Positions 1 to 64,000 of a stretch of 64,000 nt of DNA are shown here, piece after piece (within the stretch, counting starts at the first letter, position 1; the number at the start of each line of letters is the position of its first letter). A program made the translations under genes and the position numbers. This stretch comes from a virus. Under the pieces are notes generated by a model. The model was not told the DNA's origin. It worked only from the letters and a program-made list of their open reading frames with translations, and did not search any database. The stretch covers positions 1 to 64,000 of the IMG/VR virus record IMGVR_UViG_3300028920_000038; one strand, written 5' to 3'.

Positions 1-2404
1 ATCTATATCCACCTTGGAATATATGAAGTTGAGGTATTGTACCAGTAGTAGTGTCATTATATACTTGACCTATTGGAATTTGAGAATTCTTATTAAGGGA
101 TGCACTTTGTTGATGTCCATATTTTGGAGAACCACTATTATAATCTGCGTAGATATAGTTGGTGCCAGCTTCTAAATATATATTTGAAGATGCTTCTATT
201 TCAGCAAGCCAACCCTCATCAATATCATTAGGTCCTTCCTTTAGATATACAATAGATCTCCCTACATTAATTGCACCTGTACATGCAGCAGTTCTTGTAA
301 TCGCACCTCCAGATAATAAAGTGGCAGCATCCATCAATGAATTATAGAGACAGAGATTATCATAAATAGTATTCCCAATAGAATCCATTTTGACATCATG
401 TGCATGAACTCCTGAGATTGCTTGTGTAGAGATATAAGCAAATGTACCATAACCAGAAGGATGATAAAGTCCTTTAGCATTAGATGAAAAATTAGTATTA
501 GCTAAAGTATTTGATGAAACATTATCAATGTAATTTCTATTAACTTGAGATGAGGCAGTATAGAGGTTTCTTGAATTACTTGAAAATGCTGATAAAGAAG
601 CACCTAAAGATGAACTATAATATAAATTGATTGAATTAGATGAGAAATCCATCAGGCTTTTCCCTAATGAAGAAGGATAATATAAAATCCTAGCATTTGA
701 AGAAAATGAATAATAATCTGTGGCTCCTGACCAAGCTAATCCCGATGATGTAGCTATTAAATCTACATATGCTTTATTAGCTGCAGCTGATGGATAAGTA
801 GGAGTTTTAACTCCAGATATATCAGCTCCATGAACAATAAGTGAGTATCCTTCTCTTAATGTAGTGTTACCACTTAGATAAGATTGACCACTAAATGTAT
901 TAATCCCACCTCCAATCCTACAAAGATTTGCTTCTATAGAATATAAACCAACATCAATATCTTGGTTGGCATTTTCTCCACCTAATTGTAGAAAACCAGG
1001 ATCTGAATCTACATAAGCTTTATTAACTGCGGAGGAAGGATATACAGGTGCAGCTAATCCTGATATTTCATTTCCTATAATAATTATCTGTCCTGAAAAA
1101 TATGATGATCCCGACATTACCTGTAGGGAATATTCTCCTGCATCTGTAGATGCTTTTGGACCAACTCTTATTTCTCCCGGATAATATAATCCATTGGAAG
1201 AATACCAATAATTACCTCCAGTTCCACCAGAAGTTGCGTATCTATTATCTAACCAGCTAGTGAGATTTGAAGAGGGAAAGTGGATATCTGCATTACTACT
1301 ATGTCCTAAATATCCAGTGGCACCAGACCATGATGTCACTTCTTGTGCCTCTAATGTATCTAATCTTCCATCAAATCCTGATGATATAGCTGTGATTTTA
1401 GTCCAATTTACATTTGAAGAATCTGTAAATCTAGATATTGCATTGGAAGATTTTATATAATATTCATGTTCGAATTCGTCATTATCTTCTAAATCATCTA
1501 ATCTACTATCGTGTGCAGAGGATGTTGAATATAAAGATGTAATATCTGAACTAACATTCGATGAGAAACCATAGAATTCACTAGCACCAGACCAAGCAGT
1601 TCCAGATGCACCAATAGGTTCATATATATTATCTAACCAAGCTACTAGACTACTGGATGGGAAATGTATATCTGTATTACCTGAATGACCAGTAAATTCC
1701 GCATAGTTAGATTTTCCTAAGGATGATGGATAAAAATCATCCTGTATGCTATCAAGAGTAAAGTGAATGGTAGAATCTCCTTTATGAGAAGAATAATTTG
1801 AGCTATCAGCAAATCTATCAATTGCATTTGCCGATGTTATATAATTTTCAGATACAAATTCATCCTGTGATTCTAATGAGTCTAATCTAGAATCATGAGA
1901 TGAAGATGTATTAAATAGTGATGTGAGATCATCCTTTACATTGGATGAGAATGAATAGAATTCAGCAGCTCCAGACCAACTACTAGGTTCTTGAGCTTCA
2001 AGAGCATCAATTCTAGAATCGTGAGCTGAAGAAGTACTAAATAGAGATGTTATATCATCTGATACGTTAGATGAAAATCCATAGAAATCTGAGGCTCCAC
2101 TCCAAGCGACATCAGATTCATATGCAGCTCCAGAATTTTGTAACCATTCATATGCAGCAGATCCAGATGAATCTCCACCGGTAACTTGAGCCCATGTTAA
2201 TTCATCTGAAGAATCTTTATATTGTAAATAATAACCATCTGAAGGAGAATTAGAAATTTTTAATTGATATTCTCTTACACCTGAAATAGCACTAGACGGT
2301 AGATATCCTCCATTACCTGATGCTCCTATAATTTGATCAGCATCTACCATTCCTACGAAACCATCATTTTTTGGTTCAATTTTTGCAGTAAGTCCTATTG
2401 GCAT
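1..2404 (-). CDS. Long repetitive Ser/Gly-rich virion (tail fibre/adhesin-like) protein, 3'-partial (runs off window); absent from ORF track
   Basis: Hand translation from ATG at 2404 (MPIGLTAKIEPKNDGFVG...) is open to base 1, about 800 codons. It has repeats WSGAxxFYxFSSN, HDSRLDxLE, HSxNxDIHFPSSxLxxWLDN and ISGxxxPxYPSxAxNKAYVD that are shared with neighbouring genes. Confidence 0.8.
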   Translation of the reverse strand, partial: MPIGLTAKIEPKNDGFVGMVDADQIIGASGNGGYLPSSAISGVREYQLKISNSPSDGYYLQYKDSSDELTWAQVTGGDSSGSAAYEWLQNSGAAYESDVAWSGASDFYGFSSNVSDDITSLFSTSSAHDSRIDALEAQEPSSWSGAAEFYSFSSNVKDDLTSLFNTSSSHDSRLDSLESQDEFVSENYITSANAIDRFADSSNYSSHKGDSTIHFTLDSIQDDFYPSSLGKSNYAEFTGHSGNTDIHFPSSSLVAWLDNIYEPIGASGTAWSGASEFYGFSSNVSSDITSLYSTSSAHDSRLDDLEDNDEFEHEYYIKSSNAISRFTDSSNVNWTKITAISSGFDGRLDTLEAQEVTSWSGATGYLGHSSNADIHFPSSNLTSWLDNRYATSGGTGGNYWYSSNGLYYPGEIRVGPKASTDAGEYSLQVMSGSSYFSGQIIIIGNEISGLAAPVYPSSAVNKAYVDSDPGFLQLGGENANQDIDVGLYSIEANLCRIGGGINTFSGQSYLSGNTTLREGYSLIVHGADISGVKTPTYPSAAANKAYVDLIATSSGLAWSGATDYYSFSSNARILYYPSSLGKSLMDFSSNSINLYYSSSLGASLSAFSSNSRNLYTASSQVNRNYIDNVSSNTLANTNFSSNAKGLYHPSGYGTFAYISTQAISGVHAHDVKMDSIGNTIYDNLCLYNSLMDAATLLSGGAITRTAACTGAINVGRSIVYLKEGPNDIDEGWLAEIEASSNIYLEAGTNYIYADYNSGSPKYGHQQSASLNKNSQIPIGQVYNDTTTGTIPQLHIFQGGYR

Positions 2405-2405
2405 T

Positions 2406-3626
2406 TTAACTTGTCCTTATTGTAATAGATCCAAGGTTTGGATTCTCAGAACGATAAACATAGAAGTATTCAGACCAACTATTTTCATTGGTAACTGTAA
2501 CAGTTTCTGGATCTTCAAACGCAGCTTCAAATCCTGTTCCATTATCATAGAAAGTATAGTCTGTTCCTTTTTCTCCCCATCTCTTTGGGAAACAGAATAA
2601 TAAATATTCTCCTGCTCCTGCAGTTATTTCATTCCAGGTTTGTGTAGAATCATCTGTTATTTCAGATTCTCCCAAACCCTCTACATCTGCTTCGTCATAT
2701 CCACTTGATTTGGAAGTTACTCCATAATATATTTTATTTAATTCTTGTCTAGAAGTATAAGTAGTTAGAGTTGAATTTCCTAAATCATCCAGTGTTGATC
2801 CATACGCTTCATAATTCTCAGTATATCCTGCGCTATTTGTTATAGAAACTGTTTCTTTAGCTTCAAAGGCGCAGGTCATTCCATTAAATCTAAATCCTGT
2901 ACCTCCTGATATTCCTATATAAGTAGTACCACTAGGTAAATCAGTATATGAAGCAGGATAAGCAAATACTAAGTATTCACTAGATCCAGCATTTAAGGAT
3001 ACACTTCTTGTATGGTCATTACTAACAGTTTTATTAGATAGACCAGAAATGTCGCTAGCTGAAAAGCTACTATTTTTATTTAGAACTCCCCATCTAATAT
3101 AGTTTCTGAAATAGATAGCAGTTTCTGTTTTACTATCTGTATCTGTATCACAATTTGCACTTAATCTAAATATTAAGTACTGATCCTTACTGCCTGGATA
3201 ATTAATTCCACCTTCATCGTTAGTTCCATCTGTATAGTCTGGACCTGTCATAGTGCCGACTTTACTATAAGCTGCACCATTTATAGATTTTTGAACCCAA
3301 GCACCATCTGGAGGACCATTATTATAAGTAGCACTATATGACATAGCATCACTAGCTTCCCATTCTCCAGTTCCAATTAGCTGAGTTGTGGATTCTCCAT
3401 CACTAAACGTATTAATGCTAAATTCAAATGTAGCATTATACAATGCAGGTACCCAATTACTTCCGTTCCATTTCAAGACTTCGTCTCTTTCAGGTGAATC
3501 AGAAGTGGTATCTACATCCGTTAATGCATCTATATCTAATGCATCTATATATTTCTTATTTGCAGCTGCTGATGGGTAAGATGGAAGTTTCAGGCCAGAA
3601 ATTTCAGTGGCCTCAAATGTTACCAT
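2406..3626 (-). CDS. Putative virion structural/tail fibre-associated protein (406 aa)
   Basis: N-terminal EISGLKLPSYPSAAANKKYID and VLKWNGSNWVP motifs typical of fibre proteins; internally duplicated C-terminal beta-rich domain (AFEAKETVSITNS / AFEDPETVTVTNE). Confidence 0.6.
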   Translation of the reverse strand: MVTFEATEISGLKLPSYPSAAANKKYIDALDIDALTDVDTTSDSPERDEVLKWNGSNWVPALYNATFEFSINTFSDGESTTQLIGTGEWEASDAMSYSATYNNGPPDGAWVQKSINGAAYSKVGTMTGPDYTDGTNDEGGINYPGSKDQYLIFRLSANCDTDTDSKTETAIYFRNYIRWGVLNKNSSFSASDISGLSNKTVSNDHTRSVSLNAGSSEYLVFAYPASYTDLPSGTTYIGISGGTGFRFNGMTCAFEAKETVSITNSAGYTENYEAYGSTLDDLGNSTLTTYTSRQELNKIYYGVTSKSSGYDEADVEGLGESEITDDSTQTWNEITAGAGEYLLFCFPKRWGEKGTDYTFYDNGTGFEAAFEDPETVTVTNENSWSEYFYVYRSENPNLGSITIRTS

Positions 3627-3635
3627 ATATTACTC

Positions 3636-4388
3636 CTATACTTCAGCACGCCAATTTACAAGTCTATTTCCTAAAGCAGATGTTGATATCCAGAAATTAG
3701 AATTATCTATGTGGCCAATTGCTGTTGCAAAAGTTATCATACCACTTGGAGTTACAAACACTGATGTAGGTCTACTGGATAATCCATGAGCAATAGGATT
3801 ATCTTCAGGAACACTAGCCCATCCTTTAGCTATATTAGCTGTTTGAAGGAATTTAGTTTGTATATTAGAACTATCTGCAAATCTAGCAACTGCATTAGCA
3901 CTAGCAATATATCCAGGAATATCTCCTACGTCATCGTACCAATCGTCACTCACGTCTAATTCAGTACCATCCCAATCTAAATGATCTCCAGCTATTTGAC
4001 TTCCCCTTTCAGTATAAGCAACTGATAGTTTTTGAGATGATTCAGTATACCAATCTTTTGCAGTTTTTGCATTAGATGATATTGTAGAATAACCTAAGAC
4101 TGAAATATTTCCTATACCTGTTCCAGATACTCCAAAAGTTCTTGCTGATAATCCACCTTCTGTAGATATTTCTGACCAAGTTACTCCATTATCTCCTTCT
4201 AGAGAATCTATTCTTGAGTCAATATTGCCAGAAAATGTATCTATCCAGGTTTTATCATAATAATTATTATCAACGTGAGTTACTATAGCTCCAGATAAAT
4301 TATCAACATATGTTTTATTAGTTGCTCCAGAACCATATGTAGGTTGTTTAACTCCTGATATTTCATATGCTATTAAAGGTATTGGCAT
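3636..4388 (-). CDS. Putative tail fibre/adhesin paralogue (250 aa)
   Basis: EISGVKQPTYGSGATNKTYVD motif; C-terminal GWA...IAHGL..P...WRAEV domain paralogous to the C-terminus of 4393-5706. Confidence 0.6.
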   Translation of the reverse strand: MPIPLIAYEISGVKQPTYGSGATNKTYVDNLSGAIVTHVDNNYYDKTWIDTFSGNIDSRIDSLEGDNGVTWSEISTEGGLSARTFGVSGTGIGNISVLGYSTISSNAKTAKDWYTESSQKLSVAYTERGSQIAGDHLDWDGTELDVSDDWYDDVGDIPGYIASANAVARFADSSNIQTKFLQTANIAKGWASVPEDNPIAHGLSSRPTSVFVTPSGMITFATAIGHIDNSNFWISTSALGNRLVNWRAEV

Positions 4389-4392
4389 ATTA

Positions 4393-5706
4393 TTAAACCT
4401 CTACTGTCCATTTAACATTCCAACTGCCATTGGCAGTAATACGTACATATATATTTGTATCATCTGCCTTGGCAGATACACCAAAATGTATTAAATTACT
4501 ACTAGGAACCACCGATACAAATCTCGGAATAGTTCCTAAATTATGAGGAATAGTGTCATCATCTGTTATAGTAGCCCAACCATATTTAATCCCGGAAGGA
4601 CTATAGAGATTATCAAACCATTCCCTTAAATTACTTGATGGAAAGTGTATATCTTTATTGGAAGAATGTGCCCAATATTTTGAAGATCCACTCCACGAAG
4701 TTACATCTTGATCTTCTAGAGAATCTAGACGAGTGTCTATACTCCCTGAAAATGAATCTATCCATGATTTATTATATAAATTTGAACTTAAAGAATATAC
4801 GGTGCTATCAAATATATCTTTAACTTTTTGTCCAGATAAGTATCCTTGCCTGGCTTGTGATGATAGAGTATCATATTTAGTTATGTATATAGCACCAGCA
4901 TCATCATTATAAGATAAGCCACTGGTTACATTTTCACCAACAGCATCTTGTGCTTGTTCGTCAGTATATCCTCCTGCAGCTTCAATACTATCATCTACGT
5001 ATTTCTTAGTTGCAGGTTCATAATCAGCATCCGGTGTGAATGCTGAAGAGTTTTCTTTATTTAAATATTCATAATTTAACCAAGTTACTAAATTAGATGA
5101 TGGATAATGTATATCTTTATTTCCAGAGTGACCTACGTATCCAGATGCACCACTCCAAGCTACGTCAGTTCCAGCTGTTCCACTTTCTTGATATAGAGAA
5201 TCAAATGTAGATTTTTTTGCTAGGTTACCAGAATATCTGTAGCCTGAAATATAGAATGGATATGTATAAGCGGATGGACTTGTATTCATCCAGAATATAC
5301 CAGCTTGATAATCGAATACCGCACCAAGAGTACCCATATCAGCGTCTGATAATTTGTCTCCTGGTCCTCCAGATCCACTCTCGTAGATATTAATAGTATA
5401 TCCTTGACCGCACTTTGGAGGTATCCATCTTCTCCAGTATCCTATTCCAGAACCACTAGCAAACCAAGCTTTTTGACTAGCTACTGTATTATCTTCTATT
5501 AACCATCCGGACTGCATCCAAGCAGTTCCTTCAGATACTGCTGTTGCTGGATCTGAATCTATATCGTCAATCCAAATCTCTTCACCGAGTTGTATATCAA
5601 GATCACCCGCAGTCTCTTCATAATAAGCCTTATCGGTAGAAGTCATTTCTCTACCTTGACTTCCCTTAAAGAGACGGTCTACTTTATCAGCGTCTGTCAG
5701 AGCCAT
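4393..5706 (-). CDS. Putative tail fibre/adhesin paralogue (437 aa)
   Basis: ATKKYVD motif, two WSG...HSxNKDIHxPSSNL repeats, C-terminal GWA...IPHNLG..P...WTVEV domain. Confidence 0.6.
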   Translation of the reverse strand: MALTDADKVDRLFKGSQGREMTSTDKAYYEETAGDLDIQLGEEIWIDDIDSDPATAVSEGTAWMQSGWLIEDNTVASQKAWFASGSGIGYWRRWIPPKCGQGYTINIYESGSGGPGDKLSDADMGTLGAVFDYQAGIFWMNTSPSAYTYPFYISGYRYSGNLAKKSTFDSLYQESGTAGTDVAWSGASGYVGHSGNKDIHYPSSNLVTWLNYEYLNKENSSAFTPDADYEPATKKYVDDSIEAAGGYTDEQAQDAVGENVTSGLSYNDDAGAIYITKYDTLSSQARQGYLSGQKVKDIFDSTVYSLSSNLYNKSWIDSFSGSIDTRLDSLEDQDVTSWSGSSKYWAHSSNKDIHFPSSNLREWFDNLYSPSGIKYGWATITDDDTIPHNLGTIPRFVSVVPSSNLIHFGVSAKADDTNIYVRITANGSWNVKWTVEV

Positions 5707-5708
5707 TC

Positions 5709-7340
5709 TTACCAGTCCACTGCTCTTATTTGAGTTAGAGATTTAGAACTATTTCTTATAGTTACTCTAATTACTATTAAATATCCTGAATCTGCTGTAC
5801 TATTCCCACCAAATGTTGCATACCAATCATCTCCAGATTGAGCAGTTTGGCATCCATCTCCATCGACTCCTGCGAATGTTCCACTATCATAATCAGTACC
5901 TAAGTCTAACCAACCTGTTTGTGTTGGTAATTTAATCTCAACATTAACATCTCCAGTTCCTACTGGATCTACATCTGAATCAGAAAGATTTCCTAATTCT
6001 AATTGTATATTAGTATGAGGAGTTCCTGAATCTCTAAGAACTCTATAATATTCCACAGCAGAAAATCCTGATGAATAATCTGGATTTCCAGCTGGAAGAT
6101 ATCCACTAAAATCTATAGTTGGAAAATATAATCTTCCTCCATAGATTTGACCTGAATTTGCTCCTAAAGTGGAAGTTGAATCCCAAGACCCTGAAACTGT
6201 ATTTGGTACAGTATCATATGATCCTGATGGTAATCTATACCATTCATCATCGAAATATTCATACACATCAGTGGATGTTCCATTAGATCCACTTCTATAT
6301 GTATCTACTAATCTATTTTCAGAAGCCGATAAAGCACTTCCATCGTCATAAGCATTATACGCTAAGCAAGTTATTCTAGCATTAGAATTTCTTGCTGAGT
6401 AATTATTAAGAGTAATAGTATGATCTTTTAATGTTGCAGTTTCTCCAGTTACAGGATAAGAAGATACTCCATTGACATCTCCATGGTCATAGTTAATGTT
6501 TTCAGCTGTATGGGCAGTCATACTTTGTAATCTAAAGATTCTCTCATCAGTTCGATATGCACTCCAGAAACAATGTTGTGAAGAGCATGTTACATCAAAA
6601 GTTGAACCATAGTAATAATGATCTACTCCACTGAGATATTTAGATACTTTAGTATTCTCAGTAATCTTTGGTGTTCCAATTATTTGAACATTTGTAACTG
6701 AATTTGGATCATACCAACATTTATATATATTACTTGATGTAGGTGATGTTATTCCTTCGTGTGATAGATATATCCAATTATATCCAACTACTAAATCTGA
6801 TGCAGTTGTTATGGATATTTGGCCACTACCTATTTGCCATTTTTTGAAATTATTATATTTACTCACATCAGTTACAGTGACATTATCACTGCTTGATGGA
6901 GGATATATTTGTGAACTATTTCTATAATCTTCATTGAATGCATTTGCTAAATTTACTGAACCATTCTGAACCCCATTAATATATGAATTTAATGTGCCCT
7001 CATCAGCTTTATTGAATGATAGGATTCCTAAAGTTATTGAATTGTCATCAGTGATATAACTAACTGAAGCTGTAGGTCCATTTCCAACTTCATAAGTAAT
7101 ATTAGATCCACTCGCTAATCTTCCAGAGTGTAAAGATATATTATCAGATAAATTACCACCTAAAGGATTGGCATCAGAAGGAGCTAGTTCATCTAAGATT
7201 TCATTAATGTCATCTAAAGCATCTGTTGTTTTTGTTGAAGTAGTCCAAGAAAGACATCCATCTGTTAAAGAACCATCATCAGGTGTACCTATCATTAATC
7301 CTGAAACATACTCCAATAGACTTTGGGGTTCTAGGTTCAT
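5709..7340 (-). CDS. Putative virion structural protein (543 aa, S/T/G/N/D-rich, beta-rich)
   Basis: Composition and position in the structural cluster; no recognisable catalytic motif. Confidence 0.5.
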   Translation of the reverse strand: MNLEPQSLLEYVSGLMIGTPDDGSLTDGCLSWTTSTKTTDALDDINEILDELAPSDANPLGGNLSDNISLHSGRLASGSNITYEVGNGPTASVSYITDDNSITLGILSFNKADEGTLNSYINGVQNGSVNLANAFNEDYRNSSQIYPPSSSDNVTVTDVSKYNNFKKWQIGSGQISITTASDLVVGYNWIYLSHEGITSPTSSNIYKCWYDPNSVTNVQIIGTPKITENTKVSKYLSGVDHYYYGSTFDVTCSSQHCFWSAYRTDERIFRLQSMTAHTAENINYDHGDVNGVSSYPVTGETATLKDHTITLNNYSARNSNARITCLAYNAYDDGSALSASENRLVDTYRSGSNGTSTDVYEYFDDEWYRLPSGSYDTVPNTVSGSWDSTSTLGANSGQIYGGRLYFPTIDFSGYLPAGNPDYSSGFSAVEYYRVLRDSGTPHTNIQLELGNLSDSDVDPVGTGDVNVEIKLPTQTGWLDLGTDYDSGTFAGVDGDGCQTAQSGDDWYATFGGNSTADSGYLIVIRVTIRNSSKSLTQIRAVDW

Positions 7341-7514
7341 AATCTAAGAATATCTCAATACTTTTCCTGGAGATTTGGAAACATCAGTCATAGAGATTTC
7401 CCTCTAGTTTGATGTTATATTCTTCATTCCCTAATATTAAAATTCCTTCTAAAGTAAACTTTTCAGCTTTATTACTTGTAGAAGGTAATCCTTCTAAAGA
7501 TTCTATTTCAACTT

Positions 7515-9671
7515 TCATAGTATATCAATTATCCTATATAATTTTCCATCGTACTTAACATAATCTCCAGATTTTAAATCTTCCTTATTTTTTGGTATAG
7601 AATAAGATTGGATAACTTCTTGTCCAGGATCTGAACTTGAAGGAAATTCGATTGAACCTGAAGGTGATGGAATGTCATCTCCAAGTCTTGATATTTCTTC
7701 AACAGTCATTCTTTTAGGTTGGAATGAAGATAGTTTCTCTAGAACTTCTAAAGAATCTGAAGAATCTTTTTCTGGAATAATTTCTAGTGCTCTATTTATA
7801 TATCCTCTATAATAAGGATATCCTTCATTATCATACTTATTTACTTCCTCAGAGGCTACTCGAAGAATATCTCCTTCGTTTGCTTCTATTTTAGTATTGT
7901 CTGTTTTTCCATAATTAAATAGAGTTGAATTTTCTATCTGAACTTTCTTTGGAAGTTTTTCATAATGTTCATTTTCTACTTCTATTCCTAAGAAGTAATT
8001 CCAAACATCATCTTGACCTTTAATTAATTTTTTATCATAAATTTTTGTATCGACTTCATAGTATTTTTTAAGTTTCCCCCATCCTTTATTTTGAGGAGTT
8101 TCGTAGTGATGATCTAATAATTTTACCATAATTCCTTCCGCTATAAAGGAAGGTCTACGTGGAGCATCTAATAATTTTTCTATACAAGTATTAATTTTTT
8201 TGGTATCGGAACCATCTATTATGTAAGCATCTGCATCTATATCAAGATCTTTTGTATATCTTTCTATAAGAATATGATCTGTAGATTCGATTTGTCCAAG
8301 ATATTCTAATCTTTCATGAAGAGGTTGTTTTTGAATATTCTCTCCTTTGAAGTAAAGAATATCGAAAACAAAAACGTAAGCTACTTTACTTAGATTATCT
8401 GGAGAGAAATTAGTTGCATTTAAAAGAGAATTAGCTGTAGTTCTATGAAGTACTTCATTATCTTTAACAGCTATAAATTCGGCATCAAGAATAGTTCCGT
8501 CTGGAAGAGAATCTAACTCTTCGATTATTAAAGGAAGTCTGTCTGATACATCTGGAGATTTTTCTTTTAGAGTATCTGGATCTACATAACAGAAAGGTTT
8601 TCCATCAGCTTTTCCTATGGATAATCTTAACCCATCACATTTTATATCTAATAATAATTTTTCTGAATTCCATTTTGAAGATTTTAATTCATCTTCTATA
8701 GATTCAATTTCATATCTATAATAAGGCTTTGATACAGAATAATATCCTGGTTCCAATTTAGGTTCAGCTTTATCTTCTGTATTTCTTGAGATATGTTTTA
8801 TTCTTTTAACTCCTTTCTTATCTAACTCTATGAATTCTTTTTCCCAGTTAGAAATTTCAAAACTAGGTCTCCATCCATGAGGAGATTCCTTTTCTAATTC
8901 TTTTAATCTACTCCATAGTTTTGGATAATAGAGGAATAATTGAAATGCATCATTCTTAGTTAGATTAGGACAAATCCAACAAGAAGTTGTATTGAATTTT
9001 TCATAAAGAGGATTCATTAAGTTTTTCTTTAATAAATATTTCTCTGAATCTTCTCTAGTCCATCCCCATTCAATTAAGGGATATTTAATCTCATAGTCTA
9101 TTGTTTTATCTTTTATAATTCTATTTTTTTCTTCAGAACCATATCCAATATATGCAATTTGTTTAGAGCAAGCTTTTTGAATAGGATTTACTTTAGCTAT
9201 ACGTTTCCATGCACACATAGCTTGTCCTGGATATGGAAATCCTCTTATCTCTCCTTTTTTATCTCCTTTAATTTTTTTGGTATGAAACCAATTATCAAAA
9301 GAATCTGCAGGAGGAATAATTTCAATTTCTTTCTTAATATGTTTTTCAATCTTTTTTATGTACTCAATAGTTCCAGGTTTTTCTACTCCAGTATCTGCGA
9401 ATATAATTCTATCTATTGGATATTTTTTCTCTATCATATGGAGAAGCATAGCAGTACTTTGAACTCCTCCAGAATAACAAACTATATGTTCTTTGGATCC
9501 TTGATATCCAGAAGCATGAGCAGCTTGACCTTGCTTATCAGCTTTCTTTCTGGCTCTTTCTCTTGATGACGGATCTTTAGGATTATAATAATATTTCTTT
9601 CCTGATTTTCCCCAACGACAAAAATATCCTTTGGAATCTTTTAAACCGCACTTGGTTGGAATATAAATCAC
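7515..9671 (-). CDS. Fusion: small N-terminal basic domain + PAPS-reductase-like PP-loop domain + ATP-dependent DNA ligase nucleotidyltransferase domain
   Basis: aa ~61-290: CYSGGVQS PP-loop, FADTGVE, YIGY, YPL..WGW, SCWICP. aa ~340-540: ligase motifs IKCDG (I), LDAEF (III), FDILY (IIIa), EGIMVK (IV), WGKLKK (V). Confidence 0.85.
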   Translation of the reverse strand: MIYIPTKCGLKDSKGYFCRWGKSGKKYYYNPKDPSSRERARKKADKQGQAAHASGYQGSKEHIVCYSGGVQSTAMLLHMIEKKYPIDRIIFADTGVEKPGTIEYIKKIEKHIKKEIEIIPPADSFDNWFHTKKIKGDKKGEIRGFPYPGQAMCAWKRIAKVNPIQKACSKQIAYIGYGSEEKNRIIKDKTIDYEIKYPLIEWGWTREDSEKYLLKKNLMNPLYEKFNTTSCWICPNLTKNDAFQLFLYYPKLWSRLKELEKESPHGWRPSFEISNWEKEFIELDKKGVKRIKHISRNTEDKAEPKLEPGYYSVSKPYYRYEIESIEDELKSSKWNSEKLLLDIKCDGLRLSIGKADGKPFCYVDPDTLKEKSPDVSDRLPLIIEELDSLPDGTILDAEFIAVKDNEVLHRTTANSLLNATNFSPDNLSKVAYVFVFDILYFKGENIQKQPLHERLEYLGQIESTDHILIERYTKDLDIDADAYIIDGSDTKKINTCIEKLLDAPRRPSFIAEGIMVKLLDHHYETPQNKGWGKLKKYYEVDTKIYDKKLIKGQDDVWNYFLGIEVENEHYEKLPKKVQIENSTLFNYGKTDNTKIEANEGDILRVASEEVNKYDNEGYPYYRGYINRALEIIPEKDSSDSLEVLEKLSSFQPKRMTVEEISRLGDDIPSPSGSIEFPSSSDPGQEVIQSYSIPKNKEDLKSGDYVKYDGKLYRIIDIL

Positions 9672-9673
9672 TC

Positions 9674-9778
9674 CTAAAATATTTTATCCAATAAACCTAG
9701 GGCTTTTAGTGCAGCTAGAACTCCAACTAATGTAAGACAGGACCATCCTACAACTTTCATAAAGTTAGATAATTTCAT
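9674..9778 (-). CDS. Small single-TM protein (34 aa)
   Basis: Hand-read ORF MKLSNFMKVVGWSCLTLVGVLAALKALGLLDKIF filling the gap between neighbours. Confidence 0.5.
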   Translation of the reverse strand: MKLSNFMKVVGWSCLTLVGVLAALKALGLLDKIF

Positions 9779-9791
9779 TTTCTTGAAAATA

Positions 9792-10100
9792 TTATATATT
9801 GACATAGCAACTGAAGTGATCAATTATTTTTCTAGGTTTAAGTTTTAATTTAATATTATTACCAAATAAATCTCTACATCTAAATAATATTCTACCCCAT
9901 GGTTCACTAGAGACACTTGATACGTGATCTCTATATATAACTAATGGGATATCATAGGTTTCGCATTTTACAATAACAAATTCAGAATTTTTAATTTCTT
10001 CCTTTGTTCTTGGCCAAATTAATCTATCATTTACTTCTAGATTACTAAATATCCTGCAATAAGGGCAAGATGTGACCCATAGGGGTTTTTCGAGTTTCAT
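9792..10100 (-). CDS. Hypothetical protein with CPYC motif (possibly HIT-like small protein)
   Basis: CPYC...IVKCET..IPLVIYRDH pattern; ATGA-coupled to the upstream ORF. Confidence 0.45.
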   Translation of the reverse strand: MKLEKPLWVTSCPYCRIFSNLEVNDRLIWPRTKEEIKNSEFVIVKCETYDIPLVIYRDHVSSVSSEPWGRILFRCRDLFGNNIKLKLKPRKIIDHFSCYVNI

Positions 10101-10240
10101 AGGAATTTGAGGGTTTTGCCATCACTATCTTCAATGTCTAAATAATCCCCAAGTTCGTTATTCGCATTCCATCTACATTTATCACACAATTTTGAATAGT
10201 TCTTGCATTTCTTATAAAATGTACAAATTACTTCCTTCAT
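10097..10240 (-). CDS. Cys-rich micro-protein (47 aa)
   Basis: Hand-read ORF MKEVICTFYKKCKNYSKLCDKCRWN...; TAATG and ATGA overlaps with both neighbours. Confidence 0.55.
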   Translation of the reverse strand: MKEVICTFYKKCKNYSKLCDKCRWNANNELGDYLDIEDSDGKTLKFL

Positions 10241-10761
10241 TAGCTATCTCCTATAATTCTTGTATTTGTATCTGCAGGAAATGTAACTACTGCTGCTCCA
10301 ATAAAGGAGATGTTAGTAGCATATCTTTTTGAATCCTCAGAGTTCCAAATATCTTTCGACATTAGTTCTACAGATAAACTATTTATTAGCTTATTATCTA
10401 TTAAGCTAATAACATCCTTGGATGTTTGTGTATACGGATATATATATAAATCTGCTCTTAAAGCTTCTTTTTTATATATAGGACTTTTTATGTGACCAAT
10501 TCTATCTAATACATTCCAAGAATGGTCTACATTAAGATAATTACATTCCCAATTCTTAGTTGCCTTTTTTAATTCAGTTGAGGTGTAATTTGTAGGAATC
10601 CCTACTGATCCGTCAGTGTGACAACCAGGAGTTAAGAGAATGCATTCCCTATATATTCGAGCATCTCCATGCTTTTGAATTATTTTATTATTATATTCAA
10701 ATTTGGTTGTCAGACGATGTTTCGTCATCTCTTGGCTCTCGCTCTTCATATTCTTCTTCAT
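10240..10761 (-). CDS. Prohead (capsid maturation) protease, HK97/Mu-like; start probably 10728
   Basis: Directly downstream of portal; LNVDH...IG (His), SLSVE (Ser), GAAVVTFPA motifs. Confidence 0.75.
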   Translation of the reverse strand: MKKNMKSESQEMTKHRLTTKFEYNNKIIQKHGDARIYRECILLTPGCHTDGSVGIPTNYTSTELKKATKNWECNYLNVDHSWNVLDRIGHIKSPIYKKEALRADLYIYPYTQTSKDVISLIDNKLINSLSVELMSKDIWNSEDSKRYATNISFIGAAVVTFPADTNTRIIGDS

Positions 10762-12115
10762 TATCTTCCTCTTCTTCTTCAGGTTGGGTATAACCTAAAA
10801 TATCATCACCACCTTCTATTGGTGGATAATCGAACATTGATCTTATTTCATTTATACTAAATGGTTTATTACCTTCTGGAAAACCTCTTAATAAGTTTCC
10901 AAGCCATTTTGATTTTACAGCTTCATCAGCATCAGTTACAGAATTAAATTTCATATAAACAAGATTCTCTTCAAATCCATTATCTATTAGAATATCATTT
11001 ATAATCTGGGTTCTAACTTTTGTAGCTAGCTTTTGTTGGATAGCTTTTATGAATCTCTCGAACATAATTTCTCTAACTCTTGCAGATGCTTCTGTTGATC
11101 CTTCTCCAAGTCCTATAGATTCTCCTGGACATAGAAGTCCTACAATTAGTTGTTTCATAAAGGTATCGAAGTATTCTTCTACTCCTTGAATTCCTTTTTC
11201 GTCTATAGTATCTATGGATAGAACTCCTGGAACAATAAATTCATTCTTTGAATTAATATCTTCCATTTCACTCTTAATAGAATCAAATATAGCTTTTGGA
11301 GGAATATTTTCTTTATCTCCTACGGTCACTACATATTTAGCTGTATGTCTTTGGACTGCATTAAATATTGTATTATCTGTAGCCATTTTTCTATCGATGT
11401 TAGTTTGATTTGGTTCCAGTAATGAAATTCCATAAGGTGAATCGTGTCTTGGAAAGAAATTGAAATGAGTCATTTCAGCTTGTGATAAAATATCTTCCGA
11501 TAATCTCCCACTTATTTTTTGTTGATAAGATACTTCTCTTCCGAATTCATCTGTATTTACAATCATAGTTGTTGGATCTACTAATTTTAATTCTGCGAGA
11601 TATCCCTTAGGTTTTTCTTTCATAGATTTTATTGTGTTTAATCTATAATTCATATTTTTAATTAAGATTGGAAAGTTATTATATTTTACTAATCTGAGAG
11701 ATAATGGATCTTTGTATTTACTCATAGAATTTTTATTTCCTTTGGCTCTAACTTTCTCTAAATAAGAATCGCCAAATACTAAACCATATATAACTATATC
11801 TAGAAGTTTGCTATCTATATCCATTTCATCAAATTTAGCTTGAACTAATTTCTTGGCTTCAGGTTCAGCAGAGATGAGATGATATCCAACCATGACTGTA
11901 TTCCAAGCTATTGTATTTATAGATGCAAATATAGTTCCTTCAGAATCGTAATATTCCCAATATTTTTTAAGATTCTTTTCATTTCTCTTAGCTGGTATTC
12001 CTTTCTTATCAGATGAAGTTGTTATAGAAGAAATAACAGTTTTTGGATTTCCCTGACTATCTAACCATTTAGTTTCTTTATTTTTATTAGTTCTAAATCT
12101 ATCTAATATAGCCAT
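10697..12115 (-). CDS. Portal protein
   Basis: 472 aa just downstream of TerL; GLVFGDSYLEKV, LKLVDPTTM, SPYGISLLEP patterns typical of HK97-like portals; acidic C-terminal tail. Confidence 0.85.
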   Translation of the reverse strand: MAILDRFRTNKNKETKWLDSQGNPKTVISSITTSSDKKGIPAKRNEKNLKKYWEYYDSEGTIFASINTIAWNTVMVGYHLISAEPEAKKLVQAKFDEMDIDSKLLDIVIYGLVFGDSYLEKVRAKGNKNSMSKYKDPLSLRLVKYNNFPILIKNMNYRLNTIKSMKEKPKGYLAELKLVDPTTMIVNTDEFGREVSYQQKISGRLSEDILSQAEMTHFNFFPRHDSPYGISLLEPNQTNIDRKMATDNTIFNAVQRHTAKYVVTVGDKENIPPKAIFDSIKSEMEDINSKNEFIVPGVLSIDTIDEKGIQGVEEYFDTFMKQLIVGLLCPGESIGLGEGSTEASARVREIMFERFIKAIQQKLATKVRTQIINDILIDNGFEENLVYMKFNSVTDADEAVKSKWLGNLLRGFPEGNKPFSINEIRSMFDYPPIEGGDDILGYTQPEEEEEDNEEEYEEREPRDDETSSDNQI

Positions 12116-12117
12116 TT

Positions 12118-12378
12118 TTATTTCTTAGATTTTCTTATTCCAGATAAGACAATCTCTATTGAAGAAACATTTCTTTCCTCGAATGGTTCACTATTAATAG
12201 AGACACTATATCCTGGATTTTCTAAATAGTCTCTAATTAAAATTGCTACTATATCTATGGCTTTCTTTATGTAACTTCCACGAGCTACAATTTTAATTTC
12301 CTTATTTTCATTCAAGGCATAAAAACATGCTGTTATATATTGCGATATTTCCTTTTTTCCTATGTATATGTCTTCCAT
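12118..12378 (-). CDS. albA: Alba (Sso10b-family) DNA/RNA-binding protein
   Basis: IYIGKK...Y......IKIVARG..IKKAIDIV...I.SE....RNVSSIEIVL matches the archaeal Alba consensus. Confidence 0.9.
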   Translation of the reverse strand: MEDIYIGKKEISQYITACFYALNENKEIKIVARGSYIKKAIDIVAILIRDYLENPGYSVSINSEPFEERNVSSIEIVLSGIRKSKK

Positions 12379-12388
12379 ACTAATCCTC

Positions 12389-13798
12389 TCAAATTTTTGT
12401 TACTTTCCACATACCGTATGAAGTTTCTTTTGAGGATATCAAATTTGGCACTTCATTCCAGTTAACATTACTTCTTCTGTCTAATAAATCCTGAGAGGAT
12501 TGAACAGCAAACGATAAAGAATCGATTGTGTCATCGTGAGATCCTCTAGGAAAAGACGCTATTTCATCTATCCAATGAGTTAATCTTGGATTTATAGAAA
12601 TCCTACCAGTTTCAAATAGTAAGGATAATCTTTGAACTCTAGACATTCTATCATTAACCACTGAAGATTTTATTGGTATGATAGGTAAACTTGGATTCTT
12701 TTCAATTAAATCTTCTACTATTAATTTTTGTTGAGCAGCTTGCTCTACTCCTATTCTAATAGGGGTCCACTTCTGATCCAATTCATTAATAGTTTGAAAT
12801 TGTCTAGATAAGGTCAAATGACCTCTGTATCCATCAACAAGACTTACAAATCCATCATTAATAGTTATGACAGATATTGCGAAGTAATCGCTGTCTTCTC
12901 CTGATGATGCGAAGTCTACTCCCATATAAGATTTGAATGGTGCTGCAGGAATTTTATATATTTCCTTCGCATTTTCTATCCATTCCCATTTTATGGGAGC
13001 TTCTTCTTCTGAGATAAATTCATTCTGGTATTGCATCATAAAGCTTACATTACCATATGAATTTTTAATTTCTAATAGTTTTTCATATGACCATCTATCT
13101 GGCCATAGCACTTCTGCTTCTTCATCTTCTGTAGGCTCTTTAATTAGAGCTACATATTTCTTATTTATGTAATTAGGTAAACTTTCAAAGTAACTGTGAA
13201 TATCAGATTGATGCCATTTGGTACCAATGGATATCACTTTTCCATCTGGTTCAAGCATTGGCATAAGAGTCTGATTAAACCATCTTACAAGTTCTCTTCT
13301 ACGATGTTCGGTTCTTGAATTCTGTTGATCTGTTACATCGTCTAGAATAATAAGATCGTAATGTCCTCCAACCATAGAGGAAGTTACACCCAAAACCTGT
13401 AAGGTAGGTTCTTTAATACTCGATGAAGCTCCTTTTACTCTTATAGCAGATCTAGACCAATCAAGATGACTTTTCTGTTGTCCATATAATTCTGTTAATT
13501 TTTCGTTTGTCTCTAAATGTTTTTGTATAAGAGACATTATCTCATTAGCTTTATCTTGATTAATTGTAACTAGAAGAATTCGCACATTTGGATTTGTGAC
13601 TATTCTCCATATTACATAAGCGCTAACTATAAAAGTTTTTCCATGTCCTCTAGGAGCTAATAATGATATGTGAGAATTATTCTCAAATAAATCTAACCAT
13701 TCCTGGTGAAAATTTACGCATTGTAATCCTAGAATATCAGTCGTAAATAATATAGGATCAGTTGAATACTTTAAGAGTTTCTTTATATCTGAAGTCAT
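12389..13798 (-). CDS. terL: Terminase large subunit
   Basis: Walker A APRGHGKT, Walker B LIILDD, coupling motif IGT, nuclease GVDFA and HDDTIDS. Confidence 0.95.
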   Translation of the reverse strand: MTSDIKKLLKYSTDPILFTTDILGLQCVNFHQEWLDLFENNSHISLLAPRGHGKTFIVSAYVIWRIVTNPNVRILLVTINQDKANEIMSLIQKHLETNEKLTELYGQQKSHLDWSRSAIRVKGASSSIKEPTLQVLGVTSSMVGGHYDLIILDDVTDQQNSRTEHRRRELVRWFNQTLMPMLEPDGKVISIGTKWHQSDIHSYFESLPNYINKKYVALIKEPTEDEEAEVLWPDRWSYEKLLEIKNSYGNVSFMMQYQNEFISEEEAPIKWEWIENAKEIYKIPAAPFKSYMGVDFASSGEDSDYFAISVITINDGFVSLVDGYRGHLTLSRQFQTINELDQKWTPIRIGVEQAAQQKLIVEDLIEKNPSLPIIPIKSSVVNDRMSRVQRLSLLFETGRISINPRLTHWIDEIASFPRGSHDDTIDSLSFAVQSSQDLLDRRSNVNWNEVPNLISSKETSYGMWKVTKI

Positions 13799-13867
13799 TT
13801 ATTGTATAGAAAGAATAATAACAGTTTAACATATATGTGTCTAACTAATTATCAATCAAGTAAGGCC

Positions 13868-14008
13868 TTAGAAGCCAAAACCGAGATTGAATGTAAGACC
13901 GAAAATTTCCTTAGCTATGAAAAGGAACCCAAAGAATGGTAAAATCCATTTTGTAGCTCCTTCCAACCATTTTTCTAAATCCATATATTTATCTCCTTTC
14001 TTTTTCAT
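13868..14008 (-). CDS. Small hydrophobic protein (46 aa, or 38 aa from 13984)
   Basis: Hand-read ORF ...MDLEKWLEGATKWILPFFGFLFIAKEIFGLTFNLGFGF. Confidence 0.4.
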   Translation of the reverse strand: MKKKGDKYMDLEKWLEGATKWILPFFGFLFIAKEIFGLTFNLGFGF

Positions 14009-14057
14009 ATTTTACACCCTAATTCAAATTAGACATACCATAAAAAAAGAAGTCTAA

Positions 14058-14399
14058 CTATTCAGCACATGTGACTTGCACTACTTCTGAGTCTGATTTG
14101 TGTTTGAGGTAGTTATATATAGCTACTAGGATAGGGGTTAAGGCTACAAAAATTGCAGCATATTCTTCGTATTCTAGTTGTAAGAATGGTATTCCCACCT
14201 CAATGAAATATCCTAGTCCTGCAACTCCCATCACTGTCACAAGGGTATATATAAACTTCTTTAATGTGATACTAGGGTCATATGTACTAACTTCTGCTAA
14301 ATATGTGGTTTCGCAGTTCAAACTTGATTTAGAAATGTCTTCTAACTCTTTCTCTTTTTCCTCAATTTTCTCTTCGAGGGAATCAACACTCTTTTTCAA
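14058..14399 (-). CDS. Coiled-coil + 2-TM membrane protein (holin-like); frame is open upstream to ATA/ATC at 14447/14444
   Basis: Two hydrophobic helices (FIYTLVTVMGVAGLGYFIEVGIPFL; AAIFVALTPILVAIYNYL); GGAGGAG site overlapping the TerS stop. Confidence 0.55.
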   Translation of the reverse strand: MKKSVDSLEEKIEEKEKELEDISKSSLNCETTYLAEVSTYDPSITLKKFIYTLVTVMGVAGLGYFIEVGIPFLQLEYEEYAAIFVALTPILVAIYNYLKHKSDSEVVQVTCAE

Positions 14400-14443
14400 T
14401 TTTTCTATTTCAAGTTCTAACTTATCTCTTTTCTTAATTGTGA

Positions 14444-15001
14444 TTATATCTCCTCCACAAGTTTTGAGATTTTGGCTTTACATTTTGGACATAGAGAATT
14501 TACAAAGTTAAGAAGGAGGTTTTTGACATGAATTTCCTTCTTGAGATTCACATTATAAATAGTATTTGCTCGTCTCTCACCATATTGCTTTAATGAGACT
14601 TGGTTCTTTAACATTTGATTTAAGTTATCTCTAACTTCTTTGATAGCTTTTAATTTCACATTATAATCTTGAGATCCTTCTTCTATATCTTTCAATATAA
14701 TAATTGACTTCTCATAAAGTTCTTTAGTCTTTTCGTGGATATCATCCACTTCATCCCGATACATCTCTGTAAAATCCTTAACTGGATCTTTACCTTCTGT
14801 AACTTCTCCCTGCAACTCCTTTTCTTCAGCATTCCTTATATATCGAGATATCGACATTCCCGATAAATTTTTCAGGGAATGAATTTCAGGATGATTATCG
14901 CTAATTCGCTTAGCAATATCATGAACGCTATAATTCATTTCACGCAACTGCTTTACTTCGTCTTCCAAATTATATTGGATTATCTTGTTTTCTTTACTCA
15001 T
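14444..15001 (-). CDS. Probable terminase small subunit
   Basis: First gene of the late operon upstream of TerL; N-terminal HTH-like segment, helical/coiled-coil middle, C-terminal CPKC. Mostly a positional call. Confidence 0.55.
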   Translation of the reverse strand: MSKENKIIQYNLEDEVKQLREMNYSVHDIAKRISDNHPEIHSLKNLSGMSISRYIRNAEEKELQGEVTEGKDPVKDFTEMYRDEVDDIHEKTKELYEKSIIILKDIEEGSQDYNVKLKAIKEVRDNLNQMLKNQVSLKQYGERRANTIYNVNLKKEIHVKNLLLNFVNSLCPKCKAKISKLVEEI

Positions 15002-15195
15002 TTTATATACTAACCTCTAATTATATATTTTAGTACACCACCCAATTACCCGCCATGCTTGGCACTCCTTTTTACGAAAAACTATCAAGAGATATATAGG
15101 TGAATATTTAAATATATATATTTCACCTTCTCTCAATTATATTATATGCGGAATAGTTTTTCTGACCCCCTTTAGCGATTTACTCCTGTTGGAGC

Positions 15196-15212
15196 ACCGA
15201 AAAGTATATAAA
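15196..15212 (+). promoter_or_regulatory. Archaeal BRE+TATA promoter-like element
   Basis: ACCGAAAA-GTATATAAA. Confidence 0.5.
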
Positions 15213-15742
15213 GGGGAACTGCATATTTTTAGCGTAATTTGGGCTATTTTGAGGGCTAGAGTTTTCTCACGTAAGCCATGTGAAATAGGTACGTTTTTTG
15301 TACTTTTTCTTATATAGTAGATAGAAAAAAGTACAGGTAATTGATTTTGGGATTTCGTTATAGTATGGGGAGATAACTAAGCAGTATTTTATCCGACCAT
15401 TTTTATTAACATCTTTTTATGTTTTATATTAGATATTTATATTTGATTAATTAGATTAGAATAATAGTCTTGATAAGGTATGACATACCACGGCAGATTA
15501 TTCTATATTATTCTTCTATATTTATTTAACCTGAAAGTATATTTAACGTGCTAGATTTTGTCAATAGTATACTTAACAGTTGAAAATGTAATATCAATAT
15601 TCTGAATTAAGTTTTTAGATTTCATTTTTTTCAATCTTTATCTTCTTCTTGATATACTGTATAATGGGACTCGTGTCCCACACATTGATCAATTTTTATT
15701 ATTCAACCACGCAGATATTAATCCCTCCTGTTGCCCTTCGAG

Positions 15743-15759
15743 ACCGAAAGGTTTATATA
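15743..15759 (+). promoter_or_regulatory. Archaeal BRE+TATA promoter (leaderless HNH gene)
   Basis: ACCGAAAG-G-TTTATATA about 24 nt upstream of the ATG at 15783. Confidence 0.7.
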
Positions 15760-15779
15760 CCCACCGTGGTATATAGGGA

Positions 15780-16151
15780 TTGATGAATATGGAAACCACA
15801 AACCTAAACCCACAAGAAGCAAACGACCTGCATCGAGCAGGAATATTGATAAGAGCAACCAATGGAATTTTTATTAATTCCTCTGGATATAAAACAATCA
15901 AAACAAAAAGACAATCTTCTGTCTTACCTGATAAGATTGTTAATGTCCATAAAGTACTCGGACTCTTAAAGTGTGTAGACCTAGGACTCATAGAGTCTAT
16001 ACAAAAAGGCTTTGAAATTACGAAAAAATACAAGCTTGAAACCCATCACAAGAATGGTAATAAAGAAGACAACAGAATTGAAAACATCGAGCCATTCTTA
16101 ACACGCTATCAACACAACGTATTAAACTATAAAACACTTCGAGGTGATTAA
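15780..16151 (+). CDS. HNH endonuclease
   Basis: VHK...ETHHKNGNKEDNRIENIE...QHN (HNH_3-type motif). Confidence 0.85.
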   Translation: MMNMETTNLNPQEANDLHRAGILIRATNGIFINSSGYKTIKTKRQSSVLPDKIVNVHKVLGLLKCVDLGLIESIQKGFEITKKYKLETHHKNGNKEDNRIENIEPFLTRYQHNVLNYKTLRGD

Positions 16152-16458
16152 AATTACCTCTTTCTCCTTTTACCACGTCAAGAGCAAATTCAGAAAAAGA
16201 AAGGATGTATTAAGCTTTCTTAACGATGTCTTCGAGCCGTACTCTTTCAGACACACAATATTTACAGCAATCGACTTTAAAAAAGGAAAAAGACAAATCG
16301 CAGAACATTCAGGAGTTTATCTCGAGGGATTCAAGTTAAAAGAAACAGATAATGGGATTCTAGTTAAAATCCCCAAGAATGTAGCTGAAGATGTCGAGGA
16401 CAAATTTTATACAACACAAAACAAATATGGGATTCTCTGGGAGGAAATCTCCCATTAA
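16144..16458 (+). CDS. Hypothetical protein
   Basis: ORF track; GAGGTGA SD, true start possibly ATT at 16153. Confidence 0.55.
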   Translation: MIKITSFSFYHVKSKFRKRKDVLSFLNDVFEPYSFRHTIFTAIDFKKGKRQIAEHSGVYLEGFKLKETDNGILVKIPKNVAEDVEDKFYTTQNKYGILWEEISH

Positions 16459-16639
16459 TTTTTATGGAGGAATAAAAATGAAATATAAAGACTGGAAGAA
16501 AAAATATATAATGTTACATCTAGACCCAGAATTATACTTTGACAATGAATATATAAACAGATATATAGTATTAACACATAAAGAACTCGATTCTCTAATT
16601 AAAAAGAGAAAGTATAGAACTGATATTCTAGATGACTAA

Positions 16640-16652
16640 TCTTTTTTTTTAT
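16640..16652 (+). terminator. Oligo-T terminator-like tract
   Basis: T9 run immediately after the stop of the 16478-16639 gene. Confidence 0.45.
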
Positions 16653-16657
16653 ATTGC

Positions 16658-16785
16658 CGTGGGACTCACGTGAGAAATGTTAGCATGGCTCATACATGTC
16701 CCACATGCATGGGCGACCATGCTAGACATTAACATGCATGGCCCATGACACGTGTTAGCACGGATCAAGATAACAATTAGCATGA
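16658..16785. repeat. CATG/GTGGGAC/GCTAGAC-rich repeat block 1
   Basis: GTGGGAC, GTCCCAC, CATGCTAGAC and TGTTAGCA(T/C)GG units in a GC-elevated island. Confidence 0.85.
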
Positions 16786-16860
16786 TATATATAAAAATAA
16801 TTAAATTAAATATATTAATATAAAAAAGAAAAAAAGAAAGAGAGGATTATAAATATAATT

Positions 16861-17139
16861 TTATAATCCAAGTCCAGATAATGGGTTAGCCATTTGACGC
16901 TTTGCGACAGCAACCATATACGCAAGTTCACGCTTGTCCATAATCTCCTCGAGAGCTTGTACTTCACAAGAGGTTTTTGTACCAAATTCCTGCTCAAGCT
17001 CTGAAATGCGTTTTACTAGTTGCTCGATTTTGTGGTCAAAGGTTACTTTGTCTACACCGCAGGCATCGTGCATTTTTTCTGCGAAATGGTCAAATTCTGG
17101 GAAATCATCATCCAAGTTTTTCACCTCCTTTTTTGTCAT
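16861..17139 (-). CDS. Hypothetical protein (92 aa, MTKKEV...), leaderless
   Basis: Track ORF trimmed to the ATG at 17139, 22 nt downstream of a minus-strand BRE/TATA. Confidence 0.6.
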   Translation of the reverse strand: MTKKEVKNLDDDFPEFDHFAEKMHDACGVDKVTFDHKIEQLVKRISELEQEFGTKTSCEVQALEEIMDKRELAYMVAVAKRQMANPLSGLGL

Positions 17140-17159
17140 AGTTAGTAATAGGTTAGGGA

Positions 17160-17454
17160 GTATATAAATGTTTCCTATAGAGAATATAGTGTGCTCAATA
17201 GTAGCATGCGTGTCATTGTCTAGCATGGCTGCATGCATCCAGCGTGGGACACGCATGTCAATTGCTAACATGGTGCATGGATCAATGCCGTGCTACATGT
17301 TAACATGGATCAGTGTAGTCCCACATGCACCATGCATGCATGCTACATGTTAGCACGGTACATACCAGCATGGACCATGACACATGTTAACATACTACAT
17401 ACTACCGTGCTAATATTGAGCACTATAGAGAATATATAGGAAAGTATTATATAC
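17160..17454. repeat. Repeat block 2 flanked by a 41-nt imperfect inverted repeat containing divergent TATA promoters
   Basis: Arms 17160-17200 and 17414-17454 match in GTATATAA, TTTCCTATA and GTGCTCAATA with identical spacing; interior is CATG-rich. Confidence 0.8.
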
Positions 17455-17475
17455 TAGTGAATACATGTATATATT

Positions 17476-17946
17476 ATGGAACAAAAAGACTTGGAGAAAA
17501 TCGCAAATATGGTTGCGAATATTCTCGAGAAAGCAGGTGAAAAACCAACAGAAGAAAAACCACAACCACAACAAGAAATGAGTTACACTGATGGTATGAC
17601 AATGATTAGCAAGATGTCAGCTGTGGATTTAATAAAAACATTTGGACACATTGATAAAGAGCAACCGTTCTTTATACAGAGTAAAACCCTAAAAAAATTC
17701 TTTAAGGAGAATAATATTAAAGGGTTGCCGTGGATTCGATACGATATTAATATCGACAGAATTATAAAAATCGCTGACTATCGAAAGCTGACTAAAAAAT
17801 CCAGAGCAACACTGAAGAAATCCTGTTTAAAATATTTAAATGACAGGATAAAAGCCGTGAGAAACCTTGACATATCTGACAAACAAAAAGAGCATCGCAT
17901 CAACAACCTAGAAAAAGCAGTACACAAAATCGGTGATGACCTATAA
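17476..17946 (+). CDS. Hypothetical basic protein (156 aa), leaderless
   Basis: ATG about 23 nt after GGAAAGTATTATATA. Confidence 0.7.
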   Translation: MEQKDLEKIANMVANILEKAGEKPTEEKPQPQQEMSYTDGMTMISKMSAVDLIKTFGHIDKEQPFFIQSKTLKKFFKENNIKGLPWIRYDINIDRIIKIADYRKLTKKSRATLKKSCLKYLNDRIKAVRNLDISDKQKEHRINNLEKAVHKIGDDL

Positions 17947-17989
17947 AAAAAGAGGAGCACGAATTTATGAACGCATTAATATTAAACTT

Positions 17990-18016
17990 GAGGGATAAAA
18001 TCCCTCCCTCTTTTAT
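17990..18016 (+). terminator. Hairpin + T-rich terminator-like element
   Basis: GAGGGAT-AAA-ATCCCTC followed by CCTCTTTTATTT. Confidence 0.45.
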
Positions 18017-18059
18017 TTCGCTGGTATTTATATTAATGGAGATATTTAATTGAGGAGGC

Positions 18060-18630
18060 GTGCTAATTGTTAGCATGGCACAGAGTAGCATGGATCATGG
18101 GCCATGTTAGTGTGTGACATGTTAGCGTGTGGCATGTTAGCATGGAGCATGGATCATGCATGGTTGTGGGACCTGCATGCTACGTGTTACCATGGATCAT
18201 GATAGCATGGATCAGTGGGACTGGGTCCCACAGCGTGACATTATCATGCATGCAAGCATGCTAGACATTATCACTCATGGCTGGATCATGGATCCGTGCT
18301 AGACATTCTCATGCATACTACTATGTGACACTATATCACGCGATACGCGGGCGTGCTAGAGATTGTCACGCGTGCTAGATAATAGCTGGCACTGTGGGAC
18401 TGCCATGCTAGACGTTGTCACTCATGCATGTGCCATGTTAACACGGACCATGTTAGCAGGTCGCACACGGGTCCCACACCGTGCTAGACTATATCATGCA
18501 TGGGCGTGCTAGACAGTGTCACGCAAGGCTGTGGGACTCGGCTGACAAGTGTTAGCATGGTGCATGCTACCGTGTAGCATACTAACACGCCTCATGATAA
18601 CGTGTGTCATACTAACATTGCACATGACAT
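18060..18630. repeat. CATG/GTGGGAC/GCTAGAC-rich repeat block 3 (largest)
   Basis: About 30 CATG by hand count; GTGGGAC/GTCCCAC x6 including the palindrome GTGGGACTGGGTCCCAC; GCTAGA x7; non-coding. Confidence 0.9.
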
Positions 18631-19520
18631 ATATAAAAACATATAAATATAAATCATTTATATATAAGTGATTTTAATTAAACCATAAAAATAATTGTGA
18701 ATTATATAAAAACCACTTTAATAATGTGCAATTCTATAAAAATAGCCCTATAAAACACTAATATAATAGTGAAAAATATAAAAACCCTGAAATAAAATAC
18801 TAATATAGGGGGTAATTCTATAAAAATGGATGAATATTAAGTGCCGTTAATCAATTAACACTACTTAATATAGGGGATTTATATAAAAATACCAGCATTT
18901 TTTACTCAACAGGAGAAGATATATATAAAAATATATATAAGCTATCTACGTGAAAGATATATAATTATATATATAAATTAGGGGTTTGTGAAATTAATAT
19001 GGACATTAATATATATTATGAACGCATATATAAATACAAAATGGAATCCTAATAATCTGAATTAAATGGTCGCATTAATATATAAAAAGCAAAATGGTTT
19101 CATATATTTCTGAATTAAGTTTATAAGGAGAAGGTATTAAGACCACCCACCTTATAAAATTGCTCAATTTTTACGCATAGTAACTAATTTTCAGGGCATT
19201 TTTAAGCATAGTAACTAGGTAATTTAAAACGAAGGGTATAGGTAAGGGGTAGTATAATTTAGGGCTATTTGATAACATATTCATAAAGGAATTATATATG
19301 ATTAGCTACTCATTTTTGGGTAGATAATTAAGTAACAGATGAGATATACATATATGACTTAATATATTTAATATAAATTTACTATAATATTTCCTAAATA
19401 TTCCCTATATATTTTACTATATATATTTTAATATACATCCTTAATTCTTAACACATTACCTATCCTATATACTATACACCCTACATATAGAATAATCCCC
19501 ACACCTTAACACCACCCTTT
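18630..19520. other. Very AT-rich non-coding tract with recurrent TATAAAA boxes
   Basis: No ORFs; repeated (c/t)TATAAAA(A); abuts repeat block 3. Confidence 0.7.
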
Positions 19521-19787
19521 TATTTTATAAGACAACACATAGGGGAAAATGTTTTCTCCTCGGGTTTTTTATATTATAAATACCACTAGATTCATTATAA
19601 TTTGATAACGTAATAACGGATGATTTTTCCTTTATCTTATCAGGCATATATACCCTCATCGACAGGTTTAAGTACCACCTCCAACAATAAGGGGATGTCG
19701 GTAACGAAAAAGTTGCTGACAGGAGATATAATATGAACAGCAAAAAGAAAACCCAAGATATAAAGGCAGGTGTCGAACAGATAGTGT

Positions 19788-20021
19788 ATGAACAACAATA
19801 TAAAACCCCTAGAAATGGGTGGATTAGTTAAGGAGATAGATATTATGAAAGAGCATATAGATATACTTATCGAAGATGTAGATAAGTTGAGGCAGTTGAT
19901 TCATAATAATAAAAAAGCCCTTGAAAATATGAGTGAAGGTAATCTCTCATTTATAACACTAGCTATGAATAGATTAGTGGAAATAATTGAGGAGATTATT
20001 AATATTAATAAAGAGGTGTAG
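19788..20021 (+). CDS. Hypothetical coiled-coil protein
   Basis: ORF track; first gene of the rightward block. Confidence 0.6.
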   Translation: MNNNIKPLEMGGLVKEIDIMKEHIDILIEDVDKLRQLIHNNKKALENMSEGNLSFITLAMNRLVEIIEEIININKEV

Positions 20022-20023
20022 AT

Positions 20024-21256
20024 ATGATAGAAAAAGACAAAATGACCAGCATTATAGATGAGGCAATAGAAAAAGCACTGGATAAGGTGAGTAAAATACC
20101 AGAGGCAGAACGCAGTACAGTATTATCACCTGAAAAGCTCAAGCAATATGAGAACAGCAAAAAAGAAATGAGCTACGAGTATTATAATAAGGTACAATTA
20201 AAGAAAGGTGGTATAGATAAAAAAACTGGTGAACAGAAATATACTTTTACTGGGGTTACTGAAACACCAGAAGAAAAGAGACCTATGAAAAGAATTAAAA
20301 GCCCTAAACCTTCTGATGAAAAGAAATCAGTAGATAAAAAGCTGAATAAATTACAGTATGAATTAAAGCACAACCCAATCTCCCGAACAGAACAGGTTAT
20401 AAATGATATACCTAAATCATTGGATGAATATAGTGCATCACAGAAATTAAATATATATAAATATAATACATCCTATGGTAAAGAAAGGGAGAAGGTTATA
20501 GGTAATACTTCAATCGTCAGGTCTATTGAAAAAATAGCATCAAAGAATTTCGGTAGCATTGGGGATTACGATATAGATACAATTCCTAGGTCTTTAATAA
20601 GATGTAAAGGCACAGAGGTTACTTATATTACAGATGTCCACAAGATGAATAAAAATAAACAGTTAGTTAGCAGGAGATTCTGTTCTAAAGTATTATCTAC
20701 TTGGTGTTGGGCTATGGGTATAAAATATATTCCTTCTGATAGACATATAAATGGAATAGAATTATGGGGAATTAAAATACCTGGTATTAAAGAGGTCTTA
20801 ATTAATCCAACAGATTGTGGCTATATGATTAAGGATTTAATATTCCTGATGCGAAATAAAAGCTCAAGTATAGATGACCTGTTAGATGAATTAAGAAAGG
20901 GAAATATATCTCATCAATTATATGATGTTATAATGCACAAGAGATATACAAAACAAACAACTGTTATTAATATAGTCAATGATATTAAAGTAAAAATATC
21001 TTATCTATATAATTACAGTACATCTGATGTAGCTTGGGATTATACTAAATGGAATCCAGAATATCTGATTAAAATTCTGGACAGGTTACATTCAGGAGAA
21101 TACTTTACAGATATATTAGTACCTGCTATTATAGACCTCTGGAAATATCCTATTAAGTGTACTGATACAGGTTTAAAACAAATGACAGATGAAGAACATC
21201 AGAAGAATACAGATGATTACGATATTACCCAGTATGTATGGGAGAGAGAACAATAA
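20024..21256 (+). CDS. Hypothetical protein (410 aa)
   Basis: GAGGTG SD; no recognisable motif. Confidence 0.8.
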   Translation: MIEKDKMTSIIDEAIEKALDKVSKIPEAERSTVLSPEKLKQYENSKKEMSYEYYNKVQLKKGGIDKKTGEQKYTFTGVTETPEEKRPMKRIKSPKPSDEKKSVDKKLNKLQYELKHNPISRTEQVINDIPKSLDEYSASQKLNIYKYNTSYGKEREKVIGNTSIVRSIEKIASKNFGSIGDYDIDTIPRSLIRCKGTEVTYITDVHKMNKNKQLVSRRFCSKVLSTWCWAMGIKYIPSDRHINGIELWGIKIPGIKEVLINPTDCGYMIKDLIFLMRNKSSSIDDLLDELRKGNISHQLYDVIMHKRYTKQTTVINIVNDIKVKISYLYNYSTSDVAWDYTKWNPEYLIKILDRLHSGEYFTDILVPAIIDLWKYPIKCTDTGLKQMTDEEHQKNTDDYDITQYVWEREQ

Positions 21257-23347
21257 TGAAAACAAGAAAGCAGATGATAAAGACCATATCAACCGACCTT
21301 GATTATTTATGGGATAAATTACCTATTAAGAGAAAGATGTTTTACTATAATAGGTTAGATAAATTATCGAGGTCTATTGATAGTGATGTAAGGAAATATT
21401 CTTAATCCTTACATTTCTCTTTTTTTTTTATTAACTGTATAATAACCAGCATTATACTTACTTTCATTATACCTTTTTTTATATTATCCTGCTAAATATC
21501 CAGAATAAATGCCTGATTATAATATGGATTGCATATAAATGTAAGCAGGAATCGAAAAGTTTAAGTAGTAGTTTCTGACGTTTCTCCGAGAAACTGACCA
21601 CAAACTATTTAAACTTTTGCGACTGACTTTTCGATAGGGGTTGAGAACAAGTACCTCTACAATGTTCGACATTAAGTATTGCTGTATTCCTCTTATTAAG
21701 TATTCAGAATTGTAAGAGGCAATTCTGTCTAAATTTAATAGGAGGTTAATTAGTATTTTACTTATTGTTAATATTAAAACATATACTTGTTTGGAAAAAA
21801 TTACCTTACCCAATCATAGGACAGGTAGATTTTGTTGAGGTTTTACACCTTTGAGTTTAGGTAATTCTCATTAATCACAAACCCTTACAGTAATCTCGAG
21901 TGAAATGCAAGAGATAACTGTTGATATAACAATTGATATACGCAGGAAGATATTCATAGATTTTTTAGATTACGATTCAGTAATCCTATATCTTCCTGCT
22001 CTACATTTTTCTTATACGCTATCTACTAATTACTGTCGAGTAGAAATAAAAAATATAATAGGGTGTGGCGTAATCCTAGGCAGGTTTTAAATATATCTTA
22101 TCACAGTCGGATATATTTTTTTCAGGGTTCAATTCCCTAAAAGGATTTAAAAATCCTTCACCCTATTTTTGCCTTTATGAAAATAATACTAGACCTAGAT
22201 AAAAATAAAGAAGAACATCAGAAGAAAGCTATGGATATATACCACAAGAAATTAGCAAGAGAAAAAAAGCCACATATTTATAATGGAAAAATCTATCCAT
22301 AAAAGATGAATAAAAAAAAAAGGAGGATATTAAGAATGTCTTTATCATATTGTGGACATCCACATATTGTAATGGATGAAGAAGGTAAACATTTTTGTAT
22401 CATTTGTGGAATGAGAATTAAAATAGAAGAAATAGATGAAGATTAGGAGGAGATATGTGCAACACTATATTCCCGTCTCTCTGGTCATTAATATGGAATG
22501 ACATAAAAAGGAAGTTAAAAAAATGATAATAAAAATTAGGGTATCTATACACACATTTATATATGGGATACTATCAGCATTATTATTTTTATTTACATAT
22601 CTAGCTGATTTACCAAACACTCTTTCTGATAAAGTAAAAGCAGTATATGTAATAATAATGTTTATAACAATGCTATCATTCTGGATTGGATTAATGTGTG
22701 ATAATGAAAAATCGGATTAGGAGAAATTAAAATGAAAAACTTAACACCTGAAGAAAAGGAACTAATTGAACAGCACTTAAAAAAGCTAAGAAGAATGTGA
22801 ACATTATGACCTGTGATGTATATAATAAGGTACACAAGATATTAATGAAATGGGATAAGAAAATGTTGGTAGATATTATCGCAGATGAAATGTCTTGTTG
22901 TGAATTGGAACAATTCTTAAAAGATAATCCATATGGTGAGTAAAATATGATACCAACAAAATGGATAGAGCTATATCGGAAAAGAATTAAAGAGGCAAGA
23001 ACAGATGAGGAATTGGATAGAATAATATCTGACATTTATAATGACGGAATAGATGATGTCGATAGTTATTATGAAGAAAAAGGAGAGCCAATTCCTTGGG
23101 AAGATTTAGACTAGGTAATAATATGTACATAGTAAAGTATGGTGGAGATGACATATTCGAGGGTAATATTACAGAGTGTCTACTCTACATAGAAAGTAAT
23201 CTTTCAGATATGAATGAAGGAGAATTTGTTACTATAACCATAGAGTGTGTGTGAGTAATATGAACAGTGAAGATATAGAAGAAGAAAATCTTCCTCTTAT
23301 ATTAGGAATATTTGTGATAATAGAATCCATATTAGCACTCGCAGTTT

Positions 23348-23767
23348 TTGTATTTTAAAATGGAGGATATTATGAAAGAAAAATATTGTGAATCAAAAAT
23401 GTTAGAGCAACTTACTAAAGAGGTAGAGAAAAATCTACCAAAAAATTATGAATTAAGTTACGGACATAGGGTAATTAAATACCTTGAAACTTATGATATA
23501 CAAGAGCCAGATACAGCAGGATATTTTTATGACGCATTTAAATATGAAACTTCTTATAAGGTATCTCGTATAAAGGTAGACGGAATTATAATTAAAAAAG
23601 AAACAGTAGTTAAATGTATCTTTAGAGAAAACTATGAATGGGTTTGTGATATTTTTGAACATGAATTATTATTATATGATATATCTCTTTATAGCATAAT
23701 CAAAAAGGCAATTCTAAAAATTGAAAAGAAATTTGATACAGAAATCACATTAACTAAATGTTGGTAA
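23348..23767 (+). CDS. Hypothetical protein (start probably 23372)
   Basis: GGAGG SD before the internal ATG. Confidence 0.65.
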   Translation: MYFKMEDIMKEKYCESKMLEQLTKEVEKNLPKNYELSYGHRVIKYLETYDIQEPDTAGYFYDAFKYETSYKVSRIKVDGIIIKKETVVKCIFRENYEWVCDIFEHELLLYDISLYSIIKKAILKIEKKFDTEITLTKCW

Positions 23768-23832
23768 AAAAAAAACGTCATAGGGTTTTATAGTTTCCCT
23801 TAAAAAAACGAACTGAAAAAGGAGAAGTTGAT

Positions 23833-24015
23833 ATGGCTGATATCAAGAAATTGAGGACATCCAAAAATGGTAACGATATCTATGCTCTACCTGTCGGCAC
23901 AGTTGAGGGTACAAAAACTACCTTCAAAAGTGGTAACAAAGGATATAGAATGTTCGGTAGAGTTATCATTGACGGAAGTCAATTCCAATTAACAGGACAA
24001 CTTACATCACTTTAA
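23833..24015 (+). CDS. Small beta-rich hypothetical protein
   Basis: AAAGGAG SD; TFKSGNKGYRMFGRVIIDGSQFQL. Confidence 0.7.
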   Translation: MADIKKLRTSKNGNDIYALPVGTVEGTKTTFKSGNKGYRMFGRVIIDGSQFQLTGQLTSL

Positions 24016-25214
24016 AATTGTTCTGTATGGAAACAGGCAGGTGTAGTTCTATTAGGGAATCAAAAAACTAATAGGGCATATTATTAGAAAAGTAATGTGT
24101 CCTATGTTTTACCCAAACTCATCATTAAATAAAATGTCTAGGTATATATTACCTGGCGATCAAAAAAAGGAGGAATGGAATGATGAAAATAATTGTAAAT
24201 GTAGAGAGCCAAAGTGCATTATCTACTGCACAAGATATTGAAAAACTTTCTGGTGTTAAGGGAATTAAATTAACTTATGACACTAGAGAAAAAACAATCC
24301 TAAAGAGAAACTAAAATGATACCAGATAAGAACATAAAGGTCGAGAGGATTATTGAAGATAAGTTAAGGAAGTTTTATGATATACCTCTCAAGAAACAGA
24401 TTAAAATTCAAAAAGATAAACAGGGATTCTATAAGATTAAAAACCACAAAAGCCTAAAGGTAAAAAGGTTTTATAAATATACTGTTAAAACTGATACCTT
24501 AATTGGGTGTGATGAGAAATTCTAGGAAATTATTATGAACGAAGATGAATATGAACAAGCTCTCGATGAGGCATTAAAAGATATTGAAGAAGATGATATA
24601 GAATTGCCTCGGCATACTGTTTCTGAAATATTAGAAAAAGAAGGGTGGAAACAGAATAATTACTGGGAGCCTGATGAAGGCGTATATTTCGGCACATTTA
24701 TAAACTTTAATCTAGACGCAATAATTGTAATAGTACCAGAGGAAAATAAAAATGAGTGAAACTATTTTAGGAAAACTAACCATATTATTAAGAGCAAATG
24801 GTTGGAAGAAATTAAATGGGATATACTCTAAAGACAATATGACAAAGATTCAATATACAAAGGGTAAAAAAATTCTGCATATAATTCTAGATGAAACTCA
24901 AGTATAAAATATAGGAGGGAATTGTATGTCAAAGAAAAATCATAAAAAGAAATGCCCAGATTGTGGTACAGATTATGTACCAGAAGAAAGGGAATGTGAA
25001 ATCTGTGGAAGACAACTTTGAATATTATTATACTAAACATGATATGGTTGGAGATATAGTATTCAAAAGAAAAAGGGGTAGTAAATACATGAGAATTTAT
25101 TATATTGAATATCCCTTACACGATTTAGTAAAAGAAACAGATTACACATTTGAAGTTTGGAAACTAACATTAACGCAAATAAAAAAGAAGGATATACTTG
25201 CTTATATTTTATAG

Positions 25215-25544
25215 GTGAATAGTATGTTCAAGAGGATTAGGAGAGTAGATTGCAGTAAGGTACAACCACTAAAGAAAAAGTATTATCCTGATATGAGTGT
25301 TGGAGGTATGTATTACATATTGCCTCTTATCAATTCTTATATATGTGTACGTTGTACTAAATCAGGACATCAGTGGATTAAAAAGAACAAAGTAAATATG
25401 GAGAAATTAGTAGCTAGTATTATATCTCACGAAACTTTACATAAAGTTTTGCATAAAACTATATCAGAAAAAGCAAGTTCCTATTTAGATAATATAGTAG
25501 ATTATAATAAACCAATATGGTCAGGTGGAATAAACAAATGGTAG
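25215..25544 (+). CDS. Hypothetical protein with HExxH motif
   Basis: IISHETLHKVLH; AGGTGA SD. True ATG start is probably a few codons downstream. Confidence 0.55.
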   Translation: MNSMFKRIRRVDCSKVQPLKKKYYPDMSVGGMYYILPLINSYICVRCTKSGHQWIKKNKVNMEKLVASIISHETLHKVLHKTISEKASSYLDNIVDYNKPIWSGGINKW

Positions 25545-25665
25545 AAGAAGAAAGTGGATTATACGAAAAGATAGGTAGACTACAATTCATTATATATTAT
25601 TCTAAAATGTATGAAGAAAAAGGTGATATGCCTTCTATACAGTTAGATGAAAAAAAGGGATTGAT

Positions 25666-25926
25666 ATGAAATGTGTTTCTAGCTTAAGTGAAATTAAAGC
25701 AGGTATGTTTTTAGAATTTTCTACAATTCATTTTAAGTCTTGGTCAATTAAAGATTCATTTTATATAGTAAAGGTGCTATGGGTTAAGCCTGAAAAGAAT
25801 ACTATGTACGCTAAATTATATAAACCAGAAAGTAGAAAAGGAGATAGAAGCTATTTCTTTATTTATAATCCGATTCCTATTCAAATTCTCAAAAGAGATG
25901 ATGTTATTATAGAGCATTTACTATGA
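25666..25926 (+). CDS. Small SH3-like protein with shared C-terminal motif
   Basis: IKAGMFL...; ends KRDDVIIEHLL*. Confidence 0.65.
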   Translation: MKCVSSLSEIKAGMFLEFSTIHFKSWSIKDSFYIVKVLWVKPEKNTMYAKLYKPESRKGDRSYFFIYNPIPIQILKRDDVIIEHLL

Positions 25927-26097
25927 AAAAAGAAGAAGAATTATTAATAGAGATTAACCAGAATTTAAAAAAGAACATCCAATTATTAGAAAAATATCTC
26001 GAAGCTATGGAAGAATTAAGAAATCTAAAAGTTGGGGATATTATATTGGATACATTAAATGCAATCAGATTACTCGAACAGTATCTGGAGAAACAGA

Positions 26098-26343
26098 ATG
26101 ATAAAGAAAAGATATAAAGTTGGAGATAAATTTGTTTATACAAATCCCCTTCATCTAGTAGTGGGTATCATAACCGAGGTAGAATATCTAGATGAAGGAG
26201 GAGGATATATTTATTTTGAATCTATATACGCCTCAAGTCATCCAAGTGGTAGAGCATATACGGATAGGTTTGAAGTGGATAGTCCTATGTATAAACATTC
26301 TTATATACTTACTGAAGATGAATACCGAATGATGGTACTTTAA
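26098..26343 (+). CDS. Small SH3-like protein with shared C-terminal motif
   Basis: YKVGDKF...; ends TEDEYRMMVL*; start trimmed from the track ORF. Confidence 0.65.
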   Translation: MIKKRYKVGDKFVYTNPLHLVVGIITEVEYLDEGGGYIYFESIYASSHPSGRAYTDRFEVDSPMYKHSYILTEDEYRMMVL

Positions 26344-26481
26344 AGGAGGTGAAGTTATGAAAGCCAAGATAGATAAAAAGATTTGTAAGCATTGTGATTT
26401 TTCTGATAAGGGAAATCAAAATATATGTGTATCAAAAATACTAGGTGGGAATTGTAGATTTGATAAGTAGAGGAGATTCTA

Positions 26482-26706
26482 ATGATTAGAATTATGAGAG
26501 GAAAAATCTACAAATTTAGAGTGAATTGTAAATCACCAGCTAGTAAATTTAAAAAGGGAGAATTATTAAAGATAATTACAATAAATGAATCTTATGTATA
26601 TGGAATAGTAGTTGATAGAAACCAATCATTTTATATTAAAAAGAAATACTTTGATGAGTTTGTGCAACACGCTACAAGAGATGAAAAAATAATAGCAAAA
26701 TTATGA
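26482..26706 (+). CDS. Small SH3-like protein with shared C-terminal motif
   Basis: FKKGELL...; ends TRDEKIIAKL*. Confidence 0.65.
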   Translation: MIRIMRGKIYKFRVNCKSPASKFKKGELLKIITINESYVYGIVVDRNQSFYIKKKYFDEFVQHATRDEKIIAKL

Positions 26707-26874
26707 GGAAATATAAATGGTAAAAACTGGAGATATATTAAAAGTAAAAGGTAAGAATGTTACCGTTAAAGGAATATACGAATCTCTTGATAAGAGATTT
26801 ATAATAGAGTGTGAAACAAAATCCAAAAAGAAAGTAACTCTTATCGAAGGCGATGATGAGTATGAGGATTAAAA

Positions 26875-27465
26875 ATGATAAAAAAATATTTTGATTTTTC
26901 AATTAGATATTCACCAACAATAGAGGGGTGTGAAAGTTTAGCATTTTTTAGAAGTTGGGATGGAGATGTATATTATTATGAATTTATAGATAAGGAGAGA
27001 ATGAGGGTTTATACCAATAGAGATTTTGTGGGTAGAATAATTGAAAGAAAAGATTTGAAAAGTTTGAAATATTATATACGCAAAGTTTGGAATAAAAAGA
27101 TAACGAGATACAAGCCAAAGAAAAATTCTGTTCTTGAAATTTTAAGACCATATGCTATTCACAAATTACCAATCGCTATGGAGAGTTCAAGAGTATTAGG
27201 TTACTCTCATCCTAGAGAATGTTTAGCTTATACTAAAACCCCTAATTCAATTGTGATGTTTTTTAGAAAGAGAGGAGGAATACTTGCTTATCATATAGGA
27301 GCAACTTGGTATTCAAGTATGTTTGAAGGGTGGAGATGCTATCAATTAACTCTATCAGAAGGATTAAAAATACTCAAAGAATTTGAGGAATTTGATATTC
27401 CAATTTATCTACCAGAGAAAGTTGAATATGAAATACAATCAAAAATATTTATGGAAAATCTATAG
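26875..27465 (+). CDS. Hypothetical protein
   Basis: ORF track; ends SKIFMENL*. Confidence 0.7.
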   Translation: MIKKYFDFSIRYSPTIEGCESLAFFRSWDGDVYYYEFIDKERMRVYTNRDFVGRIIERKDLKSLKYYIRKVWNKKITRYKPKKNSVLEILRPYAIHKLPIAMESSRVLGYSHPRECLAYTKTPNSIVMFFRKRGGILAYHIGATWYSSMFEGWRCYQLTLSEGLKILKEFEEFDIPIYLPEKVEYEIQSKIFMENL

Positions 27466-27481
27466 GAGGAAATGAAGAAGT

Positions 27482-28612
27482 ATGGCTGTATTAGAAGTAG
27501 ACCATAAAGAGCTAGAGCAGTTTATTGAACTGCACTACGAGAATCACCTGTCCTTATTTATATGGGGAACAACAGGTATAGGAAAATCTGAAACAACAGA
27601 TAGAAAGGCTGAAGAATTAGCAGAAAAATATGATAGGAAATATGTACGGTGGAATGAACTAACTGAAACACAGAAGAAAGATTTGGAAGCTAATCCAGAA
27701 AAGTATTTTGTGTTTATGGATATACGTTTATCTCAAATGGACCCAAGTGATTTAAGAGGTATTCCTGCCTTAAATGGAAAGAGTACAGTTGAATGGAAAA
27801 AACCATTCTGGCTTTACGTAGCATCACTTGAGAAAATGAGAGGTGTAATATTCTTTGATGAAATTAATCTAGCACCTCCAAGTATTCAAGCATCTGCTTA
27901 TCAGTTGATTCACGACAGAGCATTAGACACTTTAAAATTATCTGATGGTATGGGAGTAATAGCTGCAGGAAATAGAGCAGAAGATAAAGCACAAGTTTAT
28001 GATTTATCAAAGCCTCTACAGAATAGGTTTGACCACGTTACATTAGCAATTCCTAGGTATGAGGATTGGACAGATTGGGCATTATCACACGGTGTTGATA
28101 CTCGGATTATTGCTTTTATAAATACTCGACCAACTCTGCTTATGGGAAAACTAGACGGTAACAAACATGATATGGCTTTTCCAACACCAAGAACTTGGGG
28201 AAAGAATTGTAGCAGATTGATAAAAGGAGTTAAAGATTTGAATGTACTAGAATCTCTTTCAGCTTCTGCTGTTGGTCTAGGTGCAGCATTAGAGTTTGCA
28301 TCATTCCTAAAGTTTGAGAGGAAAATTAATTTGCAGGATATTCTTAAACATCCAGAATCCTCAAAAGATATTACAGAATTGGATATGCAATACTGCTTAA
28401 TATCTTTGCTAACTGAATGGTATGGACAACATCACAAGAAAGAAGACTTGGCTAAAGTGTTAGAAGTATCTAATCATATTCAACCTGAATTAGCAATCCA
28501 GTTATTAAGATTTGTTAAGGGTAGACATCCAACATCATTCCGTAGAGATGCACCTAAATTACCAATCTGGAAAACTATCTGGGATAAATATGGGAAATAC
28601 TTTGAAGTCTAA
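27482..28612 (+). CDS. MoxR-like AAA+ ATPase
   Basis: Walker A GTTGIGKS, Walker B IFFDEIN, IAAGNR, NRF, PTPRTW. Confidence 0.9.
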   Translation: MAVLEVDHKELEQFIELHYENHLSLFIWGTTGIGKSETTDRKAEELAEKYDRKYVRWNELTETQKKDLEANPEKYFVFMDIRLSQMDPSDLRGIPALNGKSTVEWKKPFWLYVASLEKMRGVIFFDEINLAPPSIQASAYQLIHDRALDTLKLSDGMGVIAAGNRAEDKAQVYDLSKPLQNRFDHVTLAIPRYEDWTDWALSHGVDTRIIAFINTRPTLLMGKLDGNKHDMAFPTPRTWGKNCSRLIKGVKDLNVLESLSASAVGLGAALEFASFLKFERKINLQDILKHPESSKDITELDMQYCLISLLTEWYGQHHKKEDLAKVLEVSNHIQPELAIQLLRFVKGRHPTSFRRDAPKLPIWKTIWDKYGKYFEV

Positions 28613-28931
28613 ATCTAGAAAGGTTGTTAAATACTTTGGAAAAAGAAGTTGTGAAATTATAGATATAGATACAAGTAAGTCCATAATTTATTTCATGTGG
28701 TCAGTTCCAGATACTTTAGTGGGAATGTGGATAGTGAATAAAAATGTAATGTTATGTTATGATACTAGACATAATACTTATTACATAATTAAACGAAATG
28801 TAGAACACTATCTTGATTCTGATAAAGGTGAAGATTCAGAAAAACATACTTGGGAATATTGGTGGGATGAAACAGATAGTTTAGAATACATTGAATTATT
28901 AAAACCATATGTAAGAAGTGAATATCTATGA
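28590..28931 (+). CDS. Hypothetical protein
   Basis: Track ORF trimmed to the ATG at 28590. Confidence 0.55.
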   Translation: MGNTLKSKSRKVVKYFGKRSCEIIDIDTSKSIIYFMWSVPDTLVGMWIVNKNVMLCYDTRHNTYYIIKRNVEHYLDSDKGEDSEKHTWEYWWDETDSLEYIELLKPYVRSEYL

Positions 28932-29242
28932 AAAAAGAAGTAGTAGTTTGTGATGTGTGTGAACGAGGAATAGCAACTACCAAATGTCCTATATGTGGAA
29001 AGGATGTTTGTCCAGAATGTTCTGAATTATTAAAGTTTTATTCGTATCAAGAATATGGAGGAACTTCTTTGAAAGTATCTACAACTAAATCATTATTACA
29101 TAAGTTTAATCAAAGCACTTGGATGTGTAAAGATTGTGCAAAGGTTTTAGATAAATTCATAGAACTAGATGTTCCCAGTGAAGAATTTCTAATTGAACTA
29201 CTAAAATTTTTAAAGGAAAGAATAAGAATTGAAATATTATAA
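28928..29242 (+). CDS. Zn-finger protein
   Basis: CDVC, CPIC..DVCPEC, CKDC; ends ERIRIEIL*. Confidence 0.7.
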   Translation: MKKEVVVCDVCERGIATTKCPICGKDVCPECSELLKFYSYQEYGGTSLKVSTTKSLLHKFNQSTWMCKDCAKVLDKFIELDVPSEEFLIELLKFLKERIRIEIL

Positions 29243-30543
29243 TGGAGGAAACTATGGCTAAATTAACACCAATGGAAAGATTGATTCAAGCAAGAATGAG
29301 ATTACAAAAAGAAAAACCATTCTTTAGTTACTTGACAATGCACCTTAAATTAAGAGAAGATAAAACAGATGAATTGGCTTGTGGAAGTATGGGGGTATCA
29401 TCAGACGGTGAATGTATATTCTCTCCTGACTTTGTTACATCATTAAGTGATGAGGAATTAAAAGGGGTTCTATGTCATGAAGTAATGCACTGTGCATTAG
29501 AGCATCTTGTTAGAATTGATAATAGGAATCCTAGTATTTGGAATGCCTCTGTAGATATAGTAGTTAATAATATGTTAGTTAAAGACGGATTGCATTTACC
29601 TAAAGATGGATTAGTTCCATATCAAAATGAAATACAATTACTAGAGAAACATATTAAAAACATAAGTGAGAAATCTGCAGAAGAAATTTACGATGAAGTT
29701 TATTCTGATATAAGAAAGAAACTTGATAAGGTTCAAAAGAAACTACAGGATTATATTAATGAACACAAAGATGAACTGCAGGGATTCGATGAGCATTTAG
29801 GAGAAGGTTCAGGAGATGACAAGGATTCTAAAAAGAAACAGAAACAAAATAAATTAGGTCAGGGTAATTCCTTAAAGGGTAAGCTTGGTAAAAAGGAATC
29901 AAAGAATTGGAAAAAGATTTTAGTAGATGCTGTTACCTTTGCTAAACAAAGAGGACAATTACCTGCAGGAATGGAAAGGCTTGTAGATAAAGTGCTTGAA
30001 ACTCATATCGATTGGAAAGCATTACTATACAAGTATATTACTAATCAAATACCTATTGACTATAACTGGACTAAACCTTCTAAACGTTCATTCTCTACTG
30101 GAGTATATATGCCAGGTGTTGAGAAAGAGAAGATAGATATAGTAGTATCAATTGATACTTCAGGTAGTATATCAGATGATGAGTTGAGTGAATTTTTATC
30201 AGAGGTAATTTCCATTATAAGGCGATTTAAAAATGTGGATTTAACTTTAATAAGTTGTGATAGTAAAATACATAATGTACAAACATATAAGAATGCAACC
30301 ATAGATGATGCTCTTGATTTTAAATTATCTGGAAGAGGAGGTACTTCTCATGTACCTGTTTACAGATGGATATTAGAAAATATGCCTCAAGCAAAATTAC
30401 TAATTAACTTCACAGATGGATACACAGAATTTCCAGATAGTAGAGATGTTAATGTAAAATCATTATGGGTTATATGTGGATACAGTAGAAATTTGGAAAT
30501 ACCATTCGGTGAAGTGATAGAACTACCAGCAAGAGGAGATTAA
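29242..30543 (+). CDS. Metallopeptidase-like (HExxH) + vWA domain protein (DUF2201-type), MoxR partner
   Basis: HEVMH; MIDAS DTSGS, GRGGT, FTDG. Confidence 0.9.
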   Translation: MEETMAKLTPMERLIQARMRLQKEKPFFSYLTMHLKLREDKTDELACGSMGVSSDGECIFSPDFVTSLSDEELKGVLCHEVMHCALEHLVRIDNRNPSIWNASVDIVVNNMLVKDGLHLPKDGLVPYQNEIQLLEKHIKNISEKSAEEIYDEVYSDIRKKLDKVQKKLQDYINEHKDELQGFDEHLGEGSGDDKDSKKKQKQNKLGQGNSLKGKLGKKESKNWKKILVDAVTFAKQRGQLPAGMERLVDKVLETHIDWKALLYKYITNQIPIDYNWTKPSKRSFSTGVYMPGVEKEKIDIVVSIDTSGSISDDELSEFLSEVISIIRRFKNVDLTLISCDSKIHNVQTYKNATIDDALDFKLSGRGGTSHVPVYRWILENMPQAKLLINFTDGYTEFPDSRDVNVKSLWVICGYSRNLEIPFGEVIELPARGD

Positions 30544-31461
30544 ATGAAAGATGAAATAAATGAAAGGTTAGAAGAATTAACTGCAGAACAAGCAGAATTA
30601 CAGGAAGAAATCAAAGCGATAGCTAAAGAGAAAAAAATAGAAATAAAAAATATATTAAGAAAAAAATGCGATTATAAAAAATCAGAGAGGATAAAGAAGT
30701 TAGCTGAAATATATTTTGGTTATAAAAAGGATGAGAGAAAAGAAGATTTTATGTCTCTTGATTCTAGATTATTTCATTTGTATAGTAAGACATTTGATAG
30801 AATAACCAGTAAGAGAATAGTAACAAAGTATACTTTAGAATCAGCTTCTAGATATAGCAGAAATCAAACTATCACCAGAAAAATAGTTTTAAATAAAAAA
30901 GGAATTGGATATCTACAAGAGGGATACTATTGGGGTGATGAGAATAGAACTCATTATTTAGAATCAGCTTCAATGCTTATGACAATAATTAATACATTTC
31001 CTAAATTGCATCTGAAATTAAATAATCCTGTTAAAAGAGAGTTAATGAAAAAGTTTATGAAGATTGCAAAAGGTTATGTAGCAACTGCAGATTTCGAAAT
31101 TATAGAAGAAAGTTCTTCTGTAAATATTACATCGTATATTCCAGAAAGCTCTTACGATTTACCTAGTTCATTCGGTGTATCTAGGGTAGATTCAAAAACA
31201 TTTGATTTAGTTGAATTAACAGATACATATGGAAGATTAACTTTTAGATTTAAAAGTGTTAATGGATACGGTTCTCATGATGTAGACCTTATGGAAATTA
31301 AACCAGAGGATGAACATATTCTAAATCAATTACCTAGTGATATTATAGAAGCACTGGAAGATTATGTTATAAAAAGAGGTAATTCCTATAAGAAAAATAA
31401 AGAGATACTTGAAAAATTAGAAGAGGAAATGAGACCTTATATAATGATTGGAGATTTATAG
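30544..31461 (+). CDS. Hypothetical protein (305 aa)
   Basis: N-terminal coiled coil; ends RPYIMIGDL*. Confidence 0.75.
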   Translation: MKDEINERLEELTAEQAELQEEIKAIAKEKKIEIKNILRKKCDYKKSERIKKLAEIYFGYKKDERKEDFMSLDSRLFHLYSKTFDRITSKRIVTKYTLESASRYSRNQTITRKIVLNKKGIGYLQEGYYWGDENRTHYLESASMLMTIINTFPKLHLKLNNPVKRELMKKFMKIAKGYVATADFEIIEESSSVNITSYIPESSYDLPSSFGVSRVDSKTFDLVELTDTYGRLTFRFKSVNGYGSHDVDLMEIKPEDEHILNQLPSDIIEALEDYVIKRGNSYKKNKEILEKLEEEMRPYIMIGDL

Positions 31462-31464
31462 ACT

Positions 31465-31911
31465 ATGAGAAAAAAGATAGGAAATGTATTAGTTAATGTT
31501 ATTAAGAATGGAATTAGATATAAACACTCTCATCCAATATGGGGTATATTAAGTTCGAGTGATAGATATTATACAACAGGTAGCAATCCTAAATATTTTT
31601 ATATAGATTTCAATATACCTAGTCATGAAATTAATTATATATTGTCTAGAGATTTAGCAAGTATACTAATTGAAAACATAACAGTTTGTGAAAGATACCG
31701 TAAACAATTTAAATCCCAACCTGCTTATTTTAAATATTCTATACCAACGCATTTTGATGAAGCAGAAGGGATATTAAATAAACTTAAAAAACTAACGATT
31801 GTTCTTGAAGAAGTTGATAGGAATAATAAGAAGATAGATTACACTGTTAAATTTGAATTTACAAAGGATATTAAATTTATGAAAGATGAATACATTATGG
31901 CGATGTTATGA
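31465..31911 (+). CDS. Hypothetical protein
   Basis: Ends MKDEYIMAML*. Confidence 0.7.
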   Translation: MRKKIGNVLVNVIKNGIRYKHSHPIWGILSSSDRYYTTGSNPKYFYIDFNIPSHEINYILSRDLASILIENITVCERYRKQFKSQPAYFKYSIPTHFDEAEGILNKLKKLTIVLEEVDRNNKKIDYTVKFEFTKDIKFMKDEYIMAML

Positions 31912-31947
31912 AGAAAAAGAAAGTGCCAAATGAAATTGTGATTATAT

Positions 31948-32244
31948 TTGTACAGGAGATGTAATATGTGCGAACCGTTAAGAGGAAAGAAGAAAGTTGT
32001 AGATACAAAACATTATCAACCTATACCAAGAGGGCAAACTATTGTTGATATATTCCTAAAGGAAGATGTCAAATCTGCTGTTGAGTTCTATAAGAAATAT
32101 AGAAACAATCCAGATGAATTATTTGAAGATTTCAACTTGATAGATAAAATGAAAGATTATGGAATACCAGAAGTATTAAGTCCAGAAGATATGGAAGATT
32201 ACAATGATTGGCTCTTTGATTATTGCTTTGGAGATGTGATATAA
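31948..32244 (+). CDS. Hypothetical protein (paralogous C-terminus to 57439-57888)
   Basis: EDVKSAVEFYKK...YNDWLFDYCFG resembles EDVLQEAAREW...VMRWIKHFFNL; start probably 31967. Confidence 0.55.
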   Translation: MYRRCNMCEPLRGKKKVVDTKHYQPIPRGQTIVDIFLKEDVKSAVEFYKKYRNNPDELFEDFNLIDKMKDYGIPEVLSPEDMEDYNDWLFDYCFGDVI

Positions 32245-32459
32245 TGGCACATTGTTATAGATGTGGAAGTTGGGTATTAGATGAAGGAGAGTTATGTAGT
32301 TCTTGTAAGAAAGATGAGAATAAGAAGTCTTACAAATGTCCAGAGTGTGGATATAAATTAGACTATGAAGGACAAAGCTGTCCAAAGTGTGAAGAAAGAT
32401 GGAATGAAAAAAGATATGGATACAGATGTGAAGCTGATGAAATGTATGATGAAACTTAA
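32244..32459 (+). CDS. Double Zn-ribbon micro-protein
   Basis: CYRC, CSSC, CPEC, CPKC. Confidence 0.65.
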   Translation: MAHCYRCGSWVLDEGELCSSCKKDENKKSYKCPECGYKLDYEGQSCPKCEERWNEKRYGYRCEADEMYDET

Positions 32460-32471
32460 GGGAATTATGTA

Positions 32472-32873
32472 ATGCAAACCTTTTTACCATATGCTGACTT
32501 TATAAAATCAGCAAAGTGTTTAGACTATAGAAGACTAGGTAAGCAGAGAGTTGAGGCTAAACAAATTATAGAATGTTTAGAAGGCAAAAGTAATTTAGGT
32601 TGGAGACATCATCCTGCTGTTAAAATGTGGAAAGGATATTTACCTGCTCTTAAATTTTATTACAATGTAATATTATCAGAATGGACATCTAGAGGTTATG
32701 TAAATAATATGCCTCCAATGATTATGGATGATGAGGATATAAAGTTTCCACCTTGGTTTGGAAGAAAAGATTTTCACGATGCACATAAATCTAAACTTCT
32801 ACAAAAAGATTATGAGTATTATAAAAAATTTAATTGGGTTGTACCTTTAGATTTAAAATACAAATGGAGTTAA
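32472..32873 (+). CDS. Pyrimidine-dimer DNA glycosylase-like protein (DenV/MSMEG_6728 family)
   Basis: MQTFLP...LD..RLGKQRVEA.QI...HHPAVKMW...H.S.LL.KD. Confidence 0.85.
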   Translation: MQTFLPYADFIKSAKCLDYRRLGKQRVEAKQIIECLEGKSNLGWRHHPAVKMWKGYLPALKFYYNVILSEWTSRGYVNNMPPMIMDDEDIKFPPWFGRKDFHDAHKSKLLQKDYEYYKKFNWVVPLDLKYKWS

Positions 32874-32874
32874 T

Positions 32875-33495
32875 ATGAAAATATATTTCAGTGCTGACTA
32901 TCATTTAGACCACGCTAATATTATTAGATATGCAAATAGACCATTTGTAAAATATGACGATTTGGATGCAGAGTTGGAATGGAAGTCAGATGATATAAAA
33001 TACCAAAGATGTAGAGAGATGAATCAAACTATTATAAAGAATCATAACTCGATTGTGAAGGAAGGGGATGTTCTATATCATATAGGAGATTTCAGTTTCA
33101 ACTATACAGGTAAGGCTCCTTATTGGGAACAGTTTCTTAATGGGCGAATAGTTCACATATTAGGAAACCACGATAAGAATAATGGAGTCAAGTCTTATAT
33201 TACACACGCCATTATGAAGTTTGGTGGATTGACATTCTATGTATCACATAAACCACCAGAACAAAGACAAGTCGACACACTAGAAAGTCATATAGTAGCA
33301 TCATGTGATTATATCTTATGTGGGCATATTCATGATTTGTGGAAAACCAAATGGATTGAAGTATGGAATATGGGAATTAAAGAAACAAGACTAGCTATAA
33401 ATGTTGGTCTAGATGTTTGGGATTACAAACCAATTTCAATACATTCAATACTTAAGTTAATAGGTAAAGAGAAATGGAGAAAACAAAATGAGTGA
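32875..33495 (+). CDS. Calcineurin-like metallophosphoesterase
   Basis: DYH, GDF, GNHD, H, GHIH, INVGLD motifs. Confidence 0.9.
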   Translation: MKIYFSADYHLDHANIIRYANRPFVKYDDLDAELEWKSDDIKYQRCREMNQTIIKNHNSIVKEGDVLYHIGDFSFNYTGKAPYWEQFLNGRIVHILGNHDKNNGVKSYITHAIMKFGGLTFYVSHKPPEQRQVDTLESHIVASCDYILCGHIHDLWKTKWIEVWNMGIKETRLAINVGLDVWDYKPISIHSILKLIGKEKWRKQNE

Positions 33496-34171
33496 AAATA
33501 AATGTAAAATGTGTTTCGGATATGGATACTGGGCTTGGGGTAGAGTAGCTCCAATGGGGAGTATAGATGCAAAGGATGGATTTCCTACACTACCTTGTCC
33601 AGAATGTGGAGCTAATCCAAATCCTATACGTGGAGATCATGGAGAGATAATAAAGAATAGAGCAGAATTAGCTCTGAAATATAAAGACGATTAGGACAAG
33701 AGATAAAAAATGATTTATAAATGTGAATGTGGATTTAAAACAGATTCTTTAATGTTGATGATAATACATCAAATTATAGGATATGATGAAACTTAATTTA
33801 AATAGAGGTGAATAATATGATATTAGGATATATACAAGTAGTTAAATGTAAAAATTGTGGAAGTGCTTATCCAAAGAAAGCAGATAAATATCACTATGAA
33901 ATATACATAAAGAAGAGAGGTAATGAGCATCGGTGTGAAACTTGTGGAGCTATAACACATCCTGATGAAAAGGAATTTAATTACTGGTTTTGTAGTCGAG
34001 AATGTCTAATGGAATTTCTAGAGAAACATAAAGATGAAAAATTTAAATATGACTGGGAGAAATAGAAATGAATTATAAAGAGCTGATATTAAGAGCAATA
34101 GCTATAATAGGATTAGCACTCTTATTTTATACTATATTCTATTATACAACAGTGTCAATATAGGTAATAAT

Positions 34172-34459
34172 ATGGATAGACATATTGTAAATAATATATG
34201 CAGGATCTTAAGAAAACAATTCGATTCTTTAAATATTCTTAATAAAGGATACTACATAAAAGGATTCAATAAATACGGTTTGTCATTTGTAATTCATGGT
34301 TATGGATTAAAGTCAGAACCATTTGAAGTGAAGATAATTAAATATGCTCATCATAATTCTGATTACTTTGAATATAATAAACAGTTCTATGATTACAAAG
34401 AGTTTGAGGATTATATTAAAAATCAACTTAAAACAGATTTAATAATGTTAGACCTATAG
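34172..34459 (+). CDS. Small protein with shared C-terminal motif
   Basis: Ends LKTDLIMLDL*. Confidence 0.6.
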   Translation: MDRHIVNNICRILRKQFDSLNILNKGYYIKGFNKYGLSFVIHGYGLKSEPFEVKIIKYAHHNSDYFEYNKQFYDYKEFEDYIKNQLKTDLIMLDL

Positions 34460-34467
34460 GAAATGTT

Positions 34468-34734
34468 ATGAAAAAATATCTAGAGAAATATAAGAAATTT
34501 ATAGGAAAAACTTGTATATATTATCCAAAGTATTTTGATGGTCCATTTATAATTAAATTTACAAGATTAGATAAAGTTGAGGATGAGTGTTATATTCACT
34601 TTATAATTATGAAAGGAGATTATATGTATGTTAATAAAAATGATAAATATAATTGGAGAGTAGATAGATTAGAAGATGGCTCCAAGAAATTTAGAGTTTT
34701 AAAGAAAGATGAAATTATGATGGAAATGTTATGA
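34468..34734 (+). CDS. Small protein with shared C-terminal motif
   Basis: Ends KKDEIMMEML*. Confidence 0.65.
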   Translation: MKKYLEKYKKFIGKTCIYYPKYFDGPFIIKFTRLDKVEDECYIHFIIMKGDYMYVNKNDKYNWRVDRLEDGSKKFRVLKKDEIMMEML

Positions 34735-34997
34735 GTAAAAAAGAAGTTAATTTAAAAAAGAGACAATATAAATATAAGATTGGCTCTATTATAAGATTTG
34801 GACCCGATTTAAGTTGGTATGATAGAATTAGAAATAAGATAGAAATAGGAGATTTAGGTATTGTCATAAGTGTAGATAATTATGGTCCTGTAAAAAATTG
34901 TAAAGTTAAGCATTTAAAATCAGGAAGTTTAGGATGGTTTAATAAAAACAATATGAGATTAGTATCAAAAGAAGAGGCTATTATGGAGTCATTATAA
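34731..34997 (+). CDS. Small SH3-like protein with shared C-terminal motif
   Basis: YKIGSII...IGDLGIV; ends SKEEAIMESL*. Confidence 0.65.
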   Translation: MSKKEVNLKKRQYKYKIGSIIRFGPDLSWYDRIRNKIEIGDLGIVISVDNYGPVKNCKVKHLKSGSLGWFNKNNMRLVSKEEAIMESL

Positions 34998-35191
34998 TGA
35001 GTGTGTTAGCAAAGTTAATTAGTATAGGATGTTTCTTGTCACCCTTTCTTATTGGATATGGAATTTATTTAATGTTAAATCCAGTGGGTTTTTGGCAAAT
35101 GACTTTATGGTTTATAATATGTTTAGTAGTATGTGTACCAGAAGGATTAATTTCTTGGACTATAGCAGTAGCATTATGGGATGAGATATAA
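34997..35191 (+). CDS. Small 2-TM membrane protein
   Basis: Two hydrophobic segments. Confidence 0.6.
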   Translation: MSVLAKLISIGCFLSPFLIGYGIYLMLNPVGFWQMTLWFIICLVVCVPEGLISWTIAVALWDEI

Positions 35192-36327
35192 TGGAATGTC
35201 CATTTGATTTAGAAAATAAAAACCAAGTAATTGAATTTGAAGAAGTTGATCCATATAATCCAGAGAATATACTAAAAGGATATGTCAATAGAAGACAAGG
35301 TCAATTGTATGGATCATTATGGATTACTCATGTTAATGGAATAGAATGTCCTCAATTAATTTACTCTGCTCCAAAACAACATTATCCATTTGATAAATCT
35401 TTTAAAGATGAAAAAGTTTACAAGTTTCCTGAATATGATTGGATAGAAATATATGAGAAGTTGGATGGAACTTGTATCATATCTTATGTATATAAAGATT
35501 CTAATGGAACTCCATTTCTTACTTTCAAAACAAGATTAAGACCATTCCTTGGTACAAGCCAATATGGTAACTTCTTTCAATTGTGGAATGAAATGATAGA
35601 TAAGTATGATACTATTATGAGTACTTGTTTCAATGAGATGTATAATTTTGTATTTGAATTGTATGGAAAGAGAAATAAAATCCTGATTGATTATGATATT
35701 CCACTTGATACTAAACTAATATTTATGATTGATACTAAACACGGTACTATAATACCGTCAAGTTGGTTTGGTGATGATGAAGGATTTCCAGTATTAATTG
35801 GATGGGAAGAGGATTTAACTAATGAAGAAAAGGATTATTTAGAATGGCAAAGTCGATTAGAAAATTCACTAGAGATAGATGAAGAAAATAAAATAATGAA
35901 AGGCAAAGAAGGATTAGTATGGTATTTTATTAAGAATGGAGGAGCAGTTCAAATAAAATGTAAACCTCCTTCTGTGCTAAAGTATCACTGGTCAGGTGAT
36001 GCTATTCCTTATGAATCTATTTATACTACAGTATACAACGCATTCGAGAATTTTGATAAGCCAACTTATGAGGATATAGTTGAGTTATTAAAAGAAGAAT
36101 TTGAAGAAGGAAAGATAGATAAATCAAGAGTAAGAATAGAAAAAACTTTAGGAAGATTATTGTTTGATAAAAAGTATCAACATAGATTAGCTAAAGATTA
36201 TAAAGAACAGGGGTTTGATATTAATAAAGATAAAGCAGAATGTATGAGATGGTTTGGAAAGAACTATCCTAAATCAGAAGCTAAAAGAATATATCGACTT
36301 CTTAAACAATACGAGGAAGCAGGATGA
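35191..36327 (+). CDS. ATP-dependent RNA ligase (Rnl1/Rnl2-like nucleotidyltransferase)
   Basis: Motifs EKLDGT (I), FELYG (III), EGLV (IV), KCK (V); no OB domain. Confidence 0.8.
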   Translation: MECPFDLENKNQVIEFEEVDPYNPENILKGYVNRRQGQLYGSLWITHVNGIECPQLIYSAPKQHYPFDKSFKDEKVYKFPEYDWIEIYEKLDGTCIISYVYKDSNGTPFLTFKTRLRPFLGTSQYGNFFQLWNEMIDKYDTIMSTCFNEMYNFVFELYGKRNKILIDYDIPLDTKLIFMIDTKHGTIIPSSWFGDDEGFPVLIGWEEDLTNEEKDYLEWQSRLENSLEIDEENKIMKGKEGLVWYFIKNGGAVQIKCKPPSVLKYHWSGDAIPYESIYTTVYNAFENFDKPTYEDIVELLKEEFEEGKIDKSRVRIEKTLGRLLFDKKYQHRLAKDYKEQGFDINKDKAECMRWFGKNYPKSEAKRIYRLLKQYEEAG

Positions 36328-36617
36328 AGAAAATAAGAACTGTAGTTCAAAAGAAAGTAGAATTAAATATATTAACATGTAGATCAGATTTCAAGAAAGG
36401 TATGTATGTTAAGTTTGTAAATGATGAGTACCCTGAATATGGCCAAGTAATTCTAATTGGGGATTCGGAATTTGTTGTAAAATGGGTTTTGAGACCAGGA
36501 GATTCATATAATTATTATAGAGAATTTACCGCGTATGAATTCAAAGAATTAGGAGAAGATGGTGGATATATAGTAATTAAAGCCAATAGAGATGATATTA
36601 TAATGGAGAAACTATGA
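36324..36617 (+). CDS. Small SH3-like protein with shared C-terminal motif
   Basis: FKKGMYV; ends NRDDIIMEKL*. Confidence 0.65.
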   Translation: MKKIRTVVQKKVELNILTCRSDFKKGMYVKFVNDEYPEYGQVILIGDSEFVVKWVLRPGDSYNYYREFTAYEFKELGEDGGYIVIKANRDDIIMEKL

Positions 36618-36901
36618 ACGAAGAAGAGAAGACGATTGTAGATCTCATTAAAAAGAAAGGAATAAAATACATTAAATTTTTAAGAGATTGTGCTTCAATG
36701 GCAGCAGAATTTAATAAAGGTGAAGTGGTTGAAATTGTAGAGATATTTAGTCATGAACCTTTACATGGAGATGATCCTTCAGAAGTTAGATTAAAAATTA
36801 AATCTATAGACGGAACTAGGGATGGAAATTTAAAAATAACTAGATTCAAAGATTATTATGATTTTCCGACTAAAGACGAAATAAGGTTAGAGATTTTATG
36901 A
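36614..36901 (+). CDS. Small SH3-like protein with shared C-terminal motif
   Basis: FNKGEVV; ends TKDEIRLEIL*. Confidence 0.65.
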   Translation: MNEEEKTIVDLIKKKGIKYIKFLRDCASMAAEFNKGEVVEIVEIFSHEPLHGDDPSEVRLKIKSIDGTRDGNLKITRFKDYYDFPTKDEIRLEIL

Positions 36902-37110
36902 AATTTAAAATTGGAGATTACGTTAGAATATCAAATGAATTAGGAGGAGTTATAACTTCAACTCATAGAGATAGAGTGGGTAAGATTATATTCTTATCCG
37001 AATCTCCAGTTCCATATTATAAGGTAAGATTTTATGATGAAGATTGGGTATTTTTTGAAGGGGAACTTTTAAAGTCAAATAAAGATGAATATTTAATGGA
37101 GGTGTTATAA
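36898..37110 (+). CDS. Small SH3-like protein with shared C-terminal motif
   Basis: MKFKIGDYV; ends NKDEYLMEVL*. Confidence 0.65.
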   Translation: MKFKIGDYVRISNELGGVITSTHRDRVGKIIFLSESPVPYYKVRFYDEDWVFFEGELLKSNKDEYLMEVL

Positions 37111-37721
37111 TGGAAATATATATCAGTCCAGGCAATAGACGAATGGACATACCGACATTCAGCTTACCAGCAGTTAAGACATGTCCAGGATCCACAGAAT
37201 TATGTAAGAAGAATTGCTATGCACTTAAAGCTGAAAAGGTTTGGAAAGGTCCTAAACAATCAAGGAATAGAAACTACGATATAAGTATGACAAAAGAATT
37301 TGTGGATAAGATGATTCATAAAATATCAAAAAGTAACAAAGAATATTTTAGAGTACACGAATCAGGAGATTTTTATTCACAGGAGTATTTAGATAAATGG
37401 ATAAAGATATTTGAAGAATTTAATATAGAGGATAAGAAAAAGAAGTTCTTAATATATACACAGAAATATGATTTAGATTATTCTAAACTTCCAAGTAATG
37501 TAATTCTCTATTGGACAATATGGCCTGATACAGATATAGATAAAGTACCAGAAGGTTTGAGAGCTTATGTTATTGATGACGGAACTGGTAAGATTCCAGA
37601 GAATACTTATATAATTAATGAGCCAAAGATCTGTAAGAAGGGTAAAGGTTCTAAATTAAAATGTGATGACTGTATGTATTGTTATGAAGGCAGAGGTGAT
37701 GTAGTATTTATCCTTCATTAA
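37110..37721 (+). CDS. Gp88-like (radical-SAM-related Fe-S) phage protein
   Basis: FSLPAVKTCPG....CKKNCYA, FRVHESGDFY, YT, C-terminal C..C..C. Confidence 0.75.
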   Translation: MEIYISPGNRRMDIPTFSLPAVKTCPGSTELCKKNCYALKAEKVWKGPKQSRNRNYDISMTKEFVDKMIHKISKSNKEYFRVHESGDFYSQEYLDKWIKIFEEFNIEDKKKKFLIYTQKYDLDYSKLPSNVILYWTIWPDTDIDKVPEGLRAYVIDDGTGKIPENTYIINEPKICKKGKGSKLKCDDCMYCYEGRGDVVFILH

Positions 37722-37954
37722 GATTTAGAATATTTAAATTAAAAGATGTCAGAATTAAAAAGATAACAAAATCTGGAGATGTATTTTATAGATTATATCT
37801 CAAAAGAAGATTTATACCTATCTGGTTATATGATAGTTCAGAAGTTAGATTAGAACATATTATTTCTAGTTACAAACGAAAGATGAAAGAGATACAGCAT
37901 CCTACGAAATCGGAATGGATTCCAAGAGAAGAGCTTTTGATTGATGAACTATAG
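37706..37954 (+). CDS. Unannotated 82-aa ORF, probable ATT start; shared C-terminal motif
   Basis: Open frame after a TGA; GAGGTGA at 37693-37699, 6 nt before ATT; ends PREELLIDEL*. Confidence 0.5.
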   Translation: MYPSLRFRIFKLKDVRIKKITKSGDVFYRLYLKRRFIPIWLYDSSEVRLEHIISSYKRKMKEIQHPTKSEWIPREELLIDEL

Positions 37955-37999
37955 AAAGATTTATATACTACATATACCACAAACTATATAAATGTTTCG
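37953..37999. promoter_or_regulatory. Tandem or bidirectional BRE/TATA promoter pair
   Basis: AGAAAGATTTATATA (+) and TATATAAATGTTTC (14-mer identical to the minus-strand promoter at 17161). Confidence 0.55.
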
Positions 38000-38031
38000 T
38001 ACCTAATAGAGTATAATGACAGGAGAGAAAC

Positions 38032-38541
38032 ATGAAAACTAAGTATTATCATTCTAAAACAATTAGAACCGATGGATATAAATCTCAACCAGAGTATGAT
38101 GAATTGATATCTGATTTAGATATATCAAGTCTACGGTTCTTGAAGCAGAAAAAACAGAAAGACATTAATGAATTTAGAAGTACACATGATTTGAATAATC
38201 CAGAATATGCTGAAAAATATAAAGTAATGCAACAGCAATTTGTAATGATAACTCAAGAAATAAAACACCGTCAAGTGTTTAATGAATCATCTAAAGAAGA
38301 AGAATGGTACGATCCAGAGACAGGCTTTATCATAGATGAACATGGGAATTATAAAGGAGCTGTATATTATGATGAGAATGAAGAATCTATGGTATATAGT
38401 AATTCAGAAGATAATGTAGAATCAGTTAGTTTTGAAGAAGAAGATGAAGATGAGTTTGATTATCAATATGCAGATAAGGATTTAAAAGATTCTAAAATGT
38501 CCTGGGAAGATTGGTGTAAAGAAAAAGGATTACAAAAATAA
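38032..38541 (+). CDS. Acidic hypothetical protein
   Basis: AGGAG SD; D/E-rich C-terminal half. Confidence 0.75.
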   Translation: MKTKYYHSKTIRTDGYKSQPEYDELISDLDISSLRFLKQKKQKDINEFRSTHDLNNPEYAEKYKVMQQQFVMITQEIKHRQVFNESSKEEEWYDPETGFIIDEHGNYKGAVYYDENEESMVYSNSEDNVESVSFEEEDEDEFDYQYADKDLKDSKMSWEDWCKEKGLQK

Positions 38542-39116
38542 TGAGAAAAACTACAGATGATGGAAGAATAATAATAACTAAAAGAGGAAAAGAAATATCC
38601 AAATCTTCTTATAGTAATTGGGATTTGTGGAAACTTTCTAAAGATTTAAATAAAGATGAATTGAGTATGTTAATTACTTTAAGAAAAAATTACCTAAAAC
38701 ATACAGAAGATCCAGAAATGATAAGAGGTTATAGAAGGGATATTCTTATATTAGAAGATGCATATAAAATAAAGAGCAGGGAAGAAATAGGAATATACAG
38801 TAAATCAGATTATTCAGAATCCTATTGGCATGAAGATTTAGATGAGTTATCTTCTCTAGCTGTTTGTATGATTAATAAATTAGGTTACACACAAAATACT
38901 TTATATAAAGAGAATGCTTTAAATATTAGCAGGCGAATAGAATTAGAGGGAGATAAAGAATTAATAGCAGCCTGTATAGTAAAGAATATATTAGATTATT
39001 ACGAATCAAAATTTGATATAAATTACATATTAAAATTGTATAGTATCAACGAACCAGATTTTTATAAGACCTATATTGAGTGTAATCGTTGGTGTTCAAA
39101 GCACTACTGGAGTTAG
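38541..39116 (+). CDS. Hypothetical protein, C-terminal half resembles a TFB cyclin repeat
   Basis: INKLGY...ALNI...GDKELIAACIV...KFDINYILKLYSINEPDFYKTY resembles the TFB IAAA.LY...TQ.EIA....VTE.TI...Y pattern (by eye only). Confidence 0.35.
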   Translation: MRKTTDDGRIIITKRGKEISKSSYSNWDLWKLSKDLNKDELSMLITLRKNYLKHTEDPEMIRGYRRDILILEDAYKIKSREEIGIYSKSDYSESYWHEDLDELSSLAVCMINKLGYTQNTLYKENALNISRRIELEGDKELIAACIVKNILDYYESKFDINYILKLYSINEPDFYKTYIECNRWCSKHYWS

Positions 39117-39225
39117 ATTTTTTTAGTACATAAAAAATTATTGTAGAGTGTGCTATGCAAATTGATTAGATTTAATACGTAAAATATGTAAAAAAAAAAA
39201 GAAAACAAAAAAAGGAGAAAAAATA

Positions 39226-39915
39226 ATGGCTGAAATAATAAGCGAAGATATGTTTGGTGACATCCTAAAGAGTGGACCATCGCAATTCATTTACCCTCCT
39301 AAAGAGGGAGAGCCAGAGATTGTAGTAGTATTTCAATCGAGTATATCAATTACGAATCCTGGCGATGAAGATGTGTTGGGTAAGATTTGGGATCCACCAA
39401 CAGAAGATGCAAACGGAAATCCAATTATAGATAAGTTCGGACCGAATAAAGGGAACCCTATGCAACCTTGGGCTAAAGTAGAAGCACAGGTTACTAAAGG
39501 AGGCTCTCCTAGTGTACTTACTTTTGGAAGAAAGAACGGAGCATTCCTTAGAGAATTTGGTATAAAGATGAATGAAGAAGATATTACCAACCAAGATCTT
39601 AAAGGAACCAAATGGTCTATACAAAGGACTGGAAGGTATAATTGGTCAATCGAATATCTAGGAAGGGAGGAGTCTGACTCCTCTACTCCTAAAGAAGAGA
39701 AGAAAGAAAATAAGGATTTAGAAAGTATAAAATCAAGTTTAGTTAGTTTAAAATCTGGAAATCCAGATGTAGCTAAAGGTGTAGATAAAAACCAACTTAT
39801 GCAAAATTTGGTATTCATAACTGGATTAAAACCTGATGCAATTAAAAGTAATTGGGATAAACTAATTAAAGAGAAAATTATAGAAGAAAAAGACAACACA
39901 GTTAAGGTGCTATAA
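39226..39915 (+). CDS. Hypothetical protein, possible ssDNA-binding protein (beta domain + linker + C-terminal helical domain)
   Basis: First gene of the recombination cluster; architecture reminiscent of RPA32-like proteins. Inference only. Confidence 0.35.
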   Translation: MAEIISEDMFGDILKSGPSQFIYPPKEGEPEIVVVFQSSISITNPGDEDVLGKIWDPPTEDANGNPIIDKFGPNKGNPMQPWAKVEAQVTKGGSPSVLTFGRKNGAFLREFGIKMNEEDITNQDLKGTKWSIQRTGRYNWSIEYLGREESDSSTPKEEKKENKDLESIKSSLVSLKSGNPDVAKGVDKNQLMQNLVFITGLKPDAIKSNWDKLIKEKIIEEKDNTVKVL

Positions 39916-40141
39916 TGGCAAATGTAAAATCACCTTGGGATACTAAATTCCTAAGAGAGACTCCTTTCATAGCATTCGGATCTATGATGAATGCATATGG
40001 TAGAATGAATGAAGGTAAAGAAATCACTCCAGAGGAATTTGAGAAGATAGCCAATAAATTATTCCAAATCGCTAAAGGATATGCAATAGCTGCATTCGGT
40101 GCTGCATCTACAGATGATGAAGTAGACCTACCTGTGAAACA

Positions 40142-40696
40142 ATGAAATTAGAGAAAATATTATCTGAACATATAAATAAAAGTAAACCAAAATATACAAG
40201 AGAATTAGGAAGATATTGGGCTACTGATATCAATTCAATAAAGAAAGGATACCTTACTCCAGATAACTTCTTTGTTAGTAAAGATATTAATATAGACGGA
40301 GTTAGGATGATACTAACTGGTATGGCCTATGAAGATATGCTCACCAAGATATTTAAAGAAGGTGGAGTTGATTGTAGTCCTCAAGAGAAAAAGGTCATGA
40401 AAATTACAGAGGAAATAGATCTGGTTGTTAAACCTGATTATGTGTTTCCAGACTTTGTTGTTGAAACTAAATATCCATTCTCTGTGATGAAACCTAATAG
40501 TATACCAGATAGATATAAATATCAATTAGAGTGTGAGTATAGGGCATTTGAAAGACCAGTTTATTTGGGAACATTCTCTGCTCCTTTTAATGTTACATTT
40601 ACTTTGTATCATCCTTCAAAGAATATCTGGAAGAATATACAAAAGACCTTGGTAGATTTTCATGAACAGCTTAAGAAGAAGCAAAATGAAATATGA
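40142..40696 (+). CDS. PD-(D/E)XK (Cas4-like) exonuclease
   Basis: G...E, KPDY...VVETK...YQL motifs. Confidence 0.75.
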   Translation: MKLEKILSEHINKSKPKYTRELGRYWATDINSIKKGYLTPDNFFVSKDINIDGVRMILTGMAYEDMLTKIFKEGGVDCSPQEKKVMKITEEIDLVVKPDYVFPDFVVETKYPFSVMKPNSIPDRYKYQLECEYRAFERPVYLGTFSAPFNVTFTLYHPSKNIWKNIQKTLVDFHEQLKKKQNEI

Positions 40697-41733
40697 TATT
40701 AAAGAGTTTATATTATGATCCAAACGGAATTGCAAGAGGAATTGTTGAGAACAATAGTAGGCAATATAACGTCTCCATCTGTCGTGAATTTAACCGTAGT
40801 TGGTGTTCATGCGCCTACAATCTTTTCAATAAGAGTCCTTGCAAACACATAATGTTTTTACTTGGTGAAGTGGATTTGAATAAAATGGTAAAGAAGAAAA
40901 TTTTAGATAGATTAGAAACAGGTTGTAAAACAATAGATGATCTTCTAGCTGGAGGTGTTCCATACTCTATTGTATCTGGAGTATATGGTAAACCAATGGC
41001 TGGTAAGTCGATGTTTTGTTATCAGATAGCTCTTGCTAACATTAAAGATAATGATAGAAAAGTTCTGTATATAGATACAGAAGGAATTAGAGTTACTGAT
41101 ATTAGAAGATTAATGTATAAATTTGGTGAGAGATTTGATTTAAAACCAGAAGAGATTAATAATAAAATAGAAATTATTAGTACTCTTGGTGATGTTCAAT
41201 TAAAATCTCTACAGAAATTGTTTAGAATGTTCGGTGAAATGGTTACACTCGATCAGTCAAAAGGAGGTAAATACACTCCTCACTTTGAAGTTTGTCATCC
41301 TACATATGATGATAAGAAGCTTGGAGAATATTCTATGATTATCATTGATTCATTATCAAAACCAATCAAAGATGCCATAGGTTCTAATACACCTAATCTA
41401 CCTGCTAGATCTCAGATACAGGAGAGACTATTCGGTATGCTAACACACAAAGCTATGATGCATAATCTAGCAATTATAATTAATCATCATACTACAAGAA
41501 ATCCTGCTATGCCTTTCGGTGAAGACTTCGGAACTCCTTCTGGTGGAGATGCTATTATGTATAATACCAAATATGTCCTGGAATTCTGGACAGCTACTAA
41601 TAAGATTAAGAATGATTCCAATTGGGGTATTGAAGCAAGACGAGTTAGATTATTCCGACATCCAACAGAACAAGTTACTGGAGAATGGCAAGTAGTAAGG
41701 CTCAAGAAAGATTACGGATATACGGATGAATAA
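40693..41733 (+). CDS. radB: RadA/RadB-like recombinase with N-terminal SWIM zinc finger
   Basis: WCSC......PCKHI (SWIM); LETGCKTIDDLLAGG, Walker A GKPMAGKS, YIDTEG, Walker B IIIDS. Confidence 0.85.
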   Translation: MILKSLYYDPNGIARGIVENNSRQYNVSICREFNRSWCSCAYNLFNKSPCKHIMFLLGEVDLNKMVKKKILDRLETGCKTIDDLLAGGVPYSIVSGVYGKPMAGKSMFCYQIALANIKDNDRKVLYIDTEGIRVTDIRRLMYKFGERFDLKPEEINNKIEIISTLGDVQLKSLQKLFRMFGEMVTLDQSKGGKYTPHFEVCHPTYDDKKLGEYSMIIIDSLSKPIKDAIGSNTPNLPARSQIQERLFGMLTHKAMMHNLAIIINHHTTRNPAMPFGEDFGTPSGGDAIMYNTKYVLEFWTATNKIKNDSNWGIEARRVRLFRHPTEQVTGEWQVVRLKKDYGYTDE

Positions 41734-42475
41734 AGATATGTATAGTGTGTTTAGAGATAAAGTAAAAATACTCGAAAGAGAATTTAAAAAAAGATTCGGT
41801 GATAAAGACTACACTGTTAATATAACTATGTGGAATGACGAAGATTTTCAGATAATCTTGTGGTATTCTACAGGAAATAGACTGATTCATAGATTATCTT
41901 TATCCTCAGATAATTCAGATATATTGTATTCAAAGGAAAAGATATGATTGATATTAATAGAATTAAAGAGATAGCAAAGAAGATAGCAAGAAATGACAAA
42001 AAATGGGTGATAAATAAAAAATGAAATGTCCTGAATGTGGAAAAGAACTTGGCGAAGGAAGTTATGTGGATATGATTCGCATAGGTTGGTGTTGTTCTGA
42101 TTGTAATGTAAAAATTTATAAAGAGATTTATGAGTAATAATTATGGTTATAGTATGTCCTAATTGTGGCTATCATATAAAATTAAGCAGCAGTCTAATTC
42201 ATTATATAAATGAATGTCCGAAGTGTGGAACATTCTTATCAAATGACGGAGTTGGTTGTTATAAGTAGAGTAAGACAAACATGTATTAAAAGAGCAGCAC
42301 TAGAGATTATGGAACGATTTCCAGATAAACTTGGAGGATCTTTTGAAATGAATAGAGAATTCATACGTTCCGTAATGAATGGTAACAAGAGATTAATAAA
42401 TAGAATATCGGGATATACAGTGAGATTATATAATAAGAAAAAGAAGAATGCAGAATCCATTACAAAGGGATATGT

Positions 42476-42931
42476 ATGAGAACACGTGTAACAAGAAAAC
42501 ATATCGAAAGTGCTAAAAAGAAATTAGAAGGTAAACATAGGTGCCTTTATTGTAATTATGCACATGATGATATAGAAGTATTAAAAAGACATGAAGCTAA
42601 AATGCACGGATGTTTTAGAGATAAGAATCCAAGACATCCATCAGTTAAATCAGAACAATTAAAAACCAGACCTAAAGGACCACCTTCTGAAGATAGAATA
42701 CTTAAACGAGCAGATGTATTCAAAGTTGGTGATATTGGTATTTGTGTAACTTACGAATGGGATGATAAGATAGAAAAATACCGAATGTATACAGATGATT
42801 TAAAATACAGAGATCATTTAGAAATTGTAGAAAAAGAAGGTCTAAAAGAATTTGGTATTAAAGATATAGAAAATCTAAGAGAAGAGTATAAGAACAGGCA
42901 CACTAATAAGGACGTGATTAAATTAGAGTAA
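42476..42931 (+). CDS. C2H2 zinc-finger-containing protein
   Basis: HRCLYC...LKRHEAKMH. Confidence 0.6.
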   Translation: MRTRVTRKHIESAKKKLEGKHRCLYCNYAHDDIEVLKRHEAKMHGCFRDKNPRHPSVKSEQLKTRPKGPPSEDRILKRADVFKVGDIGICVTYEWDDKIEKYRMYTDDLKYRDHLEIVEKEGLKEFGIKDIENLREEYKNRHTNKDVIKLE

Positions 42932-43146
42932 TTGATTATCTTAAGTGTGAATGTGGAGGATTATTCTATCAAAGAAATATTTCTGAAAGCAGATCAGAAC
43001 CATTTAAGATTGTAAGGTCTAGAAAATGTAATAAGTGTGGTAAAGTAGTACGTACTATTGAAATTACATTAGAATCTTACGATCAATCTGTGTCATTATT
43101 GAATAAAATTATTGAACTTATTAAGACCACCCAGTTAAAAAAATAG
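42922..43146 (+). CDS. Unannotated Zn-ribbon protein (NrdR N-terminus-like), ATT start
   Basis: IRVIDYLKCECGG...VRSRKCNKCGKVVRTIE; in-frame TAA at 42919, and the first canonical start lies after the Zn ribbon. Confidence 0.6.
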   Translation: MRVIDYLKCECGGLFYQRNISESRSEPFKIVRSRKCNKCGKVVRTIEITLESYDQSVSLLNKIIELIKTTQLKK

Positions 43147-43226
43147 TCAAAAATTTAGTTACTGTGCTTAAATTTTAGTCGAAAATTAGTTACAGTAACA
43201 TGTAAAAATAAAACGAATGGTATAGT

Positions 43227-43517
43227 ATGGACCTGAATGAATTACGTGATATTTGTCATAAAATTGCAGTAGAGAAAGGTTTTTGGGAATCAAGCAAATC
43301 TACACCGATTAAGCTAATGTTAATAGTATCTGAATTAGGTGAAGCTTGTGAAGCTGATCGTAATGACGATTACGATAATTTCCGAGAAGAAATTGCAGAT
43401 ACATTCATAAGACTATTAGATCTTTGTGGACATTTGAATATAGATATTGAATACGAAATAGATAAGAAAATGGACACAAATAGAAAGAGAGCTAGACTAC
43501 ATGGAAAAAGATATTAA
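43227..43517 (+). CDS. mazG: MazG-like nucleotide pyrophosphohydrolase
   Basis: SELGEACEA.R...EEIADTFIRLLDL. Confidence 0.85.
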   Translation: MDLNELRDICHKIAVEKGFWESSKSTPIKLMLIVSELGEACEADRNDDYDNFREEIADTFIRLLDLCGHLNIDIEYEIDKKMDTNRKRARLHGKRY

Positions 43518-43735
43518 TGAAAAAAGGGGAAGTATATAAAATAGAATCGATGCCTTGTGGTCACAAGTGTTATTCAAGATTCTGTTCAATGGGAATTATT
43601 AAAGGACAGGAATTCACAGTTAAAGAATGTGAACCATATGGTCCTATAGTTATAGATGTTAAAGGAATAACATATTCTATAGGACGTGGAATGTTAGGTC
43701 ATTTGGGATTAGTAAAGATAGGTGATGCTAAATAA
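43517..43735 (+). CDS. feoA: FeoA domain protein
   Basis: RFCSMGIIKGQEFTV....PYGPIVIDVKG....IGRG matches FeoA. Confidence 0.75.
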   Translation: MKKGEVYKIESMPCGHKCYSRFCSMGIIKGQEFTVKECEPYGPIVIDVKGITYSIGRGMLGHLGLVKIGDAK

Positions 43736-44361
43736 TACTCTGCGATTCAAGAGAACCTGATGAATTAATTAAAAAATTAAAATGTAAATGTAATGCTAAA
43801 GAAGAATTTTTAGGAGTTGGAGATTATATATTCTCAGACGGCTACGCTATTGAAAGAAAGAAAGGACGAGATCTAATGGCATCAGTGATGTCTAATAGAT
43901 TATTTGAACAGCTAAATAACCTATATGAATATGATAATCCTATACTAGCAATTATATCAGAGAACATCTGGAGAGATTTTTATTACACAAAAAGTAAATA
44001 TATTCATAAGCAATACATAGGAGTGCTCTCAACTCTTACATGTAAGTATCCTAAACTTAAGATTGTTTACTTTGATACTGATGATTCTTTTATAGATTAT
44101 ATGGTTTCTTTGGATAAGAAACTAAATGAAGATGGTAAAAAAGAAAGACCTGCACCTGTAATGAGAAAAGCAAAGAGTATACAAATGAGAAAAGAGAATG
44201 CATTAACTGCAGCAGAAGGTGTAGGAATTCCTATGGCTAAAAAATTATTAAAGAAGTATGGATCTATAATTCAAATAGCTAGTGCTGAAGATGATGATAT
44301 GTTAAAAATTGATAAGTTAGGAAAGAAAACTGTTAAAAATATTAAGGAGTTGTTAAATTAG
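43732..44361 (+). CDS. ERCC4/XPF (Hef/Mus81-like) nuclease + HhH; start extended to ATA at 43732
   Basis: CDSRE...GVGDY....AIERKK..DL..S...RLFEQL and GVGIPMAKKLL...KLGKK; the catalytic motifs lie upstream of the track's 43876 ATG. Confidence 0.85.
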   Translation: MILCDSREPDELIKKLKCKCNAKEEFLGVGDYIFSDGYAIERKKGRDLMASVMSNRLFEQLNNLYEYDNPILAIISENIWRDFYYTKSKYIHKQYIGVLSTLTCKYPKLKIVYFDTDDSFIDYMVSLDKKLNEDGKKERPAPVMRKAKSIQMRKENALTAAEGVGIPMAKKLLKKYGSIIQIASAEDDDMLKIDKLGKKTVKNIKELLN

Positions 44362-44645
44362 TGACCAAGAAATCAGAGACATTAAAAGAAGAAATAGAGA
44401 AACTGATTCAAGAGAGAGATTCATTAGCACTTAAAATTAATAATCTAAATGGTAAGATAGATTTAAAGACTGATGAATATTTCGAGAGTAGTGATAACTA
44501 CGTAAAAATTAAATGTCCAAACTGTGGAGGACGAGGATATGTCCAAAACCAAGAAACAGGAAAAAAGATTGTTTGCAAAGGATGCAATACCAAAGGGTAC
44601 ATCTGGTTGGAGAAATTTGAAGAATCAAAAGCGTCAGATAATTAA
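44361..44645 (+). CDS. Coiled coil + DnaJ-type Zn finger
   Basis: CPNCGGRG...CKGCNTKG. Confidence 0.7.
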   Translation: MTKKSETLKEEIEKLIQERDSLALKINNLNGKIDLKTDEYFESSDNYVKIKCPNCGGRGYVQNQETGKKIVCKGCNTKGYIWLEKFEESKASDN

Positions 44646-44856
44646 ATCTGCCATTGAATGTTTTGTATCATTAATACTTATATTAGCTTGTACAGCTATT
44701 ATATACTTTCCATTGGTGTACCTAATTAATAATGGATATGTTATACATCCAGATAATTTATGGCTATTCTATGCAGGTTGTTTATTACTAGGATATCTGT
44801 TAGCAAATATATTATATAAACTATATGAATATTTAAAATATCGATAGAGGCATAAA

Positions 44857-45234
44857 ATGTTTAGTAAGGATATAGAATTGTCTTTTAAAAGAAAAACAGG
44901 CAGATGTTCTGTTACTATAACTAGTAATGGAGTCAAAGATTTCTATGTAGTATCTAAAAAAGATATTGACAGAATGGATTTAAATAAATCAGATCTATTC
45001 TTTAAATTCATAGACACAGAATTAAATGGAGAAAGAACAATTATATGGAATAAAGAAGCTATTGATAGCATTCTTATAGAAGAAGAATATACTATAGACA
45101 GTATGAAATGTAGAGATCAGGAAGAAGCCGAGAGTGTTATCAGTGAAATGGAAAAGAATAATTGGAATATAGAATTAATTATTTGTGAAGATGATAAAAT
45201 ATTAAAAGACTTAAAAAGAAAATATATCAAATAA
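44857..45234 (+). CDS. Hypothetical protein
   Basis: ORF track; GAGG SD. Confidence 0.65.
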   Translation: MFSKDIELSFKRKTGRCSVTITSNGVKDFYVVSKKDIDRMDLNKSDLFFKFIDTELNGERTIIWNKEAIDSILIEEEYTIDSMKCRDQEEAESVISEMEKNNWNIELIICEDDKILKDLKRKYIK

Positions 45235-45259
45235 ACTAAAAAAAGGATGTAGACACAAA

Positions 45260-46054
45260 ATGGAAATAATAGAAGTAGAAGTTCCAAAAAATATGGACCT
45301 GTATTTTATAGGTGATACTCACATACCTAGAGGTAAGCTGAGTAAATTTAAGGCTGTTATACAAGAGATACGAAAATGTAAGGATGCCAAGGTAATTGGT
45401 TTAGGAGATTGGATTGAAGCAATTAAGTTTGGAGATCCTAGATACGATCCTGAAGAAGCAGCAGATCAAATAAAAGAGAATGACGGATATATCAATATGA
45501 TAAATGAACAGTGGGAAAAGTTTGAAGATATCATAAGACCAATAGCAGAGCAGGATAAGATTCTAGGATTACACCAAGGAAATCACGAATATCAGTACAC
45601 GAAGAGACATAGTCACAATGGCCTAAAGGAAATGTGTAAGAGATTAAGCATTAGATATTTGGATTATCTTCCTACAGTTTGGAGATTCAAATATGGAAAA
45701 ACTGAAACTAAAGCTATGACATTACATGGTATAGGATCTGGTGTAGCAGAAGGATACGAAGTGAGACAATTGGATAAACATTCAAGGATATTTGATGAAG
45801 TCGATTTAATAGCAGAAGGTCATACACATAAGTTAACTGTTAGTGTTACTTCTGATAGATTAAGAATTACTAAAGACAACGATCTGAAACAGAACATACA
45901 ATGGCGTTGTGCTTGTGGATCCTTCCTTGGAAACTACGATGTAGGAAAATCATCTTATTCAGAGAGAGCATTATATAAACCATTACCTATAGGATATGTT
46001 AAAGCTAGATTTGAATCAGCTAAATTAATAAATGCAATAGCAGTTCCGGTATAA
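45260..46054 (+). CDS. Metallophosphoesterase (calcineurin-like; possible nuclease)
   Basis: GDTH, GDW, GNHE, H, GHTH. Confidence 0.85.
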   Translation: MEIIEVEVPKNMDLYFIGDTHIPRGKLSKFKAVIQEIRKCKDAKVIGLGDWIEAIKFGDPRYDPEEAADQIKENDGYINMINEQWEKFEDIIRPIAEQDKILGLHQGNHEYQYTKRHSHNGLKEMCKRLSIRYLDYLPTVWRFKYGKTETKAMTLHGIGSGVAEGYEVRQLDKHSRIFDEVDLIAEGHTHKLTVSVTSDRLRITKDNDLKQNIQWRCACGSFLGNYDVGKSSYSERALYKPLPIGYVKARFESAKLINAIAVPV

Positions 46055-46256
46055 TGAAAGAATATGAAAGAGAGCACTATACATTAAGAGCATATAAAGA
46101 TGAGAGTTATGCTCTCGAAGTGTACGATCCTGTTCTTAGAACTTCAAAGTCTTACTACGATTCTTCTTGGGAGAAGCTATATCATAAAGCAAAAGAAGAA
46201 GCTTCTAATGGAAAAAGCTGTAAGATCTTTGAATTAAAGTATGAGTTTGAATATTA

Positions 46257-46508
46257 ATGAGACCATACGACAGATTTGAAATTGGAGATATAATAGAATT
46301 TAAATATAGAAATTATCCGGAAAGAGGATATATTATATTTAAAGTTATGGATAAAAAGACTAATCCATATGTAATGTATAAATTAAAACAATTAGCTAAC
46401 AAATCAAATATACATATAAACTTTGAAAATGGATGGCAATCATTTAATTTCAAGTATCATATATGTGAAAAAAAGAAAAGAGATGAAATAACGGTTGATT
46501 TATTATGA
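46257..46508 (+). CDS. Small SH3-like protein with shared C-terminal motif
   Basis: FEIGDII; ends KRDEITVDLL*. Confidence 0.6.
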   Translation: MRPYDRFEIGDIIEFKYRNYPERGYIIFKVMDKKTNPYVMYKLKQLANKSNIHINFENGWQSFNFKYHICEKKKRDEITVDLL

Positions 46509-46816
46509 GCCACTTTAAATGTGATTGTAAAGAATTTTGTAGACACAAACCCTATGCAGAAATTTATTATCCTTCAACAGAAGAAGAGGAAGGCAAATGG
46601 TTTTACGCTTGCTTTTATCATCTGTTAGTTTTAAAGATAAAGAGATTCTTTGGTAAAACTAAACCCTTTGGCTGGTGTAAAGTAGATACAGATAGAGAAA
46701 CTTTAGAGAGAATACTCGATGAAATATACTCAATACAAAGTGATCTGTGGGATATTAAAGAGGAAATGGGTTTAAATGAAGAAGTATCTTTTGATGATTT
46801 TGGAGTATATCAATAG

Positions 46817-47707
46817 ATGAATATGACAGACTTATTTAGTATCCCTTTCGGTCATAGAAAGATTGGTTATTGGAATGGAGGATTCGGAGGTCAATCTAAA
46901 GTATATACTAAAAAAGATATAATAGATTTTGTGGATGAACATCTAGGTATAGATAATATAGGATTATCTGTATGTACATATAAAGAAGATATTCCATATT
47001 TATTATTTCTACCATTTGACTTTGATTCTAAAGATCTTAAAAAATCATGGAAAGATGCTATTAAATTATTTAATCACTTTACTATTATAGGATTAGACTG
47101 TCACTTAACATTCTCAGGTAGAAAAGGATTTCATGTATTCCTTTCAGTAGTACCTAAGAATTATAATAAATATCTAATTAAAAAGATTCAAGTGTTCTTT
47201 AAAAAAGAATTAGGTCTCAAAACTATGGATCCAGCAATCTTCGGTCAGGATAATAGACTGATGAGAATACCTTACACCTTTAATATAGGTGGAGATATGT
47301 GTAAAGAAATACGTTGGAACAAAGGTAATCTATTAGATTTAGATATGATATTAGCAGGTCCAACTTATAAATCTTCTAGTTTAGATTATGACAAAGGAGG
47401 ATATCACAAGTATCCTTGTATAGAAAAACTTATAAGAGAAGATCCAGAACCTAGAGAGTTAATAAGACTATCTTATGTGGCTTTAAGATTAGATAAAGGA
47501 TGGACTGAAGAGGAAATTCTGGAAGAAATAAAGTCATTCGATTGGATAGACTTTGATGAAGAGAAAACAAGAAATAAGATTAGATATATAAGTGATGGTA
47601 ATTATAGACCATTAAGCTGCAAATCCATGGAAGAACGTGGATATTGTAAAGAACCTTGTAAATATAGAAATGGAGATAACGTTTTAGAGGAGGTTGGTAT
47701 ATTATGA
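46817..47707 (+). CDS. priS: Archaeo-eukaryotic primase (PriS catalytic domain fused to PriL/PriX-like C-terminal domain)
   Basis: PFDFD, FSGRKGFHVF, D..RLMRIP.T; C-terminal YPCI...SCKSM..GYCKEPC. Confidence 0.85.
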   Translation: MNMTDLFSIPFGHRKIGYWNGGFGGQSKVYTKKDIIDFVDEHLGIDNIGLSVCTYKEDIPYLLFLPFDFDSKDLKKSWKDAIKLFNHFTIIGLDCHLTFSGRKGFHVFLSVVPKNYNKYLIKKIQVFFKKELGLKTMDPAIFGQDNRLMRIPYTFNIGGDMCKEIRWNKGNLLDLDMILAGPTYKSSSLDYDKGGYHKYPCIEKLIREDPEPRELIRLSYVALRLDKGWTEEEILEEIKSFDWIDFDEEKTRNKIRYISDGNYRPLSCKSMEERGYCKEPCKYRNGDNVLEEVGIL

Positions 47708-48101
47708 GTGAAGAAGAAAGAACTTGTAGAGAATGCGGAGAACCGTTAGAAGATTACGAAGAAGATCTATGCGAAGACTGTAGAAATAATTTAGCATCAG
47801 CTATATTTAATACGGATGAAATAGACAATGAATTATTTTAATATACTGGTTTGTATCGGAGGAGTTACTCTTATAGCTTATTTATTAGCTAATAAGATGA
47901 GACATATGATGAGTCAAGTAAGATTATTTAAAACTGTTACTAAAGGCGGAGATCCAGAAGATCTTCCAGATAAAGAAGAATTACAAAATTTAATTATGAC
48001 TGTAGCTAAACAGCTACACAAAAAGAAAGAAGAAGAAAAGAAAGACGGAAATAGAGGAATGTACGGTTAATGTTATTTAGCTATAAAGAGGTATAACTGA
48101 T

Positions 48102-50429
48102 ATGAAGTTGGAGCCTATTAGCGAGTTATTAGATTATAATTTTGATAAAGACTCTCTTATATACATAAGTGATGATCATTTTGTATATGGAGAGGAATTA
48201 GACGAAAGTATAATTAAAGATATAAAAGACCATACCATTCAGATATATACTGGATATTATATCCATGAAAAAGGATGGAAGAGTCCTAAGATATATCTGT
48301 TGGGGAGAGGTAAGAATTCAGGTAAAGTTAAATTGAAGATACAGAATTTCAAACCTTATTGTTATATTAAAGCGGATGATGGAGATTATAAGGATTACCT
48401 TGGTAATAAATGTAAACAAATGATCTTCGAAACTCATCCATCAAGAATAAAATTCTATAGAGAAAGGCGTAGGAAATCTCATTATCCATTACCATATGAA
48501 GCAGACATTCTCTTCGTGAGGAGATTCCTCTGTGATGTGTATGATTATTTCAAACCTAAAGAAAAGATACAACCTAGAATAGCTATCATAGATATTGAAA
48601 CAGACTATCCAGTTAGTGAAGATATTATAGCATGGTCTATTAATGACATGGAAGGAGATATTGTTTATAGATCAAAGTTTGATGGTTTGTCATCAAAAGA
48701 ATTATCCCTGGAATTATATAACAGATTATTAGAATACGACGTAGTAACTGGATGGAACATCAATTTCGATATGGAAGAATTACAAAAACAACTAGATAGA
48801 TTTGGAACAGATAAATATATAATAGCCAATGAAATAGCAAAGATAGATTTATTAATTATATCGAAAAAGATGTATGCAAAGGAAATAAAAGGAAACTGGT
48901 CATTGGATAATGTTGGTAAGAATATTTGTGGATTAGATAAAATCCATATTGGATCCAAACAGATAAGAGATTTAGATGAGCAAGAGTTATTAGAGTATAA
49001 CGTGAGAGATAGTATCATACCTGAGATCATAGATAATGTACTTGGAGGTTTAGAAGGACATTTGATTCTATCATGGAGTCTTCAATGTATATTAGATGAT
49101 ACTACTATAACAGCAGTTGTAAATGATATAGCTCTATTAAGAGCATATCACAGAGCTGGTATAGTATTACCTTCAAGAGATTATAGTAAAGATAAATCAA
49201 AGGAAGCTAAATATAAAGCAGCAGAACCTGATGCTAGACCTGGTGTCTATAGGGAAGTAATAGCCACTGATCTTGAACATGCATACCCATCTGCTGTAAT
49301 TGCTAAGAATATATCACCAGAAACTAAGGATCCAAATGGAGTTCATGAGACTCCTAATGGAATTAGATTTAATGATAAGCATAGTGTATTTATAGATACC
49401 CTTAAAGAGATCATGATAGATAGAGGAAAAATTAAGAGTGAAATGAATAAGTTGGATCCTAAAACTGAAGAATGGAAGAAACTTAAATCTATTGATTTTG
49501 CTTTGAAGACACAAGCAGCAGCATTTAGTCATGGTATATTTGGATGGTCTAATAGCAGAATGAAAGATTATGAAGTGGCAGATTCTATTACAGCAGTTGT
49601 AAGAGATTTGATAGATACAATCAAAGAAGCTTGCGATGTAATTGGAAGACCTTGGATATATGCTCATACAGATTCAGCTTATATAAATGCACCTAAATCT
49701 GAGAAAGAAAAGATAATGAATTATCTAAATAATATCATAGAAGAGCATTGTAAAGGATATCTAATTACTCCAAAATTAGACTATAAAAAATATTATAAAG
49801 TGACTTATATACATTCACCTGCCAGAAATGTCATGGTCCCAGAAGATGTGGGTATTGATGATGATGAAGAATGGGATGTAACTGGCATGAATTTTATGAG
49901 GTCAGAAACAGCAGAACCTCTTGGTAGAATAGAAATAGATTTAATAAAGATGCTATTCAAGAAAAGATCTAAAGATAGTATTTTAAGTGAATTAAAGAAT
50001 AGAATTAAAGATTTGATAAATGAAAATTCAACAGAACTCGGAGTAATAAAACCCTTAAACAAATCAATTAGTGAATATGGAAAATTAAAAAAGGATGGAG
50101 ATATGGGAGGAATTCCATACCATATTAAAGCTTTAAAGAGAGCTAATCGTGAATATGGATATTCTGTCAATGTTGGTGAGAAGTTTATGATAATTCCTAT
50201 ATATACTGATGAAACAGAAGGAGTTAGAGTTATTAGAAGAAAGAAGATATTTATGGCATATGATATAGAAAAAGGTTTACCAGATAAATATGTAATAGAT
50301 TATGAAACATATTTAAGATCAAACTTATGGGGTAAAATAAATAATATATTTGATGTATCTCCTAAGGAATTGGAGAAATGTGTTATGACAGATGATGTAA
50401 AATCTGCATTATTTGCAGGTATAATATAG
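48102..50429 (+). CDS. polB: Family B DNA polymerase with variant motifs
   Basis: Exo DIET / GWNINFD / YNVRD; motif A DLEHAYPS; motif B KTQAAAFSHG; motif C YAHTDS. Confidence 0.92.
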   Translation: MKLEPISELLDYNFDKDSLIYISDDHFVYGEELDESIIKDIKDHTIQIYTGYYIHEKGWKSPKIYLLGRGKNSGKVKLKIQNFKPYCYIKADDGDYKDYLGNKCKQMIFETHPSRIKFYRERRRKSHYPLPYEADILFVRRFLCDVYDYFKPKEKIQPRIAIIDIETDYPVSEDIIAWSINDMEGDIVYRSKFDGLSSKELSLELYNRLLEYDVVTGWNINFDMEELQKQLDRFGTDKYIIANEIAKIDLLIISKKMYAKEIKGNWSLDNVGKNICGLDKIHIGSKQIRDLDEQELLEYNVRDSIIPEIIDNVLGGLEGHLILSWSLQCILDDTTITAVVNDIALLRAYHRAGIVLPSRDYSKDKSKEAKYKAAEPDARPGVYREVIATDLEHAYPSAVIAKNISPETKDPNGVHETPNGIRFNDKHSVFIDTLKEIMIDRGKIKSEMNKLDPKTEEWKKLKSIDFALKTQAAAFSHGIFGWSNSRMKDYEVADSITAVVRDLIDTIKEACDVIGRPWIYAHTDSAYINAPKSEKEKIMNYLNNIIEEHCKGYLITPKLDYKKYYKVTYIHSPARNVMVPEDVGIDDDEEWDVTGMNFMRSETAEPLGRIEIDLIKMLFKKRSKDSILSELKNRIKDLINENSTELGVIKPLNKSISEYGKLKKDGDMGGIPYHIKALKRANREYGYSVNVGEKFMIIPIYTDETEGVRVIRRKKIFMAYDIEKGLPDKYVIDYETYLRSNLWGKINNIFDVSPKELEKCVMTDDVKSALFAGII

Positions 50430-50439
50430 GTGATATGAA

Positions 50440-50970
50440 ATGGTAGATACCAAAATGGAAAGCGAATATATTGGATCGTCAAAGATTATGACGATTGATG
50501 AAGCCAAACAAAGAAAGGGAGTTATAGGAAAAGCTGCTACAGAATTTGAAGGAGAAATAGTAAATAAACAGGATAATCTGTTCAGTGATATAATGAGTGT
50601 AACATTTGGATGGAAAATCCAAGATGATGGATCAAGAAAACTAGTGTCTAAATTACCAAATGGAAAGATTATATTTCCAGATAGATCAGAACAGATCGAA
50701 GAATTAGAACCAGGTGTTCCTTATATTTGCTTGGTTTATGAAAGAGAACGAGAAGCATTCGCTAAAGTTTGTAGTGAAGAATATCAACCAAAAATATTTA
50801 TTCCTTCATCAAGAATGCCAACTATGGTCTGGAGAGATGATTCTCATAAAGTACGAAGGAAAATTCCAGTGGCAGATTCCTATGAAGGTAGAATAGTTCT
50901 TGCTATAAAAGAAATGGAAAAATTAGGATTTCCATCAATTAAAGTTATATTTAGAAACAATCAGAAATAA
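50440..50970 (+). CDS. Hypothetical protein
   Basis: AGGTGA SD. Confidence 0.75.
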   Translation: MVDTKMESEYIGSSKIMTIDEAKQRKGVIGKAATEFEGEIVNKQDNLFSDIMSVTFGWKIQDDGSRKLVSKLPNGKIIFPDRSEQIEELEPGVPYICLVYEREREAFAKVCSEEYQPKIFIPSSRMPTMVWRDDSHKVRRKIPVADSYEGRIVLAIKEMEKLGFPSIKVIFRNNQK

Positions 50971-51169
50971 GGATAGATTATAATGGCTAAGCGTTGTTAC
51001 ATTTGCGGAAACAATACAATATTCTATATATGGAGTTCTTCAAGAAATTTCCCTAGAGGAAGTTTAATTAAGGCTAAAAACATAACAAGTAAAAGAGAAA
51101 AGAAAAATATAAAATTAGCGGGTTATCCAGTATGTATTAATTGTTATAATAAATTATTAGAGTAGATAT

Positions 51170-52132
51170 ATGAAAATAGCTGTACAATGCGGATCAGTAG
51201 GAGAAAGATGCGGTATATGGACTTATTCATCTAGATTCATAGACGCAATGAATAAAATTAAAGGAGTAGAGGCATTTCCTTTTGTCTCTAAAATTAAACG
51301 AGGTAAGAAGTTCGATATTATAAATATACAATACGAACCAGGTATGTGTCCTCCAAATCTATTAAATGGTATATTACAGAAATATACCGAACCTATAGTA
51401 GTAACAGTTCATCATACTGGATATTTACCACAATTTTATCCAATGATGGATGGACTTGTTTTTCATTCCAAGAATCAAATAGTAGGAGAGCCTTGGGATT
51501 ATACAATCATAAAACATCCAGCGTTAGTATTCCCAGAAAAAGGTAAAGATAAAATGAGAAAAAAATATGGAATACCCAAAGATAAAAAAGTAATAGGAAC
51601 TGCTGGGTTTATTTGTGGTACTGGTAAGAAATTACCTAGAATTGCAGAAGAATTATTTAAGGATTTAAAAGACGATGAATTTGTTTATTTCATTACATCC
51701 TTTTGGAAAGGAGGAGATTTTTCAAATAAAGAAACTATACAAAAAATTGTAAAGAAATATAATATAAAAGAAGATCAGTTTAAATTAGATACTGAATTTG
51801 TTCCAGAAGAGATTCTAAATGAAAAGATGCAATGTTGTGATCTTTTATTCTCTTGGAATAATAGTACATCAGCTGGAGGAACTTCTGGTATAGCAATGGA
51901 TATGTTAGGAGCTAGAAGGAAAGTTATAGTGAAAGATGCTCCTCATTATTATGAAGTTTCTACTATAAAAGGTGTAGAAATTGGTAGACCAGGAGAAAAA
52001 GAATTTGTAGAAGATGTCTTTAAATTACTTAGAAAAGGAAATTTAACTGAAGTTCCAGATCCAGAACCATATTCATGGGACACACTAGCTTCTAAGTATC
52101 TAGAATATTTCGAAGAAATAGTAGGTGAATAA
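51170..52132 (+). CDS. Glycosyltransferase (GT-B, GT4-like)
   Basis: CGIWTYS, VTVHH, GTAGFI...KKL, SGIAMDML. Confidence 0.75.
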   Translation: MKIAVQCGSVGERCGIWTYSSRFIDAMNKIKGVEAFPFVSKIKRGKKFDIINIQYEPGMCPPNLLNGILQKYTEPIVVTVHHTGYLPQFYPMMDGLVFHSKNQIVGEPWDYTIIKHPALVFPEKGKDKMRKKYGIPKDKKVIGTAGFICGTGKKLPRIAEELFKDLKDDEFVYFITSFWKGGDFSNKETIQKIVKKYNIKEDQFKLDTEFVPEEILNEKMQCCDLLFSWNNSTSAGGTSGIAMDMLGARRKVIVKDAPHYYEVSTIKGVEIGRPGEKEFVEDVFKLLRKGNLTEVPDPEPYSWDTLASKYLEYFEEIVGE

Positions 52133-53406
52133 TGACACAAGAAAGAGTATTATTAGTGGGAGATTCTTTAGAAGGTCCAACAGGATTTGCTACAGATTTA
52201 GCAGGAGTATCTTGGTGCTTAGCTAAAAAATACGATGTTCATGTTCTTGGTTTACAATCCAGAGGTAAAAGTAAAGTTAAAATAGGAATTGAAGATGAAC
52301 AAAGACAGGTTATACAGCATCCAAATTATCCCAGATCAAAAGAAAGATGGGATTTTGGTACAAGATCTTTACCTAGATTGTTAGATGAATTAGAACCAGA
52401 TGCTTTAGTTACAGTGAATGATATTCAAATGGTATCTCATGTACCACAAACTATGTGTCCAAACAGTATTAATATGCCAGTTATTGATTTACCTTCTAAA
52501 AAATTTGTATCTGAAACTGCATTGATGGAAAAACTTAAAGGAGAAATTATAAAGTTCCAAGAGAGATTTCCTAGAGAAGTTAAATGGGTTCAATATGCTC
52601 CTCAAGATGGAGATCCTCCTATGCAGAATTGGGAGTATATATATAAAATGGCAGATCAAGTTGTGGCTATGTCTGATTATGGTAAAGATATATTTAAGAA
52701 TTTTTTCAAAATGGATGTACCTAGAATCTGGCATGGGGTAAATACAACTACTTTTACAAATGAAGAGAAGCCTGAACCTTTAAAAGATAAATTTATAGTA
52801 GGTAATTTTAATAGAAATCAACCTAGAAAACAACCAGTGAGAACAATGATAGCTTTCTCTAAATTTGCTCAAGATAAGAATGATGTACTCCTACATATGC
52901 AAATGGATTGGAAAGATCAATTTGGATGGCCTATAAGTTATTTTGCTAATCTTTATGGAATATCCAATAAAATGATACAACCAAAACCAGTTGGTATCCC
53001 AACAGAAGAAGTTGCTAAAACCTATAATATGTGGGATATTAATTGTAATGCAACAGCTGGTGAAGGATTCGGATTAACACATATTGAAGGATTTGCTTGC
53101 GGATTACCTAGTATAGGAACAGATTACACTACAAGTAGAGAACTTATTATCAAAGGTAAACCTTCTCCAAGAGGAGAATTGGTACGTCCTATAGATTTAC
53201 ATTGGCAAAAAATGGACGTAGCAGCAGTACGAAGAGCTTTAGTAGATATTAATCACTTAGCAGAAATATTTAATAAATACTATTATAATAGAGATCTTGT
53301 GAAAGAGCATGGAAAGAATGCAGAAAAATGGGTAAAGAAGAATTGTAGTTGGAATGTTATTGAACCTCAATGGCTGAAAGTTGTTGATGATGTTTTATCA
53401 AAATAG
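52132..53406 (+). CDS. Glycosyltransferase family 4
   Basis: TGFA, IWHGVN, NRNQPRKQ, GEGFGLTHIEGFACGLP. Confidence 0.9.
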   Translation: MTQERVLLVGDSLEGPTGFATDLAGVSWCLAKKYDVHVLGLQSRGKSKVKIGIEDEQRQVIQHPNYPRSKERWDFGTRSLPRLLDELEPDALVTVNDIQMVSHVPQTMCPNSINMPVIDLPSKKFVSETALMEKLKGEIIKFQERFPREVKWVQYAPQDGDPPMQNWEYIYKMADQVVAMSDYGKDIFKNFFKMDVPRIWHGVNTTTFTNEEKPEPLKDKFIVGNFNRNQPRKQPVRTMIAFSKFAQDKNDVLLHMQMDWKDQFGWPISYFANLYGISNKMIQPKPVGIPTEEVAKTYNMWDINCNATAGEGFGLTHIEGFACGLPSIGTDYTTSRELIIKGKPSPRGELVRPIDLHWQKMDVAAVRRALVDINHLAEIFNKYYYNRDLVKEHGKNAEKWVKKNCSWNVIEPQWLKVVDDVLSK

Positions 53407-53415
53407 AGGAATATA

Positions 53416-53637
53416 ATGACGAGTTTAAAAGAATTAGAATTCGCGATAGATTCTTTAGTTGAAGAATTGATAGCAGTAAAAGTTTATTTCCAAAGAGTTA
53501 GACAAACAAAAGATAAAGAATTAAAAGCAATACTCTCTCATAATCTAGATGAAGAGAAAGAACATGCTGCTATGTTAATAAATTGGTTGCGTAGTATAGA
53601 TAAAGAATTCGATAAGAAATTTACAGAGCATGATTAA
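53416..53637 (+). CDS. Encapsulin-associated ferritin-like protein (EncFtn family)
   Basis: AIDSLVEELIAV..Y.QR....D.ELKAIL.HN.DEEKEHAAML..WLR..D closely follows the EncFtn consensus. Confidence 0.85.
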   Translation: MTSLKELEFAIDSLVEELIAVKVYFQRVRQTKDKELKAILSHNLDEEKEHAAMLINWLRSIDKEFDKKFTEHD

Positions 53638-53866
53638 ATTAAGAAAAATAAGAATAGATAGATTGTTTATACAAGGATTATTATATAGAGTTCATATAAT
53701 ATTAATACAATCTATATTTTGGTATATACTTTTAGGAATAACAACTGGTATGTGGAAATGGGAATGGGCAATAAGTTCATCTCTATTGTGGAATGTTATA
53801 AATACATTTCTTTATTATAATTTCCATTATTGGATATCAAGATTATGGAAATTAGGGAAGGAATAA
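53630..53866 (+). CDS. Small 2-TM protein (DUF2061-like)
   Basis: YR....IFWY...G.W....S...N..NTFLYY.FH. Confidence 0.55.
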   Translation: MIKLRKIRIDRLFIQGLLYRVHIILIQSIFWYILLGITTGMWKWEWAISSSLLWNVINTFLYYNFHYWISRLWKLGKE

Positions 53867-53868
53867 TA

Positions 53869-54072
53869 ATGAGAGGATTTGGAAGAGGAAGAAGTATGAG
53901 AAATTATCAAAGACCAGGAAGAAATAGATTCCCAACTGGAGATAAACCTGGCTCTGGTCCTGGAGGATATTGTATATGTCCTTCTTGTGGATATAAAACA
54001 CCTCATAGTAGGTTAAGGCCTTGCAATCAAAGGACCTGTCCAAAATGTGGCGATACATTAACAAAGGAATAG
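53869..54072 (+). CDS. Gly/Arg-rich + double CPxC micro-protein of a family common in archaea
   Basis: GFGRGR...GPGGYCICPSCGY..PH....PC....CPKCG. Confidence 0.7.
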   Translation: MRGFGRGRSMRNYQRPGRNRFPTGDKPGSGPGGYCICPSCGYKTPHSRLRPCNQRTCPKCGDTLTKE

Positions 54073-54533
54073 ATGACATCTAAAAAGAGACTATTGGAAT
54101 TATACGAAAAATGCTTAGATGAAATGTATAAAGAATCCGTACCTTCGATAACTTGGGAACAGTACAAAGAGAAGTACGGAGGAACTGATATACAGGGATT
54201 TAAATATCATTATCTTTCAAATGAGAGATTCAAAGAAATCGGAGATAAATATTTAAAGAAAATTAATAAAAAAGATAGACCTAGTTTTATGATGTCTTTA
54301 GTAGATTTATCTCCTACATGTAGTGAAAAACAATGGAAGATAGATACCAAAGAAAAATTAAAGGAGAAAAAATGAAATTCATAGAGTGCACTTGTTCAAA
54401 TTGTAATTTGTCATATAAGATTACATTTGATGAAGATATATCAGAATTTAGTTTATATTGTCCTGTATGTGGGTGCAATGATATTCAATATCATAAAATT
54501 GATCCAAATGGTTTTTAAATATAGAGGGTTAAT

Positions 54534-54920
54534 ATGTTTTGGTATTTATGTCTTGTAGTTTTTTTTATAAGTGTAGTATATTTATATTGGAGGTATAAAA
54601 TGGCAGATGTCATTACAGATACATATCCTTTACATATTGGTTTAGTTCAACATGGACATGCAAAGATTTATAATGTTGTGGCTCCAGAAGAAGTAGAACA
54701 AGGAGATCCTTATAACATAGAATATGATTGTAAGAATGAAGGAGCGGTAACTGATCTTATCTTTGGTCACGTGAAGAATGATTCTGATGAAATTATATTT
54801 GAAGGAACAGATTGGGAAGAAAATATACCATCAGGTCAGCAAGTTCATAGGATAGCTCAAATGCCACCTATTAATGAGCCAATGGACGTAACCATAGTTG
54901 TTGGATATAGGAAACCTTAA
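54534..54920 (+). CDS. Membrane-anchored Ig-like protein
   Basis: N-terminal TM helix, then a beta-sandwich-like pattern (CKNEGA). Confidence 0.55.
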   Translation: MFWYLCLVVFFISVVYLYWRYKMADVITDTYPLHIGLVQHGHAKIYNVVAPEEVEQGDPYNIEYDCKNEGAVTDLIFGHVKNDSDEIIFEGTDWEENIPSGQQVHRIAQMPPINEPMDVTIVVGYRKP

Positions 54921-55237
54921 AAACATGTACGAAGTATTTTTTGAATTAGGAGAAGAGAATTATCCAGTTGTTAGGATTGGAGAGGATTTTCTCTCTCCTA
55001 AAGATTTAATTGAAAACAATATTCCTATAGAAGTAATAAATACTATAGATCCAGATTGGGATCTATTAACTGAACGAATTAAATTAAAAATATCAGATGG
55101 AAGAATTATTGAAAGGTATACAACAAATGGGAAAATAACTCCAGAAGATATTCTAAGCAACGTTATAGATAGAACTGATGATGGCTATAGATATATGATA
55201 CAGGAACATAATACAATAAGATATATGGTTGAAGAGC

Positions 55238-55891
55238 ATGGCAGCGAATCAATCTAGAATGGCTATAATAAGTCCTTGCCACGATACTGCTAATCTATAT
55301 GTCCATAATTGGATGGAACCTTATCTTGTCCCTATGTTAGACCCATGGGAATTACATAAGTTTTATTGTGAAGAAGCAAGAGGGTTATATCATGTGTTTC
55401 CAGATTTTGAAGTGTATCATCCTAAAGGATTATTTGAACATGGACATGGTAGCACAAATTCTATAACTGGCCACAATTCATATGCAATTTGGGCTTTATG
55501 GGGTGGAGGACCACAATATATGCCTCTACTAGAAGATAAAATTGTATACTTTATTTCTTGTCATACTGGACAAGGTCTTGGACCAGCTATGGTTAGTGAA
55601 TATGGTGCAAGAGCATATATGGGATATGATGATCTTTGTTATGTAGGATATGGCGGAAGATGGAAAGAATGTCTATTAGAACCATGGATTGCTTTAGTAG
55701 AAGGATGTACAGTAGGTCAAGCATATCAGAGAGGAATTGATATGTATAATTGGTGGATAGACCAAACTGGATATGATCATCTTATTCATAATAGAGACCA
55801 CTTTGTTATGTTCGGTGATCCTGATGCTAAATTATTAGAAGAAGATTTAATTATTACCGATACACATCAGCTTCATATAGGAATGCTATGA
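55238..55891 (+). CDS. Gingipain (C25)/caspase-fold cysteine peptidase-like protein
   Basis: HGHG catalytic His, ISCHTG catalytic Cys, AYMGY, MFGDP. Confidence 0.65.
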   Translation: MAANQSRMAIISPCHDTANLYVHNWMEPYLVPMLDPWELHKFYCEEARGLYHVFPDFEVYHPKGLFEHGHGSTNSITGHNSYAIWALWGGGPQYMPLLEDKIVYFISCHTGQGLGPAMVSEYGARAYMGYDDLCYVGYGGRWKECLLEPWIALVEGCTVGQAYQRGIDMYNWWIDQTGYDHLIHNRDHFVMFGDPDAKLLEEDLIITDTHQLHIGML

Positions 55892-56071
55892 TTTGTCCTA
55901 ATTGTAAGAATAAATGTAATATTAATGAACAAGTTAAATATTGTAATAAATGCGGTTATATTTTTATAGATTTACTCAATATCCATGTCTCTCTAAATAA
56001 TATAGGAAATAGAAGATCATTAGAAAATGTAGATATGGATTGATGTTAAAATGTTTAAAGAAGGAGGAAAT

Positions 56072-56560
56072 ATGAAACACCAATGGATATTAGCAATGCT
56101 AATAGTTCTTTTAGTAGGAATGGTAGCATTGACAGGTTGTATAGAATTTAACTCACAAAATGAAGAAGAGCAAGATACAAATAGATTACCAGTTATAAAT
56201 CTTATATATCCAATAAAACAGTATGATACATTGACTACTGACAATATAGAATCTACACCACCACCGTGGTATTATTTTCACTATCGGTATAATAGAGTAG
56301 CAGCATATATACAAGATCCAGATGGAGATGAAATGAATATTCAATTCTGGAAAAAGGATGCCAACTCAGATGAGTGGGTAGGTATAGGAAATTTCTTAGG
56401 ATATAATGGAACATATCAAGCAAATTTGTATCCAACAAATGCTGCTGTTAGATGGTTACAAGTAAGAATAGATGCTTCAGATGGACATGGAACTACCACT
56501 AAGAGAGTTATGTTACATTATTATTTACCAATAATTTGTGGAAATTCCGTAGGAGTATAA
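56072..56560 (+). CDS. Putative lipoprotein with Ig/PKD-like domain
   Basis: Signal peptide ending LTGC; DPDGD motif; GGAGG SD. Confidence 0.65.
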   Translation: MKHQWILAMLIVLLVGMVALTGCIEFNSQNEEEQDTNRLPVINLIYPIKQYDTLTTDNIESTPPPWYYFHYRYNRVAAYIQDPDGDEMNIQFWKKDANSDEWVGIGNFLGYNGTYQANLYPTNAAVRWLQVRIDASDGHGTTTKRVMLHYYLPIICGNSVGV

Positions 56561-56605
56561 GGTTTAAATAATGTATGTAAGAAATGTTATAAATTTATAT
56601 GAAAA

Positions 56606-57037
56606 ATGATAGATATAATTGATATAGCAAGATTAACATTAATATTTATATTCTCATTCTTTAGTAGCTTCTTGTGGCATGAATTGTGTCATGGACTCGA
56701 AGCGATCAGACAAGGATCTTCAAAAGCTAATATTATAGTTAAACCATGGACTATGATGACTGGTGGAGATCACATAACTAATAGTAAATTATTCTTTTTA
56801 GCCGGTGGTTTGTATTCAGGAATTATATTTATATTAGCAGGATTACTAACAATAGATCCGTACTTTAGATTCTCATTTCTAACAGTTGGATTGATGAATG
56901 TATTCTACAGTTATTATGAAATGGAGTATATAACAAAGCATAGTCCATCTATTTACCGAGCAATTCGATATAGTATTTATTTTTTAACTATATTAGGGAT
57001 GACATGTTTATTTTATTTTTTAGGATATATACCATAA
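56606..57037 (+). CDS. M50-like membrane metallopeptidase
   Basis: WHELCHG within a TM helix, LAGG, multiple TMs. Confidence 0.6.
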   Translation: MIDIIDIARLTLIFIFSFFSSFLWHELCHGLEAIRQGSSKANIIVKPWTMMTGGDHITNSKLFFLAGGLYSGIIFILAGLLTIDPYFRFSFLTVGLMNVFYSYYEMEYITKHSPSIYRAIRYSIYFLTILGMTCLFYFLGYIP

Positions 57038-57438
57038 ATGAGACAACCAATACCAAAGAATAATATAATACAGAACATTAAAGAAGAACACCATAATAGA
57101 ACTCAATGGATGGACGAAAATCTAACCTGGAGAGAACGAGCTAGAATAGAAAGAGAAGTTGCTATTAAATTAGTAATGGCTTTTTTATTCTATTTAACTA
57201 TTATGGGATTAATGTGGTTTTTATTATGAGAATGAAAAAAATGAATAAGAAACAAATTCATGAAAAGATGTCTTATGAAATACAAAACTTCCTACATAAG
57301 AATCTAAATATGGGATGGCAAAAGAATAGTGACATTTACTTTGGTGTGCAATCAATTATTAATAAATATTTAGATGATGTAGAAATAGAATCTAGAGTTA
57401 AACCAGACCCTAGACTTACAGATTATGAGGTATGAAGA

Positions 57439-57888
57439 ATGGGGACAAAACTAATCGAATCCGATGAATACACTTTACATAGATTTTATGGTGGAGACAA
57501 ACGAGGTGTGATGTATCAGATAACTCAAAAGCATACAGAACCATTTAGCGATTCAGAATATCATTACATACATTTGTCTGCTGAACAGATACATCATATC
57601 TATGAGACTATAATTAATAGAGAGTATGATTTAATTGATGAGGAAATGAAAGTGAAAACATTAAAAGATTTAATAAAAGAAAATGACGATGATCTTACCT
57701 TTGGTGGATATACAGAAGATGTTCTACAAGAAGCTGCAAGAGAATGGATAGAAAAAATAGACGATGTCCTTTATGATGATAAGAAAGAAGAAAATTTAGC
57801 ACCATATAAACCTGATAACTATTACCATATGGATGAAGTTATGAGATGGATAAAACATTTCTTTAATCTAGAGGAGGACCAGGAATGA
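57439..57888 (+). CDS. Hypothetical protein
   Basis: ORF track; GAGG SD. Confidence 0.65.
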   Translation: MGTKLIESDEYTLHRFYGGDKRGVMYQITQKHTEPFSDSEYHYIHLSAEQIHHIYETIINREYDLIDEEMKVKTLKDLIKENDDDLTFGGYTEDVLQEAAREWIEKIDDVLYDDKKEENLAPYKPDNYYHMDEVMRWIKHFFNLEEDQE

Positions 57889-58096
57889 GTAATGATTGGA
57901 GTTTGAAAGGGAAGTGTATCAGACCGTTTCCTAGTGTTGGTAAATCAGGATTTTATTCCAAAGATGACATCGAAATCCTCCGAGAGAAATTTATTGAAGA
58001 TATGAAAGAATATATGGACAGTCTTGGGTATATAAGATATTATGATGAAATTGAAATGATAAAAGTTATCAACAAACTATTCGGAGTTGAAACTGA

Positions 58097-58522
58097 TTGA
58101 ATATTATAGGAGCATTCGATAGAAATAGAGTATCAGAACTAGAACCACGAGCTAATAGCGTACTTATATCTATAACTTCTCAAGAATCCAGACACCCAGA
58201 TGTAGATAATAAATGGAAAGATATTCTACGTCTAAAGTTTGATGATGTAGAAGGTAGGATGCTAGATATAGAAGGAGCATCTAATGTTCTAACTGATGAG
58301 CAGGCTGAAGAGATTCTTGACTTTGTTATAGAGAATATAGAAAGTGACTTCTTTGTTAACTGCGATGCAGGTATCAGTAGAAGTACTGGAGTAGTTGTGG
58401 CCTTGGAGTTAATATTTAATTCTAGAGATGTATCTGATAGATACCCCTATCATAATAGATATGTAAAGAATAAGATACGAGATACTTGGTTTAAGAGAAT
58501 ATGGAAAGGTAAAGAAGAATGA
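58097..58522 (+). CDS. Protein-tyrosine/dual-specificity phosphatase-like protein
   Basis: ISI...L.FDD...VNCDAGISRS (CX5R P-loop). Confidence 0.8.
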   Translation: MNIIGAFDRNRVSELEPRANSVLISITSQESRHPDVDNKWKDILRLKFDDVEGRMLDIEGASNVLTDEQAEEILDFVIENIESDFFVNCDAGISRSTGVVVALELIFNSRDVSDRYPYHNRYVKNKIRDTWFKRIWKGKEE

Positions 58523-59466
58523 TAATAATAGCATGGGATTCACTTCGATTAGATGCAGTAGAACCTTTAAAAGGAATATTAGGAAAAGAATCTTGGACCT
58601 CAATGCCATCTATTGATGGTTTCACAGGTCCTATACTTCCTTCAATTATATGTGGTAAGTCTCCTGAGGATTTAGGAATCCCTAGAGACGACTCAGCTTT
58701 CTATTCTGGAATTGATCCAGAGAAGATAGATGATACTTTATTTGATTACTTCGATTCATATATCACTGTGTCTAGATTAATTGGACCTGATACACATCCT
58801 TGTGTACCATTACCTCCATCAAGAAAAGGTATGACAAAATTTATGCCTCCTATACAATGGAATGCAGTAAGCAATTGGGATGTTGATATCTGGAGATATC
58901 TAGGCATGAAATGGTCTATGAGTAATCCATATTGGAAAGATATGATATTCTTCTGGACATTTATTACTCATGGTAACTTCACTATCTACGATAGCCTTGG
59001 TGCAGTAGAATCACCCGAGATTAAAGATGGTAGTAGATTGATGAGAAGATTGGCTTATAATGATCCTAAAGCTTTACGTGAGTTATATATGAAGGGAGTG
59101 TACTATGCAGCTGAGACACTTAAAGGACTTAATGAAGTCTGTGGTGGTAAAGAACTAATAGTATGCTTCTCTGATCATAATGAAGCTCTTGGTGAAGAAT
59201 ATATGGGACAGAAGGTAACAGGACATTTCCATGGAATGCAGACAATTCCTGGATTAGAGAATATACCTCTATGGGTTAACAGACCAGATGTAGAGTTTCC
59301 AGAAGATATGAGTCAATTAAAGATTAAGGATCTTTGTGTTGAGTTGTATAATAAATATGAAAAGAATGACCCAGAGATACAGAAATATAAACGCAAAAAG
59401 CTTGGTATGTTAGGCAAACAAGTTCTAAAAGAGTGGGGAGATTCCACTGTTGAAATGCCTGACTAA
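58519..59466 (+). CDS. Alkaline-phosphatase/sulfatase-superfamily protein
   Basis: IIIAWDSLRLD, FTGP, THG, FSDH.E.LGE, GHFHG. Confidence 0.7.
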   Translation: MIIIAWDSLRLDAVEPLKGILGKESWTSMPSIDGFTGPILPSIICGKSPEDLGIPRDDSAFYSGIDPEKIDDTLFDYFDSYITVSRLIGPDTHPCVPLPPSRKGMTKFMPPIQWNAVSNWDVDIWRYLGMKWSMSNPYWKDMIFFWTFITHGNFTIYDSLGAVESPEIKDGSRLMRRLAYNDPKALRELYMKGVYYAAETLKGLNEVCGGKELIVCFSDHNEALGEEYMGQKVTGHFHGMQTIPGLENIPLWVNRPDVEFPEDMSQLKIKDLCVELYNKYEKNDPEIQKYKRKKLGMLGKQVLKEWGDSTVEMPD

Positions 59467-59946
59467 ATTATTTAAAAGAAACAAAAAAGAAATTATTGAT
59501 AAAGAAGAATCAAAATATCCGATTAAACTTATTAATGAATATGTTAATAAATATATATATGTAGATTATATAGATTTAGATATACCCAAAAACTTTGAAG
59601 GCACTTTATTATTCGAATCAACAGACCAAGGATTTTATATGGGTAATCCAGAGAATTACTATTTAATATGTTGGGATTGGAAAAGTCCAGTATCTGGAAA
59701 AGAGCAAAGATCTTATATAGTATCTATAAAAGATTCTGAAGGAAATCTTATTTGGAGAAGAGATGATTAAATGGCTTCGATGAAATATGCGGGATTACGC
59801 CATTGTCTATCATGCCTATATAGATATCAATGTGAAAGAACTATTAAATCTATAATGAGGGAAGGATGTAATTTATATCTCGGTGATGATAAAATTGTTG
59901 CAGATGGAGATGATTGAATTCCATTTTGATATGAATAGGAGAAAAT

Positions 59947-60306
59947 ATGGAGGAGATATATAAGATAGAATCGACTAATTATACATTAACTTTAAGAGCA
60001 ACTCATATTAAAGATAGATTTCCTATAGCTTATGCTTCTATAGAAATAGAAGATAAGGATGGATTAAAAATAGGAAAATTAGTAGGAATGATTAGAAGAC
60101 AGGAATTTAAAGGGATGGGAATATGCAAAGATCTTTTGATTGAAAGATTAAAATTATGTAGAATTCTAGGATGTGATAAGGCATATAGTGCAGTTTATTA
60201 TAAAAGAACTGGACTCATTAAATTATATAAAGAATTAGGATTTGAAGAGATAGAACCTTTATCTTCTGAATATGTTAGATTTGAAAAATTATTGAAAGAG
60301 GAATAA
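59947..60306 (+). CDS. GNAT acetyltransferase
   Basis: RQEFKGMGICKDL (motif A), LYKELGF. Confidence 0.75.
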   Translation: MEEIYKIESTNYTLTLRATHIKDRFPIAYASIEIEDKDGLKIGKLVGMIRRQEFKGMGICKDLLIERLKLCRILGCDKAYSAVYYKRTGLIKLYKELGFEEIEPLSSEYVRFEKLLKEE

Positions 60307-60307
60307 T

Positions 60308-60529
60308 ATGGTAGGATATAAGAATATATCAATCCCTGTACCGTTGTATGACCGATTAGAAAGTATGGCTAAGGAGAATAATTTTAAGAATATAAGGGCA
60401 TTCATAATACATTTAATAAGAGAAACTGTTTCTAGATATAATGCAGAAAAGGATGGAATATTCTTCCTAACTGATAATGATGAAGAGAAGATCAAGAAGA
60501 GATTAAAAGAATTAGGATACATGGATTAA
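60308..60529 (+). CDS. Ribbon-helix-helix (CopG-like) regulator
   Basis: YKNISIP..LYDRL.......FKNIRAFI..LIRE...IKKRLKELGY, an archaeal-type pattern. Confidence 0.75.
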   Translation: MVGYKNISIPVPLYDRLESMAKENNFKNIRAFIIHLIRETVSRYNAEKDGIFFLTDNDEEKIKKRLKELGYMD

Positions 60530-60986
60530 AAATGGCAGACGCTTGGTATCCAAAAGATGATGAAGATCAATGGGAATCTTGGTATCCCAAATGTCCTGCA
60601 TGTAAATCAAAGAATATTAAAGTGCTGGATGTATATAGAATTTCTTATGAATTAAATAGAGAAATTAGAAAAATGAGATGTGGAGATTGTAAAAATGAGT
60701 TCTGGGAATCGGAAGCCAGTTATTGAGAAATTAAAAAGAACTTGTTATGCATGTCCCAGTCAATGGGAAGGAAGAGATACAGAAGGTTATCCATATTATA
60801 TAAGATATAGATGGGATCACCTAACTGTGAGTAAGGGTAAAAGATATGGCCATATAGATACTGCAATAATGGCTGAGCCATATTTTTCAAAGACAGTTAA
60901 AGGAGATGGAATATCTGGAATCTTAGATTTTAATGAATTAAAGGAACAATTGAAATATACATTAGTAATTAAAGAGGAAATCGAAG

Positions 60987-61592
60987 ATGAAGATTACTTT
61001 GCTTGATTATACTGAAAATGGAATGAATAAAATAGCCAGAATGGCAAGAGCAACAAGATTGAATAGTTATGAGAATGGATTTGAATTAGATGAAACTAAA
61101 GATGATAAATTTGTTAAGAGATTAATAAGAGTGGGACATCTAGGAATTCTAGAACACATCTCCTTTACTTTTCATATATCAGAAGTGAGTAGGTGTTTAA
61201 CACATCAATTGGTAAGACATAGGATAGCATCCTATTTACAGATGAGTAATAGACATGCTAAGCCAGAGTTTCGTGGATATGTAACTCCAATTTCAATTAA
61301 TACTATAGAATATAAAGAATTCATGGATAATGCATATCTACTATACCGAGATATGATAGCAGATGGTTTACCTATAGAAGATGCAAGATATGTTTTACCA
61401 CCTGCATTCTTTACTCATATATCAGTAACTATGAATTGTAGAGAATTACTCCATTTCTTTGAATTGAGATGTGATAAAGCAGCTCAATGGGAAATAAGAG
61501 GAATGGCTTTAGAAATGTTAAAAATATGTTATGAAAAATATCCAGTGATATTTAAGGATATTTATGATAAGTACAAGAAGGATATAAAATGA
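60987..61592 (+). CDS. thyX: FAD-dependent thymidylate synthase
   Basis: H.GILEH, SR..THQLVRHRIASY.QMS.R, EDARYVLP, R....AQWEIR. Confidence 0.95.
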   Translation: MKITLLDYTENGMNKIARMARATRLNSYENGFELDETKDDKFVKRLIRVGHLGILEHISFTFHISEVSRCLTHQLVRHRIASYLQMSNRHAKPEFRGYVTPISINTIEYKEFMDNAYLLYRDMIADGLPIEDARYVLPPAFFTHISVTMNCRELLHFFELRCDKAAQWEIRGMALEMLKICYEKYPVIFKDIYDKYKKDIK

Positions 61593-61909
61593 ATTATACA
61601 TGGTCAACTACAACATCTAGTCATTGTGGAGATGGATCTAGTTATCACTTTTATTATGATAAACCATATAAGAATAAGCCAGCTACATGGGAAGATGTAT
61701 TTAAAATCAATTGGGATAAAATAAATCAAGTTCCTAAACCAGAAAAACCTACAGATATATTCAGTAGAGAAGAGACTATAATAACTAAAGATGGAGAATC
61801 AATATCATTAACTCTTGGAGAGTTATATGAATTGGAGAAACTTGGATTAGATCCAACAAAAATGACAAAGGAAGAATTAGAACAGCAATTATTAGCTATA
61901 AGGTTATAA
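61589..61909 (+). CDS. Hypothetical protein with shared C-terminal motif
   Basis: Ends TKEELEQQLLAIRL*. Confidence 0.6.
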   Translation: MNYTWSTTTSSHCGDGSSYHFYYDKPYKNKPATWEDVFKINWDKINQVPKPEKPTDIFSREETIITKDGESISLTLGELYELEKLGLDPTKMTKEELEQQLLAIRL

Positions 61910-61923
61910 ATGTTTATATAAAA

Positions 61924-63435
61924 ATGAGGAATAAAATGAATTTAAGTGACGCTGCGATTGAATTAATGAAGACTAAATATTGTAGTCACGGAGAAAAACC
62001 AAAAGATATATTTCCTAGAGTTGGAAAGGCATTAGCTCAACAGATGAACGGAGATGAGGATGCAGAGCAATTCACTAAAATAATGGAAGACCTGGACTTT
62101 TTACCTAATAGTCCATGTTTAAGAAATGCAGGCTATTCAAATATGGTAAAAGCGTGTTTTGTATTACCTGTTGATGATTCTATGGAGAGTATATTTAGAA
62201 CTCTTAAAGACTCTGCTATGGTTTTTAAATCTGGTGGAGGAGTTGGATATAACTTCAGTGACTTACGGGAAAGAGGAGCTACATTATCACATGGAGGAAC
62301 ATCCTCTGGTGTCATGTCCTTTATGAAGATCTATAATTCTATAACAGAAGCGGTCAAACAGGGAGGTTTTAGACGTGGAGCTTCTATGGGAGTTTTGGAT
62401 GTAGATCATCCTGAGATATTAGATTTTATAAAAGAGAAATTATCTAAAGGATCAATGAATAATTTTAATCTATCTGTAATGGCTACAGATGATTTTATGA
62501 AAGGTGTTGAAGAAGATAATAAGGTATTCCTTAGAAGTCGATTAGATAAAAGAGTTATTAAAGGCAAATTTAATTGTAGAGATTTGTTTAATATTATATG
62601 CTATTCAGCTTGGTTAACAGGAGATCCGGGATTATTATTCTATGATAGAATTAATAAAGACAATCCACATTATCCTAAATATGATATAAGAAGTACGAAT
62701 CCTTGTGGTGAAGTTCCTTTACTTCCATATGAATCTTGTTGTTTGGGAAGTATAAATTTAGCCAATTTTGTGACAAAGGACGGAGAATTTGATGTAGATA
62801 GATTCTCTAATATGGTTAGGATAGGAACTAAATTCTTAATGGCTATGACTAAGATCTGTGAATTTCCTATAGATGAGTGTTATACAGCTCAATCAAGATA
62901 TATGAGATTAGGTCTTGGAGTTATGGGATTTGCAGATATGCTTATGAAGATGGGTATACTATACGATTCAGATGATACTCTTAAGATGATAGATACTATA
63001 GGACCTATTATGCAAGAATCCAAACAATATGCTCCTATGTCAGTGGCTACATTATCCATAGCACCAACAGGAAGTTTATCTATTATTGCTAACTGTTCAT
63101 CTGGTATAGAACCTTGGTTCAGTAAATCGTACACCAGACATCTTACACATGGTAAAGTTAAAGAATCGAGAGATTCTAAATATCTAAGAACTGCTCATGA
63201 TATATCACCTGAATGGCATTTGAAAGTTCAATCTAGATGGCAATCTTATATAGATAATGGAGTAAGTAAAACAATTAATTTACCTCATAATGCTACTATT
63301 CAAGATGTTCAGAATATCTATATGAATGCTTGGAAGATGGGCTGTAAAGGAATTACCATCTTTAGGGATGGATGCCTTGGAGATACCGGACAAGTTCTTA
63401 GAAATACTTGCGATGAAGGTGATTGTTATCTATGA
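61924..63435 (+). CDS. nrdJ: Class II (B12-dependent) ribonucleotide reductase, compact
   Basis: PNSP, ACFV, GGGVG, TNPCGE, CCLGSINL, IAPTGS, SSGIEP, SKTIN; no NrdB nearby. Confidence 0.9.
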   Translation: MRNKMNLSDAAIELMKTKYCSHGEKPKDIFPRVGKALAQQMNGDEDAEQFTKIMEDLDFLPNSPCLRNAGYSNMVKACFVLPVDDSMESIFRTLKDSAMVFKSGGGVGYNFSDLRERGATLSHGGTSSGVMSFMKIYNSITEAVKQGGFRRGASMGVLDVDHPEILDFIKEKLSKGSMNNFNLSVMATDDFMKGVEEDNKVFLRSRLDKRVIKGKFNCRDLFNIICYSAWLTGDPGLLFYDRINKDNPHYPKYDIRSTNPCGEVPLLPYESCCLGSINLANFVTKDGEFDVDRFSNMVRIGTKFLMAMTKICEFPIDECYTAQSRYMRLGLGVMGFADMLMKMGILYDSDDTLKMIDTIGPIMQESKQYAPMSVATLSIAPTGSLSIIANCSSGIEPWFSKSYTRHLTHGKVKESRDSKYLRTAHDISPEWHLKVQSRWQSYIDNGVSKTINLPHNATIQDVQNIYMNAWKMGCKGITIFRDGCLGDTGQVLRNTCDEGDCYL

Positions 63436-63686
63436 TAGAAGAAATAACTATATATACAACACCAAATTGTAAATATTGTCAAGAAGCTAAGAATATTATA
63501 TCAAAATATTTTATTGAATACAATGAAATTAATTTAAAGAAAAAGGAAAATAGAAAAGCTAGAGAATTTTATAGAAGTTTAGGAATTAAAACAGCTCCAG
63601 TGATTGTCATTAAATCAAATGGAGAAGAGATTATATTATCTGAATATGATAGTGAAATGTTAGAGGAGATGATTGAGAGCGCATGA
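63423..63686 (+). CDS. nrdH: Glutaredoxin-like (NrdH) protein
   Basis: IYTTPNCKYC...TAPVI; follows RNR. Confidence 0.85.
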   Translation: MLSMIEEITIYTTPNCKYCQEAKNIISKYFIEYNEINLKKKENRKAREFYRSLGIKTAPVIVIKSNGEEIILSEYDSEMLEEMIESA

Positions 63687-63901
63687 AAAAAGAATTAGCA
63701 GATGAACCTGATAAAGAAGAAGACGAAGAAGATGACGATGAAGATGGAAAAGATAAAATAATAAATATGGAGAAAAATAGAAAAATTTGTTTAAATACTT
63801 TAAATGTTAATGTAGAAGTATCTTCTGATTATGAAGAAGATGATTTAGATAAACTTACTAATATAGCTACAGAACTTGTAAATAAATATAAAGTGGGGTG
63901 A
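63683..63901 (+). CDS. Acidic hypothetical protein
   Basis: ORF track. Confidence 0.55.
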   Translation: MKKELADEPDKEEDEEDDDEDGKDKIINMEKNRKICLNTLNVNVEVSSDYEEDDLDKLTNIATELVNKYKVG

Positions 63902-63905
63902 TTCA

Positions 63906-64000
63906 ATATATTGCCCAAAGTGTCATTCAAAATCTTCAGTAATTAATACAATTATGAAAAGAAATTTTGTGACAAGATATAGGAGATGTAATAATAAAAA
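63906..64000 (+). CDS. Zn-ribbon protein (NrdR N-terminus-like), ATA start, 3'-partial
   Basis: IYCPKCHSKSSVINT...RYRRC; in-frame TAA at 63879 and no canonical start before CPKC; GGGGTGA SD. Confidence 0.6.
   Translation, partial: MYCPKCHSKSSVINTIMKRNFVTRYRRCNNK

Follow-up and report, generated by a model that had tools for sequence, protein, structure and literature searches.

The window, a stretch of 64,000 nucleotides from a marine-sediment tailed virus about 138 kb in size, encodes a single protein in which a PAPS-reductase-like PP-loop domain is joined to an ATP-dependent DNA ligase. The architecture is new. With moderate confidence, we regard it as the product of an in-frame insertion of a complete standalone PP-loop gene into a structural-module ligase, a lineage-specific accretion whose halves act independently. 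The ORF has four parts, namely a 58-aa N-terminal mini-domain, the PP-loop domain, a Lig1-type ligase core, and a small C-terminal hairpin:

7515..9671, minus strand: complete fusion ORF of 718 aa and a stop codon, beginning with GTG
9498..9671, minus strand: N-terminal mini-domain (aa 1-58), one long helix with three short strands, two cysteines, ending in ...AAHASGY
8772..9497, minus strand: SspD/PAPS-reductase-like PP-loop ATP-pyrophosphatase domain (aa 59-300), from PF01507, phrog_424, PADLOC SspD and fold
9456..9473, minus strand: PP-loop SGGVQS (aa 67-72; family consensus SGGKDS), from the homologue alignment
9207-9221, minus strand: Cys153 within AMCAW, from the sequence
8967..8981, minus strand: C231-W-I-C234-P, the CxxC of the PP-loop family (C231 in 120/120 and C234 in 119/120 homologues)
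8037..8771, minus strand: ligase nucleotidyltransferase (NTase) domain (aa 301-545), from motifs I, III, IIIa, IV and V, Pfam and Foldseek
7707..8036, minus strand: ligase OB-fold domain (aa 546-655), an AlphaFold2 beta-barrel with pLDDT >90
7518..7706, minus strand: linker and small C-terminal beta-hairpin (aa 656-718; ..SGDYVKYDGKLYRIIDIL), low-confidence, pLDDT 28-72

The initial annotation had described one 718-aa ORF at 7515-9671 that carries both enzymes. This was borne out, with the minus strand as the coding strand: Pfam placed PAPS_reduct and DNA_ligase_A_M in the same protein, both above cut-off, and every motif that had been named (SGGVQS, C...CxxC, and ligase motifs I, III, IIIa, IV and V) was located in it. 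The annotation had also raised the possibility of a chimera. The stretch is present in one sample only, and the N-peptide and the ligase are separate ORFs in relatives, both of which would fit an assembly chimera or a sequencing error joining separate genes. However, the Logan assembly of the sole public run with this DNA, which is the probable source and represents a second assembler on the same sample, contained a single 3467-nt contig with a depth of 109. This contig spans positions 7465-10200 and with them the whole fusion ORF, and over these 2.7 kb it is identical to the window, with 0 differences, indels or joints at a 10% reporting threshold and no variant inside the ORF. The identical second assembly at 109x rules out a chimera. 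An artefact would take two separate errors, and we consider its probability negligible.

Profile searches identified the inserted domain. Pfam PAPS_reduct (PF01507) matched aa 62-235 (E 2.7e-12, 47.5 bits against a cut-off of 22.5), and phrog_424 matched with E 3.6e-37. The best profile match was PADLOC SspD (E 2.6e-18, model positions 2-238 of 277); PADLOC BrxP also matched (E 2.4e-5), and none of the PADLOC DndC models did so at E 0.01 or better. With the NCBIfam cysH and PAPS_reductase models, the fused protein scored 25 bits, far below the cut-offs of 165-254. The C-terminal catalytic cysteine of CysH (in an ECGLH-type tail) is absent, and no cysteine follows C234 in the domain. Residues 1-300 and 301-718 were folded separately with AlphaFold2; the model of the first half had a pLDDT of 92, and its best Foldseek matches were CysH/APS reductases (TM 0.5-0.6 by target).

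The PP-loop SGGVQS keeps the Ser, Gly, Gly and Ser of SGGxDS, with Asp changed to Gln (D71Q) and Lys to Val (K70V). Among 120 homologues, the Lys is kept in 98 and the Asp in 105; Asn takes the place of the Asp in 8 and Glu in 1, and Gln does so in none. R228T and Q237L likewise alter near-invariant positions, and only a single one of the 120 homologues lacks both D71 and R228. Altogether, the fused domain differs at 4 of 29 family-conserved columns, as much as 23% of the homologues do, and retains the other 25 and all three cysteines. C153, C231 and C234 likely form a three-Cys Fe-S site, by analogy with DndC and TtuA-type enzymes, on which the cluster assignment is modelled (PMC10853773). 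GC and GC3 of the domain equal those of its flanks. The open frame, the conserved residues and the flank-like composition suggest that the domain has been kept by selection and is not a fresh accident, and such upkeep makes some benefit of the fused state possible.

In the ligase half, Pfam DNA_ligase_A_M (PF01068) matched aa 333-535 (E 5.2e-14, 52.8 bits against a cut-off of 26.2). The ligase motifs are intact: motif I (KCDGLR, 344-349), motif III (LDAEF, 395-399), motif IIIa (FVFDILYF, 434-441), motif IV (EGIMVK, 512-517) and motif V (WGKLKK, 531-536), with Lys344 as the predicted AMP acceptor. The protein conforms at every column that is invariant among 16 aligned members of the ligase family, and motif I with the AMP-accepting lysine is invariant across all family members. 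The AlphaFold2 model of residues 301-718 (pLDDT 84) best matched archaeal ligases and the NTase and OB domains of human Lig1 in Foldseek, with alignments of about 360-410 columns and E values of 1e-16 to 1e-13. Pfam found no match in the fusion protein to PF04675, the N-terminal DNA-binding domain of cellular Lig1-type enzymes; minimal viral ligases are the same in this respect, so that ligase activity is still possible. One related ligase (L119) carries an in-frame LAGLIDADG intein inside the conserved motif LHRT|xANS, which together with the shared invariant catalytic residues suggests that the ligase is important. Sister ligase genes also show an HNH-containing insertion and swapped terminal domains. 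The virus record, which is 87% complete, has one PF01068 match and one PF01507 match in total; the fusion is thus the sole ATP-dependent (PF01068-type) ligase found.

Comparison with relatives defined the insertion point exactly. The mini-domain (pLDDT 70-94) is fused straight to the ligase in L007, and in other relatives it is a separate ORF of 83-84 aa just upstream (L006:1625-1876 and L001:9702-9956). The junction in L007, which has no PP-loop domain, reads ...AAHASGY-SGAEKSLNPDYYSRAKPYYRFE, and the junctions in the window read ...AAHASGY-QGSKEHIVCYSGG...(PP-loop)...KLEPGYYSVSKPYYRYE. The inserted stretch aligns with standalone PP-loop proteins from about their second residue (MKKHIISFSGG) through to their end. 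Pfam found no family for the mini-domain, a word-indexed search for these 58 residues returned the query itself only, and an ESM Atlas search with the 84-aa N-peptide ORF returned just unnamed viral clusters with scores below 0.9. At the other end of the protein, the C-terminal hairpin is common to P0002, P0003, P0005, P0006, P0009 and P0011, and the remaining ligase relatives have a C-terminal domain of about 300 aa in its place. For this larger domain (in P0004 and others), a resemblance to the LigD 3'-phosphoesterase was considered, but a profile search of PDB sequences gave no support.

The PP-loop domain has 2128 relatives, the best of which are standalone proteins of about 240 aa that are 44% identical. 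Such standalone homologues are common in viruses. Their genes lie next to those for C5 DNA methylase (29 loci), PD-(D/E)XK nuclease (24 loci), ParB_N+N6/N4 methylase (18 loci) and PolB (12 loci), with TerS nearby in 10, and in L014 and PV036458 the gene adjoins TerL or portal. The neighbouring DNA methyltransferases and nucleases suggest that the standalone family acts on DNA, and a DNA-directed role appears to fit the domain better than sulfate assimilation does.

The fusion is unique. No second protein with both domains was found across 5.8 billion protein clusters, in a search limited to candidates sharing short words. The PP-loop domain was found within 10 kb of related ligases in 0 of about 42 loci, and of 39 viral records containing the nearest standalone homologues of the domain, 0 had a PF01068 ligase. 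The initial annotation had proposed a search for the architecture elsewhere and had counted the lack of fused or co-occurring homologues against its own idea; in these searches, homologues neither fuse nor co-occur. It knew of no description of the fusion, and among the papers searched we likewise found none on "PAPS reductase" together with "ATP-dependent DNA ligase". A one-off insertion into a ligase that relatives carry without a PP-loop domain lends little support to new combined chemistry, and the fusion as such is no evidence of a coupled mechanism.

The ligase belongs to a conserved block of genes, of which the following lie upstream of it in the window:

9792..10100, minus strand: p102, HIT-like (CxxC ... 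H ... DHxHxH), immediate upstream neighbour of the ligase in 20 loci
10240..10761, minus strand: p173, conserved 173-aa gene after portal, marginal match to prohead protease S78 (E 3e-4)
10697..12115, minus strand: portal protein (phrog_9232, E 7e-21)
12118..12378, minus strand: Alba-domain protein (Pfam PF01918, E 4.5e-10)
12389..13798, minus strand: terminase large subunit, TerL (phrog_38, E 1.6e-86; Terminase_6N, Terminase_6C)

The order TerL, Alba, portal, p173, HIT-like gene, N-peptide, ligase is conserved in at least 20 viral contigs, and the five genes from TerL to p102 were found upstream of the ligase in at least 20 IMG/VR loci at 25-60% identity. The same TerL-to-ligase block is also present in L001 and in the P0004 contig, where the ligase lies between portal and the genes for S78 protease and capsid. 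Three of the four PDB profile matches of p102 are HIT proteins, all weak (E 0.04-2.8), and Pfam returned nothing; most relatives have DHxHxH, and in the window the triad has degenerated to DHFSCYV. The placement of the fusion gene in the head module, made from the sequence earlier, holds insofar as the gene comes after TerL, Alba, portal and the 173-aa and 102-aa proteins, but the "prohead protease" named there is a marginal assignment. The Alba, PriL, RadA-like and PolB genes point to a probable archaeal host. A count of promoter and ribosome-binding-site motifs showed an enrichment of Shine-Dalgarno-like motifs at -15 to -6, as expected for bacteria and for many archaea alike.

DndC, SspD and BrxP are the PAPS-reductase-like components of phosphorothioate systems, and phosphorothioate synthesis requires a partner P-loop NTPase (SspC, DndD or BrxC) (PMC12914056). 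SspD is the best model for the PP-loop domain, the three cysteines are kept, the parent family adjoins DNA methyltransferases and nucleases, and the ORF stays open with host-like composition. All this is consistent with a coupled enzyme, in which the PP-loop/Fe-S domain would modify DNA at a nick (phosphorothioate or other sulfur, with an adenylated intermediate) and the ligase domain would seal it. Of this one-enzyme idea, which goes back to the initial annotation, the identification of both domains, of Fe-S-type cysteines and of ligase motifs has stood, as has the location by the packaging genes; the coupling has not, and the fusion is a singleton whose two families do not co-occur in the 39 records and about 42 loci compared. 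The parent PP-loop family manages without a viral ligase, and in the fused copy alone the PP-loop has lost its Lys-Asp pair and the domain its Arg228. As to partners, the searches covered SspC and SspA: two SspC models gave no match in the 87%-complete record (one of them was also silent in control genomes, so its negative carries little weight), and no SspA was found in the virus. No PF00266 match, and thus no cysteine desulfurase, was found in the record, a lack for which a host enzyme could substitute. We therefore consider a coupled enzyme quite unlikely. A writer-and-sealer that places sulfur or another modification at an adenylate-activated nick, seals it with the same chain and so leaves a pre-packaging mark, all without a DndD/SspC-type ATPase, seems very unlikely.

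The same substitutions raise the possibility that the PP-loop domain is catalytically dead and that the ligase retains it as an appendage with a structural, nucleotide-binding or DNA-binding role, possibly in place of the HIT-like neighbour. D71Q is unique among the 120 homologues, K70V, R228T and Q237L fall on near-invariant positions, the joint departure at D71 and R228 is nearly so (1/120), and the p102 triad in the window is degenerate as well. Against this, other homologues have Asn or Glu at the Asp position, a sign that change is tolerated there; this many departures is ordinary for the family, and the domain retains all three cysteines and the remaining 25 conserved columns. A dead domain is possible, if doubtful. 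The portal-adjacent slot is usually held by MuF/gp7-type head proteins, and the fusion protein might correspondingly be a virion protein that enters with the genome and then seals it or makes it circular, the mini-domain serving as the incorporation signal. The order portal, p173, p102, N-peptide, ligase has been kept over deep divergence, the P0004 ligase is flanked by portal and by S78 protease and capsid genes, and the terminal domains are modular. However, this argument is one of gene order, for which late nick-sealing before packaging accounts equally well; Pfam found no MuF-type domain in the fusion protein, and the matches of the mini-domain are uninformative. Delivery with the virion is in our view unlikely.

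We thus favor independent halves on one chain. The scaffold would be the lineage-specific ligase of the TerL-to-ligase block, composed of mini-domain, NTase, OB and C-terminal hairpin, and a viral SspD/PAPS-reductase-like gene would have gone in frame into the flexible linker between mini-domain and NTase. The ligase half would self-adenylate on Lys344 and close nicks in the viral DNA; most likely this would take place during late infection and be tied to packaging, as the gene order suggests. With no second PF01068-type ligase found in the record, it may serve replication too. The PP-loop half would be a present or former ATP pyrophosphatase of the DNA-modification type, with its three-Cys Fe-S site, acting independently of ligation. 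The accretion would sit beside the intein, the HNH-containing insertion and the swapped terminal domains of sister ligase genes.

If the halves do cooperate, the protein would be a DNA modification enzyme coupled to a ligase, the first of its kind, and could serve as a minimal model of how PAPS-reductase-like proteins such as DndC and SspD act on DNA. As the fusion stands, with a coupled mechanism unproven, its value is more modest. Bacterial LigD combines a ligase, a polymerase and a phosphoesterase on one chain, and in the virus ANMV-1 an 866-aa ligase and an adjoining Nudix hydrolase lie about 4 kb from TerL. As in these cases, a ligase core has gathered accessory nucleic-acid enzymes; the difference is that in the fusion this role falls to a PP-loop enzyme, which we found in no other ligase. 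With SspD, DndC and BrxP, the domain shares the PP-loop fold and conserved cysteines suited to an Fe-S cluster, and SspD is its closest profile; its parent family, in contrast, consists of standalone proteins of about 240 aa, and the fused copy has an altered PP-loop. To our knowledge, none of the described Dnd, Ssp and BREX-4 systems includes a ligase.

Phage "PAPS reductase" genes (phrog_424) are usually annotated as sulfur-metabolism auxiliary genes. The fused domain belongs to the same family, whose closest members adjoin DNA methyltransferase, nuclease, PolB and terminase genes. Viral "PAPS reductase" genes thus accompany DNA methyltransferases, nucleases and polymerases, to which a ligase can now be added, and this company argues against the routine auxiliary annotation. 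The ligase itself recalls the magroviruses (Aoguangviridae), in which an ATP-dependent ligase within the structural module was called unexpected and assigned to a distinct family (Philosof et al., 2017; PMC5434244). No PP-loop domain, HIT-like neighbour or mini-domain is described in that paper; no magrovirus sequence turned up in the collections searched, and the ligases are compared here by their description. In both cases, a large tailed virus, probably of archaea, carries archaeal-type replication genes of its own and has the ligase amid its terminase, portal and capsid genes (PMC5434244). The conserved terminase, Alba, portal, HIT-like and ligase block is now defined in a probably archaeal tailed-virus lineage, which makes the published puzzle of a structural-module ligase testable.

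Both halves of the fusion ORF scored above the curated Pfam cut-offs, confirming the observation of the initial annotation that a PP-loop domain and a ligase share one reading frame:

7515-9671, minus strand: fusion ORF, GTG start, 718 aa
aa 62-235 of the fusion ORF: PAPS_reduct (Pfam E 2.7e-12, above the curated cut-off)
aa 333-535 of the fusion ORF: DNA_ligase_A_M (Pfam E 5.2e-14, above the curated cut-off)

All motifs named at that stage were found in the sequence. PHROGs matches were to phrog_424 ('PAPS reductase', E 3.6e-37) and also to phrog_114 (ATP-dependent ligase). The ORF was modelled as two separate halves, each with its own alignment. For aa 1-300 (pLDDT 92), CysH and APS reductases ranked first among the structural neighbours, ahead of other PP-loop enzymes (GMP synthetase, TtuA and NcsA among them). 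For aa 301-718 (pLDDT 84), the top neighbours were archaeal ATP-dependent ligases and human Lig1 (E 1e-16), and the match spanned the NTase and OB domains alike.

The window covers the first 64 kb of an IMG/VR virus record of 137,847 bp with a completeness rating of 87%. Among public runs, a single metagenome, from marine sediment, contained the stretch; it is probably the source of the record, and no second sample has the stretch. In the separate Logan assembly of that run, a single 3467-nt contig (depth 109) spans 7465-10200 without differences, indels or joints, which makes it very unlikely that the fusion results from chimeric assembly or from a frameshift.

Searched exhaustively with phmmer, aa 56-300 had 2128 PP-loop relatives, the best of which were standalone proteins of 235-242 aa with 40-44% identity. 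The proposed PAPS-reductase-like identity was borne out by a near end-to-end match to the PADLOC SspD model (E 2.6e-18; BrxP matched weakly) and by the CysH-like fold. The NCBIfam cysH models scored far below their cut-offs. The domain has no cysteine downstream of C234 and therefore lacks the C-terminal catalytic cysteine of true PAPS reductases.

Around the closest PP-loop homologues, across 80 viral loci, the recurrent neighbours were:

29 loci: C5 DNA methylase
24 loci: PD-(D/E)XK nuclease
18 loci: ParB_N + N6/N4 methylase
12 loci: PolB
10 loci: small terminase, three genes away

A further neighbour cluster, present in 15 loci, is related to the window's 296-aa PriL-like protein (46817-47707). 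In single cases, the PP-loop gene lay directly upstream of TerL (L014) or was flanked by TerL and portal (PV036458). These neighbours place the family in contexts of DNA modification, replication or packaging rather than in sulfate assimilation, its usual literature annotation (e.g. 10.1101/2021.07.29.453957). We also note that the loci L026-L037 share a replication block of PolB, a standalone PP-loop gene, a PD-(D/E)XK nuclease and then the PriL-like relative (L030:6897-10630; L026:6735-9681).

Ligase relatives, with 40-62% identity across aa ~305-655 in metagenomes and about 42 loci in IMG/VR, have the catalytic residues in common. Conservation of gene order before the ligase is striking: at least 20 loci have homologues of u185, u113, TerL, Alba, portal, p173 (the gene after portal) and p102 upstream of it, with protein identities of only 25-60%. 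On the contig of relative P0004, the ligase has the portal gene on one side and S78 protease and capsid genes on the other. From gene order, the ligase half is predicted most likely to seal nicks in viral DNA around packaging. Other viral genes in the window are:

9792-10100, minus strand: p102, 102 aa, just upstream of the ligase, conserved in 20 loci
12118-12378, minus strand: Alba-domain gene (Pfam E 4.5e-10)
40693-41733, 46817-50429 and 60987-63435, plus strand: archaeal-type replication and nucleotide genes

The Alba gene always lies between TerL and portal, in the window and in 19 related loci. The archaeal-type genes encode PriL-like (E 3.6e-7), PolB, SWIM plus Rad51/RadA-like ATPase, ThyX and ribonucleotide reductase large subunit proteins. 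The family of p102 (e.g. L108:7408-7728; L007:7677-7997; L008:4286-4597) resembles compact HIT-fold proteins, with the motifs GCPxCxI, VVxxxH and DHxHxHI; three of four PDB profile matches were HIT proteins, all weak (E 0.04-2.8). For a HIT enzyme, this place next to a ligase suggests a possible aprataxin-like role in removing 5'-AMP. In the window's p102, two of the three histidines are lost (DHFSCYV).

The ends of the ligase family are modular. Some relatives, such as L007, have the 58-aa N-terminal mini-domain joined to the ligase, and others (L006 and L001) encode it in its own ORF of 83-84 aa directly upstream; two relatives have metallo-beta-lactamase-like N-termini, and the C-terminus is a small hairpin or an uncharacterised ~300-aa domain. 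In L119 (7028-9300), an in-frame LAGLIDADG-type intein (Cys ... HN|C) splits the conserved LHRT|xANSLLN motif. In L108 (9070-9770), L109 and L111, a ~700-nt insertion with an HNH-endonuclease-like ORF in another frame interrupts the gene; possible explanations are an intron that encodes a homing endonuclease and a split gene. The sister ligases P0002, P0005, P0006 and L108 carry, between N-peptide and ligase core, a module with ESEQxYVSRCIxFE...P...QIxRMCYEKY that matched no Pfam family; it occupies the linker that carries the PP-loop domain in the window.

The most plausible reading of the fusion is that a PP-loop gene of DNA-modification type was inserted, in this lineage specifically, into a modular ligase of the structural module. 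In L007, the mini-domain continues straight into the ligase (...AAHASGY-SGAEKSLNPDYYSRAKPYYRFE), and exactly at this junction the window holds the equivalent of a whole standalone protein, from residue 2 (SKEHIVCYSGG vs MKKHIISFSGG) to the C-terminal helices. The insert matches its flanks in GC and GC3, giving no compositional sign of recent arrival.

The initial annotation had further proposed a single modify-and-seal enzyme. Both domains do lie on one chain, but evidence for a functional unit is mostly negative, and a coupled mechanism is possible only at low probability. The fusion is a singleton: no other protein with both domains turned up when 5.8 billion protein clusters were searched by word index, and only one other long protein there, P0171 (DUF5661 plus PAPS_reduct), has a PP-loop of this kind. 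The parent families also keep apart, with no PP-loop homologue within 10 kb of the ligase in 42 ligase-family loci and no PF01068 ligase in any of the 39 viral records that carry the closest PP-loop homologues and could be searched. Against its family, the fused copy has the changes K70V, D71Q, R228T and Q237L, which also argue against coupling; none of 120 homologues has Gln at the PP-loop Asp position, and one of them departs at both D71 and R228. In number, the departures are unremarkable for the family, and all three cysteines are present. On the other side, two points favour some benefit of fusion: the frame is open for 2.1 kb, and the chain carries the single PF01068 match of the virus record, the only ATP-dependent (PF01068-type) ligase found there, so that fusion is at the least tolerated. 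The PP-loop half may be either independently active or decaying.

As far as the literature could be searched, the architecture is undescribed, in agreement with the initial annotation. Known phosphorothioate synthesis requires a P-loop NTPase and a sulfur donor (PMC12914056), whereas in the 87% complete record neither of two SspC models matched (one was also silent in all control genomes, and its negative carries little weight), nor did Aminotran_5, again speaking against coupling. The ligase position is not new in kind, because Philosof et al. 2017 (PMC5434244) had already reported, as an unexpected finding, that magroviruses carry a distinct ATP-dependent ligase among their structural-module genes. 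The archaeal virus ANMV-1 (KP703175.1, our locus L136; 1913-5800) also pairs a large ligase with a nucleotide hydrolase close to packaging genes: an 866-aa ATP-dependent ligase directly follows a 426-aa MutT/Nudix-like hydrolase, ~4.4 kb from TerL.

Follow-up and report, generated by a model that had tools for sequence, protein, structure and literature searches.

Gene-free arrays of putative protein-binding repeats in a proposed control region of a large tailed virus with a probably archaeal host

A large tailed virus, whose host is most likely an archaeon, carries three short gene-free islands in the interval that separates its TerS-like gene from the first of its early genes. These islands are dense arrays of repeats, most likely sites for DNA-binding proteins that control the neighbouring promoters, and they perhaps mark the replication origin. 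The window analysed here comprises the first 64,000 nucleotides of a virus record of 137,847 bp, and the islands occupy positions 16658-16785 (island 1), 17190-17420 (island 2), and 18060-18630 (island 3), none of them assigned to a strand. Judging from their sequence, we consider, with a confidence that falls a little short of even, that they are operator-type site arrays forming a non-coding control region near promoters. Their anatomy, their conservation, their position relative to promoter-like boxes, and their restriction to one locus are direct observations.

The three GC-elevated blocks reported in the first-pass annotation of this DNA are present, with a GC content of 0.48, 0.46, and 0.50 in islands 1, 2, and 3, respectively, as against 0.31 for the genome. 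Its count of about 30 CATG in the third block, where roughly 2 would be expected, was also accurate: islands 1, 2, and 3 contain 9, 16, and 31 copies, while 0.5, 0.9, and 2.2 are expected from base composition (jointly 56 versus ~3.5), and when the whole record is divided into 200-bp bins, only the bins of the islands hold at least 7 CATG. The enrichment is thus confirmed as real and far above chance. Translation of the region, absence from close relatives, and an assembly artefact had been named as the ways in which the islands might prove illusory. No ORF of more than 61 aa starts inside an island and no ORF crosses one; the islands are present in relatives; and, since independent assemblies from other samples contain equivalent islands, an assembly artefact is excluded.

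The four motifs described earlier reduce to a grammar of three site classes. P12 is a 12-bp quasi-palindrome, CRTG-YTAR-CAYG, which is repeated head to tail every 15 bp, with successive CRYG cores alternately 7 or 8 bp apart and ~1.5 helical turns per unit. M2 is an oriented unit of ~20 bp, RTGCTAGA-N3-TGTCAYGC, and M1 is the half-site GTGGGAC, which is used in tight dyads or palindromes or in convergent pairs 30-125 bp apart. Dimer-type symmetry was observed in the P12 quasi-palindromes, in the tight GTGGGAC dyads, and in 22 convergent pairs. Island 1 carries P12 units together with a single convergent M1 pair (16659+/16698-) and one strict M2 unit (16719), and island 2 is a 231-bp array with an M1 pair (17244+/17318-) and both P12 and M2 units. 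Island 3, a 571-bp array of ~40 sites without a neighbouring gene, contains six M1 half-sites, seven RTGCTAGA units (18258-18506) in one common orientation, and P12 units that sit on a 15-bp lattice. The sequence CATGAYATATATAAAAA (repeat family D17) ends both island 1 and island 3, each of which is closed by a TATA-like box (16786-16800 and 18628-18642). Two further elements lie to the left of the islands, namely an outlying M2 unit (CGTGCTAGATTTTGTCA...) on the + strand at 15547-15566 and a tight M1 dyad, GGGAC-TCGT-GTCCCAC, without strand at 15666-15681. The latter and a tight dyad in island 3 (18215-18231) are the GGGAC palindromes noticed earlier; their proposed identity as type IIS sites fits less well than that of a conserved dyad operator half-site, which recurs in co-varied form in a relative (L013, see below).

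The spacing of the units, which had been called irregular, is strongly periodic for the CRYG cores, on a lattice of 7, 8, and 15 bp. Core spacings of 7, 8, and 15 bp were found 20, 14, and 29 times, and those of 22/23, 30, 37/38, and 45 bp were found 14+12, 17, 13+9, and 10 times, where ~1 is expected per spacing; 0 of 300 dinucleotide shuffles attained the observed counts. The words themselves are similarly confined. All six copies of TGTTAGCAYGG in the record fall within the islands, on the + strand, and 11 of the 12 copies of GTGGGAC/GTCCCAC in the window fall in 15675-18537 (1.4 expected; 0 of 100 shuffles reach 12). With at most one mismatch allowed, all 14 matches to CRTGYTARCAYG are inside the islands (0.66 expected; 0 of 100 shuffles reach 14). 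In the flanks of the 22 convergent GTGGGAC pairs, partner arms are complementary at 2.5 of 6 nt and non-partner arms at 2.14, and since partner arms are no more complementary than non-partner ones, the GTGGGAC copies behave as independent half-sites and not as helices.

The control region is bounded on the left by the gene of a 185-aa TerS-like protein (14444-15001, - strand), the first gene of the leftward late/packaging operon, whose TerS role we infer from position only. The protein is kept in all relatives at 35-53% identity, and its gene lies upstream of that for TerL (12389-13798; PHROG 38, E 1.6e-86), with small ORFs between. A consensus BRE/TATA promoter, CCGAAAGGTTTATATACC (15743-15760, + strand), would drive a rightward HNH operon (15783-16639; HNH_3 match, E 3.7e-5), and a near-copy of it recurs in L054, L119, and L032. 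Island 1 follows, placed between the 3' ends of convergent genes. The gene of a 92-aa ORFan (16861-17139, - strand), for which neither Pfam nor PHROG gave an informative family match, runs leftward from the left promoter of island 2, whose BRE/TATA is at 17162-17174 on the - strand; an apparent 136-aa ORF at 16861-17271 is this gene extended back to an upstream ATG. On the right of island 2, the BRE/TATA GGAAAGTATTATATAC (17439-17454, + strand) precedes the ATG at 17476. Island 2 exactly occupies the space left by this divergent pair of BRE/TATA boxes, both of which stand 22 nt from the ATG of their gene, and the two promoters are the arms of a 48-nt inverted repeat (17159-17206/17408-17455). 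Abutting island 3 is an AT-rich, ORF-free tract (18631-19780, no strand) with serial TATAAAA-type boxes (repeats D9/D14), which may serve as a bank of promoters or as an unwinding element. Nowhere else in the record does a stretch as long as 18092-19524 lack an ORF of 50 aa. The right-hand syntenic anchor of the region is a 410-aa early protein (20024-21256, + strand), which has homologues in the relatives G001, G002, and G003 (E 1e-52 to 1e-58) and for which Pfam, PHROG, and the ESM Atlas gave no lead.

At least six other metagenomic contigs carry the same vocabulary in the corresponding place, between TerS and the first early genes, and its words are restricted to one locus in three genomes: the present record (G000), G001 (155 kb, roughly complete), and G003. 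It is kept in viruses with TerL only 57-62% identical and with a local GC content ranging from 22% to 36%. The small genes interspersed among the islands are not conserved, with the exception of one family described below, and such conservation of the words amid diverging genes is characteristic of binding sites rather than of coding sequence or one RNA structure. In G002, an M2-type unit stops 0-8 nt before the BRE/TATA of four small genes (L009 3553-3610, 4063-4119, 6467-6527, and 7105-7170), the ATG following ~22-32 nt past the box, and in L119 and L032 GTCCCAC lies 3-45 nt upstream of CCGAAAGGTATATAA promoters. Sites thus stand at short, repeated distances from BRE/TATA boxes in G002 (four times), L119, L032, and island 2, which supports operator arrays, with the caveat that TATA-like strings are common in DNA of 31% GC. 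At islands 1 and 3, a TATA-like box at one end, with no gene beside it, is all that was seen. In L013, whose TerL is 60% identical, a co-varied dyad, GTTGGACC-N3-5-GGTCCAAC, lies ~14 nt downstream of four TATA boxes, where an archaeal repressor operator classically stands. A genome-wide statistic of BRE/TATA-to-ATG distances, noisy and dependent on crude gene calls, gave no clean signal.

Beyond these contigs, no DNA similarity match was found among GenBank phages, and searches of 185,579 species genomes with TerL, ribonucleotide reductase, and the conserved protein encoded between islands 2 and 3 returned no relative or only distant bacterial MAG matches. The M2 pattern (16 specified bases) has 57 single matches in 596 Gb of genome contigs, while ~280 are expected by chance, and none of them is accompanied by the vocabulary; hence there is no sign of a host regulon.

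In the operator-array reading, sequence-specific, probably dimeric, DNA-binding proteins would occupy the P12, M2, and M1 sites directly upstream of, or between, the BRE/TATA boxes of small fast-evolving genes. The arrays would be filled cooperatively, possibly with looping between GTGGGAC pairs, and the filled arrays would turn these promoters on or off during infection. While protein binding, the identity of the binders, and the direction of regulation are what we infer here, the earlier proposal that DNA-binding protein sites are clustered at the junction of two transcription blocks is well supported. Several observations stand against operators. Island 1, between convergent 3' ends, and island 3, without genes, both exceed what promoter control needs, and the strong orientation bias of two site classes suits iterons equally well. 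In addition, Pfam and PHROG searches of ~55 proteins detected no recognised DNA-binding domain in or near the region.

One gene alone is conserved within the control region. It encodes an all-alpha protein of 156 aa (17476-17946, + strand), which we call IFP, for island-flanked protein. By position only, it is a candidate binder or regulator. Its family comprises 19 homologues (profile E 1e-34 to 1e-71) and has no Pfam match. In most contigs carrying it, the IFP gene has motif islands on both sides, and in all of them on at least one side. Two features of IFP also weigh against the operator reading. One is that its subfamilies share just 21-26% identity with the copy in the window, while GTGGGAC is invariant. 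The other is that the AF2 model of the protein (pLDDT 64) gave no informative fold match with Foldseek and VIA-align; the matches obtained were generic helical hairpins only, the best with a Z of 7.8, which is within the background for helical models, and they were discarded.

Similar arrangements have been described in two groups of archaeal viruses. In halovirus HF2, a conserved bidirectional promoter region lies within 12-bp repeats spaced 14-15 bp (PMC8707807). Like HF2 and the genus Haloferacalesvirus, the present virus is a tailed virus, most likely of an archaeon, with repeats that are specific to intergenic control points and kept in position among relatives, and in both cases divergent promoters accompany repeats ~1.5 helical turns apart (PMC8707807). 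Unlike HF2, which has 3-4 repeats in ~50 bp, it has tens of units in islands of 0.13-0.57 kb (0.93 kb in total), with three site classes and a different sequence; promoter activity was measured in HF2, whereas the promoters here are predicted from sequence. The two viruses are unrelated beyond class level, the PolB of the present virus being ~22-23% identical to those of haloviruses. In SIRV2 and other archaeal viruses, early genes differ in their coding sequences but have conserved regulatory sequences in common, placed around a strong BRE/TATA (PMC11065993). Small fast-evolving ORFans with a common regulatory sequence around BRE/TATA, and regulatory DNA that outlasts the genes, are also found here; in SIRV2 and other crenarchaeal viruses, inverted repeats beside the BRE were read as repressor sites, with Aca8 proposed as the repressor (PMC11065993). 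Those motifs are single, promoter-sized elements at the ends of the genomes of rod-shaped viruses, in which a wHTH regulator can be recognised; the present tailed virus has long arrays of many sites at a single internal locus and no recognisable regulator.

Beyond a few haloviruses, next to nothing is known of cis-regulatory elements and origins in archaeal tailed viruses, and the present lineage is without an isolate, the nearest isolates having ~26% identity in TerL and 23% in PolB. What is gained is a defined cis vocabulary common to the lineage, at one syntenic locus, with an embedded conserved protein without assigned function. These provide DNA probes and a candidate protein for binding experiments, and they should help to annotate the early promoters of these viruses of 140-155 kb and possibly their origin.

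A replication origin, which the first-pass annotation had put forward as an origin/iteron array, is possible though distinctly less probable and remains a live rival, while promoter-proximal operator arrays, absent from its options, are better supported. The co-oriented repeats, chiefly the seven RTGCTAGA units together with the arrays of 15-bp period in island 3, would be iterons and the 1.1-kb AT-rich tract the unwinding element. The locus is the divergence point of the gene blocks, the + block covering 19.8-84.2 kb and the - block the rest, and the cumulative GC skew peaks at 84.2 kb and is lowest along a flat plateau at 15.0-19.75 kb. This plateau covers the whole region without pinpointing island 3, and gene orientation confounds it. 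Within the region, + strand genes show a GC skew near zero (-0.04, +0.05), as against +0.27 +/- 0.09 for 88 genes of the + block, indicating that the switch in skew is not set by gene orientation alone, but the odd skew of a few small genes could stem from amino-acid composition. The genes just right of the AT-rich tract are strongly positive, and a like pattern was found in G002 and G003. When map orientation was normalised in four viruses, RTGCTAGA pointed toward the early genes in a ratio of 22:2 and TGTTAGCA in a ratio of 19:2. An AT-rich, ORF-free tract follows the last island not only in this virus but also in G003 and L119; it is not, however, the lowest-GC 600 bp of the present genome. 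The virus encodes its own PolB, PriL, and RadA, but no initiator was identified: Cdc6_C had no match in the record, and the neighbouring 410-aa protein gave no lead.

In iteron origins (lambda ori and P1 oriR) and in the control region of SV40 and papillomaviruses, promoter and origin functions may overlap. The present locus resembles these in its co-oriented repeats by an AT-rich tract at a divergent early/late junction, and by this analogy origin function could coexist with promoter control. Unlike iteron origins, it spreads its sites over 3 kb in this virus and ~6.4 kb in G001 and G002, interleaved with genes and near many promoters. We regard as rather unlikely a combined hub of origin and enhancer with SV40-like logic, in which IFP would coat the directional arrays of 15-bp period, and the complex would fire replication at the AT-rich tract and time the early and late promoters; the CATG-rich sites would then be kept despite genome-wide avoidance, possibly through methylation-dependent binding.

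It is improbable that the arrays are a pac/cosB packaging site, bound by the TerS-like protein, at which the terminase would be assembled. There is one such locus per genome, ~1.7-3.6 kb upstream of a TerS-like gene that all relatives keep, and HNH endonuclease genes are located beside TerS in G002 and G003 and close by in the present virus, an association that goes with cos-type packaging in HK97-like phages. Known pac/cosB sites are compact (~0.1-0.3 kb) and lie in or directly beside terS, whereas here there are many islands, the first ~1.66 kb from terS with genes between, and they are attached to promoters. The G001 contig does break within the region; its ends, however, share 655 bp of coding sequence that are 96.8% identical, and this imperfect overlap looks like the circular closure of a mixed population and not like a physical end. 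The contig of the present virus ends elsewhere.

A centromere-like partition site or silencing filament, in which a small dimeric protein would coat 4-bp boxes at a period of 7-8 bp, is very improbable. CRYG tetramer cores do recur every 7 or 8 bp, running in either direction, and an array may comprise as many as 24 of them (L009 6660-6900). This geometry is similar to that of the type Ib ParG tetramer-box and omega heptad arrays, with short 4-7-bp boxes every 7-8 bp, direct and inverted. Small ParG/omega dimers coat such boxes cooperatively, as ParR also coats its arrays, and the ParG and omega arrays serve as both centromere and operator. The likeness is in geometry only: the box sequences differ, a CbiA-family (ParA-type) ATPase (PF01656) and a tyrosine integrase are absent from the record (87% complete), and no ribbon-helix-helix or other centromere-binding protein was found by Pfam among the scanned proteins. 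Its gene content suggests a lytic virus, since it has replication genes of its own and no integrase was detected.

Structured non-coding RNA genes, which GC-rich islands in AT-rich genomes often are, are a still more doubtful explanation: the islands are predicted to fold far more stably than shuffles (z = -6.2, -5.6, and -2.7), but palindromic units alone account for this stability, no Rfam match at E <= 1 and no tRNA were found, there is no pair-specific complementarity beyond the 7-nt core, and the words are conserved across viruses in both orientations and shuffled order with no alignable structure. As doubtful is a CATG/GATC methylation-dependent switch, the methylation sensor of the earlier proposal, or a decoy for host restriction or defence proteins. 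In its favour, the rest of the genome is poor in CATG and in GATC (observed/expected 0.61 for each, by Markov expectation), so that the 56 CATG of the islands are kept against the genome trend. Against it, the DNA methyltransferase families PF01555, PF02086, and PF00145 have no match in the record, which leaves such a sensor without a viral component, the unit that is conserved extends beyond CATG and has CGTG/CACG variants as well, and clustering cleavable sites would hurt the virus, not protect it. Neither the decoy nor the injection signal, which the earlier proposal had offered alongside packaging, found support.

Two structural readings were rejected. A MITE-like origin of the GTGGGAC...GTCCCAC pairs does not agree with their internal content and spacing, which vary, or with their arms, which share only the 7-nt core. 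The strong purine/pyrimidine alternation noticed at the outset is indeed raised, at 0.65-0.74 of steps in the islands versus 0.47 genome-wide; alternating runs inside the islands never exceed 13 nt, for which reason Z-DNA was rejected and the alternation is regarded as a by-product of the CRYG cores.

The three GC-elevated, CATG-dense islands recognized in the first-pass annotation (16658-16785, 17190-17420, and 18060-18630) are real and are conserved across a lineage of viruses. They have 46-50% GC and contain 9, 16, and 31 CATG, respectively, against 0.5, 0.9, and 2.2 expected, and nowhere outside them in the record (G000) does a 200-bp bin hold at least 7. All six copies of TGTTAGCAYGG in the whole record lie inside the islands, and of the 12 copies of GTGGGAC in the window (1.4 expected), 11 lie within 15675-18537. 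No ORF was found to cross an island, and the small island ORFs (≥45 aa) that were queried had no protein-level match in the relatives. In the rest of the record (all but 15.5-18.65 kb), both CATG and GATC are depleted (observed/expected 0.61 for each, Markov expectation), which hints at host restriction pressure on both, and CTAG, GTAC, TGCA, and AATT show no clear depletion (0.85-1.04). This avoidance outside the islands shows that CATG is retained inside them for a reason.

G000, whose first 64 kb form the window, is a linear IMG/VR record of 137,847 bp with 31% GC and an estimated completeness of 87% (CheckV). Products of its leftward genes (1-15 kb and 84.3-137.8 kb) include the portal, an Alba protein, TerL, and a TerS-like protein, and those of its rightward genes (19.8-84.2 kb) include a family-B DNA polymerase (PolB), a PriL-like primase subunit, SWIM-RadA, an XPF/ERCC4-HhH nuclease, and ribonucleotide reductase. 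BRE/TATA-like boxes lie 22-32 nt from start codons and the Shine-Dalgarno sequence is absent, which, together with Alba, PriL, Rad51/RadA, and XPF, points to an archaeal host. The closest isolates are remote (ANMV-1, 26% by TerL; Halorubrum tailed virus 25, 23% by PolB). The islands sit between the two gene blocks in the stretch at 15.0-19.8 kb, here called the control region. A 34-nt element ending TCTGAATTAA is found at its left edge (15577-15610) and twice at its right edge (19032-19065 and 19085-19118).

The four motifs originally described in the islands collapse to three site classes on one lattice. CRYG cores (C[AG]TG/CA[CT]G) are spaced 7, 8, 15, 22/23, 30, 37/38, and 45 bp apart, each spacing being seen 10-29 times versus about once in shuffled sequence (300 dinucleotide shuffles). 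The repeat unit of 15 bp consists of P12, a 12-bp quasi-palindrome (CRTG-YTAR-CAYG), and a 3-bp spacer; all 14 P12 matches in the window (0.66 expected) are inside the islands. M2 (RTGCTAGA-N3-TGTCAYGC) is an oriented unit of ~20 bp whose outer cores are held 15 bp apart, and the seven copies in the third island share one orientation. M1 is the half-site GTGGGAC, arranged as tight dyads (15666-15681 and 18215-18231) or as convergent pairs 39-77 bp apart. Across four viruses, with maps normalized so that early genes run rightward, RTGCTAGA and TGTTAGCA point rightward (22:2 and 19:2, respectively) and GTGGGAC is balanced. The purine/pyrimidine alternation noted earlier is present, but as a by-product of the CRYG cores, and long alternating runs are absent.

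TerL-based and pattern-based searches identified metagenomic relatives that carry this vocabulary at the corresponding place on their maps. Two of them, G001 (155 kb) and G002 (53.7 kb; L009 coordinates), are nearly one virus, with TerL 62% identical to that of the window, and G003 (39 kb; L032 coordinates) has a TerL 57% identical. The vocabulary is also carried by L054 (24% GC), and the contigs L119/L120, L121, L122, and L123 were located via the island-flanked protein (IFP; gene 17476-17946, plus strand). The island words are limited to a single locus in G000, G001, and G003. The ends of G001 (1-655 and 154345-154999) share a 655-bp overlap (96.8% identity), with the junction within the control region, and its map is therefore effectively closed; although IMG/VR lists it as linear, G001 probably represents a genome that is closed or terminally redundant and was assembled from a mixed population. 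The synteny is constant: TerL and TerS (both leftward), an HNH operon, and an island are followed by small divergent genes with intervening islands, the last island, an AT-rich ORF-free tract (18631-19780 in the window), and the early genes, one of which encodes a conserved 410-aa protein. The array at L009 6660-6900 (G002) shows perfect regularity: its 24 cores have spacings of almost exclusively 7, 8, 15, 22/23, 30... bp. HNH-type endonuclease genes adjoin or lie near the TerS-like gene in G000 (15783-16151), G002 (L009 8414-8911, where they overlap it), and G003 (L032 4114-4641 and 5255-5683). The control regions of G002 (L009 7845-7870), G003 (L032 5085, 6575, and 6940), and L119 (4700) share a fourth conserved word, the palindrome TTAACGATCGTTAA, which often stands immediately upstream of BRE/TATA and is absent from G000. 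On the minus strand of L032 (7000-7115), a consensus CCGAAAGGTATATAAGG promoter is followed directly by ~110 nt of GC-rich, ORF-free sequence that is a candidate gene for a small RNA.

The islands are very probably arrays of protein-binding sites, and promoter control within the viral control region is their best-supported and most likely role, although we propose it tentatively. The second island exactly spans the gap between a divergent pair of BRE/TATA boxes, both located 22 nt from their ATGs, and a TATA-like box lies at the end of the first island and likewise of the third. In G002, four small genes have an M2-type unit that stops 0-8 nt short of their BRE/TATA, and in L119 and L032 GTCCCAC precedes CCGAAAGGTATATAA promoters by 3-45 nt. 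The more distant L013 (TerL 60%) is without island words, and at 65-1320 it has four TATA boxes each followed after ~14 nt by a dyad, GTTGGACC-N3-5-GGTCCAAC; this is a lineage-specific, co-varied M1 dyad in a repressor-type position. Flank complementarity is no higher between partner GTGGGAC arms than between non-partners, as would suit half-sites bound independently by protein and not helices. The operator-array logic matches that of HF2, in which 12-bp repeats at 14-15 bp spacing surround promoters (PMC8707807), and that of crenarchaeal virus early genes, which have conserved regulatory sequences in common (PMC11065993).

The small control-region genes are ORFans unshared among relatives, with IFP (156 aa, all-alpha) as the sole exception. 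Its family had no match in Pfam; pairwise E-values were 1e-4 to G003 and 0.02 to G002, and its profile scored 19 homologues at 1e-34 to 1e-71. Motif islands adjoin the IFP gene in every contig carrying it, on both sides in most, and by position only IFP is a candidate binder of the island sites. The subfamily to which G003, L119, and L123 belong goes with islands almost wholly of M1, and the other with P12 and M2 islands (plus M1 where seen), a correlation confounded by phylogeny. The mediocre AF2 model (pLDDT 64) shows a three-helix segment and then a C-terminal helical hairpin, and structural searches with it gave no informative match.

An iteron-type replication origin at the islands and AT-rich tract, the main alternative or a co-function, is possible but doubtful. 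The two gene blocks diverge at this locus, and oriented repeats beside the longest ORF-free, AT-rich stretch resemble iterons, but the sites are dispersed among genes across 3 to ~6.4 kb and the lowest-GC stretch of G000 is elsewhere. Cumulative GC skew has its maximum at 84.2 kb and its minimum at 15.0-19.75 kb, a plateau that pinpoints no site. Plus-strand genes inside the control region have a skew near zero versus +0.27 ± 0.09 for 88 plus-strand block genes, and it is strongly positive in genes just right of the tract, a pattern repeated in G002 and G003; a Cdc6_C profile search of the record found no initiator.

In HK97-like phages, an HNH gene beside TerS accompanies cos-type packaging. 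Such genes adjoin TerS here and there is one locus per genome, but a packaging site is unlikely given that the islands are multiple, kilobases away from terS, and tied to promoters. Still less likely is a centromere: the 7/8-bp box geometry is like that of ParG and omega arrays, but Pfam searches turned up neither a ParA-type ATPase nor an integrase in the record, nor a ribbon-helix-helix protein among the proteins scanned. We give hardly any credence to a structured RNA, since the stable predicted folds (z = -6.2, -5.6, and -2.7) are as expected for palindromic units, an Rfam scan gave no hit, and comparison of GTGGGAC pair arms showed no covariation. Just as improbable is a methylation switch or decoy, to which CATG retention amid avoidance of CATG and GATC elsewhere (0.61) would be suited, as searches for three DNA methyltransferase families gave no match and the conserved units exceed CATG in length.

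Sugar and phosphonate biosynthesis genes form a 20-kb run in the rightward block (64-84 kb; L112 1042-19503), inside which the lowest-GC stretches of G000 lie. Its products include a PEP mutase-cytidylyltransferase fusion, a radical SAM/SPASM protein, WbqC, a PIG-L deacetylase, FkbM-type and C-methyltransferases, several glycosyltransferases, epimerases/dehydratases, and UDP-glucose dehydrogenase.

Follow-up and report, generated by a model that had tools for sequence, protein, structure and literature searches.

A recurrent C-terminal helix in small proteins of an uncultured marine tailed virus, probably the mark of one expanded barrel family

Introduction

By predicted fold, the proteins described here are closest to the KOW/SH3-like barrels (NusG, Spt5 KOW, ribosomal L24, PsaE, NdhS, Tudor), with which they have the five-stranded SH3-like barrel in common. 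The N-terminal F-x-x-G-D-x-V strand of the viral family is also similar to the KOW signature, and weak profile matches to ribosomal L24 (E 0.26–0.3) are found. Unlike the family, these barrels do not have a terminal helix, and we know of no tandem multi-copy arrays of such domains. YorP from the SPbeta prophage of Bacillus subtilis (PF09629; 2heq) is likewise small and phage-derived and is found among the ESM Atlas look-alikes; to our knowledge, neither this ending nor arrays are known for YorP.

Constant C-terminal elements are known from other systems. The poxvirus ankyrin/PRANC F-box-like proteins form many paralogs with fast-changing bodies and a constant short C-terminal element. The likeness is an analogy only, with no sequence or fold relation, and their hosts are animals, as against bacteria or archaea here. 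The tails of phage T4 gp43, gp55 and gp33 and the archaeal PIP boxes (consensus Q-x-x-[LIM]-x-x-[FY]-[FYWL]) are short acidic-hydrophobic C-terminal peptides by which several unrelated proteins dock to one ring. The PolB proteins of the virus studied here and of its relative similarly end tail-like. The h-x-x-h-h spacing of the tail fits the PIP box, but Gln is not fixed in it and, instead of the aromatic pair, the last pair is aliphatic.

SHOCT (PF09851) is a short, mainly C-terminal module of unknown function found with many unrelated domains; its oligomerisation was unsupported by the experiments of the same paper (Eberhardt et al. 2013; PMC3581485). The second half of SHOCT has the same [IL]-[ST]-x-E-E-aromatic start as the tail, and two family members weakly match it over the tail (E 0.28, best 11.4 bits against the cut-off of 27). 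However, the match covers only profile positions 14–23 (10 of 28), the first SHOCT helix is absent from the family, and a SHOCT domain with two helices, 28 residues and at least 27 bits was not found in it. SHOCT is mainly bacterial and occurs outside gene arrays, whereas the family forms viral arrays.

The initial annotation of the window proposed that about 15 unrelated-looking small proteins carry a common C-terminal tag, acting as a docking, sorting or degradation signal. We find that the ending is real and that most of its bearers are related.

Results

The window, which is the whole 64,000-nt stretch of DNA that was analysed, belongs to an uncultured tailed virus from marine sediment with an 87%-complete genome of 137,847 bp (~138 kb). 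Termini were counted over the 220 predicted termini of this genome, and ORFs over a set of 598. Positions are numbered backwards from the last residue (−1), and all features given below lie on the + strand.

All 16 C-termini listed in the initial annotation are present in the sequence at the stop coordinates that it gave. Nine of the 220 termini match the strict pattern [KR][DE][DE]x[h][h]xxL-stop, while 0.005 are expected from the frequency of this pattern inside proteins of the same genome. Every match lies between 25.2 and 46.5 kb. The [KR][DE][DE] block at −9 to −7, the part outside any SD or ATGA constraint, is seen 8 times where 0.49 would be expected (P 4.5e-8). When termini are scored by a position matrix built from tails of a related virus only, the window tails rank top among the 220. 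The shared ending thus stands, far above chance, for a core of 12 or 13 solid tails. It does not stand for four of the listed ends (stops at 27465, 29242, 31461 and 61909), which have only the hydrophobic-x-x-L end in common with the tail and by the tail matrix fall in the top 0.03–0.3% of internal windows, not beyond.

An iterated HMM family of 36 members takes in ten bearers of the window. They include 25666..25926 (86 aa), where the tail is shifted by one residue to end in LL and the stop overlaps the next start (ATGA), and 26059..26343 (94 aa, or 81 aa if a later start is used). The tail of the latter is not SD-imposed, as the SD of the next gene sits 3' of the stop. In 26482..26706 (74 aa) the next gene is not overlapped and position −3 is not acidic. 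Four members follow in the region of 34–37 kb: 34172..34459 (95 aa), assigned by the full-length profile; 34468..34734 (88 aa, ATGA overlap), the top match to the relative-built tail matrix (21 bits); 34731..34997 (88 aa, TAATG overlap); and 36324..36617 (97 aa, ATGA overlap), the last two with GGAG within codons −4/−3. The remaining members are 36614..36901 (95 aa, ATGA overlap), 36898..37110 (70 aa), the most typical one, and 46257..46508 (83 aa), which is isolated in the replication module and has an ATGA overlap and a tail without SD.

Leave-one-out profiles of the bodies ranked 7 of the 10 members first or second, including 36324..36617 (E 5.5e-5). The genes at 25666 and 34468 came second among non-training ORFs but weakly (E 0.04 and 0.5), and 34172 was missed. 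A profile trained on another virus only, with the last 12 residues cut, also recovered 7 of the 10 members within the top 16 of 598 ORFs (36898, E 4.6e-9; 46257, E 9e-4; 36324, E 2e-3; 26059, E 0.16, rank 9) and missed 25666, 34172 and 34468. Body-only phmmer matched 26482..26706 to 36614–36901 (E 5e-4). Since body profiles are weak or fail for 25666, 34172 and 34468, it is largely the tail that places these three in the family. The bearers are therefore not unrelated for the most part. They behave as a paralogous multigene family: their bodies are related, and the genes are clustered between 25 and 46.5 kb, co-oriented on the + strand (7 with overlapping stop and start) and variable in copy number between relatives (10–13 in this virus, 26–40 in a 155-kb relative). 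Most of the tail sharing in the window comes from common descent, and the idea of a tag on unrelated effectors is not supported here, most bearers being paralogs within a single SH3/KOW-like barrel family.

The AlphaFold2 model of 36898–37107, built with 35 sequences, has pLDDT 91.3 and pTM 0.78. It contains five strands (8–11, 27–34, 40–45, 48–52 and 57–59), and the tail forms a helix at 62–69 with pLDDT about 90. In this one modelled member the barrel is of the SH3-like/KOW-like type (five-stranded, bent, antiparallel, ~55–65 residues). Asn61, immediately before the tail helix, is the likely N-cap, and the K/R-D-E part of the ending would fit the N-terminal cap and first turn of the modelled helix. 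The top Foldseek match is YorP 2heq (E 5.9e-3, TMq 0.68, 29% identity over 65 columns), and many SH3-like chains give TMq 0.6–0.7. VIA yielded Z 8.0–8.3 and rmsd 1.3–1.5 Å over 52 residues with NusG/Spt5 KOW, NdhS and Tudor (up to 27% identity). A Z of about 8 can be expected from a common fold alone and does not point to a function. Most of the matching SH3-like domains have no such helix and align to residues 1–63 only; the YorP match also spans 1–63 and excludes the tail helix. The YorP profile matched none of 35 members at E up to 1, and the likeness to 2heq is fold-level only. The same 35 members gave no match above any cut-off to Pfam KOW (PF00467) and related SH3-clan families, and there were weak scattered Pfam matches to BAH, SH3_15, GPKOW_C, PsaE, L24 and PWWP.

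Several other genes bear the tail or resemble its bearers. The orphan protein of 148 aa at 31465..31911 has a perfect tail, but its body is not detectably similar to the family: hhalign aligns the family profile over its last 10 residues only. No homologs were found among 5.8 billion proteins, and the single-sequence fold is uninformative (pLDDT 38). Within the window it is the strongest example of the tail joined to a different body. An open frame without ATG, GTG or TTG start, 37703..37954, ends in the tail, holds the K-x-G-D strand motif and matches the family profile weakly. It lies directly 3' of the GP88 gene, a place taken by an intact family member in the 155-kb relative. BLASTP against this positional counterpart is not significant. 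It is probably a decayed or unusually started family copy. ORF 24963..25214 (83 aa, GTG start), absent from the initial list, is a further candidate (family profile E 0.36) with a tail resembling that of an 88-aa protein in the relative.

The 196-aa protein 26875..27465 belongs to a different family and is not a member by profile search. Its last six residues are tail-like (tail matrix 8.1 bits), and its ending is conserved in a 207-aa ortholog from the relative, which aligns up to the ends (BLASTP E 7e-13). The 104-aa zinc-ribbon protein 28928..29242 is a weak case with a hydrophobic-E-x-L end only (3.1 bits). The 305-aa protein 30544..31461 is unsupported as a tail bearer, having only a hydrophobic end. 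The 106-aa protein 61589..61909 was ruled out as a bearer of the same motif because its terminal helix is longer and in another register; over its last 37 residues it is weakly similar to an 81-aa protein of the relative (E 0.014).

The tail-bearing family is absent from Pfam, PHROGs and NCBIfam, and about 99 further metagenome proteins have the tail. Conservation is 1.97 bits per column in the tail and 1.25 in the body. One contig, L018, has no genes in common with this virus over 22.6 kb and carries an array of at least 16 consecutive genes with identity of 81% in the tail versus 22% in the body. In arrays that were not picked by tail words, the S/T-x-x-E cap and the hydrophobic positions are kept and polar positions vary. 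Two body classes occur under the same tail, the barrel family and the MKYY class (hhalign probability 0.1%). The general tail pattern is found 8–17 times per locus in family-bearing contigs, whereas the nine viral loci that served as controls (eight other contigs, about 280 genes) have 0 matches.

Discussion

Taken together, the data suggest that the shared ending is probably the C-terminal alpha-helix of one expanded virus family of small proteins (57–110 aa), and not a tag on unrelated proteins. At least ten genes of the window would be diverged tandem or dispersed paralogs, each with an N-terminal [FY]-K-[VI]-G-D strand, an SH3/KOW-like five-stranded barrel and an end helix of about nine residues. 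The residues of the ending would have three sources. The first is the chemistry of the helix, with an S/T/N cap at −10, acidic residues at −8/−7 and hydrophobic ones at −5, −4, −2 and −1; the cap chemistry at −10, −8 and −7 may account for the part that the earlier reader could not explain. The second would be common descent with purifying selection at the amino-acid level. The third would be a nucleotide overlay: in the 7 overlapping members, codons −4/−3 spell GGAG or GAGG of the next gene and ATGA requires an A as the last base of codon −1, which together would give much of 'M/L-E-x-L'. The genes may be expressed serially via translational coupling in the early region. The fast-changing barrel would be the working (binding) surface and the constant helix would cap it, as packing is suggested by the model confidence values; in addition, the helix may be a common handle. 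The weak or missing body matches of three members and the helix-free SH3-like domains stand against packing and a single family as the whole account. So do two further observations. The tail is conserved above what is expected of a mere packing helix, and it is found also on MKYY-class and 148-aa bodies, which show no similarity to the barrel family.

These last two observations favour another explanation, compatible with paralogy, which we consider possible though unlikely: the constant helix could be a handle for docking, sorting or degradation and tie variable small proteins to one hub. The candidate hub suggested by gene content is the MoxR-type AAA+ ATPase (AAA_5; 27482..28612), encoded amid the family genes, with the DUF2201 protein (29242..30543), which combines a metallopeptidase-like HExxH domain with a VWA domain; otherwise it could be a host clamp, protease or chaperone. 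High tail conservation combined with synonymous variation agrees with such a role, as does the presence of the same tail on two body classes without detectable similarity and on the 148-aa orphan. DUF2201 and family genes lie less than 10 kb apart in five lineages of contigs (G000, G001, L003, the P0054 contig, and a Tara contig with 32–33% identity), and a MoxR-like gene adjoins DUF2201 wherever checked; on the Tara contig the 32% identical MoxR counterpart stands beside family genes. The VWA domain retains an intact D-x-S-G-S MIDAS motif, and MIDAS motifs bind acidic ligand residues. The C-termini of PolB from this virus and its relative resemble the tail in having Phe at −5 and in being hydrophobic at −2/−1. 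On the other hand, the tail is absent from the roughly 280 genes around nine DUF2201 loci (eight other contigs of viruses), and four tail-rich contigs have no DUF2201 within 10–31 kb. Family genes flank the gene of the GP88-family protein (37110..37721), here and in relatives. A 98%-complete relative has DUF2201 and GP88 but no family member. Co-location may reflect inherited gene order inside one viral clade, and in unselected arrays the polar positions of the tail are variable, as they would be in a packing helix. No Pfam match to PCNA, gp45 or the beta clamp was found in the 87%-complete genome.

Alternatively, a junction cassette (SD, spacer, ATGA and next start) could have been copied with every duplication or homogenised through gene conversion, the peptide being a by-product. 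Codon bias at −4, −3 and −1 is indeed strong and tied to overlap. Overlapping tails have GAG:GAA of 19:3 at −3, compared with 20% GAG genome-wide (P 5e-11), and a final G in 17 of 27 codons at −4, compared with 14% (P 7e-9). Among the members in the window, an acidic residue occupies −3 in 6 of the 8 that overlap and in 0 of the 3 that do not. Overlapping non-family genes also end in Leu more often (30% vs 11%) and are more often acidic at −3 (44% vs 24%), and the L018 array conserves the first codons of the next gene too. The suggestion that overlap imposes M-E-x-L therefore holds for the shaping of −4, −3 and −1 by GGAG/ATGA. It does not cover the tails of members without an overlapping gene, in which Leu or Ile at −1 is kept, while Leu makes up only 13% of NNA codons. 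The K/R-D-E part, as the initial annotation noted, is left unexplained: the block at −9 to −7 lies upstream of the SD, remains enriched when SD and overlap are kept out of the count, and changes by conservative replacement (Lys/Arg as AAA/AGA, Asp/Glu as GAT/GAA). Glu at −7 follows genome codon usage (GAA 15, GAG 6). Relatives keep the amino acids and not only the nucleotide SD. Synonymous sites vary freely: constant tails of L018 encode Ser by AGC, TCT and AGT, with AGY as well as TCN codons in use, and Ala by GCC, GCT and GCG, so that the DNA is not homogenised. Selection thus acts on the amino acids beyond SD and ATGA, and the nucleotide explanation, now very improbable, is largely refuted.

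Chance or composition of an AT-rich genome in which codons for Lys, Asp, Glu, Ile and Leu abound could produce the four weakest listed tails, terminal Leu being common (40 of 220 termini), but is refuted for the core set by 9 matches against 0.005 expected from internal peptide frequencies and by the tail-free control loci set against 8–17 tails per family-bearing locus, which leaves it next to no probability.

The genes of the window belong to a large virus protein family in which the last 11 residues are kept and the rest varies, and the shared ending is real and unstudied. Still more tentatively, the 11-residue helix could be a common handle bringing dozens of fast-evolving small binders, SH3-like and of at least one other class, into one hub. 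This hub would be either the viral MoxR ATPase together with the VWA/HExxH-peptidase protein as its partner, or a ring of the host such as a clamp, a protease or a chaperone. If so, the family would represent a 'variable binder plus constant handle' system, not yet described and widespread in uncultured marine tailed viruses.

Genomic setting

The virus is represented by a single contig of 137,847 bp (approximately 30% G+C, 87% complete according to CheckV), whose initial 64 kb make up the window. A search of sequencing runs found its DNA almost entirely in one marine sediment metagenome, possibly the one the contig came from, with no RNA dataset among the matching runs. A T4-type large terminase encoded on the minus strand (12389–13798) identifies it as a tailed virus. 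A long plus-strand block begins at approximately 19.8 kb with many small genes, followed by replication genes encoding a family-B polymerase (PolB, 48102–50429), a PriL-like primase subunit, RadA and ribonucleotide reductase. Among the small genes, on the same strand, are genes for a MoxR AAA+ ATPase with the AAA_5 domain (27482–28612), a DUF2201 protein (29242–30543) and a GP88-family protein (37110–37721). Even the closest phages in databases are only remotely similar: the terminase shares 26–28% identity with those of the ANME-1 virus ANMV-1 and Bacillus phages, PolB shares 23% with those of Halorubrum tailed viruses, and blastn of the PolB region against phage records yielded zero matches. 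Taken with PriL and RadA, these distant matches hint at an archaeal host.

Enrichment of the C-terminal tail

The initial annotation listed 16 protein endings as sharing a C-terminal tail, and all 16 were found at their stop coordinates. The strict form of the tail is [KR][DE][DE]x[h][h]xxL-stop, where h is a hydrophobic residue and positions are counted back from the stop (−1 is the last residue). The termini of a crude whole-genome set of 220 ORFs were compared with the frequency of the same patterns inside proteins. The strict pattern occurs at 9 termini versus 0.005 expected. The [KR][DE][DE] block at −9 to −7, which is free of constraint from ribosome-binding sites or overlaps, was observed 8 times versus 0.49 expected (P = 4.5e-8). 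When a matrix derived solely from tails in a related virus was used to score all termini, the window tails came out highest; a more general pattern has no match among approximately 280 genes in nine control viral loci on eight other contigs. Therefore the core of the observation is real, and it holds for 12 or 13 genes; the listed proteins ending at 27465, 29242, 31461 and 61909 share the hydrophobic end only, and the frame that stops at 37954 lacks a usual start codon. ORF 24963–25214 is a further tail candidate beyond that list.

Overlap with the downstream gene

The caveat that a Shine–Dalgarno (SD) sequence and start codon of the next gene could impose part of the motif proved correct and measurable: the biased codons at −3 and −4 spell GGAG or GAGG. 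In the window virus and its relative, 27 family tails have a stop overlapping the start of the following gene. GAG stands at codon −3 in 19 of them and GAA in 3, versus 20% GAG genome-wide (P = 5e-11); 17 have a −4 codon with G as its third base, versus 14% for hydrophobic codons (P = 7e-9). Within the window, an acidic residue occupies −3 in 6 of the 8 members with an overlap and in 0 of the 3 without one, and Leu ends are commoner also in non-family genes with overlaps. The last codons of family genes would carry the ribosome-binding site and start of the next gene.

This overlay leaves the rest of the tail unexplained. Leu or Ile at −1 is kept without an overlap, and Leu accounts for only 13% of NNA codons. 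Glu at −7 follows the codon usage of the genome, and the −9 to −7 block varies by conservative replacements. Neither outcome that would have refuted a tail beyond the overlap occurred: the enrichment persists in the SD-free block, and relatives keep the peptide with varying synonymous codons. The case is a worked example of a downstream SD sequence and ATGA overlap writing part of a protein motif.

Relationship of the tail-bearing proteins

The bearers, described initially as unrelated-looking, are mostly related. Aligned members have a common N-terminal [FY]-K-[VI]-G-D strand, and their bodies match in profile searches. When body profiles with the last 12 residues cut were applied in a leave-one-out manner, 7 of 10 members came first or second against all other ORFs. 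A similarly truncated profile trained on another virus placed 7 of 10 members within the top 16 of 598 ORFs, with 36898–37110 at 4.6e-9, 46257–46508 at 9e-4 and 36324–36617 at 2e-3; the members starting at 25666, 34172 and 34468 were missed.

The 148-aa orphan (31465–31911) matches the family in its last ten residues only. No homolog of it was found, nor any similarity to its possible counterpart on contig L003, and its single-sequence AlphaFold model (pLDDT 38) was discarded. Outside the window, in a glycan gene region, a 67-aa copy (68302–68505, barrel profile E 3e-9) keeps the N-terminal strand of the family and has a different C-terminus without the tail.

At 37703–37954 the strand motif and the tail stand in an open frame without ATG, GTG or TTG, directly 3' of the GP88 gene and in the −1 frame relative to it. 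The relative has in this place an intact family member overlapping the GP88 stop. The window frame could be a decayed copy, use an unusual start, or be accessed by frameshifting. A non-family protein of 196 aa, encoded immediately 5' of the MoxR gene (26875–27465), and its counterpart in the relative (L001 6527–7150, E 7e-13) both end in the tail-like I-F-M-[EK]-N-[LI]. A second, longer terminal helix, [ST]-x-E-E-[LF]-x3-L-h-x-h-R-[LI]-stop, is present in a 106-aa window protein (61589–61909) and in two proteins of the relative (L015 5563–5805 and 4693–4890), with weak similarity in one pair only (E 0.014).

Predicted fold

The AlphaFold2 model of 36898–37107, built from a 35-sequence family alignment (pLDDT 91.3, pTM 0.78), contains five strands and a helix at residues 62–69 that is exactly the tail. 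This predicts an SH3/KOW-like barrel for the family, with YorP from the SPbeta prophage as the top structure in Foldseek (E 6e-3, TMq 0.68); VIA gave Z of approximately 8 to NusG/Spt5 KOW, NdhS and Tudor domains. Matches in a viral structure library are all small uncharacterised phage proteins, in agreement with the ESM Atlas. The family is like YorP and these barrels by fold, but every sequence-based membership test placed it outside them. The second half of the short C-terminal domain SHOCT resembles the tail, but the likeness extends over only 10 of its 28 positions, with a score of 11 bits. No work bearing on the family was found in the literature on YorP/SPbeta and DUF2201/MoxR.

In the model, Asn61 directly precedes the helix; 6 of 11 members have S, T or N at −10, and −8 and −7 are acidic. 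Helices are ordinarily capped and begin their first turn in this way. From the model and general helix chemistry we infer that the K/R-D-E part, initially left unexplained, forms the cap and first turn.

Relatives and the wider family

Profile search with an 11-sequence alignment against 1.84 billion representatives returned only the window's own proteins, and the ten window proteins form singleton clusters there, save for one start-site variant of 26482–26706. Such a profile is too weak for a database of this size, and absence of relatives is not implied. With one member as a query, tblastn against 50,697 phage records found nothing below E 0.2. Relatives were reached via DUF2201 and GP88. 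In the 155-kb relative G001, with approximately 50% identity in both proteins, the profile matches 26 proteins, and roughly a dozen more are candidates by their tail alone; all lie at 8.5–43 kb, typically ending in [ST]-x-x-E-x-F-[LM]-E-x-L. Two adjacent, near-identical genes of 82–83 aa with tail-like ends (L001 3129–3377 and 3377–3628; G001 12382–12881) point to a recent tandem duplication. Since the family profile misses this pair, the copy numbers (10–13 in the window virus, 26–40 in G001, at least 16 consecutive genes in L018/L033) are lower bounds. The family would have expanded through duplication in the early region.

The 10.9-kb contig L041 has in common with the window virus GP88 and genes matching 38032–40145. 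Its K-x-G-D bodies carry the canonical ending I-[ST]-K-E-E-[AV]-[FM]-x-E-x-L, of which the window tail, judged by sequence, is a derived version. L041 also encodes a Cpn60/thermosome-like chaperonin (3890–5536).

Contig L018/L033, found by a DNA pattern scan, has no detectable gene in common with the window virus (22.6 kb compared). On it, at least 16 genes of 57–96 aa follow one another; their products start with M-K-Y-Y or a comparable sequence, and the 11 residues of their tails hardly vary; identity is 81% in the tails versus 22% in the bodies. Synonymous codons in these tails vary freely (Ser AGC/TCT/AGT, Ala GCC/GCT/GCG), so the peptide is under purifying selection and gene conversion is excluded. 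The exact KEEAF-type pattern matches only this contig in IMG/VR. A profile of the array retrieved 99 more small proteins, all devoid of Pfam domains, from marine and sediment metagenomes in JGI, ENA, Logan and Tara data; they were picked by common tail words and are unusable for gauging tail conservation. The L039 array, obtained without such picking, keeps the cap, Glu −7, Phe −5 and the hydrophobic positions, and its polar positions vary. With tails cut, M-K-Y-Y and K-x-G-D bodies have no profile similarity (hhalign probability 0.1%), and both classes are present in G001. Scans of the window members and the L018 array against Pfam, PHROGs and NCBIfam gave no significant family. A ClpP-family protease encoded on L033 (12071–12637) may be a head-maturation protease.

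Possible role of the tail

The best-supported reading is a large family of small virus proteins with a capped amphipathic C-terminal helix as its hallmark. A constant tail may possibly serve as a handle on variable binders. Conservation is higher in the tail than in the body (1.97 versus 1.25 bits per column), and most SH3-like domains matching the model do without a comparable helix. Its presence on the 148-aa orphan and on the second body class also speaks for a handle. The same observations leave room for the docking, sorting or degradation signal proposed initially. For the window, the family account takes the place of a tag on unrelated proteins. Overall, the initial interpretation has partial support.

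Support for DUF2201 as a candidate partner is mixed. It lies near family genes in five contig lineages, in one of them at only 32–33% identity. However, nine DUF2201 loci on eight other contigs lack the tail, one nearly complete relative has DUF2201 and GP88 without any family member, and four tail-rich contigs have no DUF2201 in view. Inherited gene order could underlie the co-location. The window DUF2201 protein has HExxH and an intact MIDAS motif; across ten viral homologs HExxH is kept and the MIDAS motif, D-x-S-G-S, is invariant. Distant contigs of marine viruses retain the pairing of DUF2201 with the MoxR AAA_5 ATPase.

PolB of the window virus and of G001 (46856–49378, L015) ends in a tail-like D-D-V-K followed by L-F-x-x-hydrophobic-hydrophobic-stop, in both cases without an overlapping gene. 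This C-terminus might serve to bind a clamp. Searches of the genome revealed no clamp gene; the 229-aa protein at 39226–39915 was rejected as a clamp, having no PHROG match and non-clamp look-alikes in the ESM Atlas. Judging by consensus motifs only, we also rejected a membrane-targeting helix (the tail is acidic), an HbYX proteasome motif (no Tyr at −2), an ssrA-like degron (no LAA-type end) and a prohead-protease site (removal of two residues seems pointless).

The multigene family is new, widespread and ordinary-looking, apart from an end that is unusually constant. Large phages and archaeal viruses have blocks of small early genes resistant to annotation, and one such block here is a single, strongly expanded family. 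Pfam, PHROGs and NCBIfam have no entry with its signature, and defining the family would annotate many "hypothetical" genes together. A near-constant end on a highly variable body is the pattern of diversified-binder families; therefore the family is a reasonable place to seek host-takeover or counter-defence proteins.

What the first reader, a model, noticed from the sequence alone, without database searches (positions are those of the whole stretch)
37706..64000. Several genes can only start at ATA/ATT, placed 4-6 nt after a GGTGA-type SD
Seen: the ERCC4 nuclease has an in-frame TAA at 43729, then ATA-ATA-CTC-TGC-GAT-TCA-AGA-GAA, so the essential DSRE/GDY/ERK motifs precede any ATG/GTG/TTG; AGGTGA sits 6 nt upstream and the FeoA stop overlaps as TAATA. 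The same layout holds for Zn-ribbon ORFs at 42922 (ATT) and 63906 (ATA) and for the ORF at 37706 (ATT). 'GTG starts' at 9671 and 16144 are the GTG of the SD with an in-frame ATT 5 nt later. ATG-start genes in the window show the same 3-6 nt spacing (e.g. after the SDs near 25213, 26345, 33806, 50428). Inference: routine AUA/AUU initiation by this virus-host pair, possibly as a way to tune expression.
Basis: partly seen in the sequence, partly recalled or inferred. Interest (0 to 1): 0.7.

Follow-up and report, generated by a model that had tools for sequence, protein, structure and literature searches.

The report
Virus genes starting at ATA/ATT codons
In this 138-kb marine-sediment virus, a DNA-repair nuclease, one to two small zinc-finger proteins and probably one more small protein begin translation at ATA or ATT just behind a strong ribosome-binding site, a known but rare habit that makes gene finders truncate or miss them.

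Summary
The ERCC4 nuclease frame opens at ATA 43732. Its Pfam domain starts at residue 5, and the Met of 209-214-aa homologues aligns with that ATA. The first ATG, at codon 48, would remove the catalytic motifs. The Zn-ribbon ATA at 63906 aligns with the ATG of a 54%-identical homologue.

ATT 42922 (Zn ribbon) and ATT 37706 are probable starts. The 82-codon ORF at 37706 has no homologues but ends in a C-terminal tag found only in real early genes. The GTG/ATT pair at 9671/9662 cannot be resolved. The ORF at 16144 shows no coding signal.

An independent assembly at about 93x depth shows no variants at three of the sites. Relatives from other samples have ATC, ATT or ATA at the same ERCC4 start. 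At least four switches are needed on the tree, and one clade keeps ATH. Other genes in relatives show ATH starts too, mostly behind 6-8-nt SDs, against 12-16% of ordinary genes.

Best reading: true near-cognate AUH initiation that lowers protein yield, as in bacterial infC, pcnB, cvfC1 and ccpN. "Routine" overstates it, because only about 1-4% of genes are affected. The host is unknown but probably archaeal.

This scan has already reported the same habit several times in Asgard archaeal genomes. I did not test those notes.

The parts
43720..43726 (+). Shine-Dalgarno AGGTGAT, 5 nt before ATA 43732 (6 nt from the A of GGTGA)
   Evidence: Read directly; SD scan.
43732..44361 (+). ERCC4/XPF-type nuclease with C-terminal HhH2, 209 codons, starting at ATA 43732. 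The public gene call starts at ATG 43876 and gives only 161 aa.
   Evidence: Pfam ERCC4 covers residues 5-127 of the frame from 43732, profile positions 2-140 of 140. Homologues of 209-214 aa cover 100% of the frame, and their Met aligns with the first ATA. Leader codon score is 0.37 per codon against 0.36 for the body.
63897..63902 (+). Shine-Dalgarno GGTGAT, containing the upstream gene's TGA stop, 3 nt before ATA 63906
63906..64000 (+). Small NrdR-like Zn-ribbon protein starting at ATA 63906. The ORF runs on to genome position 64100, for 64 codons.
   Evidence: The ATA aligns with the ATG of the 54%-identical homologue L006:14355 and of the paralogue at genome 67519. Pfam Zn_ribbon_NrdR match is below threshold.
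37693..37700 (+). Shine-Dalgarno GAGGTGAT (8 nt), 5 nt before ATT 37706
37706..37954 (+). Probable 82-codon early gene starting at ATT 37706. It overlaps the end of the upstream gene by 16 nt.
   Evidence: It fills the gap between genes 37110-37721 and 38032-38541. It ends in ...REELLIDEL. That C-terminal tag motif occurs in only 7 of 1717 ORFs, all on the + strand of the early region; the other six are accepted ATG-start genes. Codon score is +0.14 per codon. No homologues were found.
42910..42918 (+). Imperfect SD GGACGTGAT, 3 nt before ATT 42922
42922..43147 (+). Probable 74-codon Zn-ribbon protein (CxC...CxxC). The start is ATT 42922 or ATT 42931. No ATG, GTG or TTG precedes the Cys pairs.
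   Evidence: Translation. It sits where relative L001 has its NrdR-like Zn ribbon, upstream of FeoA. Pairwise similarity to that protein is weak, E 3e-5. All four Cys columns are invariant in the family alignment.
7515..9671 (-). PAPS-reductase/ATP-dependent DNA ligase fusion. The start is either GTG 9671, which lies inside the SD AGGAGTGAT (9675-9667), or ATT 9662. This is unresolved.
   Evidence: The Pfam PAPS_reduct domain begins at residue 62, upstream of the first ATG at codon 78.
14058..14447 (-). The start is ATA 14447 or ATC 14444, behind GGAGG 14456-14452. ATAA overlaps the upstream stop. The first canonical codon is a TTG with no SD, 16 codons after the ATA.
   Evidence: Codon score is +0.14 per codon, with the leader at +0.32, while the antisense ORF scores -0.04. 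No homologue check was possible.
16144..16458 (+). ORF behind GAGGTGAT (16141-16148) with GTG 16144 and ATT 16153. Not supported as a gene.
   Evidence: Codon score is -0.04 per codon. No Pfam match. No homologue in related loci.

Best explanation
These are intact, expressed genes whose start codon is a near-cognate AUA or AUU (AUC in relatives). The small ribosomal subunit is positioned by a longer-than-average Shine-Dalgarno pairing (AGGTGAT, GAGGTGAT, GGTGAT). That pairing places the AUH triplet 4-6 nt downstream in the P site. Initiator Met-tRNA then pairs with a mismatch at the third codon position, so the protein begins with Met.

The expected consequence is a several-fold to about 100-fold lower initiation rate than with AUG. 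This keeps a structure-specific nuclease and small Zn-ribbon (probably regulatory) proteins at low levels. AT-biased mutation in a 31% GC genome supplies ATG-to-ATA/ATT changes, and a strong SD makes them tolerable.

Shown: the gene structure, the alignment of the start with Met of homologues, SD strength and spacing, recurrence and retention in relatives, and base-call reliability. Inferred: that initiation actually occurs there, that the first residue is Met, and that lowered yield is the selected effect.
For: (1) The ERCC4 domain and the D-x-R-E, GDY and ERK motifs lie upstream of any canonical start. Sixteen aligned homologues place their Met on ATA 43732, and all invariant residues are present.

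(2) ATA 63906 aligns with the ATG of L006:14355 and of the paralogue.

(3) The same ERCC4 start is ATC in L004/L005, ATC in L006, ATT in L039, ATC in L040 and ATA/ATC in L041. Each follows GGAGTGA, GGAGAG, AGGAGGT, AAGGAGGT or GGAG. The tree needs 4 changes of start type, and a 100/98-supported clade of three keeps ATH. In L005, L039 and L040 the gene follows a gap of about 100 nt, so coupling to an upstream stop is not required.

(4) Other genes in relatives do the same: L006 FeoA (ATT), L001 about 19978 (ATA after AAGGAGG) and L001 3900 (ATA after AGGTGAT).

(5) Five of nine ATH starts found by homology alone have an SD match of 6 nt or more. Among ordinary genes the figures are 21 of 169 and 28 of 180.

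(6) Logan contigs at about 93x match 37600-49237 with no differences or variants.

(7) Published reporter and ribosome-profiling data show AUU/AUA starts with extended SDs working at 10-30% of AUG in S. aureus (PMC13009471) and at 1-2% in E. coli.
Against: There is no direct evidence of translation: no RNA run, no ribosome profiling and no proteomics. The nearest homologues of the window's own ERCC4 use ATG, so its ATA could be a recent change that is only tolerated. ORF 37706 has no homologues. The SD at 42922 is imperfect, and the position aligned with Met there is a CTT three codons after the second ATT. The candidate host-like MAG of a relative shows no ATH enrichment. SD + ATH + ORF patterns also arise by chance on non-coding strands.
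Confidence: 0.78

Rival explanations
1. Decaying genes: the start codons were lost by AT-biased mutation, and the ORFs are silent or on their way to becoming pseudogenes.
For: The genome is 31% GC, and ATG to ATA is a single transition. The window's closest ERCC4 relatives have ATG. No expression data exist.
Against: All ORFs are full length with no internal stops or frameshifts. Every invariant ERCC4 residue is kept. The ERCC4 leader has the same codon bias as the body. ATH persists across a diverged three-member clade. The sites carry unusually strong, correctly spaced SDs.
Confidence: 0.08
2. No independent initiation: the downstream protein is made by ribosomes that terminate on the upstream gene and restart (termination-reinitiation), or by a frameshift that fuses it to the upstream protein.
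For: In the window every case sits within 16 nt of an upstream stop. ERCC4 and the 14447 candidate have ATAA overlaps, analogous to ATGA.
Against: The ERCC4 frame has its own stop one codon before the ATA, leaving no room for a slippery site. Upstream neighbours differ among relatives. Three relatives have ATH starts after intergenic gaps of about 100 nt. Reinitiation would still need a start triplet and the SD, so this is a variant of the main reading rather than an alternative.
Confidence: 0.07
3. The gene callers are right: translation starts at the first downstream ATG and gives shorter proteins (ERCC4 161 aa, 63906 product 40 aa, 37706 product 23 aa).
For: The public call for this genome is the 161-aa form (P0004). 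AAGGA lies 9 nt before ATG 43876.
Against: The 161-aa form loses the first third of the ERCC4 domain, including the catalytic acidic residues. The 40-aa form loses the first Cys pair of the Zn ribbon. The internal ATGs at 63954 and 37883 have no SD.
Confidence: 0.04
4. Sequencing or assembly error: the true bases are ATG.
For: The genome is a metagenome assembly. Only one run holds it, and that run may be its own source.
Against: An independent assembly of that run at about 93x k-mer depth matches exactly, with no minority variants at 37706, 42922 or 43732. Three different third bases (A, T, C) occur. The same feature is seen at the same codon in contigs from five other samples.
Confidence: 0.02

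Closest known systems
S. aureus cvfC1 (AUU), ccpN (AUA), citZ (AUA) and infC (AUA) starts with extended SD motifs (Nat Commun 2026, PMC13009471)
   Same: A near-cognate AUU/AUA start sits a short fixed distance behind an extended SD. The start type is conserved among relatives. The targets include a small Zn-finger protein and regulators. The measured effect is attenuation to about 10-30% of AUG.
   Different: Those cases are bacterial, checked by IF3 and demonstrated experimentally. Here the genome is viral, the host is probably archaeal (which would mean no IF3), and nothing has been measured.
E. coli infC and pcnB AUU start codons (established; cited in bioRxiv 10.1101/063800 and PMC13009471)
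   Same: An inefficient AUU start limits the yield of a protein whose excess is harmful.
   Different: infC is autoregulated through IF3's discrimination against AUU. No such feedback loop is evident here.
ATT/ATA/ATC starts reported by this scan in Lokiarchaeial and other Asgard genomes (AI notes e1-5630182, e1-5575247, e1-5561411; I did not check them)
   Same: The same codons lie about 6 nt behind an SD in about 30% GC marine-sediment DNA, and gene finders truncate the proteins in the same way.
   Different: Those are cellular genomes and the habit is reported to be genome-wide. Here it is a minority habit in a virus. I could establish no link between this virus and Asgard hosts.
NCBI translation table 11 alternative initiators (ATT, ATC, ATA, CTG)
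   Same: The codons used here are already listed as possible prokaryotic starts.
   Different: Common gene finders consider only ATG, GTG and TTG, so these genes were truncated (P0004) or missed.

Membership tests
SD-led near-cognate (AUU/AUA/AUC) start codons (infC/pcnB/cvfC1/ccpN type) | Conserved N-terminal protein sequence or domain lies upstream of every in-frame ATG, GTG or TTG | tested here: met
   ERCC4: domain from residue 5, first ATG at codon 48. 63906 and 42922: the first Cys pair precedes any canonical start.
SD-led near-cognate (AUU/AUA/AUC) start codons (infC/pcnB/cvfC1/ccpN type) | The near-cognate codon occupies the position of the Met start of homologues | tested here: met
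   ATA 43732 and ATA 63906. Not met exactly for 42922, where the Met-aligned position lies 3-6 codons downstream of the ATTs. Not testable for 37706, which has no homologues.
SD-led near-cognate (AUU/AUA/AUC) start codons (infC/pcnB/cvfC1/ccpN type) | Strong or extended SD at the spacing used by AUG genes of the same genome | tested here: met
   SD matches of 6-8 nt at 4-6 nt aligned spacing, the same as ATG genes behind GGTGA. Only 12-16% of ordinary genes have such SDs.
SD-led near-cognate (AUU/AUA/AUC) start codons (infC/pcnB/cvfC1/ccpN type) | The non-canonical start is conserved among relatives | tested here: inconclusive
   An ERCC4 clade (L006, L039, L040) keeps ATC/ATT, and the start type changes at least 4 times on the tree. 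However, the window's own nearest relatives have ATG.
SD-led near-cognate (AUU/AUA/AUC) start codons (infC/pcnB/cvfC1/ccpN type) | Direct evidence of initiation (ribosome profiling, N-terminal peptide or reporter) | not testable with these tools
   No RNA run is listed, and only assembled contigs were available.
ERCC4/XPF-Mus81-Hef nuclease family | ERCC4 domain above the Pfam threshold, with the GDxn-ERKx3D catalytic signature | tested here: met
   PF02732 at 61.6 bits against a cut-off of 24. GDY...ERKKGRD is read in the translation. D31, E41, R42 and D47 are invariant.
ERCC4/XPF-Mus81-Hef nuclease family | C-terminal tandem helix-hairpin-helix domain | tested here: met
   HHH_5 at 32.3 bits against a cut-off of 27, residues 157-206.
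NrdR-like Zn-ribbon small proteins | Four-Cys ribbon and a Pfam Zn_ribbon_NrdR match | tested here: inconclusive
   All four Cys columns are invariant in the 5-sequence alignment. The Pfam score of 16.4 bits is below the cut-off of 27.2.

The most novel reading that the evidence does not exclude
AUH initiation could be a fingerprint of the host's translation machinery that these large sediment viruses have adopted. The hosts would be archaea with relaxed start-codon selection. One candidate is the Asgard/Lokiarchaeial lineages, in which this scan repeatedly noted the same habit. Another is sediment Thermoplasmatota. Start-codon usage could then serve as a host-prediction signal. In that case these would be 135-145-kb head-tailed archaeal viruses that attenuate a nuclease through start-codon choice.
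Probability: 0.2. Interest if true: 0.6.

Novelty: new member of a known kind. Interest (0 to 1): 0.4.

Why it matters
Practically, public gene calls for this virus family are wrong at these loci. ERCC4 is cut from 209 to 161 aa and loses its active site. Zn-ribbon genes, and a FeoA-like gene in a relative, are not called at all. Proteins that are never called are also missing from protein databases, which hides their homologues.

Biologically, the ATG/ATH switch recurs at least four times at one nuclease gene, is kept through a diverged clade, and is paired with stronger SDs. This is comparative evidence that start-codon choice is used, or at least tolerated, to set low expression in an uncultured virus family.

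If the host is archaeal, as the virus's ribosomal-protein-S17e-like gene and archaeal-type replication genes suggest, these are candidate examples of SD-led near-cognate initiation in archaea. That process has barely been characterised. In Haloferax ribosome profiling, about 30% of putative alternative sites were near-cognate but were set aside (PMC7261190).

Tried and rejected
- **Phage-encoded initiator tRNA with an altered anticodon.** No tRNA gene is present in the window or the genome. There are no Rfam hits.
- **Close relatives in public phage and viral collections.** None were found in GenBank phages or IMG/VR.
- **Homologues of ORF 37706.** The HMMER search of 1.84 billion representatives gave one spurious hit to a repeat protein. 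The positional analogue in L016 is unrelated. tblastn against related loci was empty.
- **Searching the relatives' whole records.** Only L006's genome is held, and it contained nothing for 37706, 42922 or the ligase.
- **RNA evidence.** No RNA holder is listed. Only contigs could be laid, not raw reads.
- **Host assignment.**
  - The best genome hits of an auxiliary sugar dehydratase were 49-51% identical, in a Woesearchaeota MAG and a Bdellovibrionales MAG, which is uninformative.
  - Cluster look-ups gave no names.
  - The protein atlas gave only "viruses/archaea".
  - The word search with the S17e-like protein found only itself.
  - A 20-kb DNA search of 401 genomes of G001's phylum found the relative's own contig, one shared gene in G296 and EncFtn-like matches, but no clear CRISPR spacers. 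G296:C34 is not a related virus.
  - I could not reach any Asgard genome, so the Lokiarchaeial-host idea is untested.
- **A-to-I editing of AUA.** Rejected because ATT and ATC occur at the same sites.
- **Apparent homology upstream of the ATG in L001:2970 and L008:5380.** This was an alignment artefact; both genes have normal ATG starts.

Full report
**What the DNA is.** The window is the first 64 kb of a single 137,847-bp contig of 31% GC. It has an HK97-type major head protein. It also encodes family-B DNA polymerase, a primase large-subunit-like protein, a RadA/Rad51-like ATPase, an ERCC4 nuclease and an ATP-dependent ligase. Genes are tightly packed, and there are no tRNA genes. So it is a large head-tailed virus. 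The only public run that holds it is a marine-sediment metagenome.

**Checking the observation.** In the ERCC4 frame, TAA at 43729 is followed by ATA ATA CTC TGC GAT TCA AGA GAA. AGGTGAT ends 5 nt before the first ATA. The FeoA-like gene's TAA (43733-43735) overlaps that ATA as ATAA. The first ATG, GTG or TTG in frame is ATG 43876, 48 codons in. ATG genes behind GGTGA-type SDs (25219, 26353, 33812, 50434) have their ATG 4-6 nt after the A of GGTGA. The ATH candidates show the same spacing: 43732 at 6, 37706 at 6, 16153 at 5 and 63906 at 4.

**ERCC4 (43732).** Pfam ERCC4 matches residues 5-127 of the frame read from 43732, covering profile positions 2-140 of 140. A C-terminal HhH2 domain follows. 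The database search found 43 relatives. Nearly all are 209-214 aa and cover 100% of this frame. The public call for this genome is a 161-aa truncation. In the alignment, homologues begin M-I-I-x-D-S-R-E, and their Met falls on the first ATA. All invariant residues are present. Codon bias in the 48-codon leader equals that of the rest of the gene, at 0.37 against 0.36 per codon. The gene must therefore begin at or next to ATA 43732.

**Zn ribbon at 63906.** The frame reads I-Y-C-P-K-C. A 54%-identical homologue in relative L006 and a paralogue at genome 67519 both begin M-x-C-P-x-C. Their ATG aligns with the ATA. The first ATG in the window's copy lies after the first Cys pair.

**Zn ribbon at 42922.** ATT is the first codon after an in-frame stop. 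No canonical start occurs before either Cys pair. The gene lies where relative L001 has its NrdR-like Zn ribbon, upstream of FeoA. Similarity to that protein is weak but present, with pairwise E of 3e-5, and all four Cys columns are invariant. The SD has one mismatch. The Met-aligned position is 3-6 codons downstream of the two ATTs. A non-canonical start is therefore required, but which triplet is used is uncertain.

**ORF 37706.**
- An 8-nt SD (GAGGTGAT) lies 5 nt before ATT.
- The 82-codon frame fills an otherwise empty 300-nt gap.
- No homologue was found. Genes of this kind would be missing from protein databases if gene finders skip them, so this absence says little.
- Independent support comes from its C-terminus...REELLIDEL. 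The motif [DEK][DE]x[LIVMF][LIVMF]xxL-stop occurs in only 7 of 1717 ORFs of 30 codons or more. All seven lie on the + strand of the early region, and the other six are accepted ATG-start genes of 78-149 codons. This follows a lead from earlier notes on this genome.
- I rate the gene probable.

**The remaining sites.**
- *9671/9662.* The PP-loop domain starts upstream of the first ATG, so the start is either GTG 9671, which lies inside the SD, or ATT 9662. Sequence alone cannot decide.
- *16144/16153.* This ORF has a negative codon score, no family and no homologue. I do not count it.
- *New candidate.* The minus-strand gene 14058-14447 has ATA or ATC behind GGAGG, with an ATAA overlap.

**Is it more than chance?** SD + ATH + long ORF alone is not enough. 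One search lists about four such hits on non-coding strands, such as the antisense ORF 39333-39929. The weight rests on homology. Among in-frame codons lying at least 10 codons upstream of the first canonical start, 7 of 17 SD-preceded codons in the virus are ATH, against a background of 12%.

**Are the bases right?** Contigs assembled independently by Logan from the holding run, at about 93x, match 37600-49237 without a single difference. No minority variant is reported at 37706, 42922 or 43732. The run may be the source sample, so this excludes assembler error rather than sample-level artefacts. Position 63906 was outside the stretch I could lay.

**Relatives.** I fetched syntenic contigs that carry ERCC4 homologues from other samples. 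At the Met-aligned ERCC4 codon:

| Locus | Start region | Note |
|---|---|---|
| L004/L005 | GGAGTGATTCAT-ATC | The gene caller took the GTG inside the SD |
| L006 | ATC, 7 nt after GGAGAG | |
| L039 | AGGAGGT-AACTACT-ATT | Called 60 codons too short |
| L040 | AAGGAGGT-AACTCAT-ATC | |
| L041 | ATA/ATC after GGAG | |

A maximum-likelihood tree of 43 homologues needs four changes of start type. L006, L039 and L040 form a 100/98-supported clade that has kept ATH through substantial divergence. In L005, L039 and L040 the gene follows an intergenic gap of about 100 nt, so termination-reinitiation is not needed.

Other genes in relatives behave the same way:
- L006's FeoA homologue, which was never called, starts at ATT behind TAGGAGAG.
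- An L001 homologue of window gene 50983 starts at ATA behind AAGGAGG.
- L001 3900 starts at ATA behind AGGTGAT.

Of nine ATH starts found by homology alone, five have SD matches of 6 nt or more. Among ordinary genes the figures are 21 of 169 (virus) and 28 of 180 (relatives). By my own binomial estimate this gives p of about 0.004.

**Mechanism.** The simplest account is SD-anchored initiation with initiator tRNA on a near-cognate AUH codon. This is established for bacterial infC and pcnB. It has also been shown, with extended SDs, for S. aureus infC, cvfC1 (a small Zn-finger protein), ccpN and citZ, at 10-30% of AUG efficiency (PMC13009471). In E. coli, AUA, AUC and AUU give 1-2% of AUG. The recurrence at a nuclease gene suggests selection for low dosage, with AT-biased mutation as the source of the changes. 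None of this has been measured for this virus.

**Host.**
- The virus and its relatives encode a ribosomal protein S17e-like protein (35-49 bits against a cut-off of 22.8). S17e is a family of archaea and eukaryotes.
- Relative L006 lies in a 2.3-Mb MAG (G001). That MAG has ribosomal protein S8e and no IF3. Its S8e is about 82% identical to Thermoplasmatales/Thermoplasmatota MAG proteins.
- I found no Ras-family or actin matches in G001.
- Binning of a viral contig into a MAG is weak evidence, so I call the host "probably archaeal, lineage unknown".
- In 400 kb of G001 there is no ATH enrichment behind SDs. However, pyrD and a solute symporter there can only start at SD-led CTG.
- Earlier AI notes of this scan report the same ATH habit in several Asgard genomes. 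I could not reach such genomes, so that link stays a hypothesis.

**Verdict.** About 1-4% of genes are affected, not "routine" use. It is a new instance of a known phenomenon. Two useful extras are the comparative evidence of recurrence at one gene and a clear annotation problem.

Noticed in passing
window 42210-42479 (+); also L001:8000-8308 and L016:9046-9336: The virus and its relatives encode a ribosomal protein S17e-like protein (Pfam PF00833, 35-49 bits against a cut-off of 22.8). S17e is restricted to archaea and eukaryotes, so this points to an archaeal host and is a virus-encoded ribosomal protein.
   Followed up: partly
window 53416-53637 (+): This is an EncFtn-like (encapsulated-ferritin-like) gene (PF22277, E 4e-24). 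Short stretches of 69-97% nucleotide identity to it occur in many genomes of the same phylum as G001 (Thermoplasmatota-like).
   Followed up: partly
window 50440-50970 (+): This conserved 176-aa protein next to PolB, of no known family, is 67% identical in protein sequence (74% in DNA) to a gene on a 34-kb, 37% GC contig of another genome of G001's phylum (G296:C34). That contig is otherwise unrelated to the virus.
   Followed up: partly
L020:6332-7246 (-) and L021:58-1485 (+), both in G001, the MAG that holds relative L006: In this Thermoplasmatota-like archaeal MAG, dihydroorotate dehydrogenase and a sodium:solute symporter have their Pfam domains starting upstream of any ATG, GTG or TTG. 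Each has a CTG 5 nt behind a GGTGAGGTG or GGAGGGGT SD, which suggests near-cognate CTG starts.
   Followed up: partly
window 26467-37954 (+), seven genes: Seven small early proteins end in [DEK][DE]x-hydrophobic-hydrophobic-xxL-stop (for example KDEYLMEVL and REELLIDEL). The motif is absent from the other 1710 ORFs of the genome. Its function is unknown.
   Followed up: partly
L006:9237-10025: A LAGLIDADG homing-endonuclease gene is inserted directly upstream of, and overlapping, the ERCC4 gene of this relative.
   Followed up: no
window 39333-39929 (-): A 196-codon antisense ORF lies behind AGGTGAT + 6 nt + ATT, opposite a well-supported + strand gene (39226-39915). It is a chance look-alike of the flagged pattern and serves as a warning against using SD + ATH + ORF alone.
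   Followed up: partly
window 7515-9671 (-): A single 718-aa ORF fuses a PAPS-reductase-like PP-loop domain to an ATP-dependent DNA ligase domain (Pfam PF01507 + PF01068). It lies among the virion genes.
   Followed up: no
genome 64-84 kb (L010): A sugar-modification and phosphonate operon sits here. It includes two NAD-dependent epimerase/dehydratases, a C-methyltransferase, a radical SAM/SPASM protein, a glycosyltransferase and a cytidylyltransferase-PEP mutase fusion.
   Followed up: no
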